A DNA stretch of 64,000 bases from Bugula neritina (Eukaryota > Animalia > Bryozoa), in contig OZ037766.1 of the NCBI GenBank assembly GCA_964035545.1, positions 27,759,673 through 27,823,672 on the forward strand, read 5' to 3'. The notes beneath the pieces were generated by a model that worked only from the letters and a program-made list of their open reading frames with translations, was not told the DNA's origin and searched no databases. Positions 1-64,000 of the stretch are shown one piece after another (positions within the stretch are counted from its first letter, which is position 1; each line of letters opens with the position of its first letter). A program made the translations under genes and the position numbers.

Positions 1-262
1 CATAAGTTATGCAATTTTTCCAGTCAGAGAGAGAAATTAATAGACAGAGAGATCATATTTCCAACAAAAAAGAGATAGAAAGACTAAATAGACACACACC
101 AATATCTGGTTAGTACAATATAGCTGGTTTAGATGAAAGAAAAACATTTTAAACCAAGAGAATAGTGAACGTTTGAGTATAACATATAATATATAAACTT
201 CAATCATGCCCACAGAGTACACTGACTGAGAGTTAGTGAGACAACTCTGAATAACAACTTAC

Positions 263-816
263 TCTTAGTGCCTGGAACACTGGAGCTTTTCTTCAGCATA
301 TGTCTCACTTTTGGAATGTCCTCTTTGTTGGAATCAAGGAGGAGGTTGGTGGCCCACACTTCATCCTCATGGCAAAGTTCTAAGAACTCAGCTAACTGAT
401 CCTTGGGTATCTGCATATTACGCATACAGAGTATATATTACCAACAGCTTCTAATACAGTTTAACATTCCAATTATTATACATGTATGAAGATTATCTTA
501 TATTGGATAATATAGACCTGGAATGTATAATCTCTGAATGAGCGAGCATGTCATTTTAATATAAACCAGGTAGGGCAACTTCTAATAATTCACCAGCTCC
601 AACTGAGCTTCACAGGCAAAGTTGTGATACTACACGAACCATGGCGAAGGGAAACTAGAGCAAACAGGAGTGGATATACATCATTTACCTGGGGGAAACA
701 GGCGTGTAGGTTTGTGAGCTTATCTTGAGTTGACTCTTCAGGAGAAGTGCAATCTGATAGAGCGATTTTGTCCTCGTCAGACGTCATTGTGCCCTTATCT
801 AAAATACATGGACGTA

Positions 817-880
<64 letters not shown>

Positions 881-3800
881 AAATTTTATCTACGCAACAC
901 TGAGCTCTGCTTTTACCTTTATTTGAAGACATAACGTCTCAATATATTTATCTATAGTCACATAATATGCTGTAATTCAAATAGACTTTAGAATCATCAC
1001 AACATATTTTAGTAAAATAATAGTGCACACAGGTATAATGTTGACAATGTATTCCAACAACTCCCCAACACCCGCGCAGTACCACGGCGGTGAAAGGTAA
1101 CCAAGGTAGCCAACATATTCCAACAACTCACCATGGGTGACTAAAGCTGGTTTGTACAATGGATTTACAGCTGCAGGAGGAAACGGTTTTTTAGATCTCC
1201 CTGTAACAAGCAGCCATCCTACAAGTGTAGAGAATAAATATACATGATATATAATATTATACTATCTCATCAATATTAGCAATACTTTAACAGTAACAAG
1301 TATGCAGCAGTAATAACGAATATTAGAGTTGTGCTCCCCTTTCTCAATTGCGTCGCTATATTTTAGTGACAATGAGCTTGAGCATTGAATAAATAATATC
1401 ATTATCTGCATACAATAGAGATGATGAACATAACTAAACTTTGACAGTTTCCTAATAAGTTATTGGAGGGTATTATCATAATCATAAACCAGCCAAATTC
1501 AAAAACAAACATAAAGATGATTGCAGTTTCACAAATGTGATAAACATGTATGTAGAAATTCAGAGTGAATGATGAACCAATGAAAGAAAAGTGAAGCAGC
1601 ACTTTTCTGGGTCAAAATAATTGAGTATATAATCAGGTTTTTAAAGTGTGAAAAGTAAAAAATAACCGGGCAGCATGTCATTGCATGAGAGCACAAACTG
1701 ATAGAACCGTGTCAGCTAGTTGGTACACTCTGGAAACTCAAATCAAGTCCAACCAATGTAAAAGATGGAATAATACTTGATATTCCACACAATAAGTCAA
1801 GCAATGCAAAACTTCATTATTTAAAGACTGTAATTCTAAATTGCACACACACTCCTGTGATGAATGACAGGTGCATTGAAATTCTCAAATATTACTCCAA
1901 AACACACCACAGCAGTGACTGTATCTTACCAAAAATATATGTTTTACCACCAAAAATTCATTAAAAAGTAGTTAACGGAAAATTTAATGATTTTCAAATA
2001 AGTAAATAAGAACACGTAGAATTAAACAGGGAAGTATTTTTTAATAAATATTTGGTGGCTATTTGTTAGCTTTAGTGCATCTCAAACAAGTGAGGTTGTA
2101 CACCCAAGCACCCAGACACACAGGAAATTGCCTTACTTGATACATCAACTGAACAGCGGGTACCTGGCATTTCTGAAGCAAGACCAGTGACCACATTCAC
2201 CAGTGTGATATTTAGAATGAACCCCATGATATGTTACAAATATAACTGCTTTAATAAAAACTGAATGATTGAATCATCATATAAGCTTTCAACATTCGAT
2301 TTTGAAATTTTAGCCTTAAAAATATCAGTTAAGAACTTTGGTTAATGGTTCCAGCATTACTACTGTGACTCAAAAATAAAACAATAAGGTATGTACCTTT
2401 ACAAGTGATTGAATTTCAAATCAGAGTATTCGTAAACTTGCAAATTTGTATAATCAAATCCTCTTAGAAGGTAGGATGTTGGTAAATATAACATAATTCA
2501 AAGACAATATGAATATCATCACTATTCTCTACCTTCAGGAAGTGCTTGGTTGTACTGCATAGCTTTGAAAGCCATGGCATAGTCTGACGGGTCTGTCAAG
2601 GTGCCCTGATCTGTGTGTTTGACATCTGGAGCAGGTGCTGAAGGTGAATGCAGGTGGACTGTAGGAGCAATCTCCTGGTAGGGTGGGGGAGGGTCAGCAA
2701 CAGGTGTCAAGGTCAAAGGGTAGGGGGGAGTGGCCCAGTCATTTGACATCCAACTATTAAATGAGGAAATAATAAACAGTAAGGTTGTAGAAATGCTAAG
2801 AAACATACTGATGCTATGGGATAATTGTTATGATTTCTGAATGTTCCAACATTTTTTTTACATTTTCACCATGCTTGCATGGAATGTTGAAAGTTTTTGA
2901 TAAAATACAGACTAAACTAAATGGCTAAAAAATCAGTTAATCAAGCATTTGAAATAACATTTACGATTTTCAGCAACACCAAAGATAATGTACATGTAGA
3001 TATCCGAGGATATGAAGATTAGCCAATCAGTCTCTCACCGAGAAGTTTCCTGTTGATTATGGCACAATATGGCGGTAGAACTTCTCTTTGGTTTAGAAGA
3101 CTCCTTTTTAGTACGCGGGAGTGAAGCTGTTTGAGAGAGTGACGGAATAGTCTCAGAAGTGCTGCTGGATCTCATTGGTCGAGGTAGCGTGACGGAGCCA
3201 CTTAGAATAGCACTTCCGCTGACCTCTCTAAGCTCATCACCCATAGCGCTGCCGAGGGTAGAAAGGCTGGCCAGACTAGGAACTGTCTGTGACTGATTAG
3301 GAGTGTCTACAGCTCTATTCAAACCAGAGTCAACTGAGACACTTTTGTCTACAGTTTCAGATGACTGGGTGGTCGACACGCTTTCGGCACCTTGCGCTGT
3401 GGAGATAGTCTCATCATCTGCTGCCGTTACAACAGTAGGCGAGGTCATATCCCCTGCAGCGGTCAGGATGCCAGAGTCAGCTGACTGCAGCTGAAGTGAA
3501 GAGTCAGCAGGTAGCGAGGAAGTCAAGGGGGTAGATGCCGTGAGACTAGCCGTTGAGTCGCTACCATCACTATGAGATGACTTACTCAAACACAACATAT
3601 CGGACTTGCTATGTACAATACGCTTCACTTTGACAGTTTTAGATTTCTTAGACTGAGAGTCATCTGTGTTTGAGGAGACGGCGTCGGAGTTGAGTACTTT
3701 TATTGTCTTCTTACGGCCCAACCCACTGATAGACGTGTTGGGATACATGATCTCTGTCTCTACCTGGTTGTCCTCATCTTCGCTGTCTTTCTGTGATGCT

Positions 3801-6800
3801 GCCGGAGGTGCAGCCGAAACCCGCACTGGATTCTGCTGCTGCGCAAATTCATCAACCTGGAAATCATATGAAGAGAAAAATAAGTTTTCTTCACTCTAAA
3901 GTTAGAGTTTGCCAACGGTAATAACTACCCCTACTGTGTGTACCATGCTGTGTAACTCGCTGTCCTCTCATTATACAGTTTATCTATATTCACATATAGC
4001 CAGCCTTGTTTTAATGAAATAAACTAGTCTAAGTAGAAGTAGAAAGACATACTGATATAACTTCACTGGTTTATATGATTAGTTAACTACAGACATTAGA
4101 AAGAGCTACAGATAGCTATATGTTACAAGCAGCATCTTATGGCAAAGAGTCACAAGCACACTGCTTTACATTGGACAAACATGAAACACATAAAAATTAG
4201 TCTAAGATCCCACCTTTTTATCTTTCAGTTTTTCAATTGTTTCGTGCTGCTTGTTGCGCTTCATAGTTTTGGAGAGCGGCTTCTTCCGGGAAAGTTTGGT
4301 GCCATATGATCTGAACTGCTCAGCCATGGCGACAAGATTCGGGTCTTTACTGTTGGCACTTGAGAAGAAAAGTATGAGTGGACACATTGTACAAATACAT
4401 TAGTAAAAAGCAAAATTTAGTCAAAAGGGAGCAAATGGAAAGGTGGAATGTGAACAAACCCAATGTATTTAACTTAGTAACAAAGGAGTCAATGCAAGGA
4501 AAATATTTCATGAAACCACACAGGTTCTAAATACCAGACAGCTTACTCAATAAAAGCTTATGAGCTGAAGAAATTATGTAGTAGACTGAATTACTAGCGA
4601 TTTATAGTAACAATTGTATACAATTAGTACTATAGATAAAATACCCACCTTACAACCAAGTCTATTAACTTCTCTACCGTGACTGTTCGGTCAAACCTTT
4701 CCAACATTTGCTTTATCTTGATGAAGGAAACCTTGTGTGTATTCTTCCTGCAGAGCAATAGGATAGGAATTGTAATACTATTGCTTAATCAACCATCAAT
4801 ATTATTAAACAGTGTTGAGGTTAGGTAAAAATATGACAAGTAACTAATCTAATCTTTAAAGTAACACAAAAACGCTAACAATGGTTGAAAATGAAGTAAA
4901 GGTTGAGAGAATAAACTACATATTGCTATATACACACAACTGTCTAAAATGTATAAAATATCATAGAAATTTTAAAGTGCAGTGCAATTGCCAAACCTAC
5001 CACAGAACTTAATTAGTTACTATACTCAATATACACTTTGATACACGGTAACTACACTAGATATTATACACTATACGTATGTTATGTGCCCAATGATCAT
5101 TACCCTACTAAATACACAGCAACACTGACTGACACTTCACATGAAAACATATTAATTGATACAGTCCACAAACCAACAATAAAAAGTCAATAGTTGCATG
5201 AGAAGAGTAAAACTATTAATAGAATAAAAATTGCAATACAGCAGCCACTGCTTTGCATACCAGTAATGGCAGCATGGATACACCTTACAGCGTGACGTCC
5301 TGTAGCAAGCCTTAACATATGCAACAGCACACTACAATTATGTGGCAGCAGCAAAATAAAATGACAAGAAAGATAAACAGCCATAATGAGTTAAAATTTA
5401 GTTCAACTGTCTAAAATACTTCTAAGGCTTATATAACTATTTAAAAAAACATAATGTATAATTTATAATTGAATATATAATATATAGCACAAGCGAAACT
5501 AAATAATAGTGAATAATGAAACAGAGCAGAGATGTTCAACACTATAGATGCTATATAAAATTACCAATAAAAGCTACCCAAGATGCCTTTTTAAATTATG
5601 ATGTCCACAAATTTTTATTTGCTATTTAAATATTATGTTTCATACTGACAGAGCTTAAAAATTGTGCTTCATGTTGAAAAATGTTGTTAGAATAAACGCC
5701 AGACCTAATAATTATAAATACAACTAGTCACAACCTTGCACCAAATCTAACTCTGCCAAGCAACTATTTGCCCTAATAATGAATTTACATGCATACATGC
5801 AAAGCAATACATCACATATACATATATACGTCGCGTACATCAGCCTACAATGTCCAGAATCTAAATGTCATAAAGTGATTGTACTCAAGGAAAAAGTGGA
5901 ACACAGTGACTGCAAATCTCCAAGCTAAAAGTGAATGACATTTAATACAACCCTAACTAGCAGATATCAATAATGAATTATCCACATAATGAATTTATGC
6001 TGCACAGGAATGGATTATTTTAATGTGCAACACTAAACTAAACATTGATTTATTCACGACACTTGGTCCATGCAGTAAGCATGCATAACCTTGACAAGTT
6101 CCACAGGTGATTCAGGTGCTTCTATAAGATATTTAACCTTAGAAACACCAGTGCCACATTTATCCACACTGTATGTTTACTGAAGACATTATTTTGTACC
6201 ACTATATACTCCTATACATCTATTGTCATGGCAGGTAATTGGGTAAACTAATAAGACAGCTGTAGATAATACACAGGTAATCAGATACACAGGTGAGAGT
6301 TTACCTGGATAAATCCTTAGCATTGTACTTCCAGGTTGTATCAGGTTCAGCCAGAATGGGACGATACCCAAACTGAAGGCACAGTTTTACATAAGGCTCC
6401 ATCTCAAACACCTCCAAGTTTGTATTGTCAATCAGAATAGGAGTGACTTCGGCTTCACATGCCAGCTTGGCTAAAGAACAAGCACATGCTGTCTATAGTC
6501 TACCATGAGTAGGTGGCAGCTGGATTATACAATGTACTGGTGAGTGAAGACAACTTCTTCTCGAGGCATCACTTACCATTTCTCTTGCAGGCAGCGTGAG
6601 CTTCAGGCAGCAGATGAGCACTCCACGAATATTCACCCCGGGAGTTGATAAAATAGTCGTCAGCTGAGAAGATTTGACCTTGAGTGGCATCAACCACTTT
6701 CCTATGTTAAAATATATATAAACAATGCAAGAGCCATGATGATATCACTTCACAAATTAGAACATGACATAATCGCGGCTAAAGCACTAACTAGCTCAAA

Positions 6801-9800
6801 ATGAGGCGCTTTGTATACTTGTTAGAAGGAAATGTGGAGTTACCTCCCCATAGTAGTCTTGCCAGATCCGGAAACCCCCCGCAGTATGATCATAACTTTG
6901 CTGCCCGAAGCTGTCACCTCCAACAGATGGGTGAGCACGCTGTCAGGACTGCCTGGGGGCAGCATTTTAGGCACCTTTGGTCTGGCACTCTCAAAGGCTG
7001 TTGGAACGGCAGTTCCCGAGGAGAGAATGCCGTTGTATGGGTACTGGTTCTCCTGGAACACGCAATACGAAATTCCCGATATAAGGCATGTACCTCAACA
7101 CAATGCTATAATACTCTTCATAATTCAATATGGTTAATTATGAGGAGTATATATAGATACATCAATACACTGTTTCAAGAAGAATATACACATGTAAATA
7201 TACTATTTGAAGAGGAGCATATGTGAACATAGATATATTGAACTGAGGTGAAACATATTATTATCCCTCATAATTTAAAAAGAATGAGCTAGAATAAGTG
7301 GCCTACCTTTCCAGAGCGTTGCTGACTCTGAGTGGCAGCAGCAGAGTACGAGGATGATGGAGTCGTCTCCACTAAAGTCTTGACGTCGCTAAAATACAAA
7401 AGGATGATGCAATAACATACTTCAACAATGTGGGGCACAGCATGTCTACTGCATAGGGATCTTATAATCTCAAATACATGTAAACTGTCTGTCTAGCATG
7501 GATCTTAGAGATGAGTCAATAAGCTCTTGAGGCTAACAGAGAGGTGGACACACAGACAGACAGTAATGGTAGGCACTGGGACACGGGAAAGGTTATACTT
7601 ACGATATGACAATATCTGGACAGTTAGCAGATGAGAGATTGGCAACTGGTAAAACACTGTCCTTTGCTGTCTCCCTACAAACAAACACAAGTTCCAAGGA
7701 TGTAGAAAGAGAATGCAACACATTCTAATATCTCTTGGGAATCACAAAGCTGCATCAACATCGTGTGCAGTATACACTATTGCACAGTGAGTGCAAACCT
7801 ATGAAAGCCAGGAACTAGGACCGACAATAGACAGCGCTAGTTGTTTACCTGTCAGGTGTGAGTTCTCTTACATCTCCATCACTACGAGACACTTCTGTGT
7901 GCAGTTGAGTGGTGAGAGAACTAATAGCTTCACTGTACTCGGCTATGGAGGCACCATGGGACAGCGGCCCTTTAGATACAACACATGTTATTACACACAG
8001 CAGTCACAAAGAAATATGGAGTTATTTACCTGCATATGGCGAGACAACTCTCATTAACAGCGACTTTTCATATAGAAGTTCTGGTTTAGATGAAATAAAA
8101 TGTGAATATTTTAGAAAAATGCACACATATTAGTAGACAGAGAACCAAATTATAAATCAAAAGAAATGAAATAGCAGTAATACAGCACTATCACTGTAGC
8201 TCCATAATAATATGATGATGTGTTGCCAATAAAAAAAGAATGAAAGCTCCAACAGAGGTTTGTTTCTTCATAAAACCTTTTAGACATCTAAAGCATGTAC
8301 TCTGTCAAATCAGTGCTAGGAGCTGAGCTTCCTAGCACTGGACATATTGTTAGTAGACAGGGCAGTGTATGATTACCTGCAGAGAGAGTAGCGTTAGGTT
8401 GCGGGGCTCCACTACACAAGTTATCATACGTCCCCTTCTCTAAAACTATGTCCCCGTGGTCTACGGGGATAACTAGCTGACCTACTAAACACACCAAAAA
8501 CAAAACTACACTCAAAGCGAGTCCAGACAGCAAGCCCATGCAAATCTAACAGCAATTCACAAGGTTAACTATCCTGCACTAGTGTAAAATGTATATCACC
8601 TATAGCCAATTACATCTAAAGTGAAGCTGTATTTAGCTAAAGGGGAGCACAACATTGCAAGAAAATAAAAACTATGTTACAGGTATTAGTCGAATAAACA
8701 CAAAACTAATTACATTTAGAGCCTTGCTCTCACAACTAGAGTGCACACAACTCCAAACTAATGGATCACTCAAAGTTTGTTTTTAGGCCAAACTATGCGT
8801 GCTTTTTCGTTCACTTCTGCAAACATAAATGCAGTAAAAACTAAATCAAAACAAAAAACACTACGAAAACATGAACGGAGAAAGCATGGCTATGCTAACA
8901 TCAAACAGAGGGGACATAACTCTGACACGTACCAGGATCCGATGCTGCTGCCCCCAGCGTAGGCTGATCTTGATGAGCTGAATAGGTTCTATCTAGAGAC
9001 ATCGTGATGCCAATGTCATCAACACTAGACATATCGGGTAGAGTCATGGTGTTGGTTTTCTTGGGGGTGCCCAGTGAGCCATAGTACATGGAGGAAGCTG
9101 TTTGCAAATAAATATGGAAATACAGAGTATTCGTAAAAAATACCGTCTGTATCCAACAAAATCCTTGGATATTAACTGGGAGTTTTTGCAAGCTTGAGCA
9201 GTTTTAATTATTAGTTCACCTTGTCATTAACATTGTTTGAATTAAACTATTTGTATAAAATTACTAATAACTCTAGAACAATCTACTATAAAGATTTGTT
9301 ATCTTACATAAACCAGGCCACAACACATTTAGTGTTTTATTCCTCTAACTTTACCACCTCTTTATTTAAACAGAGTCTAAACAATCTTCTCAAAACAGTT
9401 ACTTGAATAAAAAACGGAACAGCAAATTTTAAACGATTTCAACTAGTGATGATAATACACTCCAAAAACTCACGCTCCAGGGATCTGTTGGACTCCAGCG
9501 ACTCTGTGGAGCCGAGTGAGATGTTCTTTGATGTCAGAGTCCCATTTCTGAGCAAGGTTTTGGGAGTTGTGGCTCTCGATCTAGCCAACTTTTGTCTGTC
9601 CAGGTCATTGATATTTCCTGTGAAACAAAGTGGAATAAAATTAAAGCTCATCTCCAAATATACTTCTACACCAATTTCAGGAAAATACTATATCAAAAGA
9701 GTGACATGGATTTTGTCTAATGGTTTCCTATACTAATTATAAAGTAGCATATGAATTCCCCACAAGTCTATTGAATTTACCAAACATCTCAGAGGAAATG

Positions 9801-12800
9801 TTTAACAAACTGACAACCTTTTCCATTGTAATCTATCAATCATCCTATCAAAAGATATGGTGTCAGTAAAACTACTAAATATACCGTGTATATCTCAGTC
9901 TCACGCTCACCTGGGCTATTCTCCAGCATGTTGGCAACCTCGGAGAGATTCCGTTGTGTCTGGTTTCGAGTGACCTCCAGTCCGAACTCATCCAAGGAGG
10001 TAACACTGGAACAGTAGGACAGAGTAGGGGCGGTTGGCGTAAGGTTGTGGTGCGGTGTCAATGCTCCAAACCCAGCTAGAAGAAGCAAGAAACATAGGCT
10101 AAAAAGTAGACTGAAATAGCTAGTTACAGATTACACTCACCATTACCAATATAATGCATGGGTGATCGAAAATAAATTCACAAACTATGCATAAACAGTT
10201 GATTTGGTACACAAGCTGCTTCAAACCAAAACAGGCACTTGGCAGACACAAATTTAAAAGGTGAGGATAAGCAATTAAATAAACACCAAATCCAAGGCAC
10301 CAAAGGTATTGTACATTATTGCTTCAAAACTGGTTTGAAATCTACTCAATATTCACGGTGACTAACAGTGAGTCAACAGTAACTGGGACTATTAGTTCAC
10401 CCAATAGTAATTATAACTCTTACTCAAAGGGTACAGGTGAGAGTTATCCGGAGAAGCCATCTGTGAGAACGCATCTAAGGCCTGACTCTCTACAAATACA
10501 CAGTAAATTAGTGTCAGCAGCTGTGATTGGCTGAATGTGATGCATCTATCCAATCAACTTGCTTCAATTATAAATTGCGCTGCTCTAGCGGTTTCAATAT
10601 TAAGATTTTAGTAAAGAACTGAAGAAGTAAAATTAACGCTTTCCAATTAGAATTATTGTGAGATCAAAATATGCCTGATTATGGAATGGAATAAAATTAC
10701 TGGGCTTGAAAATCCAACACCACACAACACTAAGGTCTGCAAATAAAGCAGAACTTCTTTCTGCAAGCTATAAAACACAGCAGTATGTTGATACAAGGAA
10801 AGAGGAAACATTCAGCACAAAAAGCTACACTCTTAATGTAATTTTCATGACCTTTATCACATGTTATTATAAATAGTTTTGGTTGGCACAAGCAGCAGCA
10901 TCTCGAATGTAAACAGAGATGACACTGGCTCATTCTGGTGGCTTTATTTAGGTTTCACTTGTGAAAGAAAAGCATACAGTAGTTTAATTTGGATGCTTTA
11001 CACCACCACAGCATTCAGGGGAGTCAGCTTGGTGATTGAATCTAACTCTATTTGTTTATCATGTATTGCATAGTTCAACTGTCGTTGATGATCATAAAAT
11101 ATTAAGGAATTGTGTCCGTTGTATCTACCAATATATTTCATCTGCAAAGATGTCTAAATGTACTTTGAGAGGGGCAGCTTCTCTAAACTTCTAAATGTTG
11201 AGAAAAAAAATCTTAGCTTATAACAAAAACAGTTTAAGGACAAAACTTCCAGACTTTTTATTAGCCAAATGAAAAGTACTGGTGTTTTTGCCAAGAATGT
11301 ATCAGTGTATGTTTGTTTTATAAGCAAGTTAGAAAATCCAGGGCTGTGCAGCACGTAAACATATATTTACATAGTAACAAAAGTTGAAAAGTTGATGAAG
11401 AGCTAAATCAGCTGTTTTATGCATACAACGCAGTGTGATATGACAAGTAGTAATTATTATAGCAGTCATTAGCAACTGTCTGTCATCTGCAAATTATAAT
11501 CCTGGATCTAAACTACTCAGTACATTGTTCCGAAAGTTAAGTCACGTAAAACTATAATATAATTGTAGCTTTGGTAACACTTTTAATCTTTAGAGAAAAC
11601 AATGAAATTGCCAGTAACTTCTCAGCATATTATAATTAAGAGATAAAAATGTAAATTGGTGGCAAAGTGCAGGAGAGTCTTCAGTAAACAAAGCACAAAT
11701 TTTCCGAGACTTGTTAAAGTAGGGCCATGCACTAAAGGCTCTAGTTGGCAGTGTATGTATGATGGGAGATACAATTAGCAGTTTCTACATAGCTATGACA
11801 TGGTGGTAGATAAAGAGAAACTGCGGTAGTTTAACAGAAGCAACCCGCCACACTACCCAGCAACTAAAACAACTGCAATAGAGCAGACTGTGTGTTGGGG
11901 GGGGGGGGGGTGATCTATCACTGGGATCTAATGTGAAAAGTTGGAGCATAGCAACTAGACAGGCTCCACCATATATATATGTCACGGACAGAATATTCAA
12001 TGTTATAACATTACTTATCAGTGAGAGTTGTATCACAGCTAACTGTATAGTAGGCCAACCAGTAAGAACTTCTCTTCAGAACAACTTCCAACTAGTAACT
12101 TGTACTTACACATCTAAGCCAACACTCTCTACTAGCTATGTTTATAAATAGTTTAAGAAATATTTAAGCCTGCCACTAAGAAAAAGGAAGTTACATGTAA
12201 TCTGAGAGTTTATAGTGAAGGCTAAAGTTGCTGGGGCAATCTGGGTTAGGCTAAATATGTCCAGCCTCAATCAATTAAAATCTTGTACAATCTCAAGTTT
12301 AATCAGTCACTAACTATACTACCCTCAGTGTGATAACATGAAACAGAAGCACTTGCACTGAGCTGTCATCAGATAGCTGCCTGATAGACAGCTACTAGCT
12401 GACAGTGACCAACATACCATTCCAGTTGACTTGCTGAAGGATTATATCTATCACTCCGGCCTCAATCCTGCCTTTAAACATTTCAGCAAACATCTTCTTC
12501 ATAGTGTCTCTATCAGCCTGGCACTTAGCTGGCTCAGTACTGCTGCCAATAGCGCTGCCACTAGACAGATCTACGGCAGCAGCACCCTCTACTGGGGTGG
12601 ATTTTCTGGCTGCCAGCTGATTTTTTGAAGAGCCGCTAGCAGGGCTGTGAACAGAGCTGTTGGCAGCTTTAGCATATGATCTGTTGTAGTTGTAAGCATT
12701 TGGTCTCTGTGATTTCCAGGCATCAGTATTTAAGCTGGAAGATGGTCTGTCAGGAAGTTTTCCTGGCTGTGAGGTAGAGCTGCTTTTAGACACAGGAGAG

Positions 12801-13078
12801 TTCAGGCCATTAGAGGTAGGACTGGCCGTGAAGTACGGCTTAGGTGTGTACCTGTAAAAGTAATGCAGTGTGTGAAAAGAGCTTAAAAGATAGGTGGACG
12901 ATACCAAAGCTCAGTAAAATTATTCATTATATAATAGACTTGCAAGAGACTAGCTTAATACAACACGGAAAAGCCTTAATTTTATTTTGTTTGAACCTTA
13001 AAACCTTTTCCGGGCTTACCTGTAATCAAACCTAAACTCAACATTTGAAGTTTCTTTAGATTTCTTCTTTTTAGGCAT
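263..13078 (-). CDS. N4BP2: NEDD4-binding protein 2-like (N4BP2/NONU-1 family): CUE - P-loop polynucleotide kinase (AAA_33-type) - low complexity - CUE. 3' end (expected DUF1771 and Smr) lies outside the window
   Basis: 20 phase-compatible GT-AG exons: 13078-13020, 12851-12418, 10489-10424, 10075-9911, 9617-9474, 9097-8933, 8481-8377, 8080-8030, 7969-7849, 7388-7307, 7052-6844, 6701-6577, 6470-6305, 4747-4649, 4358-4214, 3856-3039, 2753-2533, 1200-1132, 798-689, 410-263. Starts MPKKKKSK. First CUE-like segment MFAEMFKGRIEAGVIDIILQQVNWNESQALDAF. Kinase segment KVMIILRGVSGSGKTT...IFSADDYF...EAH...PILIDNTNL...EMEPY...EPDTTWKY...RKNTHKVSFIKIKQMLERF matches the N4BP2 kinase pattern. Second CUE-like segment LTNLHACFPQIPKDQLAEFLELCHEDEVWATNLLLD. 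Confidence 0.9.
819..878. repeat. (AT)n microsatellite in an N4BP2 intron
   Basis: About 30 consecutive AT dinucleotides. Confidence 0.95.
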
Positions 13079-14199
13079 GGCTTAGTAGGTGATGTATAGT
13101 CTTGTGCAAAGTATATGATTAAACCTAAAATAATAGTAGCTAAAATTGATATCATCATTTACTTATTTAGTACATAAAATTAATTAATGGTTATCACAGA
13201 GCACAGTGTTTACTAAATATCAAACTCAGTATAAACCATGGTTTATTTTGAAATTTGAACCTGGCATAAAAATGTACCATTGAGTGAACAGCTTATCTGT
13301 ATAGCTAGATGGGTTTAGTAGTAGTTCTATTGGCTATATGATTCAAAGCTATTGCAAGCTATCCAGAAATATTGAAAGCTATTGCAAGCTTTTTAAAGCA
13401 TTTTTAAAATACAAGAGCACCAAGATCACAAGTAGTCTGCAATCCAAGAAGTAAAGGTTTAATTTTTCCTCTCTAGTATTTCTCTTTGAATTGTATATAG
13501 CTACGCCACTAAGTAGGCAAGAGGTGATTATATTTTATTTTTGCTGCTATTTTATTTAATTTTATTTCTATATTAAGTTTTATATCTATATAAGTATTCG
13601 TGTAATATACAATTGATTGCTTTGTTTTTATTTAGCTATTTATGTTAAGTTAACCATTATGCTAGTACTGCAGTCAATAATCATAGTGTAAATAAACTTT
13701 GACTTTTACATATAAACCCTTTCAATTTGAATGGCTGTGAAGCTACAACAACAGTTGCACTCAATCTAATTCAGTAATTCTTAACAAACTTGTAGCAATA
13801 GTTGAAGTGTATCATTAGAAATTTAAATTTAACTTGATTATTATTATAATTGTCTAATAATAATTAATAATACTAATCAAGTAATAATTATATTTAGAAT
13901 ATATTCTAGAATGACTATTAGAATACTAAGTTTAACTCTAAGTCATTTGGCCCACATTGACTTTCATATTGATATTCATATTGACTGTCACTGCTGAGAC
14001 TCGGTTTAACACTGATTATTGAATTATTGATATTTTAATTTAACTCAGCCTATTCTAATTATATTCTTAATTATAGTAAACATAATAATAATGCAATAAT
14101 ATTATTAATTATAAATTAACACGAATATTTTTTTGAATTATTAAATTTAATATTATAATTAAATATTAATATTGATACTTGAAACTAATGGCAGTAAAG

Positions 14200-15100
14200 T
14201 ATAAACATAGTGCTCTCCTACTAATAGTTAATTATAGTTATACTAATACTACTAGTTAAACTCATTATGATTAGTTTTTCAACTTTACTAATTCAGTTAT
14301 ACTTATTCATATTGTCTTATAATTATAGTTATTGTTAAATTTAAAAAAATATATATATTTATAATAAAATAACAATACTAATAGTTATAATAATACTAAT
14401 AGTAATACTAATACTCTAATACTAATAGTAATAGTTATAGCAATTAACTCTAACTCAAACTTTAGTTATATTTTGATTTTCAATTTTATCATAATGATAA
14501 TCATAATATTAATATTAATTCATAATCATAATGATAGTGTAAATCATGTTAATGTTCTATAACACTAACTGTAAGTGTAAGTTATAAGTATACCGCCTTT
14601 AAGTTTATTATAGATATTATAATTATTTATTACTAAATCTAATACTAGTAATACTAATACTAATAGTAATAACTAATACTAATAGTAATATTAATACTAC
14701 TACTACTACTAGCAAACACAGCAGTCAAGACACCTAAAAATAATTAGCGTTACTAAATAGTAAATACCTACCTATAAATATCTATCAGTAGTATCAATAA
14801 GTGCGATTGTCCTAAAATACAAATATAATAGACATAGTGATAGTACTAGTAGTAGTAATACTAAGTCTAATAGTAGTCCACTGAATTAGAAATTGAAAAA
14901 TTACTGACCTTTACAAATAGTATGTACTGCGCGCTACAATAGCTAATGCTGGACTGTGCTCTAGCTAATACGTTCTCGGAAATATCGAGAAAAAGGAGGG
15001 GGGCAACAGCCACGTCCTTGAACTTAGAAAGTAGCGGCTGCTGATAATATTCGAATAACATGAAATAATCGTATTGTCATAATGATGAGTCGCGGGTAAT
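14200..15100 (-). promoter_or_regulatory. Probable promoter / first non-coding exon region of the N4BP2-like gene
   Basis: Splice acceptor ~46 nt upstream of the ATG (exon starts at 13124) implies a 5' UTR exon. Candidate donor near 14770. Local CpG enrichment at 14920-15100 beside TACTAATAGTA-type low-complexity tracts. Confidence 0.4.
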
Positions 15101-16875
15101 GCCATGTAATGAGGTTATATTATACAATCACAACTGTCATAGAAAATCCTCATAATAATACACTAAAATACAAACTATTTTCAACATTTGTTGGCTATGA
15201 TTCATAGTTTGATGGTTTTATATTGAAAATAATGACTAAATGAGTATAACCACAAGATAAAGATTACCGATTAAGTTTAAGTAAAACTATAACATTATGA
15301 TTAATATTATCATTAAATTTAATGGTTAAAATTAAATTAAACTTTAATTTATTTTTAAATTGTTTTCAAATTCTCTATTAATTAGGAAAAAGTTCAATAG
15401 GCTACTTTTCGCTATTTCCCGATATGTTGATCATGATAAAGTCACTATTTCTTTTATAATATTAATTGTATTCACTGTGACTGTGAGCTTGAGATCCAAT
15501 GTGAATATCTTGTTTCTTTAGTTAGACTTGGATATACATCATACAAGTTAATCATATTGTTTACTTTTTCACTGAAAACAAGAAAAACTTTTTTGATTGT
15601 TGCCAGCGTCAAAATCAAGGACCTTTTTTCCAGCTGCTGTTTTCAGCAGCTTTACTAAATTAAAATTATTATACGAGTCTACTAAGTGCTCTTGCTATCG
15701 TGTCAAATATACTACTTTTGCCATTTTCAAAGTGCTGATATCAGTGTTGTTTCAGTAACACTAAACTAGTTTTTTGCATTTATTTGCTATTTTTGATTTT
15801 GTTTACATTCGTATTTAGTTACATATTTCATTCAGTATGCTGACCTTTTCATTAACACCTGCCTTTGTAGATGTTGCTTTAGCTGGAAGGTCGTTTTATA
15901 TGATGACCCATTTTGTGGTTGTTATTTGTCGTTATTTCCATTCTCACCACAAGTTTGAATATCCAATTGTTTCCCCATAAATATAATGCGACTATTTTTC
16001 ATGATTCAAGACTCGAGCCATCTTATTATTTATCAAACCGCTCTGCGCTTCAAACATGAATATTATCAAAACCAATATATTATAATCAAATGCATGAGAA
16101 AATGTAGATTTGTATCATAATGTCAGTTTTTGAAAGTGCAAATATAAAATGCAGTTTTTGAAATCAATAGGGGGGATTAGTAGTGAACGTTTATGACAGA
16201 GTGTAATGGTATGAAAAAAGTTTGGAGCACTGGTTTAAAGTATACTTTTTTTTCTTCTGGTGCAATAGTTGAAAGTTGACATATGAATGAAGATTACGGT
16301 TTGATTATATTTTGAGCAATTTAGTTTTAAAGTACTAATTGAAAAATTATTTGCATGGTGCCTTGTCTATAAAATTTTGTGATTGTTATTCAAATCTGAG
16401 TTGCCTGATTTTGGTAATTCTGTAATAATTCTTCTGTTCTATATATATCTTAACGTGTGATATACAAAAGAGCAGCTTCACATTGTTTTGGTTTAGTGAA
16501 TCCACAAATTGTAGCATCCATGTAGCTCCATCTGCAGACATAGTAAAGGCATAACTTCAATTTTTTTCTCAATCTCTTTTTTTTTTGTCAGTTTGGAACA
16601 AAGCATAGATCTGCTTCTTCAAAATCTCTGTTAAATTAGTTGTTTTTTTCAACTTGTGAAGCAGCTAAGAGGTTAACTTCTAGTAGTTCATATCCATGAA
16701 CTTGAATTTTACCCACTTTTATTTACAAAGCTTCATTCAGCCACTCGGTAGGTTTATTATGCTTCCTCTATTAAGATAATAAAATTGATCTCATGCATGT
16801 AACATTATATACATATAAAATCGCGTACAATCAACTGCAGTCTTGTAAAGTCAAGCACAATGTTCAAAAACTCAC

Positions 16876-17609
16876 CTTGACTCTTGACCAGGATAATTTG
16901 TTCAGTGAAGTGCACAGCCTTCTGGAGGTGCAACTCAATTTCCATGCGTTTTCTGTTGGAGTTGATCCTTTTGAAGATCTTCTCAGCTGCCTGGAAATTG
17001 GCTTCTTGCTCTTTTTCAAGATGATGCTGAGCCTGTAACAAAGATTTTCACACATTAAACAATTTGAAGCCAACTCAAATGAATCATGTGGAATTCAACC
17101 AATCAGGGTCGTTGTGCAAGTGAAGTATGCGACTGTGTGTCGCCAAAGAGAACACAACTCTTTTGTGTAACATACTGAAGCAATTTATTGGAGAGGGGGA
17201 GGGAGTGGGGGTTACCAAACACGGCATTAGCTGGCCTACTTTACTCTACCACCAAAAAATTTCCGCATCTGTTTTAAATTATCATTGGAATTAGGTGGCA
17301 TTATTATAGTTAGGCCATATTGTTGCAATTAAATTGGTGAGGAAAATTAACTTTTCATATGACAAAGACAATAATATCTTAGGACTTGGTGCATAATAAA
17401 TTCTGCAAGATTCCCAACTTTATAAAGTAAATAACACAAATAAACATCAAGCGGTGTCATACCATTCGTTTGTAGCGGTGGCCATCATCATCATGCTTCC
17501 TGCTGAAAGCAATGCTGGCCCTTCTTTCATACTTCTTTCTCTCTTCCAGGTGTGTTACAGCCTCAGCTCTGTGCTCTTTGTAGCCAGCATTACTTTCGTA
17601 CGCCAACCA
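16876..17609 (-). pseudogene. DUF1771-Smr module copy, subfamily A, catalytic motif damaged
   Basis: Open 147-nt DUF1771 exon 17609-17463 (WLAYESNAGYKEHRAEA...RASIAFSRK...GHRY). Smr exon 17032-16876 carries an in-frame 9-nt deletion that turns DLHGLHP into ELHL. Only an acceptor stub of the TGRG exon remains near 16255. Confidence 0.75.
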
Positions 17610-18667
17610 CTGCCGAAACACAGAACAGTTGCTTGTACAAATTAGCTAAAGTCCATATGATATGTTGGTGTACAATAAGACTAAGAACTATGCAATGATA
17701 ACTCGATCATTTCATTAAAGAATTATTACTTTAAAATTTTACATTAACATTATTTTAAGTATTGTTACTAGCATGCAGATTGTAATATCGAATTTATAAT
17801 ACTGTAACGCACTTTCCCATAACGAATAAAAGAAAAATATATTTATTTAAATGACAGCTGAATTTCAGCACCAAAAACTGATGTGATAAAATGTGCTCAC
17901 TCACGTCACCACCAGCTAACGACTTTTGAAATTCTTAATCAATCCACATTTTTTGGGTTTATTTTTTTAAAAACTCTTTCATTGCTTCTGCAACAGCTGC
18001 ACCAGTTACCTTCTATATTAAGTCATCCAGTACCCATAAACCTTTTATTTTTTTTTAAATTTTCAGTTAAAGTTTAGTTGTTGTAAGCATGACATCTCAA
18101 GGGAAGCTTGTGCTGTGTAATACCAGATTGTATCAAGTGGTTTTCTAGATACAAACTTTGAAAATTTTTATGCAAATCTGCAAACCATTGGCTTTCTTTT
18201 TGTTATTTCGAACGTCAACAAGAATCCTATGATATGTATTTTACCTCAGTTTAAAGAGGAGCTAGTTTTGCAGTATTTTTGTAAAAATAAATAACAATTG
18301 TGGTGAAGCTATATGGAATTGGAAAATTTCATAATTCATATTATTGCTTCTTTCCTTGATAATGATAATTTAACTAGCAGTGGTCTCAATTTTTTCTGAC
18401 CCCGCTTTTTTCTCTTTTTTGAGCCTTCGTAAATTTAGCTTTAGCTGGAAAGTCATTCTATGATGACGTCTTGTCCTGTGGTTGTTATTTGTCGTAACTT
18501 CCATTCTCGCCAAAATTTTGAATATCCAGTTGTTTCCCCATAGCTATCAGGCTACTATTTCTTATGATTCAAGACTCGAGCCTTTTTATTATTAATTAAA
18601 CCACCCTGTGCTTCATACATAAATAATGCACAAAGTTTATAACCCAACAATATTAATCATGCCAAAT

Positions 18668-19051
18668 ATGACTGGAAGAGGAAAAGGAGGCAAGGCAAAG
18701 GGAAAGAGCAAAACCAGGTCTTCAAGTGCCGTCATGCAGTTCCCAGTTGGAATAATTTACCGTCTGCTCAGAAAAGGCAACTATTCCAAAAGAGTGGTTG
18801 CTGGTGTCACAGTTTACCTGGCAGCTGCAGTGGAGTATCTAGCTGTTGAGATACTCGAGTAGGCAGAAGACGCTGCCCGTGACAAGAAAACACGAATAGT
18901 TCCCCGACATCTGCAATTGGCCACCAGGAAGGACGAAGAGCTGAGCAGACTCTTGACGGCAGGTGTCACCATTATAGCTCAGGGCAATGCAGTCTTGCCC
19001 AATATTCAGGCTGTGCTGTTGCCCAGCAAGACCAAAAAAGCTGCTGCTTAA
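18668..19051 (+). pseudogene. H2A: Divergent histone H2A copy with one internal stop codon
   Basis: [19 protein letters not shown]...QFPVG...LLRKGNY...[16 protein letters not shown](TAG 18860-18862)[20 protein letters not shown]...DEEL...[19 protein letters not shown]. Intronless. No canonical histone 3' stem-loop seen. Confidence 0.9.
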
Positions 19052-21479
19052 ATACTGAAACTACCCAACCCCATAATGACTTGATCGTTTCCATGGGGTG
19101 CTCCATTGACAGGTCTAGGATTTTCAGAGGCTCCATTACTTGGTACCAGCTGCAAATTTTTTCAGTTTTTTGTAAGAGTCCGCGACAAATTAAGTCACTT
19201 TTAAAGTATGAAAATACAATTTGCTGGCAATAATAGCAGTTTACAATTTACAACTTTTCATTAAAACATTAAAACTTTTCATCCACTATATGCCAAACTA
19301 TAAAAAAGTTAACATTCATTTCAGTCAGAAAGTCAGCTGGTATTCGTTTAGTGCTGGTAGTTCTAATATGAAAATATTTTTTTCTAACACCACTTTACCA
19401 GTTGTGCACCTGGTAATTTCTTGGCAAAGTATCAATTTTTTTCAATGTTTTTAATCTAGCTCTTTGAAAAAACACAGTAACTACATCTTTTAGCTATTTA
19501 TGATCACTATCCTTATATGCAGACACATTTTTTTTCAGTGTTGATGATTTATTTTTTTCTCTGGCTGAGACCTACTTGTTTTATAGCCAGAGGGACGCCG
19601 TAGCCCGACAAACTGTAGAAATTCAAGTTGCAGTTTCTATGAGCTATACATTGATCATGACTGAATAATTGACTGTGACCTTGACCATGAATATCTTATA
19701 GAGCTTGCTTGCAATTCTTTGATTTTTCACAACCCCGACATCCTATGCATATTGAACTTTCTTTTTGGTTCTTCACAATGATCACCAGTACAAATTATGG
19801 ATATATCCATATATTTTATGGGACATTTATCCTACTCCTCCACATACATTCATTTTTCTGATTTTTCTCTGTTGACATTACCCTCTGGATTTAATTAATA
19901 TCAAATGCTTTGCCTTAATACAGTAAACCTCCTCTTCGCAATTGTGACACGTTTTAACAGCTTCATGAATAAGAATATTGTCGAACCAAACCATATACGC
20001 CTAAAAAATTTATGCTTTTTTATACAGTTCTCTAACTTCATTTGAAGTATTACATTCAGAATTATGTACTACCTTTTTGGTTTCTAATTTGTCACCTGCA
20101 GATGCCATTGTATGTCTGTCTAAAGTCCTGTTCAGTGTGCTCAGTTACCAAGTTATTGACGCACTCTTCTAGCCTCAGCATGGCTACTTGGTGGCAGGCT
20201 GTTGGTAATAGTTTGACTTGCTCCCCAAGTCTTTTAAAAAATATTGTGTGGATATTTGGGCACAGGTGTACTGTTATCACCTAATTTTGCAGCAATCACA
20301 TCGAGCATGTTAGTAGCAGTATTTATTGCGCTAGTCATTAAACCATCTATTTTTCATTTTCTTGGTCTTTCTTGCTCCTCTCTATTCCCTGAGCTTGTAC
20401 TTGATAAAAATATTTAAAAAATTTTGATAACATGTAACTAAAACGTAGCATACTTACTACGAATAAAAATGAAGTAACATAGTAGGGAACTTGAAAACTC
20501 GCAGCCTTATTGAGAGATGAGTGGCTTTCTTTACGTATTGAGCTTCCAATAGATAGCAAGAATTTAAAATTTTTCCAATATGCCCCCCCTCGGTTCAAGC
20601 ACTTCTTGTGCACTTGCACCAGATGAAGATGTACTAGTTCTTTGTATTTTCGAAATTTCTTTAAAATAGTCTCGTATATTCTGCCACTTTTTTGTCGCTG
20701 TTTTGGCTGCAAAAAATCAATTGTGGTAACGTTAGCTTCCTTGATCTGCTTCTTCCTAAGAATTGGCCTTATAAACAGGACTGCAGGTTGGTGATGAGTT
20801 TATTTTCAGTAGACTTGATAAAACAAATTTGTTACCTGCAGATGACATTGCGAGTTTGTCTGAAACAATTGGACAAGCCTAAAATAATGAAACTTTAAAT
20901 GTGTATTCACTCCTCTCTATGTGACAATTATAAGACAAATGCAATGCTTGCCCTTTTCTCAGAGTTTCAAGTTCAAAAATTTACTGTATAGTTTCAACTA
21001 AACAAGGATTCAGTAAAATAATGAATATTAGGTACAGCCAGCTCAAGTCTTTCTTACAAAAAAATATATTATTTTCTCATTCATCTGTATACCATAGAGA
21101 TGATGAGCATGAACAGAATTTAACAGTTATCTGATAAGTTGTTGAAGTATCGCTCAGAATTATGAGATTTTAGTAAAGTTAACATGGGTTTTAATAGAAC
21201 CTCGGCAATAACAGAAAAATATTTTTGTAATCATTTTTTAGTTTTGCTTTCTGTATTTCAAATCGACAGTTGCAGTAAGGTAGGAAAGTTAAGGCCAGTT
21301 TCTTTAGATCCTTAGTAATGAGGCAGACATAGTTTTTGGAATAATAGTTACTTTAAAATTTTGTATTTTAACTCAACAGAGAATGTTTACCTGAAGCAAT
21401 GCTCTACTTATAGCTACGCAACAAGTGTTCTTCTCTGATTAGTTGAAATAGGTTAGCTACTTGGAAAAATCAAATCAGA

Positions 21480-21805
21480 TATAAAGCAATGCTGACTCTT
21501 ATTTCAAACTTTCTCTTCTTTTTTACTGGTGAGTAACAGCCTCAGCTCTTAGCCCTTTATAGCCAGTATACTAATTCTATCTCAAACCACTGTTGGTGCA
21601 CAAGACATATCTGCATACATGGGCACAGAAATGTTAAAAACATTACCTAAATGGTTGGCCACCATAATTTGCTCTGCCACATACACAGGCTCATGGGTTG
21701 AGGGCTGTGCAGGTCAACCCATTTTTTAGAGTTGTTGTAGTTGATAATTTTGGAAGCTGCCTTGAAAGTAGCTTATTTTTCTTTATTATGGTGAAGCTGA
21801 GCCTG
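21480..21805 (-). pseudogene. Degenerate DUF1771 and Smr exon relics, subfamily B
   Basis: RAEA-type segment (GCTGAGGCTGTTACTCAC) and VDLH segment with stops. Near-identical blocks occur at ~26075-26392 and ~39200-39521. Confidence 0.6.
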
Positions 21806-22039
21806 TTGATAAGAGGTTTACACAATAAATAATTCAAAACAACCTATAAGTGGATTCTCTCTAGTCTTTTTACCACTTTCTGATTACAGACTATGAGCCA
21901 TCACTCGTGTCATCGTGTGACTAAACATAACAAGTAGACAAAAATGTCCATATTGCTGTCATTTATGTTAAGTGTTGTTGTTAAACATAGACAGCTATAA
22001 CATATTATATCTTAGTGTATTGTTAGTTACCAGTATTTC

Positions 22040-23294
22040 ATATTGGTAACCAACATCATACTGCTTCTTCCTTGAAGCAGTATGGGATTTTTCTTTGTAT
22101 TTCTCTTCCAAATGAATGAGAGCCTTGGCATACAGTGTCGAAAGTCATGGCTTTTTTTCATACTTTTTTCGCTCCTCCATATGAATAAGAGCTTCTGCTC
22201 CGAATTTGCTGTATCTAGCATTACTCTCATACTCCATACTCCTTTGGAATGTTTCCCCCGGCCAGTTATCAAGTGGATGTACTTCTCTTTTCCTGGTACA
22301 ATAGTGGAGGATTGCCATATTTATGAAGATCAGCAGTGATGTACTTATAGCATAGATATACTCAAATAGATAATGGTAAATATTGCACGATCCGAGATTG
22401 ATACACTATAATTTGAAAATGTTTACATATTTATATATATATATATATGAATTTCAGTAGGATGTATTTACACAAAATGTTCTAAAAGACAGAAATAATG
22501 GCCAAAAGAGGTGTGCATGGGCACAGAAATTCCGCTAATAGCTCTACTTCAAAAACTCACTCCGACGTTTGACCAAGATGCTTTGCTCAGCAAAATGCAC
22601 GGCCTCCTGGGGATGAAGGCCGTGCAAGTCAATTTCCAGGTGTGTCTGTTGGTGTTGTTCCTCCTGAAAATCTTCTCAGCTGCCTGGAAATTGGCTTCTT
22701 GTTCTTTTTCAAGATGATGCTGAGCCTGTAACAAAGATTTTCACACACTGAACAATTTGAAAATAACTCTATCGAATCATGTGGAATTCAACCAATCAGG
22801 GTTTGTGCAAGTGAAGTATGTGACTGTGTTTCGCCAAAGAGAACACAACTCTGTTGTGTAACATACTGAAGCAATTTATTGGAGAGGGGGGAGTGGGGGT
22901 AACCAAACACAGCATTAGCTGGTCTACTTTACTTTACCACCAGAAAATCTATCTTAAATTATCATTGGAATTAGGTGGCATTATTATAGTTAGGCCATAT
23001 TGTTGTAATTTAAATTGGTGAGTGAGGAAAATTAACTTTATATCTGACAAAGACAATAATATTTTAGGACTTGGTGCATAACAAATTCTGCAAGATTCTC
23101 AACTTTATAAAGTAAATAACACAAATAAACGTCAAGCGGTGTCATACTATTTGTTTGTAGCTGTGGCTATCATTATCATGCTTCCTGCTGAAAGCAATGC
23201 TGGCCCTTCTTTCGTACTTTCTTCTTTCTTCTAGGTGAGCTACAGCCTCAGCTCTGTGCTCTTCGTAGCCAGCATTGCTTTCCTTTGCCAACCG
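22040..23294 (-). pseudogene. DUF1771-Smr module copy, subfamily A, frameshifted and chimeric
   Basis: Open DUF1771 exon 23294-23148. Smr exon 22725-22561 is 165 nt against 166 nt in intact copies, a frameshift before DLHG. TGRG exon starts at 22292, breaks after KHSKG and runs straight into DUF1771 fragments of other subfamilies. Confidence 0.75.
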
Positions 23295-26074
23295 CTGTTA
23301 AAATACAGAACACATGCTTGTACAAAATAGCTAAAGTCCATATTATAATAATTATGTTGGCGTAAAGAAGACTGACAACTCCACCAGTTTACAAGCAACT
23401 TGGACTAAATTGTGCTTCACTTGTTATTATTCGGGTTATTTAAGCAATGCTACTAAGCAAAGTTCACCTTAATTATAGCTTTATTTAATCACTAAAAACA
23501 AGAAGTAAAACTGTACAACATTAGAGAAACACGTTACATAATTGAAAGTAAAATAACACAATTTGACACTGATAAATACAAGCTTTGACTGCCGGCTATT
23601 CAAACAAACTAGCTGCCAGCTCAAGTTGTTAGGCTCCTCCTACTAGCTAATTGTCAATAGCATCCATCCCAATATATTACTAATTGTAGGCCTATAGTGA
23701 ATAAGTCACTGGCTCCGCTGATTGGTTTTTACGGTCATCAATTACTACGATAGTTAATCTGCTGCATGTGTATGCATCGTTTCATATGCATATAGAGAAG
23801 AAGAGTGAGGAGTTGTCCTTTCGATACCATAATACAAAATTCCTACAATATTCAGAATTATGTACTACTTTTTTGGTTTCTAGTTTGTCACCTGCAGATG
23901 CTATTGTATGTCTGTCTAAAGTTCTGTTCAGTGTGCTCGGTTACCAAGTTATTGACGCACTCCTGTAGCCTCAGCATGGGTACTCCGTGGCAGGCTGTTG
24001 GTAATAGTTTGACTCACTCCCCAAGTCCTTTAAAAAAGTAGTCTAAGTGTGGATACTTGGACACAGGTGTACTGTTATCACTTACTTTCACACAATGACA
24101 TTGAGCATGTTAGTAGAAGCATTTAATGCCCTTGTCATTGAGTCATAATTTTTTTTTGGTCTTTCTTGCTCCTCTTTATTCACTGAGCTTGTACTTATCA
24201 CCTGCAGATGCCATTGCAAGTTTTTCTAAAACAAACAGACATAGCCTAAATAATGAAAATTTAAATGTATATTCGCACAGCTCTATGTGACAATCATAAG
24301 ACAAATGAAATTATAATAATTATCTTAAAGTGCATGGTAACTTCTGCAGGTTTCTTAACTTCATAAAATAGAGCCAACTTGAAGTCAACACAAATCACCA
24401 TGAAGCGGCATCATTCCATGCGTTGGTAGCGGTGGCCGTCATCATAATGCTTTATCCTAAAAGCAATGCTTGCTCTTCTCTCATAGTGATATCCAACTAA
24501 AAGATTTACACTCGCCATAGTTCGAAAAAAACAAGGATTCAGTAAAATAATAAATATTAGAGGCAACTAGTTGAAGTCTTTTTTTTTACAAATAAGATAT
24601 AGTTCTTACTTATCTGTATACCATATAGATGATCAGCATAAACGGAAATTAACAATTACCTGATAATAGAACCTCGGTAATAATGGAGACATAGTTTTGC
24701 AATAGTTGTGTAGCTTTGATTTCTGTAGTTCAAATTGACAGTAGACTGAATTTTTACATAGAGCACTGCTTTATTTATAGCTACAAAACAGGTGTTCGAT
24801 TTCGATTGGTTGAAATAGGTTACCACACAAAATATTTATACACTCAAGATCTGCTATACTACAATGCTAATTTTTGATCTAAGCTATTTTGTTTGAAGAA
24901 TTATTATGGCCACCTTGTTTACTACTTCTAAATCTATAACAGGCATATAGATTTGAGAGTTAATAAGTCTCATACTGATCTTGTTGCATTTTCAGGCCCA
25001 TTATGAAATCATTAAATGTTTTGTTTATACTCTTTCATTTTTTCTAACGACATTGAGTTTGTATAAGCATGTTTTTTCAAAACCTACAGATTTCATGATC
25101 TGCTACAGACATCATCTCCGAGCATACTGCTCACATCTGTGCTTTTTTGCAGTCACTACATTTTATATCAACTAGTCAATTCCTTAACATTTTTTTGTAC
25201 CAAACCATTGCTTTTGTCATTGAATATACAATCATAGCAGTTTGTTTGTTATTCACTGCCTGTGACGTCTTCAGTTGGCGCTGTTTTGCCTGAATATTTG
25301 AAAGCTGACCCAGCGTTAGTTTCCTTGATCTGCCTAAGAATTGGCCTGGTAAACAGGAATGCAGGTTGGTGAGTTTATTTTCAGTAGACTCATTGCGAGA
25401 GGTTCAACTTGATAAAACAAATTTGTTACCTGCAGATGCCATTGCGAGTTTGTCTGAAACAATTGGACAAGCCTTAATAATGAAAATTAATGAAAATTTA
25501 AATATATGTTCACACATCTCTATGTGATAATTATAAGACAAATGCAATGCTTGCCTTTTTCTCAAAGTTTCAAGTTCAAAAATTTGCACTATAGTTCCAA
25601 CTAAGCAAGGATTCAGTAAAGTAATGAATATTTTATACCACCAGCTCAAGTCTTTTTTACAAAAAAGATGTTATAATTCTCATTTATCTGTATGCCATAG
25701 AGATGATGAGCATGAAACAAATCTAACATTTGCCTGATAAGTTGTTGAAGTATTGCTCAGAATTATGAGATGGTAGCAAAGTTGACATCGGTTTTAATAA
25801 AACCTCGGCAATAACAGAGAAATAGTTTTGTTATCATTTTTTAGCTTTGGTTTCTGTATTTCAAGTCGACAGTAGGGTAGGAAAATTAACGCCAGTTTCT
25901 TTAGATCCTTAGTAGTAAGGCAGACATAGTTTTTGGAATAATAGTTTAGAATTTTGTATTTCAACTCAACAGAGTGAACGTTTACCTGAAGCAATGCCTT
26001 ATTTATAGCTACAAAACAAGTGTTCTATTTTGATAAGTTGAAATAGGTTAGCTACTTGAAAAAATCATATCAGG

Positions 26075-27124
26075 TGAAGCAATGCTGACCCTTCTCTGAA
26101 ACTTTCTTTTCTTTTTCTGGTGAGTAACAGCCTCAGCTCTTAGCCCTTTATAGCTAGTTTACTAATTCTATGGCAAACCACTGTTGGTGCACAAAACACA
26201 TTTGCATACATGGGCGCAGAAATGTTAAAAACATTACCTCAATGCTTGGCCAGGATAATTTGCTCCACCCCATACACAGGCTTATGGGGTGAGGCCCGTG
26301 CAGGTCAACTCCTGTTTTGGAGTTTGTGTGTTTAAAAATTTGGGAAGCTGCCTTGAAAGTAGCTTATTTTTCTTTTTTATGATGAAGCTGAGCTTGTTGA
26401 TAAGTTTACACTGTAAATAATTCAAAACCAGCTATAAGTGGATTCTCTCCAGTCTTCTAACCACTTTCTGATTACAGACTATGAGCCATCACTCGTGTCA
26501 TCATGTGACTAAACATAGAACGAATAAAACAATGTCATTTTAATAAACTAGTGTGTTACATTAAAATTTTCACTTTAAATTGTATGACAAGTACCTAGTC
26601 ATGCTTTTTACAGAAGAATTTTAGCCTGTAAGACAAATTTTCAAATATTAAATAATTTCAAACCAATTGTAATAGTGCTATTATGTTACTAATACCTTAA
26701 CACTTTAGTTGCCTAATTTAGGTTAGATATTATTTGCAGGTCTGCTATATTGCTGTAATTTATATTGTTAAGTGTTGATGTTAAACATAGACAATTACAT
26801 ATATTTTTGTGCATCATAACATCGTTAGGTTAGTTCCGGATGTTTCATACCGCTTCTTCATGAAAGCAGTATGGGTTTTTTCTTTGCCTATTCTCTCCTC
26901 CAAGTGAATGAGAACCTCGGCATACAGTGCACTTAAAACCAACAAATAACCATCCAGCGGTATCATAATGTTCTTCCGTAACGGTTGCCAACATCAAACT
27001 GCTTTTTCATAAAAGCGATTCCAGCCTTTTCTTCATACTTCTTCCGCTCCTCCATGTGGATGAGAGCCTCTGCTTTGAATTCACTATATCCAGCATTGCT
27101 CTCGTACATCTCCATATTGAACCA
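26075..27124 (-). pseudogene. DUF1771/Smr relics (subfamily B block plus orphan DUF1771 exons)
   Basis: DLHG-containing relic at 26237-26392. Open 156-nt DUF1771 exon 27124-26969 (WFNMEMYESNAGYSEFKAEALIHMEERKKYEEKAGIAFMKKQFDVGNRYGRT) whose donor reads TTATGA instead of GTATGA. Confidence 0.65.
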
Positions 27125-27287
27125 CTGTTGGAACACCAGACACATGCATTTACAAAGCGGCTAAGATACATATTTAGGTATGTTAGTCTGCAAAAAGAAT
27201 GACAACTCTACTTGTAGATTTAGACTTAACCGAAATAGACTAGGAACTATACAATAACAAACTATTGGTTAAATGCCAAGAACTTAC

Positions 27288-29311
27288 TGTATATTGTTTC
27301 TGTTTAAATACGTGAGTACAGCACTCCGAACTTTCGGTACGCCTCCTTTGGAGTTATTTCCACGGCCAGTTACTAAGTAGACGTACTTCTCTTTTCCTGG
27401 TGCAAAGGTTAGAGTAGATATAAAGATAAAGAAAAGGAGTGGCAGGGTTATAGCACATAAAATGCTATATTGTGTATCATTTTATACTATAACATGTAAT
27501 ATTTAATACATTGTATTGCAATAATGTAAGTACAGTATATAATATGGCAGATATAATCGTGTGAAATATCATAATGTTTGAAATGGAAACACAATAATGA
27601 TCATAATAAATCTCAGTGTGAAGTAGTTACACACATAACCTTCTGAAAAATAAAAGAATAAAATGGCCAGACTGGATACACACGGACAGAGTGAGTGAGT
27701 AAGTGCACATTGCAAGCTCTACTATAAATTATCTTCAAAATAAAACCCACCTCGACGCTTAGCTAGGATAATTTGTTCTCCAACAAGCACCGCCTCCTGA
27801 GGGTGAAGGCCGTGCAGGTCTGCTTCCTGCCGATCCCTGTTTGAGTTGTTATGCCTGAATATTTGAGAGGCTGCTTGGAAGTTGGCCTCTTTTTGTTTGT
27901 TCTTATGATCCTGCGCCTGTAAGCAAGGCGTTCCCACGTTAAACAATTTGAAACCAACTCTAACAGATCATGTAAAACTCTGCCAGTCAGGGTCAGATAC
28001 CACTAAAATATCTCACCATTATAACTTATATAAAATCCTGCGAGTTCAACTGAGAAACGCATGCTTCTGAAAAATAAGTTGTTTGGTATTGCATTTCAAG
28101 TCAGGTCTCAATTGCATTTCAGTTTTTTTTTTGTGATTCGAATTGTTGAGTGATGAAGTTTAAACTTAGACCATTATATCTTGGTGCACACTAAACTTTA
28201 AACAGGTTTTCTAATTATTATCCATACATCAAACTTGAAATCAACAAGTAACCATCAAACGGTATCATACCATCTGTCCATAATGTTAGCCAACATCAAA
28301 CTGCTTTTTCATAAAAGCAGTCCTAATCTTTTCTTCATACTTTTTTTCTTTCCTCCATGTGGATAAGAGCCTCTGCTCTGAATTCACTATATTCAGCATT
28401 ACTCTCGTACTCTTCCATATCGAATCACTGTTGGAACACAGGACACATGAGAGCTGGAGAAGATTCGACAGTTGTGATAAAAGAAGATCAACAGTAGTGC
28501 TACCCTTTTACCTCAGAAACTGGTCCCGGCGAGATGGTTGTCGCGTCTATTATTTCACCTTCCTAAAAGCAAACTCAAATGAGTGTATAAAAATATAGCT
28601 ATACTGATATAACCATTAGAATTGAGTTTGTCTAACACACTATACACATTTTGTAAAAGCTGGAGAATATACAAGTGATGCCAGAGTAAGCAGTAAAGCT
28701 ACCCTCTACCTCAGAACCTGTCTCAGATGAGACGGTGACCACATCCACAATTTCTTCTTCCTGGAAACAAACATGAAATACCAGTTGTTGTTAGTTTACT
28801 ACAGCTAATGTCAATTTATATGAAACAATGTAGAACAGGTTTGTAAACGAGAAAAATGCATCTGTTCAAAAGAGCATTGGGTGCAGCAATGACAAAGAGA
28901 AGGAAAGAATGACAGAAAAAAAGAAACAAGCAAAAGTGGAAATAGCAAAAGCCAAAGAGAAGGTTTAAGAGGAGTGTATAAAGACTTGTAAGAAAATGTG
29001 GCAAACAACATACAATTTCCATAAACTATCAAGTGGCTACTAAAAAGAAAGAACATAAGATAAGATTATACGACTGAAGTTTAGGGAATAGAAATGCATA
29101 ATCATATCAAACTCAGATAGGTTACTAACAAAATATAACCTTACCATAGCCATTAGACTTGATTCCCCCCAAATACTTTACACAAACTTTGTAAAAGCTA
29201 GAAAAAACTGCAAGAAGTGATGCAAGAACTCAACAAAAGAGCTACTCTCTTGAGTCTCACCTCTGAAACGCTTTCCGGTGAAGCAGCTGTGGCGCCTTTT
29301 CTTTCCTCTTC
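27288..29311 (-). pseudogene. DUF1771-Smr gene, subfamily C, with acidic micro-exon N-terminus; DUF1771 exon inactivated
   Basis: 51-nt exons at 29311-29261, 28760-28710 and 28562-28512. Candidate start ATG GCT ATG at 29153-29145. DUF1771 exon 28427-28271 has TGA at codon 1 and a +1 frameshift. Smr exons 27916-27751 (ADLHGLHPQEAV) and 27396-27288 (YLVTGRGNNSKGGVPKVRSAVLTYL) are intact. Confidence 0.7.
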
Positions 29312-29953
29312 CTAAAAACAAAAACAAATTACTGTGTAAGTTTGCTGCTACTATTACCACTTTATGTAGAACAATGTGGCACGTGATGTAATCAGTTTAC
29401 CAACATAAAATTTATATCATGTATATAAATAAATGAATACGATTAAGGATGATGATTAAGGACAAAGTACAAGTGTGTGTGCTGGACAAATATTTTATAG
29501 ATACCTAGCTTTAAGGTTGGCAAAGCCCTATAATTTACATGTGCCAGCCTTTCAAGTGTCAGCTTTTCAAATCAAGTTTTCTTGTGCTTTATTTACCTTT
29601 CTGAACAGGTGGTTGTCCAAACAAAATTTGACTTCCACATGAGCGGCACTGCATGGTACTCATCCTGTAAAAAAGTAAACGTTATAAAGTAATTGGTTAA
29701 AACTTGTTGTATAGAGTTACCATATAAAATATATCAATGTGCATGTATAGTATATGTATATAATGATAAACGTATAGGTACTGAAGGTAAAACATAAGTA
29801 TGCATGTTTGAAGTTTACAGATCAAACATAATTTATAAAACAATATAAAATTGAAGTAAAAATTTATATATACTCGGCTTAGATTAAGATCTGGTCAAAA
29901 CCATATCTAGAAGTGCCAGTGACCAAACCAAGTTGACTTCCTGAAAGCTTAAT

Positions 29954-30636
29954 TCAGCCACTCAGCAACTTTGTTTTACTCCCCCTGTTTAAAATGTAAA
30001 ATACTATAAGGTGCTGTAGGCTATCATGTCTAAATCAGTGAGATAGTTACCAATACCGTATTATTTTGTTTGTAGAATCATGTTTTATTTGATTTATCAT
30101 TTAAACTCTTGTGGTAGAAACTATTGGCTAATGTTAAGAAGAACTTACTGTATATTGTTTTCGTTTAAGTAGGTAATTACAGCACTGCGGACTTTCGCTA
30201 CGCCTCCTTTGGAATGTTTCCCCCGGCCAGTTATCAAGTGGATGTACTTATCTTTTCCTGGTACAATAGTGGAGGATTGCCATATTCATGAAGATCAGCA
30301 GTGCTGTGCTTATAGCATAAATATACTCAAATAGATAATGTTAATATTGCATATTTACATATAGAATTTCAACAGGATGTACTTAAACAAAATGTTCTAA
30401 ACGACAGAAATAATGGCCAGAAAGGGTGTGCATGGGCACAGAAATTTGTAGCTCTATTTCAAAAACTCACTTCGACGCTTGGATAGGATGCTTTGCTCGG
30501 CAAAATGCACGACCTCCTGGGGGTGAAGGCCGTGCAAGTCAATTTCCAGGCATTTCCTATTAGAGTTGTTCTTCTTAAAGATCTTCTCAGCTGACTGGAA
30601 ATTGGCTTCTTGCTCTTTTTCAAGATGATGCTGAGC
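29954..30636 (-). pseudogene. Smr-domain exons, subfamily A, open but lacking the DUF1771 exon
   Basis: Exons 30636-30471 (IDLHGLHPQE), 30257-30149 (HLITGRGKHSKGGVAKVRSAVITYL) and a putative last exon 29984-29954. Upstream sequence switches to the minisatellite exon at ~30845. Confidence 0.7.
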
Positions 30637-30826
30637 CTGTAACAAAGATTTTCACACACTAAACAATTTAAAACCAACTTTAACCAATCATGTGAAATTT
30701 AACCAATCAGGGTGAAAGTGAATTATGCGATTGCGTGTTGCCAAAGAGAACACAACTCTGTTGTGTAACATACTGAAGCAATTATTAGCTGGTCTAATTT
30801 ACTTTACCACCAGAAAATCTTCACAT

Positions 30827-32022
30827 CTAACTTAAATTGTTATTGGAATTATGGGAACTGCTGTCGCTGTCTGTTACAGTGTCTCCATCTGTTACAGTGT
30901 CTCCGTCTGTTACAGTGTCGCCGTCTGTTACAGTGTCTCCGTCTGTTACAGTGTCGCCGTCTGTTACAGTGCCCCTATCTGTTACAGTGTCTCCATCTGT
31001 TACAGTGTCGCTGTCTGTTACAGTGTCTCCATCTGTTACAGTGTCGCTGTCTGTTACAGTGTCTCCGTCTGTTACAGTGCCCCTATCTGTTACAGTGTCT
31101 CCATCTGTTACAGTGTCTCCATCTGTTACAGTGTCGCCGTCTGTTACAGTGTCGCCGTCTGTTACAGTGTCGCCGTCTGTTACAGTGTCTCCGTCTGTTA
31201 CAGTGTCTCCATCTGTTACAGTGCCCCTATCTGTTACAGTGTCTCCATCTGTAACCCTGTTCCGCAGTCTTTGACTTCTTTCAGGACGGGAGTCATCGGG
31301 TTGATAAGCATCTTCTAGATTAGCGGAAATTGTCTCCCCTTGTGTGGTCATTGATGAATTACGCTGTCGCAAGCTTCTGCTGGACCCTTTCATACTGGTA
31401 CAAAAATTATGGGAACTGCTGTCGCTGTCTGTTACAGTGTCTTCATCTGTTACAGTGCCCCTATCTGTTAAACCGTCTTTATCTGCTACACTGTCTCCAT
31501 CTAAAGGAAGAGATAATGGCAATCTACATCAGGGAAAACCCAAGTGCAAAACCATAAAAAGTTACAAAAAGCAGATGGGCTCTGGCTCAAGACTTAAAAT
31601 GAAGATATTTCCAACCTGGTAAATTTAACAATGACCATCCGGATTTAACTGGTGATATTATTAGGAAAGAATCGAGTGGAATACAAGGTTTCTTTTTATG
31701 AGAACAATCAATCCACATCCATTATTAATAGTGTGCACTGAGTGCAAATTTTGGGAAATACCTGAATTTGGAGCAACGATACTTTCAGCAGATTTCGATC
31801 TATTTGTCTCGGTCGATATGGGGTCGTTAGAGATAACAGCAGTGTCATTTGGTGAAATCTTTTTTTTTCAAATTAGCAACATGGACATCACTAAAACTAG
31901 ATTAGCAGAAATTGTCTCTCCTTGTGTGGTCATTGATAGATTACGCTGTCGCAAGCACTGAACTGAAACTATAACTTTGGAAAGGACATCTGGTAGCTTT
32001 ATAATGTAACCCCGCGTCCAAA
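30827..32022 (-). other. 5' part of an unknown low-complexity Ser/Thr/Asp-rich gene or pseudogene containing the TVTDGD repeat
   Basis: 231-aa ORF with an acceptor at 31501. An upstream segment ends in a phase-compatible donor near 31761. Candidate ATG near 32022, with an apparent frameshift near 31900. Internal duplication (LRQRNxSMTTQGETISANL) at ~31320-31372 and ~31900-31955. Confidence 0.35.
30862..31253. repeat. 18-bp minisatellite, ~22 units (CTGTTACAGTGTCTCCAT consensus)
   Basis: Direct tandem units with three variant types, encoding VTDGDT, VTDRGT and VTDSDT on the minus strand. About four more diverged units lie at 31420-31500. Confidence 0.95.
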
Positions 32023-32711
32023 GAGCAGCCATATTGGTGGATTGCTAGTTTCACTTTGAAGTAAGATTTTCGGGCAGTTCATCACGCGACCTGTTCATTT
32101 TTTCACGTCAACTCGAGCCTCTTTTCTAGAAGTATTTTAATTTTAGCCAGTTTGCCGCCATTGTTAAATTTTCAATTGTCGTGGTTTGTCACTAATAGTA
32201 AGCATTACTAACAATGGATACTTCTGAACACACTTATCACGCAGTTTCCAAAGGCCAAAGAACATCAGGATCACAGTGTTTTGCTTATAATTGCTTCAAT
32301 TACTCAAATTCAGCGCGTTGATAGCAAAGAAAGAAACACTTTATTTCACAGGTTGAGGTTAGTTTGAGTAATACTAATACTTCTATTAATAGTATTACTA
32401 ATACTATTACTAATAGTAATACTTACACTATTACTAATAGTAATACTTACACTAATACTAATAGTTATTAGTAATTGTATCTGTATCAATTATTATGGTA
32501 AAGATGATTTGTGAATATATGGTAATGACTATACTTTTAGTTTTAGTCATGATGATCTAAATCCTAATTTATTGTAATTCAAATTGACTAACTTTTTATA
32601 GCCATTACCCATCTAACTTTGGTCATTTCAATTTGATGATTTAGCTATAAAACTGAACTACAACTTGAATTTGAGTCTAATTGTAACACTAGCGCTATAT
32701 AAGTATATAAT

Positions 32712-34629
32712 GTGTCAGCAATCCCTCGTGTGACGAGTATGATGTCTGCTTGCGAGCCCTAGTCTGTGCCGTGATCCGTAATCCGTTCCAGTTCGAAAAT
32801 CCGTAAAATCCTACTAGAGGTTGTGAGTTCTGAGGTGACTCACGAGCCCAATTCGAGATCGGCATAATTTGCCACAGTGAGGACAAATGTTACTAGAGTC
32901 AGTCACTGGTGGGTGTGTAACAGAGCATAACTCCCTGCTTTTCCTTAACAACCGTTTGTGCTCTCGTTTTTGGCGTTATTGTTGTTCAAAAATTGCTGTC
33001 CCTTGATGCACAACAGTTCTCCAATTTTTTCTGTCCAAGGCCTGAACTTCCCAGGTCTGTGGTCGAATGAAACACTGCTTAAGGTTTTCGTGTAGAGTGT
33101 CTTTATACCTTTTCCTCTGACCACCCTGTGAGCGATTTCCAGCGTTCAGCTCAGAGTACATGATCTTTTTTGGTAGCCGGTTATCATCCATTCTTACCAC
33201 ATGGCCAGACCACTTCAGTTGTCTCTTCACAATCATGGTAGTAATACTTGTAGTTTGAGCTTTATCCAGGACACTGTTAGTAGTCTGCCTGTCTTGCCAT
33301 TTGACTCCGAGGATTCGCCTGAGACTGCGGTTGTGAAATTTCTCGAGGGACAGCAGGTTGTGGCTGTAGGTTATCCAAGTTTCAGAGGCATAAAGTAGTG
33401 TCGGGAGAACAATGGCTTTGTATACTTTTAGTTTGGTCTGTCTGTATATATCCTTGTTGTTGAAAACGCGTGTTTGCAGCCTCCCAAATGCGGAGCTGGC
33501 GGCCTGGAGTCATCGGTTTATTTCAGCATCAATGTTTGCTTTAGAGGATAGGCAGCTACCTAAATAGTTGAAGGTAGTGACTTGGTCTAATATTTGGTCT
33601 CCCACCTTGAGGGAAAAATCCTCATGTCTTTCAGTATTCGGGTGTGGTTGGTACATTACTTGCGTCTTCTTGGCATTGAGTGTTAGACCAAGAAAGGTGT
33701 ATGCTGTATTGAATGCTGTGAGAGCAAGTTGAAGTTCCTCCTCGGAATGAGCCATGATCATGTTATCATCAGCATACTGCAGTTCATGGATAGCCTCGGT
33801 AGCTGTCTTCGTCTTAGCTCTGAGACGTCTGACATTGAAAATATCATTAAATCTATATCTGATTCTTACTCCAGATGGCATACATTCACTCACTAGTTGA
33901 AGTACAGCAGTGAGGAAAATCGAGAACAATGTAGGTGCTATCACACATCCCTGTTTTACTCCTGTGTTCACAGGAAACTCCTTAGAGTGGTCTCCATCAA
34001 CTAATTCTTTCAAAGTTGTCCAAAAATTATATTTGTTGTGCAAGTTACTTTTAAAATTCTTTTTAGAGACCGGTTACATGTCATCATGTAAGATGCGAAT
34101 GATGGTAACTAATTTGTCGGGGCATCCAATCTTGCCTAGCACTTTCCACAGCGTTGGTCTGTGAACTGTGTCAAAGGCTTTCTTTAGATCGATGAATGCC
34201 ATAAACAAATCACGGTGCTGCTCTAGGCATTTTTCTTGAATCTGCCGAGCAGCAAAAATCATATCTACAGTTCCTCGGTAAGGTCTGAAGCCACATTGGC
34301 TCTCTGGTAGGCATCTCTCTGTCAATTGGCCAAGTCTAAAACTAACTATTCTCGCCAGAAGCTTTCCAGCAATGGATAGCAGAGAGATACCCCTATAGTT
34401 TCCACAATCGGCTCTGTTACCCTTCTTGTAAAGAGTTACAATATTAGCATCCTTCAGATCAGGATGAAGTGATTCTTTTTCCCAAATCAGCTGAAAGAGT
34501 TCCAGCAATTTTCTGTTCAATTCTAGCCCACCACCTTTAAAAATCTCTCCAGGTATTCCATCCGGTCCGGCAGCTTTTCCTGACTTAGTCATGGATAATG
34601 CTTTCTCAAGTTCGTCAATCGTTGGGGGT
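32712..34629 (-). mobile_element. 5'-truncated non-LTR retrotransposon (RTE-type LINE), inactive
   Basis: Reverse transcriptase motifs KAAGPDGIP, NYRGISLL, QCGFR, FIDLKKAFDTV, GVKQGCVIAP, LQYADD and FNYLGS. Then RQLKWSGHVVRM...LPKKIMYSEL and C-terminal CPHCGKLCRSRIGLVSHLRTH*. Premature stops at 33510 and 32976. Flanked by the 14-bp TSD TATAAGTATATAAT at 32698-32711 and 34630-34643. Confidence 0.93.
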
Positions 34630-36160
34630 TATAAGTATATAATAAAATATAGCCAAAGGCTTAAGTTTTGTTGACAAATAAATGATCCAAAGCAAAGTAG
34701 ATCTTACACAAAATTGTACTAGAAGGTGGCTAGTATTAGGATTTAGCAAAAGCTTTTTTATAAAAACATTATAATATGCAGCAAAAATCAATAGTTTGCA
34801 TACTAAATTTGCTTAGCTTTAGCATTAAGTATCGATATATTTTTATTTTAGATTCCCTAAGAAAATAAAGGATTTCAGCATGTGTAAGGAATGGTGGCAA
34901 GTGTCCAGGCGCTAAGAAGAACTATCAGAAACTGCAAAACTGTGCAGTGAACATTTTTATCCTCAGCATATTGACACCACTGGCCAAACTCGAAGATTGC
35001 ATGAAGGAGCTGTTCCATTAGCAGAGTTGGTTTCTACTCTATCTAGACTTTTCTTAAGTTCTGAACTATAGTGTAAAATTAGCATTCTTTCAAAGTTGTC
35101 CAAAAATTATATTTGTTGTGCAAGTTACTTTTAAAATTCTTTTTAGAGACCGGTTACACTACAGAATACGAATGTGAGTAAAAATTCCAGCAATGAAAAT
35201 CTACCAGTTCACACAGTTTTAACAGCCATAATTAATTAGGTTTGAATAATTGTCAAGTCATTTTGAGAGAGAATTAGTATTTTCATTTTGTGCAGCATAC
35301 AGCATAGCAAGTTGAATGTTTTTGGAGTACACCTGTGTTTTCTAAAAAGATTAAAGGTTTTGAATTGTTTTACTGGCTTGATAACTTGAAATTATTAGAA
35401 TGGTATTTTAGGATCATTCTTACAGTGAAGGTGGATACGATATTTTTGGCATTGAAAAGCATGCTATGGAAACTTCTACTCACATTGAGAACCACCACTC
35501 TACGTTACTCAACCTCATTGTTGAAATATGTTAAGATTTGTTTTAACACAATTTGTCTAGAATAAAAAACTTGCTTTACATAAAGTGAGCTGTCAACAGA
35601 GAAATAACAAAAAATTTCTTAAGAGTCAATAGACTTTTTATTTGTATTTTTTATTTATATTACATATTATATTATATATCTGGTTTTTAAGCGATATCTA
35701 CTTGCTTTTGTTGTTTTAAAGTAAAATATTTTTATAACAACTAGCCTCATTTCTCTATTCTATAGCCAACAATTATTACCAGCAGCTAAATTTAAGTAGA
35801 TGTTATATTATATACCAAGTTTTTACTTGATATCAACTTGCTTTTGTTGTTTCAAAAAGGAATATTTTTAGAACTACCAGCTTTATTTCTTTATGCTATA
35901 GCCAACCCTTATTACAAGCAAATAAAAATGGAGTAGATTTTGGAATTATTCACTTGTGTAGTGTGATGTAAAAATAGGTTAACACTCCCAAAACTATATA
36001 TAAGTTTTTGCTTTATGGCTAGATGATTCTTTGTATTAGTACATTAAGGTAGCTTGTAGTAAAATTTAATTGCTAATAAGTGTTTATTACTTGGCACAAT
36101 TTATAAGAAATTCCTTTGATCTGTGGTAACTTATTAATTTTGCATAATCTATACTTCACG

Positions 36161-36191
<31 letters not shown>

Positions 36192-36381
36192 AATAATGCG
36201 CTGGTAAATTGTATATAAAATATATTTCACACCTTTCACACCTGTCGTAGTCCTGTATGGGTATATATAATATATATTGTACCAAAATAAATAAATAGTG
36301 TTTAACTGGGAAGCGTCCATTTGGGAAGCGTCTAAGTGGGAGACTTAACCTAGCTTCTATCTGGGATGAAACCAAACAAAG

Positions 36382-37800
36382 TAACCAAATGTAATAAGGC
36401 TGCTTGATATTTGTTTGGATAGTATCTAATTTTTGCGTTAAATTGCAGCTATAATATTTTTCTTAACATTTTTATAGTTGTAATTTTTGCCACAACCCAC
36501 TTATGTGTAAGAATTTCTATAAAACACTTGGCCACAAACCAATTGCAATCGTGTAACTATCATGACAGCTTCTCATATAATATACTGATTGAAATTGCTT
36601 CTGTAGCTTAAATGTCTTAAAATTATGTACCTTTATAATTATGCTAAGCATCTTATATATTATCAAATATCTTAAATTATAAATTCCAGTAATTAAAAGA
36701 TAACCTTGCAAATGTTAGTGCTACATGAGCAAGCAACAAAAAGCCACATGGCAATTTAGGGAAAGGCAATTATATACAAAGTTTACGCAATAAACTCCTA
36801 TAGCTTTGACATTTCGTAAATGTTTTGCACCAATAATTTTTCTTTTTAGTTTATGTTCAGTTCAATTAAAGTCCAATTTCACAGTTCAATTTCAAAATTT
36901 AAAGTTGCAAATTTCAATTAGTGTGCTTGCAGCATAGACTGCTTGGTTAAGCTCACTTCATAATAATGGGAAAACAACTTCTATTGCATATACTTTATCA
37001 GGGTAACCCACAATTAATACCACAGGGTATGCTGCATCTTCTACACAAAATATTTTCAAGTTATAATTTGATGTTTGCTGAAAAGAGATCTGAAAGCGTC
37101 ATCAGCATTTTAAAGGGTTCTTAAAATAACACCTCCTTAACCTCTATGTATTCTGTTATATTAAAATAGAAATGCATGATTATGTATTTTTTATATTTGT
37201 TGTAATTATATATAAAAATTTTTTCAAAAAATCTAATAATGCTTACTCATGATGCATTTGATTTTTTGTGCATTTGACTTAAACTCTCTCATTAATTACT
37301 CAATTTTAAAGAACCCTATTCCGCCCTTTTACCTAATATATCTGGCACATGTATTGTTGTTTCGGTCACAGATTATTGATAGCATGTCTAAGTGAAGCCT
37401 CACAAAATATCTATTTTTAGCAGAATGCAGTGGCTCCTGAACAATAAAAGATATTTAGAATTTTAATGCCAAATCTAATATCTAATATGAACTTGTTTAA
37501 CAAGGGAGGTCTGCCAATGTTGAATATTATTTATTAGTTGCTTTTAGTAGTTGATGTTCAAAATATATCAGAAAAACATAAATTAAAAAATTAGGCCACT
37601 TGTGATGTTAAAATAACAATTTGCATATTTAAATATATCAGTGATTCACTATTATAGAAAAATATTTTCTTATCTTTGCAGCTTTTTAAGGTGTTCATTC
37701 ATTTTCTTAGCACGTGCCAAAAAATGGTCAGCTTGCTTTTTATTGTTTTGAATCAGATGAATGTTACCAATATCTTCCAAATTGTCAGCAATTTCTTCAT
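36382..37800. repeat. ~1.4-kb segmental duplicate of 47532-48984 (last ~43 codons and 3' flank of the TPR gene)
   Basis: Colinear near-identity from TAATAAGGCTGCTTGATATTTG to ATTGTCAGCAATTTCTTCAT. Confidence 0.92.
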
Positions 37801-40158
37801 TTTTACAAATAAGATATTATAATTCTCACTTATCTGTATACCATATGGGTGTTGAGCATGAACACAAATCAACAGTTGCCTGATGGTAGAACCTCAGTAA
37901 TAAAGGAGAAAAGTTTTGTAAACGTTGTGTAGCTTTGATTTCTGTAGTACAAATCAACAACAGACTGAATTTTGACCTGGAGCACTGCGCTGTTTATAGC
38001 TACAAAACAGGTGAACATTCGATTTTGATTGGTTGAAATAGGTTACCAAACAAAATTTTTATACACTCAAGATCTGCAATGCTACAATGCTAATTTCTGA
38101 ACTAAAATATTTTGTTTGAAGAGTTAACATGGCCACCTTGTTTAATACTTCTAAATCTATAGCAGGCATATGAATCTGGGTTATTAATTCTCTCATAGTA
38201 ATCTTGTTGCATTTTCAGGCTCATTATGAAATCGTTAAATGTTTTGTTTATACTCCATCATTTTTTCTTTTTTTCTAACATTGTTGAGTTTGTATAGGCA
38301 TGTTTTTCAGAACCTACAGAGTTCAGGATTCCTTGAAAATTTTTGGTACCAAACAATTGCTTTTTGTCATTGAATATACAATCATCGCAGTTCGTTTGTT
38401 ATTCACTTCTTGTGACGTCTTCGGTCGGTGTTGTTTTTCCTTGAATATTTGGAAGCTGACCCAACGTTAGCTTCCTTGATCTGCTTCTTCCTAAGAATCG
38501 GCCTTGTAAACAGGACTGCAGGTTGGTGAGTTTATTTTAGTAGACTTGATAAAACGAGTTTGTTACCTACAGATGGCATTGCGAGTTTGTCTGAAACAAT
38601 TGGACAAGCCTTAATAATGAAATTTTAAATGTGTATTCACTCATCTCTATGACAATTATAAGACAAATGCAATGCTTGCCTTTTTCTCAGAGTTTCAAGT
38701 TCAAAAATTTACACTATATAGTTCCAACTGAACAAGGATTCAGTAAAGTAATGAATATTAGAGACAACCAGCTCAAGTCTTTTTTACAAAAAAGATGTTA
38801 TAATTCTCATTTATCTGTATGCCATAGAGATGATGAGCATGAAAAAAATCTAACATTTACCTGATAAGTTGTTGAAGTATTGCTCAGAATTATGAGATGG
38901 TAGCAAAGTTGACATCAGTTTTAATAAAACCTCGGCAATAACGGAGAAATAGTTTTGGTATCATTTTTTAGCTTTGGTTTTTGTATTTCAAGTCGACAGT
39001 AGGGTAGGAAAATTAACGCCAGTTTCTTTAGATCCTTAGTAGTAAGGCAGACATAGTTTTTAGAATAATAGTTTAGAATTTTGTATTTTAACTCAACAGA
39101 GAATGTTTACCTGAAGCAATGCTCTACTTACAGCTACACAACAAGTGTTCTTCTCTGATTAGTTGAAATAGGTTAGCTACTTGGAAAAATCAAATCAGGT
39201 GAAGCAGTGCTGACCCTTCTCTGAAACTTTTTCTTCTTTTCCTGGTGAGTAACAGCCTCAGCTCTTAGCCCTTTATAGCCAGTATATATACTAATTCTAT
39301 GTTAAACCACTGTTGGTGCACAAGACACATCTGCATACATGGGCACAGAAATGTTAAAAACATTACCTCGATGCTTGGCCAGGATAATTTGCTCCACCCC
39401 ATACACAGGCTCATGGGTTGAGGGCCATGCAGGTCAACCCATTTTTTGGAGTTGTTGTATTTGAAAATTTAAGAAGCTGCCTTGAAAGTAGTTTATTTTT
39501 TTTATTACGATGAAGCTGAGCCTGTTGATAAGAGGTTTACACTATAAATAATTCAAATCCAGCTATAAGTGGATTCTCTCTAGTCTTTTTACCACTTTCT
39601 GCCTACAGACTATGAGCCATCACTCGTGTCATCATGTGACTAAACATAGAACGAATAAAACAATGTCATTTTAATAAACTAGTATGTTACATTAAAATTT
39701 TCACTTTAAATTGTATGGAAAGTATCTAGTCATGCTTTTTACAGAAGAATTTTAGCCTGTAAGACAAATGTTCAAATATTAAATAATTTCAAATCAATTG
39801 TAATAGTGCTATTATGTTACTAATACCTTAACACTTTAGTTGCCTAATTTAAGCTAGATATTTGCAGGTCTGCTCTATTGCTGTAATTTATATTGTTAAG
39901 TGTTGATGTTAAACATAGACAATTACATATATTTTAGTGCATCTTAGCTTCGTTAGGTTAGTTCCGGATGTTTCATATTGGTAGGCAACATCATACTGCT
40001 TCTTCATGAAAGCAGTATGGGCTTTTTCTCTCCTCCAAGTGAATGAGAACCTCAGCATACAGTGTACTTAGTATCAACAAATAATCATTCAGCGGTATCA
40101 TAATGTTTTTCCGTAACGGTAACCGACATCAAACTGCTTTTTCATAAAAGCAGTCCCA
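37801..40158. repeat. Segmental duplicate of ~24585-27020 (also partly 20730-21930), including Smr/DUF1771 relics
   Basis: Long colinear shared strings, e.g. CAGACTATGAGCCATCACTCGTGTCATC at ~21887, ~26476 and ~39606. Confidence 0.9.
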
Positions 40159-41649
40159 TAGCAGTAGTTATTAAAGCATGCTGTTGTTAATACAAGATAC
40201 CTGGTTGCTTCATTTTCTTTGTGAAGGCTTTGTCAAATACTATTTAAGTTGTGCTGTTGAATCATAGCTAGAATAAAAATTTTGAACTATAATATTTTAT
40301 ATTCACTATTCCAACTCATCTTTGTAACAACAGCCTCTAACTGAGTCATTCTATGTAGTTTATTTCACACTATATCTCTAGTGATTAGCTATTTTTGCAG
40401 TTTATTTTTAGTAAATTTGGGTGTGCAGGCATGATGCCAAGTTAGAATAAAACATAGGGAATTAGACAAGATCAAAAAACTTGCTCAATCAGCTGTATTT
40501 GTTAATACTTTATCAGTTAACTTCAAGAAAATCTATGCATTGGTGACTAAGCTGTGGGAAGATTTGCAAACAACTAGAGATATGTAATGTGTAATAAATT
40601 ATGTAAAATGTTCCAATCACCTTGAGACACTTTAATCTAAGCTTGCAATTATAACAAATGAGATTTATTCATTAATTAATGATTAGGAATGTTTTCTGTA
40701 GCTTAAAACTATATAATTTATTTTTATAAACCTAGTAACAATAATTTCATAATGTGAAACATACAGCAAAAAAATTATAGGCATAATCTAATGTACTATG
40801 TATGGTATAGTGTACTCAAATAGTTAGAATACAAGTGTTTGTACTGTGTTAAAAGCACTAGAAAAAATGTTTAAAAAGTTTGACATTATGCTGTCAAAAC
40901 ACAATAACAAATATATATTAAAAAAATTTTAGTTTCCAGTAATGATTGCTTAAAACTTATCTAGAAGTGCCAGCTTTGCTTAAATCAATTTTTCTGGTGT
41001 TGTGTTGACCAAAGAAGGTTTACTTCCACTTCAATCATCTACCACGTATCAGTCCGCTGACAAGTACCATAGTGTTCCACCTGTTTGAAATGTAAAATGT
41101 TGCATACATCTAAATAGAGTTATTGTAGAGTTATTATATGTATGTAAATAAACACGATATGATTGCGGGCAAAGTACAAGTTTGTATGTGTGACGAATAT
41201 TTTATAGATACCGAGCTTAAAAGTTGACAAAGCCCTATTCACATGTGCCAGCCTTTCAAGTCAAGTTTTCTTGTGCTTCATTGACCTTTCTGAACAGGTA
41301 GTTGACAAAACCAAATTTGACTTCCACATGAGCGGCACTGCATGGTACTCATCCTGTAAAAAAAGTAAACGTTATAATAAAGTAATTGGTTAAAACTTGT
41401 TGTATAGATTTACCATATAAAATATATCAATGTACATGCATAGTATAAGCACATAATGATAAGTGTATAGGTACTGAAGGTAAAACATAAGTATGCGCAT
41501 GTTTGAAGTTTACAGATCAAACATTATTTATAAAACAATATAAAATTAAAGTAAAACATTTATATATACTTAGCTTAGATTAAGATCTGGTCAAAACCAT
41601 ATCTAGAAGTGCCAGTGACCAAACCAGGTTGACTTCCTGAAAGCCCAAT

Positions 41650-43746
41650 TCAGCCACTCAGCAACTTTGTCTTACTCTCCCTGTTTAAAATGTAAAATAC
41701 TATAAGGTGCTGTACATGTGAAGTGCTATAGCTGTGTGTGTACTATACATACACTATACCATGGCACATGATACACATACAATTCAGTACCAAGATTGAG
41801 CAAAATTTTTATGTGGATCACATGTAACATAAAATTACAAAAAAAAACATTAAATTTTAATAAATTACCAGTTGAAAACATTCACAGCATTACTTTCACC
41901 ATTCCAGGGTTGGCCATGGAGTGCCTACAACAAACAATATATTGTTAGGCATTTTTCTTTGTTAATGGTAGCATTAGAGATAGCAGTACAGAAATTTTTT
42001 GACTAAAGCAAAGAAAGCCTTATTATATTTTAGTACGTCTTGTATTAATACGATCAATTAAAACTGCAAACGTACATCATGTCTAAATCAGTGAGATAGT
42101 TACTAATACCATAGTATTTTGTTTGTTTTATTTGATTTATCATTTGAACTCTTGTGGTAGAAACTATTGGCTAATGTTAAGAAGAACTTACTGTATATTG
42201 TTTTCGTTTAAGTAGGTAATCACAGCACTGCGGACTTTCGCTACGCCTCCTTTGGAATGTTTCCCCCGGCCAGTTATCAAGTGAATGTACTTCTCTTTTT
42301 CTGGTACAATAGTGGAGGATTGCCATATTCATGAAAATCAGCAGTGATGCACTTATAGCATATATACTCAAATAGATAATAATGGTAAGTATTGCATATT
42401 TACATATAGAATTTCAACAGGATGTATTTAAACAAAATGTTCTAAACGATAGAAATAATGGCCAAAAAAGGTGGGCATGGGCACAGAAATTTGTAGCTCT
42501 ACTTCAAAAACTCACTTCGACGCTTGGCCAGGATGCTTTGCTCAGCAAAATGCACGGCCTCCTGGGGGTGAAGGCCGTGCAAGTCAATTTCCAGGCATTT
42601 CCTATTAGAGTTGTTTTTCTTAAAGATCTTTTCAGCTGCCTGGAAATTGGCTTCTTGTTCTTTTTTAAGATGATGCTGAGCCTGTAACAGAGATGTTTAC
42701 ACAATAAACAATTTGAAACCAACTCCAACGAATCATGTTGAATTCAACCAATCAGGGTCGTTGTGCAAGTGAACTATGTGACTGTGTGTTGCCAAAGAGA
42801 ACACAACTCTTTTGTGTAACATACTGAAGCAATTTATTGGAGAGGGGGAAGTGGGGGTTACCAAACACGGCATTAGCTGATCTACTTTACTTTTCCACCA
42901 GAAGATCTTCGTATCTAACTTAAATTGTTATTGGAATTAGGTGGCATTATTATAGTTAGGCCATATTGTTGTAATTTAAATTGGTGAGTGAGGAAACTTA
43001 ACTTTTTATCTGACAAAGACAATAATATCTTAGGACTTGGTGCATAATAAATTCTGCAAGATTCTCAACTTTATAAAGTAAATAACACAAATAAACATCA
43101 AGAGGTGTCATACTATTTGTTTGTAGCGGTGGCCATCATCATCATGCTTCCTGCTGAAAGCAATGCTGGCCCTTCTTTCATATTTTCTTCTCTCTTCTCG
43201 ATGAGTCACAGCCTCAGCTCTACGCTCTTCGTAGACAGCATTGCTTTCTTTTGCCAATCGCTGTTAAAACACAGAACACATGCTTGTACAAAGTAGCCAA
43301 AGTTCATATAATATTTTGGCGCAAAAGAAGACTGACAACTCCACCAGTGTACAGGCAACTTAGACTAAGCACTATGCAATAATGAGTTTAAATTGCCAAC
43401 AGCTTCTAATACAGTTTAACATTCGAATTGATATACAGTATAGGAATATTAATTTATATTGCATAGACCTGAAACATATAGTATTTAAAAGTGTGAGCAT
43501 TTATTTCTTAATGAGTCATTTTGATTGAAACTAGGTAGGACAACTCCTTATAATTCACCAACTTCAAGTGAGATTCCCAGGCAAAGTTGGAATGTCTTAG
43601 TGACACTATTTGAACTGCAGTAACTGAGAGCTGGAAACAACTAGAGCAGACAGGAGTGGATGTATAGAATTTACCTGGGGGAAACAGGAGTGGAAGTTGG
43701 TAAGTTGATTTTCAGATAGAACAACTTTGTTATATTTAGATGCCAT
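41650..43746 (-). CDS. Putative intact stand-alone DUF1771-Smr endonuclease ('mini-N4BP2'), ~175 aa
   Basis: Exons 43746-43675 (MASKYNKVVLSENQLTNFHSCFPQ), 43260-43114 (RLAKESNAVYEERRAEA...RASIAFSRKHDDDGHRYKQI), 42681-42516 (AQHHLKKEQEANFQAAEKIF...EIDLHGLHPQEAVHF...KRR), 42300-42192 (KKEKYIHLITGRGKHSKGGVAKVRSAVITYLNENNIQ) and 41680-41650 (ESKTKLLSG*). All junctions are GT-AG and in phase, with no stops. Alternative last exon 41080-41035. Expression unknown. Confidence 0.6.
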
Positions 43747-46700
43747 TTCACTTTTGTCTAAAATACATGGACATGGCATAAATATTAAACATTTAAATGC
43801 ATAGTATATTATGTAAATATATTATGTAAATATATCTGCATATCTATAATTTAGAATCAGCACAGCAATTTTGGTTAATTATTGGTGAACACACTTATAG
43901 TTATTTCAATGTATTTAGACAAATTGCAAATACAAAGGGTTAGAGGGCAAAGTAGCATCAATTCAACTTTTGGTCTTCACATTGGAGATGTCATCATAGA
44001 GCTTTTCTGTGAAGCTAGTTTATATAAGTATGAAGGAACAAGAATAATTATAATATATTCAACCTTTAGGGTTACGGGAATAAAAGTCTTGCTCATAGTG
44101 GTGGAGCTTTTTTTACAAATGCCGTGGGGGTGATAATAATTAAATTAGGAGAATAGTAAGTTTAAGGTTAAAAAAATATTTTCATTGTATTATAGGAATT
44201 GATTTACAGCAAACATTATATGTGATAGAGCAATTAAACATGGTGTTATTTTAATTAATAGAAACTTATTTAAACACTAGGAATAATTTTTTTAAATTGA
44301 AGTTTGTGCCTTTTCAATAAAAAATAATTAATTGTGTATACATAATATAAACTGTTTTCAAAAAAACACCATGAATCAATTTTATAAATTTCAGCTTTGT
44401 GGAGTGTCAATATGAGGTGCAAATTTAGAACACGTAAAACCATGAATGAATTCTAATTGCTGCCATGAATTCTAATTGCTGCCATTAATTTACTTCTGAT
44501 CAGTGTTAAGAAAAAATGTTATACTTTCTATTATGATTTAAAAAAAACATGCAACAAAAGTACGACCATTGTTAAAACAGAATTACTTTGTCACCTAACT
44601 GTTTAACACAACCAGATAGCAATTTTGGCGATGCTCCCTAGGACTGTGGAAAAATGGCAGACAGGGCTTCAAAGATTTACACTATAGTTCCAACTGAACA
44701 AGGATTCAGTAAAGTAATGAATATTAGAGACAACCAGCTCAAGTCTTTTTTACAAAAAAGTTGTTATAATTCTCATTTATCTGTATGCCATAGAGATGAT
44801 GAGCATGAACAGAATTTAACGGTTACCTGGTAAGTTGTTGAAGTGTCACTCTGAATTCTGAAATGCTAGCAAGGTTAAGATCAGGTTTAGTAGAACAGAG
44901 AAATAGTTTTGTAATCGCTTAGTTTCTGTTTTTCAAGTCGACAGCATAGACTGAACTGTTACCTAGAGGTCCGCTCTATTTATAGCTGCAAAACAGGTGT
45001 TCGATTTTGATTGGTTGAAATAGGTTAGCTACTTACCTGAAAACTAAATTAGATAAATAACAGCTTTTGATTGGTTGGAAATAATACTGAGTTAGCTACG
45101 TAGGTACTTCGAGAAACTGCTGCCCTGAAGGTATAGGCAAATTGAATTGTAACATTAAGTCAAAAATATATATTACGAGTATTATATAACATCATAAACC
45201 TGACAATATCAAAGATGAACATAAAGTAACAACTAGATAATCAATCAGCTACCAGTTAAAGCTTAACTAGAGAAATGTAATAAAAAATAAAAATTTCAAC
45301 GCCATATATAGGTGTATAACTGAAGCCATACATATGCATAATATGACTCATTGAAGTCATTCCTTTAACACTTTACCGAAGTCATATTCACCAAATGCCT
45401 AATTTTCTTAAAAATAATATAAAATTCTTTTTAGACTATTCTAAATTGCATTTATTTTATTTCTAAATTTAAAGTAGTCAAATATATTTAAATAATATTA
45501 TCATCTACAGATATATTTACTAGCAATTCATTTGGGGTTGTTCAACTGGGGGGTCATCTAACTGGAATGGTACTAATTTAATACAGCCAAATCCAAATAG
45601 TTGGAAAACTAAAATAATATTTAACACTTCACCCATGTATGCTGTGAATGGCTTATTCAAATTCTCAAAGATTATTTGAAGCATGCCACAGGAGTGGCTG
45701 TTATTTTGTATGGCTATAATTTATATTACTTTACTTAAGTTCAATATCAGTTAGAAACTTAGAATAAGGATGTTAGAATTTATTGCTGTCATTTTGAAAT
45801 ATATAATATGAAGTTGATATTTATAGATATTTATCTTTATTTTGATTTGTTTTTGAGTAACCTAAAAGCTACTAGTAGAGCAACTACTGATACGGAATCT
45901 GGGTTGTGCAGTAGGTGCAATAATAGCTCAGCTGTACAATTTTTTAACATAAAACACTTTCGGGTCCGATTGAAGTCTACCGGCTTAGTTAACAGCAGCA
46001 TTAAACAGAAAAGTTTCTTTACAAGCTAAAGGATTACACAACACCAGAAAGCTATCTAGATAGATTGCCCAAAGCTGCAATTAACTTTGCTAAGCTCGAG
46101 AGTATAGAAGAATAGATGCCTACTCAATCTTTGATGAACTTAATTATAGGTCGTGCTTGATTTTGATGTTGAATAAAACAAGCTGGAAAAGGGGAAAATT
46201 TGATTGTAGGCGGCACTTATAGCTTTACCGCGCAGCTTAAACTACCGTTCAAGCTAAAACGTAATACTTAGAGTAAATACGAGTAAGTTTGGTGCAGTTG
46301 TTTAAGCAGCTCATAAATATCTATAACATAAAATGATAGAAATTACGAAAAAGCCCTCCAAACTATAAGTTAAAAGTTTAAGTTAGGCACTAAATATCCA
46401 TGATGCAAATATCAATAATTTCTAACACCAGATTTGACATTAAAGTGAATATCAAAGACTGCCATTACAAGTAGCAACTTGATTTTTACTTGCTATGATT
46501 ATATTATTTATGAACAACACTTTCAGATACAAATATTTGTTATTCTTAGCAATTTTCAACAGACAATAGTTTTCATTGTAATGAATCAGCCTAATTCAGT
46601 ATCTATGGATTTATAATTCCTAATAATCATGACATTAATATTTACTATGTTTTTATTTATAAGCAATTGATAAAATTATACTTACTAATATTTGCTGCTT

Positions 46701-48853
46701 GCAGATAGCATGCATAAAGTACAACTGTAGCCGCCATCTTATCAGTTTGCCTAGACAGTTTAATCTTTATAGAATTCATTCCAGTCACCTTTATATGTTG
46801 ACTATTTTTATAAGTTCAATAGAAACACTAAAACTTCTACGAAAAGTTCATAACAAGAAGCTATAATATTTTGAAATTAGCTGTAACTTGGCTTTATTTG
46901 TCTTTTTTCTCAGTTAAAGGCTTTAAAGCTATGACTTGCTGTAAAAGCCTGCATTCAGTTGTAAAGGTGAACCAGGTAAAAAATATTGAAAGGCTAAACT
47001 GTACTCCAAGTTGTTTTAAAACAGAAAAATATATATTGAAAGTAAAAAAAGCTTTGCTAGGTTTTTCTAACAAATATTTTTCAAAAATACATTTAAAAAA
47101 CATTTAAAGTCCCCAGCAATACATTAGCTGATTACTGACAGATTTTACAGCAATCTAGTAAGCTGTATATATTAAACATCTGAGATAAACAGCAAAGTGG
47201 CAGTCTTTACATATCAAATCTACAAAGTTTTTTTAAGAGAGTTAAAAATATTTTTAATTTATTAGCCATGTGTGCAGTTACAGCCAAGTAGAAATTGCAA
47301 CGCAGTACCCTAAAGTACAACACAAATTAAATAGGATTACGTTGAGTGAAGGGTAATTATCTGTAATTTACTGATTTACCCTGTTAACACAGACCAGCAA
47401 TATGCCTAATTTCTCAGAGTTGTACAGCTGAGTTTTCTAAAAGGTATACAATATACAATACTGCAGCTAGCTCAATTACATCAGATCTGTCAAAGACAGC
47501 GGAAAAATCCAAAAGTTTCTGAAGCACAAAGTTACCAAATATAATAAGGCTGCTTGATATTTGTCTGGATAGTATCTAATTTTTGCGTTAAATTTCGTGC
47601 AGCTATACAATTTTTCTTAACATTTTTATAGTTGTAATTTTTGCAACAACCCACTTATGCGTAAGAACTTTTATAAAACACTCGGCCACAAACCAATTGC
47701 AATCGTGTAGTTATCGTGACAGCTTCCAGTATATACTGAATGAAATTGCTTCTGTAGCTTAAATGTTTTAAAATTATGTACCTTTATATAATTATGCTAA
47801 GCATCTTATATAATCAAGTATCCTAGATTATAATGCATTCCAGTAATTAAAAGATAACCTTGCAAATGTTATTGCTACATGAGCAAGCAACAAAAAGCCA
47901 CATGACAATTTAGGAAAAGGCAATTTTATACAAAGCTTATGCCATAAACTCTTATAGCTTTGACATTTCATGAATTTGTTTTGCACCAATAATTTTTCTT
48001 TTTATTTTATGTTCACTTCAATTAAAGTCTATTTTCACAGTTCAATTTCAAAATTTAAAGTTGCAAATTTCAATTAGTGCGCTTGCAGCATAGACTGCTT
48101 GGTTAAGCTCACTTCATAATAATGAGAAAACAACTCCTATTGCATATACTTTATCAGGGTAACCCACAATTAATACCACAGGGTATGTTGCATCTTCAAC
48201 TTATACACGAAAGGTTTTCAAGTTCTAATTTGATGTTTGCTGAAAAGAGATCTGAAAGTGTCAGCATTTTAAACGGTTCTTAAAATAACACCTCCTTAAT
48301 CTCTATATATTCTGTTATATTAAAATAGAAATTTATGATTATGTATTTTTTATATTTGTTGTAATTATATATATAAAAATATTTTCAGAAAATCTAATAA
48401 TGCTTATTGATAATGCATTTGGTTTTTTGTGCATTTGACTTAAACTCTCTTATTAATTACTCAATTTTAAAGAACCCTATTATCTGCCCTTTTACCTAAT
48501 ATATGACACATGTATTGTTGTTGTTTCAGTCACATGTTATTGATAGCATGTCTAAGTGAAGATTCACATAATATCTATTTTTAGCAGTATGCAGTGGCTC
48601 ACGAACAATAAAAGATATTTAGAATTTTAATGCCAAATCTAATATCTAATATGAACTTGTTTAGCAAGGGAAGTCTGCCAATGTTGAATATTATTTATTA
48701 GTTGCTTTTAGTATTTGATGTTCAAAAAATATCAAAAAAACATAAATTAAAAAATTAGGCCACTTGTGATGTTAAAAATAACAATTTGCATATTTAAATA
48801 TATCAATGATTCACTACTATAGAAAAATTAAACATTATATAAAAAATATTTTC

Positions 48854-51800
48854 TTATCTTTGCAGCTTTTTAAGGTGTTCATTCATTTTCTTAGCACGTG
48901 CCAAAAAGTGGTCAGCTTGCTTTTTATTGTTTTGAATCAGATGAATGTTACCAATATCTTCCAAATTGTCAGCAATTTCTTCATGGGCTCCTGGCCCATA
49001 GATCTCTCTTCTGATACACAAGGCTTGGAATAAGTAGTCAACACACTTTGGATATTCGTGCAGCTTTCTGTGAATTGAAGCCATGCTGTCGCAGAACACT
49101 AGGGTGTTGTGATGGTTGTCACCAAGTCGTTTGTTCATCTCAAATGACGTCTGGTAGTGATCAATAGCTTCGTAGTACTTGGTTTGAATTTCGCAGACTT
49201 CACCAATGCCGTGAAAGCAATTGGCAATATAAGGATGATCTACATAAAACTTAGTCAATACTTCTATTGCTGCGTAGAAGAGATCCACCGCTTTCTGGAA
49301 GTTTTGCTGCGCTGTGCTGACTTTACCCAACAAGTACTTGACCAAACCATAATCAGGATGACTTCCATAATTTACTTCTATTACCTGCAAGGCATCATTC
49401 AGCCATTCGGCAGCACTGTCATACTCCTCCTGCTTGTAATGCATCACTCCTAAACCCATGTAACAGTTGGAAATGTCTAGCCAGCCTTTGACACTTGAAT
49501 CTGATTTTAGGCCATCCTCGTAGTAGGTCTTAAGTTGCTTCAAACTTTCAGTAAAAAATTCTTTTGCTTGGTCAAAGTCTTCACTAGCTGCAAGGGCTAT
49601 TCCGATGCTATAGTTTGATCTGGCCAAGTCAGGGTGGTTGGGACTTTTCTCGTGTATGATTCTGTACATTGTCAAAGCATTAATATGATGCATTCTCGAA
49701 TCATTTGCTGCACCCAGTCGTTCCAAAGCATTTCCTAAATAATAGTTAGATTTTGCAATATCAGCACACACTGCTTCATCTCCGTACACTTGTTTTTTAA
49801 TGTTCATTGACTTGCTGTAATGCTCAAAAGCTTCCTTATACAACCCCAGGCGATTCTGTGTTGTGCCGATGTTATCATAGATCTTGGCAATACTAATGTT
49901 TGCAGTTTCATCAGAGCAGTTCAGCTTCTTCTGTTTTAGTGATTCTATGTGTAACTTCAAGGCTTCTGTGTAGTTGCATTGTGTAAATTTTATTAGCCCG
50001 ATGTTCTCAAATATACAGCTTAGTTGCGGGTGAGTTTTAGACAGCTCCAGATACAGCTCCGATGCTTTATAATAATATTTCAATACCGCTGTCTCATCAG
50101 TTCCCTCTACACTGTGTCCAATGACCGCAATGTGATAGTAAGTACTAGCTAAAAGAGAGCTCTTGGAACCTACTTCTAGAAACTTCTTCAGCATCATCAG
50201 AGCTTTTGTCAATCTGTTATATGCTTCACCAAACTTGCCAAGTTTTATGAGCATGCAACCAACATTGTACAGCAGATTAGCAATTTCTAAATTTTCTGCA
50301 TCCTCACCATACGCATCTTCTCTAACTTTCAAAGCTAATTTGTAACTGTCTAAAGCTTGGTTGGTAGAGTGAAGCTCATTGTACACATTTCCTATAAGTT
50401 CATGCAACTTTGCCGCTGCCAAACTTCTCTCGTTACCTGTTACTTCAATTTGAATTTTTAAACTTTCTCTGTACTCTTCAATAGCTTCAGTGTATTTTCT
50501 CTTTTCAAAATTTAGAATGCCTTTAGAAAGATAACTATCAGCTACATCTAGGTGACTACATTGGTTAGGGGCCAGCTCTTTTCTTGTGCTACAAGCTTGT
50601 AGGATGTATTTTTCAGCTGTTTGTATGTCTCCATTGCACATGTACACCTGACCAAGGAGATCATAACATGATGCCGTCTCATGATGGGAACCTTGACCTT
50701 CTGTAAAATATATGTCTTTGTACATAGCCAAGGCTTTCGCCAGGTATTCTGTGGCCTGCATATGCTCACCTCGCTTTAGTGATACTAAGGCTATCATTTT
50801 AAATGCCAGTGCTAAATCTGGGTGACTCTTCATGTGTTCACCAGCACTATTTAAATACTTTAATGCTTCCATGCAGCTCACCATTGCAGCTCCTGTTTTT
50901 CCAAGCTCTACTTTGCAGAAAGCAACTTTTAGAAGACTTTTTCCTATTTCTCTATGAGAACCATTGTATGCTTTTTTGTATGCTTTAAAAGCTTTTGTGT
51001 GATACTCAGCAGCTTTAAGAAATTTACCTTGACTTTGGTATACAGACCCCATACTGGTGAATGACTTTGCGTAGTTTGGATGGTTACTCATACCCAGACT
51101 CTTATTGGTGTAAATATTCTGTGCTTGCTGACAATAATCTAGTGCTGTCTCATACTCTCCTTTGGCAGAGACACATTCTGACAGTTCTAGCAGTGTCTCA
51201 GCGATGGCGGAATGGTTTGGAAATCTATGAAATACCTTGTCTTTAAGTATTACTAAACATTTTCTAAGGCTCTCATAAGCTTGGCTAAAGTTGGACATCT
51301 TCATATGAGTTGTTGCTAGATTACGATAACTTGTGGCAATACTGAACTGGACACCTTCACCATAAACCGTTTCTCTTGTGCTCAGTGATTCAGAATAGAG
51401 TGCTAAGGCTTTTGAGTACATACATTGTTGGTAATACGTTGATGCTTTGGCGTCAAGCCCATCTGCTACATCAGGATGTACCCCATTTATGTCTTCTGTA
51501 CTAAATATAATATTTCTCAAATCGGATGCCTTTTTATGATATTCGTGTGCAAGATGATACTGAGCCAAATTCTGATAAACTAGTGCTATTGAGTCTAACA
51601 CTCTGGCAATTTCGGGATGCTGGCCATTTTCTCCAAACGTTTCTTTTAGAATACCCCATGCGGTTTGGTATGATTTGAGAGCTACAGAATATTCTCCAAA
51701 GGCTTGCTTAATTTTACCAAAGGTGTCATAAGTATATACTTTGTTGTAAATTATGTTGTCTTCTCCAAATATTTCCACGTCTTTACTGAGAGCATCTTTT

Positions 51801-52546
51801 ATATACCGATCAGCATCTCGGTATTTGCCTTGTTCTAAATAAACACTTGCAATACTCACCATCAACTTAGAAACATCTGGGTCAGCAACATAATCTTGTG
51901 TTTGCTTCTGCTGGGCTAATGCCAAAGCTGAGTGCAAAAGAGATATGGATTTGTTATACTGAGAGACATCTGCATTAATGGTAGCCATAGTTTCTAGCAC
52001 TTCACACATGAGGGGGTGATTATCTGTCCCACAAAGTTGAGTGAAACCATCATAGGCAAACTTCAGTAAATCAACAGCTTTGTCAAACTTGCAGACATCT
52101 CGGCTAATGTCAGCCATGACACACTTAGCTAGACATATGTCAGGATGGTAAGGCTCTGTGATGTACATGATCTCTAAGATAGTTATAGCGTGGTTAATAC
52201 TTTGAATGGAAAACTGGTATTTGGCAAGTTTCTTGAATACCAAACCAATGTCTATATAAACTTGCGCTATTTTACCCTGTCTGCTCTGTGAGTTACCATA
52301 GAGCCTTTCTCTGATCCGTAAAGCATTAAAGTAATTTGTTTTAGCTTCAGCAAACTTGCCGGTAGCCAGTTGCATATCAGCAACGGAAATGTAGCTTTTT
52401 GCAACATCCTGATCTCTTTGTGCAACTTCTGGTTCAAGCTTTTGAAGGCGATCTTCAAGAGCTCTTTGGTAATATTCTAGAGCTTTCACATACTTTTTTT
52501 CCTTAACATGCTGGTTAGCAATCAGCTCATTCTTATTTTCACTCAT
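48854..52546 (-). CDS. Large TPR-repeat protein (kinesin-light-chain/nephrocystin-3-like TPR_12-type repeats), ~1230 aa in one exon
   Basis: Uninterrupted 3.7-kb ORF with first ATG at 52546. Roughly 25 repeats of ~42-45 aa, of the form HP[DE][IVL]A..(Y/L)..[IML]G..Y...G.Y..A..Y...AL. An acceptor just upstream (~52577) allows for further 5' exons. Confidence 0.9.
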   Translation of the reverse strand: MSENKNELIANQHVKEKKYVKALEYYQRALEDRLQKLEPEVAQRDQDVAKSYISVADMQLATGKFAEAKTNYFNALRIRERLYGNSQSRQGKIAQVYIDIGLVFKKLAKYQFSIQSINHAITILEIMYITEPYHPDICLAKCVMADISRDVCKFDKAVDLLKFAYDGFTQLCGTDNHPLMCEVLETMATINADVSQYNKSISLLHSALALAQQKQTQDYVADPDVSKLMVSIASVYLEQGKYRDADRYIKDALSKDVEIFGEDNIIYNKVYTYDTFGKIKQAFGEYSVALKSYQTAWGILKETFGENGQHPEIARVLDSIALVYQNLAQYHLAHEYHKKASDLRNIIFSTEDINGVHPDVADGLDAKASTYYQQCMYSKALALYSESLSTRETVYGEGVQFSIATSYRNLATTHMKMSNFSQAYESLRKCLVILKDKVFHRFPNHSAIAETLLELSECVSAKGEYETALDYCQQAQNIYTNKSLGMSNHPNYAKSFTSMGSVYQSQGKFLKAAEYHTKAFKAYKKAYNGSHREIGKSLLKVAFCKVELGKTGAAMVSCMEALKYLNSAGEHMKSHPDLALAFKMIALVSLKRGEHMQATEYLAKALAMYKDIYFTEGQGSHHETASCYDLLGQVYMCNGDIQTAEKYILQACSTRKELAPNQCSHLDVADSYLSKGILNFEKRKYTEAIEEYRESLKIQIEVTGNERSLAAAKLHELIGNVYNELHSTNQALDSYKLALKVREDAYGEDAENLEIANLLYNVGCMLIKLGKFGEAYNRLTKALMMLKKFLEVGSKSSLLASTYYHIAVIGHSVEGTDETAVLKYYYKASELYLELSKTHPQLSCIFENIGLIKFTQCNYTEALKLHIESLKQKKLNCSDETANISIAKIYDNIGTTQNRLGLYKEAFEHYSKSMNIKKQVYGDEAVCADIAKSNYYLGNALERLGAANDSRMHHINALTMYRIIHEKSPNHPDLARSNYSIGIALAASEDFDQAKEFFTESLKQLKTYYEDGLKSDSSVKGWLDISNCYMGLGVMHYKQEEYDSAAEWLNDALQVIEVNYGSHPDYGLVKYLLGKVSTAQQNFQKAVDLFYAAIEVLTKFYVDHPYIANCFHGIGEVCEIQTKYYEAIDHYQTSFEMNKRLGDNHHNTLVFCDSMASIHRKLHEYPKCVDYLFQALCIRREIYGPGAHEEIADNLEDIGNIHLIQNNKKQADHFLARAKKMNEHLKKLQR

Positions 52547-53585
52547 AGTTGGGAGTGTGGCCTGCACCTCCCAACTCTAGGGGTAAATATTTGATTCTAT
52601 ATTTGTGACTACACACAAGTTGCAACACATGTTGTTTTTAAAATGTGCCAAGTATTTAAACAATGCCAATAATATTTAAAACATGTGAAATATTGATTCA
52701 GAAATTTTTTTTTATACATTTTTAAAAATTTTTATATCAATATTGCAGCTTATGCAAAATATTTGATAAAATGTTACTATAATTTTAAATCCTACCGTAT
52801 AATTATTTTACTTGCAGTGATTAGTTATGCTTTGTAGTATTAAAAAGCAATTAATATTATAGTTTAATAATTTTGCTAGCTACTCAAACAGACTGCTATA
52901 ATTCTAATTTCAGTTTATTATTTAAACTAATACTTACTATATTAATTATAAATTTCTCTCACATGACCTTAAAATTGGTGTTGTTTTTTTCTAACACTTG
53001 AATAATTTTTTTCAAATTTAGCTTTACTGTGTAAATTAAAAGCATATATGTTTTGTATATATAAGAAATACAACAATAAAGTTACAAATAGGACAGATAT
53101 ATAATAATATTCTGTAATTGCTCATTTAGGGGAGCAGCCGTGGTCTAGGGGGTAATTAGAGTATCTCATATACAACTTCTTATATCATCATGCGTATAAT
53201 TCACAAGGATCATTGTTTTTTGCAGTACAAGAAAAGCGAATCTTTCTTAGCATATAATTTGAGCTCAAATATTAATTTTTACGTATCCGTAAAATAAAAT
53301 TTTTATTTGGGCTAATTTTATTTAAATTTTACTATAACTGTTTATAACTCACATGCATGAACTGAATGATTGCAGGTTTTTTATTTCCACACACTTAGAG
53401 TAGTCATTAGCTGATTTCAAATTTTTTTTTATTCAAAGAAGTTGCATAACAGCAAAATATACATGCAGGCCATCATATATATTGTATAATTAATAAATAT
53501 ATACAATAAATGCTGAATAGAAAATTTAAACATATTTATACACAATGGAAGCTATACTAGAATACTAGTTTATACCCGTTATTAG

Positions 53586-56500
53586 TTATATGAAATAGAT
53601 AGGTGGTCTAAATTCATCCCAAAGTTCATAGGCATTCTTAAAACGACGAAGCTGCCCAACAAGAAAGAGGTTCTTATTTAGAGCAAACTTAGAGAGAGTG
53701 CTATTTCCAAAACCTAACACATGAAATTGAGAAATATCTATATACTGTAAGTTAGCTGCATGTGCTAACACACCTGTCATGTACATGTCTTCTATCCATA
53801 CAAACCTAACCTGTAAAAGCAACAACAGCTAGTCATATATATAAAAATTAACTCTACGGACTACGATGCTAGACATTCATGTGCTTATTATTTTTTCAAT
53901 GAAGACAGATTATAATATTATATCTTAAATATAGTATACAGCTTATTATTTGGAAGTAATTGAAAAGTTCTTTCAATTGATAAAATTGATTACAGATTTG
54001 TATAACTTATAAATCAGCATAATAAAAAATAAGACTGTGACATTGTTTTATAAAATTAAAATTTGCTGAACTTATAGACTTTTGATACAAAAATTACCTT
54101 AACAGTGATTAAAGCAATATAAAAACAGTCACTTCAAGGTAGCTTATATACAACACATTGATGTCGGCTTTGATTATAGCTTTGTTTGCTACCTTGAAAT
54201 TATCAGAATCAGGTGATCTCTATATATATATATATTATAGTGATGCTCTAATTTTATTACACAATTATTAAATATTAAAATATTATTTGTCTACACTATG
54301 CAACAATTAAGCTATATTATATTCAATAAAAGCTGCTGCAGAATAACTGATTTTTGGAGTTGTTTTTCCTTTGAATAAAACTTTCAAAATCACCTTTTTA
54401 GTGCTATATTGCAGTAAAATGTTATAGCAAAATTTGATAAGTTACTGTGCAATGGATACAAGTTGATAAGCGTAGGGGGAGGGTGTAATAAAATGAAGTA
54501 CCTTCCGGATAGTACTGAGTAGCTTTGGTACTGCATCACCACTAATCATATATCCTACACCTGGACACGCTTTTGGTGCAAAGGTAGTTAAAGTTTCGGG
54601 CCACTCCTCATACGATACTTTCCATTTGCCTTTGCGACGTACATTGGGATATCTCCTTACAGCTCCTATACATTTGGGGGAAACTAGTACTATTGGTAAT
54701 GCAAAATAAAACACTTTACCTGTTTACCACAATATATATAATTTTAAACCCAATTCCATCATAGAAATAGCACAGGTAAAAATAGCAGATATAGAAAAGT
54801 AGGTAAAAACTTAAACCCAAACCCCCAACCCTTAAATCCCAACCCCAAACTTGAACCCCCATTCTTAAACCTAAACCCTCGATTCCAAACCCCTGACCCC
54901 CCAAACCTTAATATTGAAAATGTGCCGTTTTTAGCTACTTTGCCATTTGTGCCATTTTTACTGTGCCATTTTTACTGCTGCCCCTTTTACCGGATACCAC
55001 TATACCATATATATATCCGCTACACCTTCCCTGCTATACCTTACCTGCTATACTTTGCTTAATACACCTTACATATACCATGCATTACTTGCATCATATT
55101 CATTCACAAGCTTACCTATTACGCTGTTGACGGGCCAAGAATTTGTGTCCTCAAATTTCTGCAGCCATTTTGCAAATCTTGTAGAGTGAACAAAGGAATC
55201 GTCATCAACTTTGAATAATAGTTTGACATCCTTACAATATATGTTGGTCCACTTCAGCATACCTATGGCCTATAGAAAAATTCATAGATAAGTGGGAGTA
55301 ATGCACCACAGCTGACAATGTCAACACCTTTAGAAAGTATGACATTTTTGAGATGCCTAAAGTGTCAACACTGGCTTATTCATTTATACATTCACTTATG
55401 GCATTTAAAAAAGTATAAAACTATAAATAATGTTTAGTCATAAATTTGGTATTTTAATGTTTCAAAAGATTATTTTTTGTAGGTTCACCTTAATCAGTCA
55501 AAGTTTGAAATTTAGATATTTTCTATGTAACCTAGAGCACTCAAGTTAAGTCAAATCTCCCTCACTATAACAATTACACTGATAATTGAAGCCTGTGAGA
55601 AGTAATTACTTTGTGTGTGAGGTTTTCATATGCATCTTGGAAGGTTCCATCTTGGACGACATCCCCATAAGCATTCTGTTCCTTCATAATTTTTCGTTGC
55701 GTTAAGAAACTTTTTGTGATTAATGCTACAGAAAACACAAATCTCACTTCAAGAGGTAAAAATAAAGCAGGCTTCGCATAAGTTTTTCTGATAATTTTTC
55801 TCCTCTCAAAGTTTTTAGGTGCACTAAATATCCATACAAGGACATGGATGGGTGACTCCGAGCAGGTGTTTGGACTAGCTATGGTGAAGTTCACACTCTG
55901 GTCGGTTTTCTTTGATAAATTATTCGATAACGTGGAAGCTACTTCATGAGATGGAGGATCTTCTGTAAAATATATTAATATTAATAATTATATAAAAATA
56001 ATATATCAAATTAACAAGTTGCAGTTATACAGCATCTATTTTTATATAAGCAGTGTTGTATGTACAGGCACAGTATTAACTTCGAAGCAAGTTACATATT
56101 TAAATGCCATGTATTTGATCAATGAATTAAATTGTAAATTTATCATACTATCACAAGAGAAAAAATTGAATCCACAAGGCTTATATATGGAACAAAAACT
56201 TTTTTAAACCCTATAACACTGCATTATACAATCTGTAGGCATATATATAAGCATCTTTTATATTTAAAAACAAAGTTTGCAGTTAATAAAATCAGTTTAG
56301 AAAGTCTGAAAGCAGAATTTATCTTCTGACTACAAAATGAAGATTCTGCTTCTAATGTGCATGCACTTCAAATTTAAATTGAAAGCGAATTTTATAAAAT
56401 CTGCCATTAATTGTAATTTCTTTACAACAAAACGGAAATAGATATGCAATTGAATTGACTGTACTTCTGTTACATACCTTTCAACTGACTGTTAGCTGTG

Positions 56501-56870
56501 TTTAGCATGATGAAGTGAGCACTGGCGTTCATATAAAACTGCTGTATTTTGAAAGATGTGTAAAGAAGGCTGAGTAGAAAAAAGGCAGAGAGAAGAAAGA
56601 ACATTGATCTACAATATAAACGCAATATATAAGTACAGCTGTCATTACTCTATGGACTGTCACAGCAAAGCTATATGAGGAACAGTTCTGCTCTTTACTA
56701 ACATTCTCAATAAACTCTGTAGTTAGGCTCAGTCTATAAAAACTGGAGTGGAGACTGCAAGCTAATTTGAAGGTAAATGTGTAGCTTTGTGAACTCAAAT
56801 GAACAAACCTTATATGAGTATGAATAATGCCAAAACTTTTAGAAGCTTTTTTATTAACTTCAGTTCCCAT
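53586..56870 (-). CDS. Beta-1,3-galactosyltransferase-like glycosyltransferase (GT31, Galactosyl_T)
   Basis: Exons 56870-56809, 56608-56478 (type II membrane anchor), 55962-55610, 55269-55116, 54665-54502, 53810-53586. Motifs SAPKNFERRKIIRKT, EQNAYGDVV...F.DAYENLTHK, KVDDDSFV, KWKVSYEEWP, CPGVGY, WIEDMYMTG. First exon less certain. Confidence 0.9.
54800..54998. repeat. Intronic repeat with degenerate AAACCC/CCCTAA-like tract and GTGCCATTTTTAC sub-repeats; probable non-autonomous DNA element remnant
   Basis: About 14 imperfect telomere-like units, followed by several TGCC(A/G/C)TTTTTA repeats ending in ACCGGATACC. Confidence 0.5.
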
Positions 56871-57434
56871 TATAGTGGAAGCTATAGTTGATGCGCAGTC
56901 TAAACCCAAGTATGAGAGTTAACATTGCTAAAGAAGCACCACTACCCTGTAAATATGCATACAAATATAAAGCATCAAGTCATACAATATCTAGTATAAA
57001 ACTAAACTATAGGAGATATAATTAGACAGCACTCACAAAGCAAGAAAACAAAAAATTACTTTACTCGAGTCATAAGGTATGAACAAGTTTGTCATGTACC
57101 CACCATAAACTCAAAGCATTATAGAGCCTAACTATGTATATCCTGTTGAATTGCATATTTTAGAATGCAGATTGTTATAAACACAGATTTTGCTATTAGA
57201 ATGAACTGTGATCTACAGTTTCGAAGAATTTTTATGACCAGTGCTATACTAATCTTATCTATATGCAGTAAAATTTTATAAGCTTTGTGCTTCTACCAGA
57301 AATGAAATATAGCTGTGTTCAAGATTTATTTGAAGAGCTCTTGGAAAACATTCAAGTGGAACTGGAATAGGTTTGAAATTTTAATTCCAGGTTATTTCTT
57401 GATGGCAAACTGAGACTTTGCAGGTTTATTTGCA

Positions 57435-57490
<56 letters not shown>
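57435..57490. repeat. (CA)n(TA)n compound microsatellite
   Basis: Seen directly. Confidence 0.9.
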
Positions 57491-57492
<2 letters not shown>

Positions 57493-58854
57493 GCTGATTA
57501 TTTACAAAAAACTTTAAAAATAGCATAAATTAAGTAGTATTACCATGCCTATTTGCATCCAATTTATAGCAATTGTAATGTATTTTGTGTAAAATGGTTA
57601 TTGCAAGCATTGCATGTTCTATTCATATTCACATTGTAACAAAATTGAAACTTAAACTTTATAGCTTTGTATTTACGCGCATGAGTGAGTTTTAAAATTG
57701 TTTTTAATTTTATATGCACAAAAAATATGTTTAAAAACTATACCAATAAACAAAACGAAAAATAATGTACACATAAAATAAAAGAATGATAAGATAACAA
57801 AAGTGGCAGAATTTCCCCTTATAATTTATATAAATTGGCGGCACAGAGCACAGGACGTGGCATAATGATTTCCTATGCTCTAAATAGAATAGATCACGCT
57901 GCCTCTAACATGATATTATTACTCTTCAGACTCAAATTAGTTCCATCATTTGACAAGTGCCTGCATAAAAACGAGAAGATAAATCTAATGTTCTCTAACC
58001 AACTCCCACACAATGCTCTGTTATTTAGTAATAACACAAAAATCTCTGATTTAAACTTTGCTGTTGAATATCAAAACAGAGTGGGGGAAAGATTGCAGAG
58101 CAAGATATTTGATCAGATATTGACAATTATTTGGTGACCAAATCAAAATTGCTTATATCTTCAAGCAGAATATAGGGAATTTCACAACTGTATATACTAG
58201 TGAATTGATGCTAGTAGCAACGTGGGTAATCTTATTAATTTGCTTTTAGTTACACAATCGCAATTTATTTTACATACATGATCTAATGATATTTTACTAA
58301 CTTTGCAAAAAAAAACAATCTTCTCAAAATCAGTTAGATGCTGATGTTGGAACTGATAAACTATTTCAGTCACAATGTTGCTTGCCAGTTATAGTGCATT
58401 CTAACCAAGTTTTTTTTGATGCATTTGTGCACAAAACAAAATGGATTAAGATTTGCCAAAAAGCATTTATTCAGCTTTAAGAGCCACCACAAAAAATAAG
58501 TACATGTATGTACAGACATACTGTGTGAAAGTTACAACCTGATGTTAATTAAGAGCTGAAAGCTGAGTGATATACCGAGAAAAACATAATAGAGTAGATG
58601 TATTATAATATTCTAACATGAATTAGGCCAACATGTTGAATTATTTACTTGGAATATTTATCCCAAGGAATAAATTCATCTAAGCTAAAAACAAATTAAG
58701 AGAAGCACCATGCTGTACTTTCCTAAAATTTGAAGCTGAAAATAAAATGTGTGGGAGCGATCAATACATCAAGCATACTAGTAGATTATTACAATATTCT
58801 CTAGTAAGCTGCATATAGCGTATAACAAGATTTAAAATATTGGTAAACGTCAGA

Positions 58855-59425
58855 TTAACTGTCCAAAACCAGTCCTTTCTCTTTTAGGTATTTTTTGGCG
58901 TCTTCTATTTGAGATCTGAGTTCTACGGCTGCCTCATCGCAGTTGTTGAATGTAAACGTTCTGTAGAGGACAATGAATGCCGACGCGATACCAAAGATAC
59001 CAACACAGATGATCGGAAGCAACTGTTTGTAGATATACGGCACATCGAGTTGAACCTTTTCAGATAATAGCCCATACCTATACCAAAGCAAATATAATGA
59101 ATTATTCCTCCCTAAATGAATTAAGCTTTCCTTTATTATTACAATCTTTCAGAACGTATTAATGGGCAGAGTTTTGAGACATCCCTTTTAAATCTTGTAG
59201 GCAAAGCAGCTCAAAGGTTGTTTTATAAATAATTTTTTTATTCATTTTATTAAAGATGTTGCAAGATTTAATATGCAAGTTTAACATACTCATAGTGATG
59301 ACTCTAGCCAGCTTATTACAACTACCGATTCAACTTACTTCAAGATTTAGTATCAATACAACATAATCTCACCATATAGCCATGAAAACCATAGCAGCGG
59401 CCAGCCATTGTTGTAACTTTGTCAT
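58855..59425 (-). CDS. DPM3: Dolichol-phosphate mannosyltransferase subunit 3, 91 aa
   Basis: Exon 59425-59373 (MTKLQQWLAAAMVFMAIW) plus exon 59077-58855 (...LLPIICVGIFGIASAFIVLYRTFTFNNCDEAAVELRSQIEDAKKYLKEKG...). This matches the DPM3 pattern MTKL.QW...Y...TFN.C.EA..EL..QI..AK..L..KG. Confidence 0.93.
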
Positions 59426-62400
59426 AGTTTTTCTTCACAGCTATATAAAATCATAAACAATAACATGCTAAGCACAATTTTACTAAGACAGAATAGCAGC
59501 AAGCGTCACAAAACATATATCAAATATTGTAAATTAATCAAACAATATATCAAATTACCAAGCATTCGATTAAAAATAACCTGAAATCCAAATAAAACAC
59601 TGATGATTTGTTTCCAGTACACTTTGTAATACTAGTAGTAATACTAATAGACTTAATGACCAAGGGTCAAGGCTGCTAGTCTTAAACAAAAAAAACTAAA
59701 AACTAAACCTAAATTCCTTTTAGCAAATTACTATTACTACTACTACTAGTATTAGTATTACTATTAGCTTGACAGTTTTCATAATCATTGTCTACTCAGT
59801 ATGACTCAAGTATGAGTATTCTACTATCACTTATAGTAGGTACATCAAATGATAATTTTCAAGTAACGCTTTACAGTTTAATATTAGGTTAGATCGGTAG
59901 ACAAGAAAATTTGAGTGAGCTTCAATGCACTTCCAAGAGGCAAGATCAACTACCAGTGCAGATATTAACTTGTAAATTTATGACGTTCAACCAGTTACCC
60001 GGTCAGTTAACTCTTCACGCCATGAATGCTTTAGCGAACCCACTTATTTTCATGCGTTTAGCAACAATAGCGTAATGGCTATCTCAAAAATCTACAAGTC
60101 TCGAGCATAGCCTTCGACTTAAATCATTATAACTAAATAGCTAAAGCATAATATCATCATATTAATACTTCAATTGATAGAAAACCTTTAGAGATGGTAT
60201 TAAAATATATTCATTTTACATATCTGTCACAAATTATAACTTAAATTATCGATTGAAAAAAATGGATTTTTACTATACTTCAACACTAGTTACTACAAGG
60301 GGCAGATGATTTCAAGGGGTTCATGATCATAAAATCAGTTTAATATAAGGCTCAGCTACACAATGATATCTTCAAATTTTCTCTGCATGAACTATACTAA
60401 AAGTTATTAGCAAATCAAAAAGAGGTCTAAACAGGTTTTCTATGCTGTATGCTCCCCAGATTGGACCCGGGCTATCGATGCCACTCGATTTTGCGAAAGT
60501 AGGCGGGGCTAAAGGATACTTGATGTACCTACTTATAGTTATAGTATAACAGTAAAAGTATAACATTAACTATTACTATTACTATTGGTACTACTATTAT
60601 ACTTAGAGTTACCCATAGTACTTGATACTTCACTATTTGAATTTAAGTAATATTAATAACCAAGTCCAATACTATAACTACAAGTATAAGATTAAGTACC
60701 ACGTCCACTGAGAACTCTAAGAGTTACTAAGTGTAAGTGTAACAGTAACTATAAATCAAATTTAAAAGCTCACTCAAAGTTTAACTCGAAACCTGAAAAT
60801 AATAATTTGAACGAACACTGTTATGATAGTATAGTATTAGAAAATTAAGTATTAATATCTTATCCATATTGGTTATTGATATACTTAGTTAAAGTTAGTG
60901 GGAATCTTGATTCGTGTGTAGGCTTGCTCAGAACGGTGGTTTGACTATATTACAAAATACTGTGGCTAGCATTGTAATATTTACCTGCTTACGCAAACAA
61001 ACTGCAAATGTCAAGGTTCGCTCGTTACAATTGACTCTCTTCGCTAGGTCCTAGAATAAATAACATTTATGAAATTAAGATATCAATGTAACTTTTATGT
61101 GTGAAAAGTTGTTGAGTCGCTGAGGATAACTACAAAGCAAAAGCGCAGTTTTCAAAGTTCTATATAACAAAGACGTTTGTAGACGTACCGCCTCATACAA
61201 AGCAATTTTAGTTAACAAAATCCTCATTGAACTGGTTATTTTTCGTTCAGTGAAAATCCTAGTTTTTGCACTAATTCTACTGAACAGTGCATCTTTTTTT
61301 GAACAGCTCCGCTTTGGGAGTGAATGAGTTCAAGATCTAGAGTTGAAAGTTTTACTAAACCCTCAACTTTAAATTTGAAAACTTCAAGTTACTGCAATCA
61401 TTTACCTCCATCTTGGAACTGCTCATGTTAATATTTATACTTTAACTTAATCTTATACTTGTACTTTAACTTAATCTTATAGTTATACTAAGTTATAGTA
61501 ATACTAATACTAATAGTAATATCGTAATAGTATTACTATTAGTTACTGTCAGTGTCTTGTCTAGTTTTATCATTTTGATTATGACTAAATTATGATTATA
61601 TTTATATTATAATTATATTAATATATAGCTAAACATTATGATTATCATTATATTTATTTATTTATATAAATATTAATAAAATGTTATAATTAATAATAAC
61701 ATGCTATTAGTAATAGCATGTGATAGTATTACAACTACTACTAGTACTACTAGTAATAGTACTAATAGATGGTTGAACTGTGGACCATCAAATTCAGTGG
61801 CCATCAGTATAATAAATAATTACCAGATTGAGTGTTAGTTTGAATTATACTGTGGCTAGGGCGACTCTGGCGGCTTAGTGACAGTGATACTGATGAATGA
61901 AAATGATATTTACAATGAATATATGAAATCCATTTAATTCTATAATATTAATATTAATAATTTTACAGATTTCCCTTTTCAATTAATCAATGTAATTGAT
62001 AGTATAAGGCATATAAGCCACGAGCATAGCGATGGTGACAATCACAATGAAAATAAGTCTGACTGCTAGATTAGGCTAAATACTGTGCCTATTGACTATT
62101 TGAGTTGAAAGTCATAGTTGATATAAAATTAAAATAAGTGCTATGCAAAGTTTAAAAGTATAATAATAAATAATTATTATGATGTTGATATTTTAATTGT
62201 GTTGTAGTTTAAATTTGAATTCGCAACTGAATCTTTCTGTTAAAGTTTTATTATAATTTAACTTTCATATACTTTTTATATAGTGATCATATAGCCTCAT
62301 TTCTGGTTTAATTTATAAATGGCAACGCTGATTATGCAAGGTAATTTTTCAAAATACAAAATGCCCCTCGGTGTGTTCACATTATTTTTGAAAAACTTGA

Positions 62401-62677
62401 CTAAACCATCTAATTACAGCACAGTTTATACACAATAATTTGATTGCATTATTGATTAAGGACATTTTTCTTCTTTAGGGTTTTTATCATGGTTAAAATA
62501 TTTTTTGTTTGTGCAGATATTTGCCATATTTTAGCAGTTTATACAATCAGATTGGTTGAGTTATGGACTAAAATTCTAGCTAGGTCTTTTGGCAGCAGTA
62601 AGTCTAATATAAAACTTACTATTTTTAAGTACGTTCAAATTGATAAAGACAAGTTTTGTGTTACAGTTATACTGACC

Positions 62678-64000
62678 ATGGGATGCTCTTGCCTACCTGT
62701 AAGAACCGCCAGCCCCAAATTCCTGGTGTATCTACAATGTTGTAAGTTAGCCATCTGTTTGATGAAGTTTGGTCTCAAAATGATATTTTTAACATTTTCA
62801 AGTGTAGCTTAGATTTTCTCAATGTGATGTTAATTTTAAAGTTCTTTTCCATCTTGTACTAGTTTTGTATCTTTCAATAGTTAGTTTACTCGACAGTAAT
62901 CTTTATTTTAAAAGGCAAACATATACTGTGAATACATCATGTAAAGTTAAATAATATATATCTGGGAAATTGTAGAGTGTGTTTTTGTAATGTGTTTAGT
63001 GGCTAGTTATTGGGGCTTCATCGAATTTATTTCTTTTTATGTTGTTTTATGTTTAGTATGATTTAAATGCTCAAATGATCATCTAAAATAAGTGGTTCTT
63101 TGAAAGTAAATCAAATACTTAAATTGCATCAATACTAGACTTGAATATGCATTTCATTTTATTTTATTCACAATTTTTTTTAGATTTTCTGAGTATTGCA
63201 TACATACTGGGGACTGGTGTACTTAGTAAGTACTATTAGCTGGCTACTGAGTAATATATTGGTGATGTTCGACATTCCTTGAGCTTTGGATTAAAAGTTT
63301 TTTTCAACTAGGACAGTTACTGAATTTCTATTGAATGCAGTGCAAGGTCACTTTGTGGAAAAAAACTTTGCAAAATTTTATTCTATAGACAACACTAAAG
63401 CTGTCTTTCTAGTTACAAGCAAAAAGAAATAATGTTTACTCCCATTGTAGCAGTTTCAAAGCATGTTTTCTTAGGTAATTAGATGTTTGGGTTGCTGTGA
63501 TGTCATGGAAAGCATTAAATTACACACTCTGTCAAGTCACAGTAGTGGAAGATTAAGTTAGTATGGTGGTATATCTAATACTATAATTCTTTAGTGGTTG
63601 AAGTCATTATTTGGGACAGCAGTGGTATGATGACATTCAGTAGTGCAAGTGTGATATTCTTATCACTTTATTAGCTAACTCTGTGTTAGTTAACTATGCC
63701 TGACTTTCTTCCTTCTTTACTTTTTATCTGTTCACAGAACTACCAACATATGAAGAACTAATGCCAATTTCATATTAACTCTCAATGAAGTAACCAATGT
63801 ATTTGAGTTTATGCATGGCTAATAGACTCTATTTTATTCCTTGTTATTTGCAGCTGTGCTATGAGCTCTTTAGAACTAATTTCAACATCTGAGTTGCTTT
63901 CCCATTGTAATCTTAGAATAGAATACGTGGTTATTATTTTATGGTTTCAGGTTTACCAGTAAGTCTAGCCAGATCAGGGATGGTGCCTTTCTTTGTTGTG
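62678..64000 (+). CDS. Amino-acid transporter (APC superfamily, Aa_trans/Trp_Tyr_perm-like), first three coding exons, continues beyond window
   Basis: Exons 62678-62741, 63184-63225 and 63951-64000 splice in frame to MGCSCLPVRTASPKFLVYLQCYFLSIAYILGTGVLSLPVSLARSGMVPFFVV, which contains the TM1 G-x-G-(V/I)-L-x-L-P signature. Confidence 0.8.

Follow-up and report, generated by a model that had tools for sequence, protein, structure and literature searches.

The stretch analysed here, a window of 64 kb from the genome of Bugula neritina, raises the question of how to understand a tandem array of 27 kb in which the nuclease end of N4BP2, DUF1771 plus Smr, is repeated in partial copies upstream (5') of an N4BP2-type gene. 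The initial annotation proposed a lineage-specific family of unregulated RNA-cleaving effectors, shaped by host-pathogen or host-transposon conflict. This hypothesis is not new, as the same idea accompanies previously reported lineage-specific, rapidly evolving Smr/NONU-1 expansions (10.1101/674358). We found that the array is a genuine product of head-to-tail duplication and decay of the N4BP2 nuclease end, which is an ordinary process, and not an arsenal of RNA-cutting effectors.

The neighbouring gene, referred to below as the parent, was delimited using open reading frame lists and AAA_33 matches, and comprises the following features.

1..12907, minus strand: the part of the parent gene that lies in the window
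12395-12907, minus strand: N-terminal exon
6843-7094, minus strand: P-loop exon, matching AAA_33 profile positions 1-15
6572-6706, 6304-6492 and 4633-4788, minus strand: kinase exons, with 6304-6492 matching AAA_33 positions 61-109
3035-3826, minus strand: large low-complexity exon
about 689-796, minus strand: CFPQ (half-CUE) exon, with the next exon within 204-425
Left of the window, contig L001, 6063-6218 (eB), 5577-5742 (eC), 5114-5222 (eD) and 4798-4840 (eE): 3' exons of the parent

The AAA_33 matches are weak yet collinear over two exons, and the DUF1771 and Smr exons follow downstream, 3.8-5.2 kb to the left of the window and on the same strand as the array. The predicted exons of the parent thus follow the architecture of N4BP2 orthologs, namely, P-loop/AAA_33, then DUF1771, and a C-terminal Smr domain; between human N4BP2 and the local N4BP2-like exons there is distant similarity only. 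The adjacency to N4BP2 reported in the initial annotation was confirmed, with the array 5' of this gene, on its strand, and the 3' exons of the parent beyond the left edge of the window. A TPR protein is a neighbour at the locus. The GC content is 34%, and the assembly has 216 Mb.

Searches with the parent exons using tblastn, together with MAFFT alignments, recovered eight copies of the DxH exon (eC), matching all eight places first reported, four copies of the TGRG exon (eD), and about 11 copies or pieces of the exon for the first half of DUF1771 (eB).

16876-17032, 21648-21802, 22561-22725, 26238-26393, 27751-27916, 30471-30636, 39367-39521 and 42516-42681, minus strand: eC copies
22239-22292 (truncated), 27288-27396, 30149-30257 and 42192-42300, minus strand: eD copies
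17.5, 22.08, 22.19, 23.2, 24.45, 27.05, 28.35, 39.25, 40.0, 40.1 and 43.2 kb, minus strand: eB copies or pieces
24330..25466, minus strand: relic unit, with a decayed, stop-bearing copy of the CFPQ exon (25347-25466) and half an eB (24411-24566)
30869-31252, minus strand: 18-nt minisatellite interrupting the array
33510-34592, minus strand: LINE-type reverse transcriptase interrupting the array (RVT_1, E 1e-17 to 1e-18)

All array copies lie on the minus strand, with exon sizes (156 or 147 nt for eB, 166 nt for eC and 109 nt for eD) as previously described. No copies of the kinase exons were found in the array, and the amplified part consists of the nuclease end plus one half-CUE exon only; the earlier view that the nuclease end was multiplied and the kinase was not is therefore correct, with the addition that the half-CUE exon came along. 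A search of the genome found no copies of array units elsewhere, which confines the array to one locus.

That many exons are still open holds when they are taken one by one but not at the level of units, since a single unit, U42, is open throughout. Its gene model has five open exons and 178 codons.

41882-43746, minus strand: U42, whole unit
43675..43746, minus strand: exon 1, 72 nt, ATG at 43746; copy of the parent CFPQ exon, donor gtaaat, phase 0
43114..43260, minus strand: eB, 147 nt, first half of DUF1771, open; acceptor AG, donor gtatga
42516..42681, minus strand: eC, 166 nt, end of DUF1771 and N-terminus of Smr, with IDLHGLH intact
42192..42300, minus strand: eD, 109 nt, Smr TGRG loop exon, open, with canonical splice sites
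41882..41924, minus strand: eE, last exon, ending in NPGMVKVML and a TGA stop

These exons total 537 nt, with AG/GT at every junction, compatible phases and all eight splice signals kept. Exon 1, which also retains the parental acceptor site, keeps 24 residues that correspond to the first half of the parent CFPQ exon; the second half, which the parent encodes in its exon within 204-425, was not copied into the array. The eE of U42 is the sole copy of this exon in the array.

Domain, structure and homology searches with U42 were done with each exon singly. Under these conditions eB matched positions 1-38 of Pfam DUF1771 (E 0.026, 15.3 bits) and eC positions 41-64 (17.4 bits), the corresponding parent exons scoring 20.6 and 17.6 bits, respectively. 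Each exon alone is below the gathering cut-off of DUF1771 (PF08590, 28.7 bits) and their simple sum is above it, the two matches being collinear and complementary. For eD, the match to Pfam Smr (PF01713) covers positions 29-53 with 13.8-14.6 bits, the cut-off being 25.7 for a domain that is here split over three exons. In addition to these exon-level matches below the cut-offs, eC is similar to residues 27-70 of the human N4BP2 Smr structure 2vkc_A (E 1.3e-3), and eD to the N4BP2 Smr structures 3fau, 2d9i and 2vkc (E 5e-7 to 7e-7), collinearly with the match of eC. Exon 1 had no Pfam match, and no signal peptide or newly gained domain was found in the array. Six-frame scans of the whole genome gave no matches to Pfam Smr and only sub-threshold exon matches to DUF1771, because introns split both domains.

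Smr domains of family 2, the N4BP2 type, have LDxH at the end of the first strand and TGxG in loop 3 (PMC3200294). The first of these motifs, which is functionally important, reads IDLHGLH in U42 and U30, whereas the parent and U27 have ADLHGLH. U17 has lost DLHGLH (E-L-H, plus a 9-bp deletion), and in U22, U21, U26 and U39 the motif is either out of frame or preceded by stops. The second reads ITGRGKHS in U42, U30 and U22, the exon of the latter being truncated afterwards, and VTGRGNNS in the parent and U27. Judging from its sequence, the locus encodes both LDxH and TGxG, together with a match to solved Smr domains. U42 is probably a real stand-alone DUF1771-Smr gene.

A maximum likelihood tree of eC and its flanks, which included the parent, resolved three clades with support of 99-100, in agreement with the three diverged subfamilies originally recognised. 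U42, U30, U22 and U17 form the HH clade; U21, U26 and U39 form the LHH clade; and the parent, U27 and a contig from another sample (L004) form the DH clade. Gene conversion from array copies was considered as the source of the changes in parent eB and rejected, since only 4 of the 12 changes agree with HH states and give no clear signal. Relatives were also sought in other samples. Two scans of metagenome contigs, one with the eC peptide of U42 and one with a five-sequence eC alignment, gave none, and a word-indexed protein search with U42 eC gave no match. An exhaustive HMMER search returned one close fragment of DH type from another sample (P0001) and distant small DUF1771-Smr proteins. No HH-type relative was found in other samples by any of these searches.

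Every unit except U42 is disabled, either as a pseudogene or as a truncated fragment, at varied stages of decay.

38328..40151, minus strand: U39, LHH pseudogene; eC (39367-39521) with TAA stops, a 9-bp deletion and a -1 frameshift
39203-39330, 39975-40028 and 40056-40152, minus strand: rearranged eB pieces of U39
30023..30851, minus strand: U30, truncated HH copy; eC (30471-30636) and eD (30149-30257) open
27254..28449, minus strand: U27, young partial copy of the parent, DH, 88-93% identical; eC (27751-27916) and eD (27288-27396) intact
25179..27215, minus strand: U26, LHH pseudogene; eB (26969-27124) open, its donor changed from GT to TT
22239..23408, minus strand: U22, HH pseudogene; eB (23148-23294) open, eC (22561-22725) with a 1-bp deletion
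20728..22234, minus strand: U21, LHH pseudogene; eC (21648-21802) with the stop, deletion and frameshift of the LHH clade
16606..17689, minus strand: U17, HH pseudogene; eB (17463-17609) open

U30 lacks eB, has the minisatellite and the LINE upstream and, compared with U42, is missing about 360 bp that included eE. In U27, eB (28271-28427) is dead, owing to a TGG to TGA change, a +1 insertion and a TAA, and eE and exon 1 are missing. The eC of U26 (26238-26393) combines an acceptor changed from AG to AA with the three LHH lesions (stop, deletion, frameshift). The eD of U22 is cut at 22239, where it is fused to the next unit, U21, whose eB pieces (22028-22234) are rearranged and stop-bearing. 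In U17, eC (16876-17032) has a 9-bp deletion and a D to E replacement, and homology stops just past the eC donor, so that eD and eE are absent; this unit also contains an older eC-like scrap (16606-16710). One TAA stop, a 9-bp deletion and a -1 frameshift are common to all three LHH copies (U21, U26 and U39). Because these lesions are the same, the LHH lineage was dead before it was triplicated, and the growth of the array therefore reflects neutral segmental duplication rather than selection for more nucleases.

Comparison of the parent with U42 over 150 codons gave a dN of 0.245 and a dS of 1.135, that is, an omega of 0.22 (95% CI 0.12-0.35), which mixes the constrained branch of the parent with U42's own branch. 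In 782 nt of aligned intron sequence, the same pair differs by 20 indel events, of which 13 have lengths that are not divisible by 3. From these, 7.7 frameshifting indels are predicted in the U42 exons, where none occurs (P about 5e-4), and no more than 0.2-0.6% of neutral simulations stayed stop-free. Lineage-specific changes, which are small counts, amount to five synonymous and three non-synonymous in U42, and to six and 11, respectively, in the pseudogene U17. Pairwise omega ranged from 0.09 to 0.47 in all comparisons, being about 0.2 among HH copies, and had upper limits above 1 only in the short comparisons of the dead LHH copies with one another; dN > dS was absent from every pairwise comparison (about 150 codons, 4-5 sequences). 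Such values point to purifying or relaxed selection. Hence, from the proposal that the copies were amplified, diversified and lost, their birth and loss and the divergence of subfamilies stand, but not diversifying selection. Conversely, a dN/dS near 1 everywhere does not describe the HH lineage, and the array is therefore not pure neutral debris.

Intron divergence between the parent and U42 is 26-44%. When introns are used as the neutral yardstick, dN/K is about 0.5 for the parent and U42, and a similar 0.40 for the parent and its presumed ortholog L004; for the former pair, this value is less decisive than the omega of 0.22. Synonymous divergence at the locus is oddly high relative to introns. 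Since third-position divergence is several-fold above intron divergence, even between the parent and L004, intron divergence was dropped as the sole yardstick. The frame of U42 has apparently been kept open by purifying selection.

It seems likely, on these grounds, that the array arose by tandem duplication of a partial N4BP2 duplicate, and that U42 is a constrained stand-alone gene amid mostly dead copies. The founding unit would have come from partial duplication of the parent's 3' end; it would comprise the half-CUE CFPQ exon, two DUF1771 exons and three Smr exons, with the CFPQ exon joined to the others through an internal, phase-keeping deletion. Repeated unequal tandem duplication of a unit of about 2-2.5 kb would then have produced the array. 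U42 still encodes a complete predicted protein of 178 codons with DUF1771 and a family-2 Smr domain, including LDxH and TGxG, while the other seven or more units have decayed and the dead LHH lineage was itself triplicated.

This scenario must be weighed against one in which the whole array is neutral debris and U42 has merely not been hit yet, as could be suspected from seven of the eight sister units being dead, from the small counts of lineage-specific changes, and from our failure to find a U42 ortholog in other samples. However, U42 differs from the parent by 26-44% in its introns and has a dS of about 1.1 to it, which implies a long separate history of U42, in which a neutral copy is expected to gather several frameshifts and stops; with half of the divergence placed on the U42 branch, we estimate a joint chance of zero lesions of about 1e-3. 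Together with the retention of eight out of eight splice signals and an omega whose upper limit is 0.35, this makes the debris explanation unlikely. That the array was created by the assembly, through falsely expanded repeats or stacked haplotigs, is extremely improbable. The assembly does hold at least one suspicious duplicate, a 99.6% identical 5.5-kb copy of the parent 3' end beside an N gap (contig C4:1474650-1480184), but the window is free of N, and the units differ by 10-32% and have their own lesions, insertions (LINE, minisatellite) and junctions. Copies that are 68-90% identical are, therefore, neither a product of chance nor a collapsed-repeat artefact.

The view that conflict with pathogens or transposons amplified and diversified a lineage-specific family of active, unregulated Smr RNases could draw on the three diverged subfamilies, on the DLHGLH and TGRG motifs that are still readable in U42, U30 and U27 and, out of frame, in U22, and on the conflict roles proposed in the literature for expanded Smr families (10.1101/674358). 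The HH pairwise omega below 1 also suggests that more than one copy was constrained for some time. Yet the frame is complete in only one of the eight units. The start exon, the first DUF1771 exon and the last Smr strand are all missing from U30 and U27, frameshifts, deletions or truncations affect U22 and U17, and the LHH lesions are common to the clade. Neither dN > dS, nor a secretion signal, nor a new domain was found, and one locus holds all copies. We thus regard the active family as very unlikely. A milder version is also improbable. In it, a set of kinase-less, ubiquitin-independent Smr endoribonucleases with fast turnover would have been derived from N4BP2, with U42 as its survivor, with a specialised function in defence against viral or transposon RNA or in a given tissue or stage, and with copy number varying between individuals; U30, U22 and U17, as siblings of U42, would have been active until recently, in view of their pairwise omega of about 0.2.

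Returning to U42 as the constrained survivor of a decaying array, its closest known counterparts are N4BP2, C. elegans NONU-1 and yeast Cue2, the family-2 Smr endonucleases of no-go and nonstop decay, with which it has in common the DUF1771 plus Smr module, LDxH (IDLH in U42, ADLH in the parent) and TGRG. The array derives directly from the adjacent N4BP2-type gene, and its exons align to human N4BP2 Smr structures. Unlike these proteins, U42 lacks the AAA_33 kinase and complete ubiquitin-binding CUE/UIM modules, and recruitment to ubiquitinated collided ribosomes can therefore not be assumed. U42 is a predicted kinase-less, CUE-less Smr endoribonuclease that would most likely act on ribosome-bound mRNA, like N4BP2, NONU-1 and Cue2. 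In architecture and size (178 aa) it resembles small DUF1771-Smr proteins of 160-180 aa (yeast Ypl199c, PMC3200294; P0005, P0009, P0010 and P0014), and matches to such stand-alone proteins are 43-52% identical over the eC stretch. These are not U42 orthologs, however, as U42 has intron positions and flanking DNA homology in common with the parent, and is a recent derivative of the animal N4BP2 gene. Known lineage-specific Smr expansions (10.1101/674358) are likewise lineage-restricted multiplications, to which the same hypothesis of defence against viral or parasitic RNA is attached, but in them numerous paralogs are intact, their architectures differ and some have signal peptides, whereas here there is one intact gene with pseudogenes and no new domains. 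With both such expansions and small DUF1771-Smr proteins already described, the locus is a further example of this kind. Should U42 be expressed, it would be a natural experiment in which the catalytic DUF1771-Smr module of N4BP2, a nuclease of no-go decay, detached from its kinase and ubiquitin-binding parts, has been kept by selection, and it could reveal how the Smr module acts without recruiting domains. The pseudogenes around it provide a stepwise record of how a partial duplicate is born, multiplied by unequal crossing-over, and lost.

Most of the N4BP2-type parent gene lies inside the window on the minus strand, in an assembly of 216 Mb and 321 contigs with a GC content of about 34% and GT-AG introns, and the N4BP2-like protein encoded here has only distant similarity to human N4BP2. 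The window also carries a LINE reverse transcriptase, an intronless TPR gene and a galactosyltransferase gene. The last four exons of the parent, with their splice sites, were read in 20 kb fetched from the left of the window (L001):

12395-12907, minus: N-terminal exon
6843-7094, 6572-6706, 6304-6492, 4633-4788, minus: P-loop and kinase exons (weak, collinear AAA_33 matches)
about 689-796, minus: CFPQ (half-CUE) exon
left of window: eB, 156 nt, first half of DUF1771
left of window: eC, 166 nt, end of DUF1771 plus ADLHGLH
left of window: eD, 109 nt, VTGRGNNS
left of window: eE, last exon, terminating in NPGMIRVVL and a stop codon

Using tblastn with these parent exons, followed by MAFFT alignments, we recovered eight eC, four eD and about 11 eB copies or pieces where the initial annotation had placed them, every one on the minus strand and with the exon sizes reported there. 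Its proposal that only the nuclease end, not the kinase, had been amplified is also borne out, as no kinase exon copies were found within the array; the CFPQ exon was copied too (two copies, at 43.7 kb and, decayed, at 25.4 kb). Because the copies are 68-90% identical in DNA and carry different insertions (an 18-nt minisatellite at 30869-31252, a LINE at 33.5-34.6 kb), the array is a real duplication, and neither chance nor a collapsed-repeat artefact. Genome-wide, its units are confined to this locus, with the sole exception of a 99.6% copy of the parent 3' end beside a gap in contig C4. This copy is inverted and 5.5 kb long (99.64% identical; L003 2651-8184, G000:C4:1474650-1480184); it corresponds to window coordinates -1867 to -7403, contains none of the array and terminates at a scaffold gap of 200 N. 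It represents either a wrongly placed haplotig or a duplicate that arose very recently.

A maximum-likelihood tree of eC and its flanks resolves three clades with support of 99-100, the units being named by the approximate kb of their eC: HH (U42, U30, U22 and U17, the last with the longest branch of the clade), LHH (U21, U26 and U39) and DH (the parent, U27 and L004). L004 is a contig of 1.6 kb that comes from another sample; its collinearity with the parent extends past the limits of U27, so that it probably represents the ortholog of the parent in a relative.

All units other than U42 are disabled. The three LHH copies have in common a TAA stop, a 9-bp deletion and a 1-bp deletion and, because these lesions are the same, were already dead at the time of triplication. 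In U22, eC has a 1-bp deletion, and eD breaks off and is joined to the following unit; U17 has lost three DLHGLH codons and shows a D>E change, its homology ending just past the eC donor. In U30, eC and eD are open, eB is absent and eE was lost when about 360 bp were deleted. U27, a young copy that is 88-93% identical to the parent, has intact eC and eD and a dead eB (TGA, +1 insertion, TAA) and lacks both eE and a start exon; it looks mosaic, with an eB as distant from the parent as L004 and a much nearer eC-eD, which could stem from unequal rates or from gene conversion involving the parent. A decayed CFPQ exon sits between the LHH and eB relics, which indicates that the ancestral repeating unit was a whole five-exon gene like U42.

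Several other features lie in and around the array. The minisatellite (21 copies at 30869-31252; window 30827-31522) can be read on the minus strand as an uninterrupted (GDTVTD)n frame, 231 codons long, directly upstream of U30 eC, where the missing eB would be. The LINE-type retrotransposon remnant (32695-34592, minus), between U30 and U39, retains its reverse transcriptase in two ORF pieces (RVT_1, E 1e-17 and 1e-18). A histone H2A-like N-terminal fragment between U17 and U21 (18626-18862, plus), recognised by eye and without a Pfam match at E <= 0.01, is probably a degraded pseudogene. A dispersed 1.4-kb repeat, 91% identical, occurs inside the array (36376-37800) and beside the TPR gene (47526-48984), and a repeat of about 300 nt at 44668-45034 recurs within each LHH block. 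The TPR ORF itself (48854-52567, minus, 1237 aa) has TPR_12/TPR_10 repeats resembling the nephrocystin-3 TPR region; it shares the orientation of U42 and is located 5 kb upstream of it. Beta-1,3-galactosyltransferase-like exons occupy 53586-55894, minus (Galactosyl_T, E 6e-7 for 55574-55894).

U42, on the other hand, is complete:

43675-43746, minus: exon 1, CFPQ exon copy, ATG at 43746
43114-43260, minus: eB
42516-42681, minus: eC
42192-42300, minus: eD
41882-41924, minus: eE

All junctions are AG/GT with compatible phases, giving 537 nt, that is, 178 codons and a stop. Family searches were made with each exon singly, and each Pfam match falls below the gathering cut-off; the matches are collinear, with eB covering DUF1771 positions 1-38 (15.3 bits), eC DUF1771 positions 41-64 (17.4 bits) and eD Smr positions 29-53 (13.8 bits). 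The structure of the human N4BP2 Smr domain (2vkc_A) is aligned by eC at residues 27-70 (E 1.3e-3) and by eD at residues 88-117, the latter also aligning to 3fau and 2d9i (E 5e-7). The parent, U42, U30 and U27 all retain intact LDxH and TGxG motifs, by which family-2 Smr domains are defined (PMC3200294). The eB-eC intron of HH units (42700-43110; 16.9-17.5 kb; 22.7-23.1 kb) is unusually conserved, at 92-93% among U42, U22 and U17, and holds an inverted CCAAT-like GATTGGTT element.

Codons were counted within each exon separately, and the counts were then summed with NG86. Between the parent and U42, dN is 0.245 and dS 1.135, with an omega of 0.22 (bootstrap 95% interval 0.12-0.35; 150 codons). 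Their introns differ by 26-44% and show, over 782 aligned nt, 20 indel events, of which 13 have a length not divisible by three; at this rate about 7.7 frameshifting indels would be expected in the U42 exons (462 nt) and none is observed (P ~5e-4), the sole difference in exon length being one in-frame 9-bp event. Random substitutions at the observed level gave a stop-free outcome in only 0.2-0.6% of simulations, and by our own estimate the joint probability is still about 1e-3 if half of the divergence is charged to the U42 branch. Lineage-specific changes number five synonymous and three non-synonymous in U42, and six and 11 in U17. From these patterns we conclude that U42 has been kept by purifying selection and that the evolution of U17 is about neutral. 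The initial annotation had envisaged a diversified, conflict-type family; no comparison gave dN > dS, and a sign of diversifying selection was seen nowhere.

The choice of neutral yardstick bears on these estimates. Third-codon-position divergence among HH copies is 0.15-0.26 versus 0.07-0.08 in introns; between the parent and L004, third-position transitions reach 0.275 per site versus 0.068 in non-coding DNA, and dS is 1.21 versus a non-coding distance of 0.118. This excess, mostly transitions in both directions and 3-4 times the adjacent intron divergence, was compared over L001 4798-6218 versus L004 1-1641 and window 16.8-17.7, 22.2-23.4 and 42.1-43.4 kb, and extends even to the comparison of the functional parent with L004, its presumed ortholog. 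Either, then, intron divergence is not a safe neutral reference at this locus, or synonymous sites mutate unusually readily. Measured against introns, dN/K comes to 0.40 for the parent and L004, about 0.5 for the parent and U42, 0.4-0.6 for U42 and U30 or U22, and 1.2-1.5 for pairs with U17. The ranking is unchanged on both yardsticks, and constraint is less strongly supported when introns are used.

A three-step origin accounts best for the array. The 3' end of N4BP2 would first have been partially duplicated in tandem; an internal deletion would next have fused the CFPQ exon, in phase, to eB; and the new unit would then have multiplied by repeated unequal crossing-over. Decay, TE insertion and renewed duplication of dead copies would have come afterwards. 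The locus is probably one N4BP2-derived stand-alone Smr gene with a pseudogene trail. Small DUF1771-Smr proteins of 160-180 aa are widespread (search matches P0005, P0009, P0010 and P0014), Ypl199c being one of them (PMC3200294), and NONU-1 homologs show lineage-specific, rapidly evolving expansions, for which a role against viral or parasitic RNA has been suggested (10.1101/674358); the locus is thus of a type already described. No HH-type relative turned up when other samples were searched, which weighs little, as the collections may lack near genomes. For U42 itself, we infer expression, activity and a promoter. Its predicted product would be a DUF1771 and family-2 Smr protein without the kinase and without a complete ubiquitin-binding module; from homology, this protein is predicted to be an endoribonuclease that needs no metal, like Cue2, NONU-1 and N4BP2.
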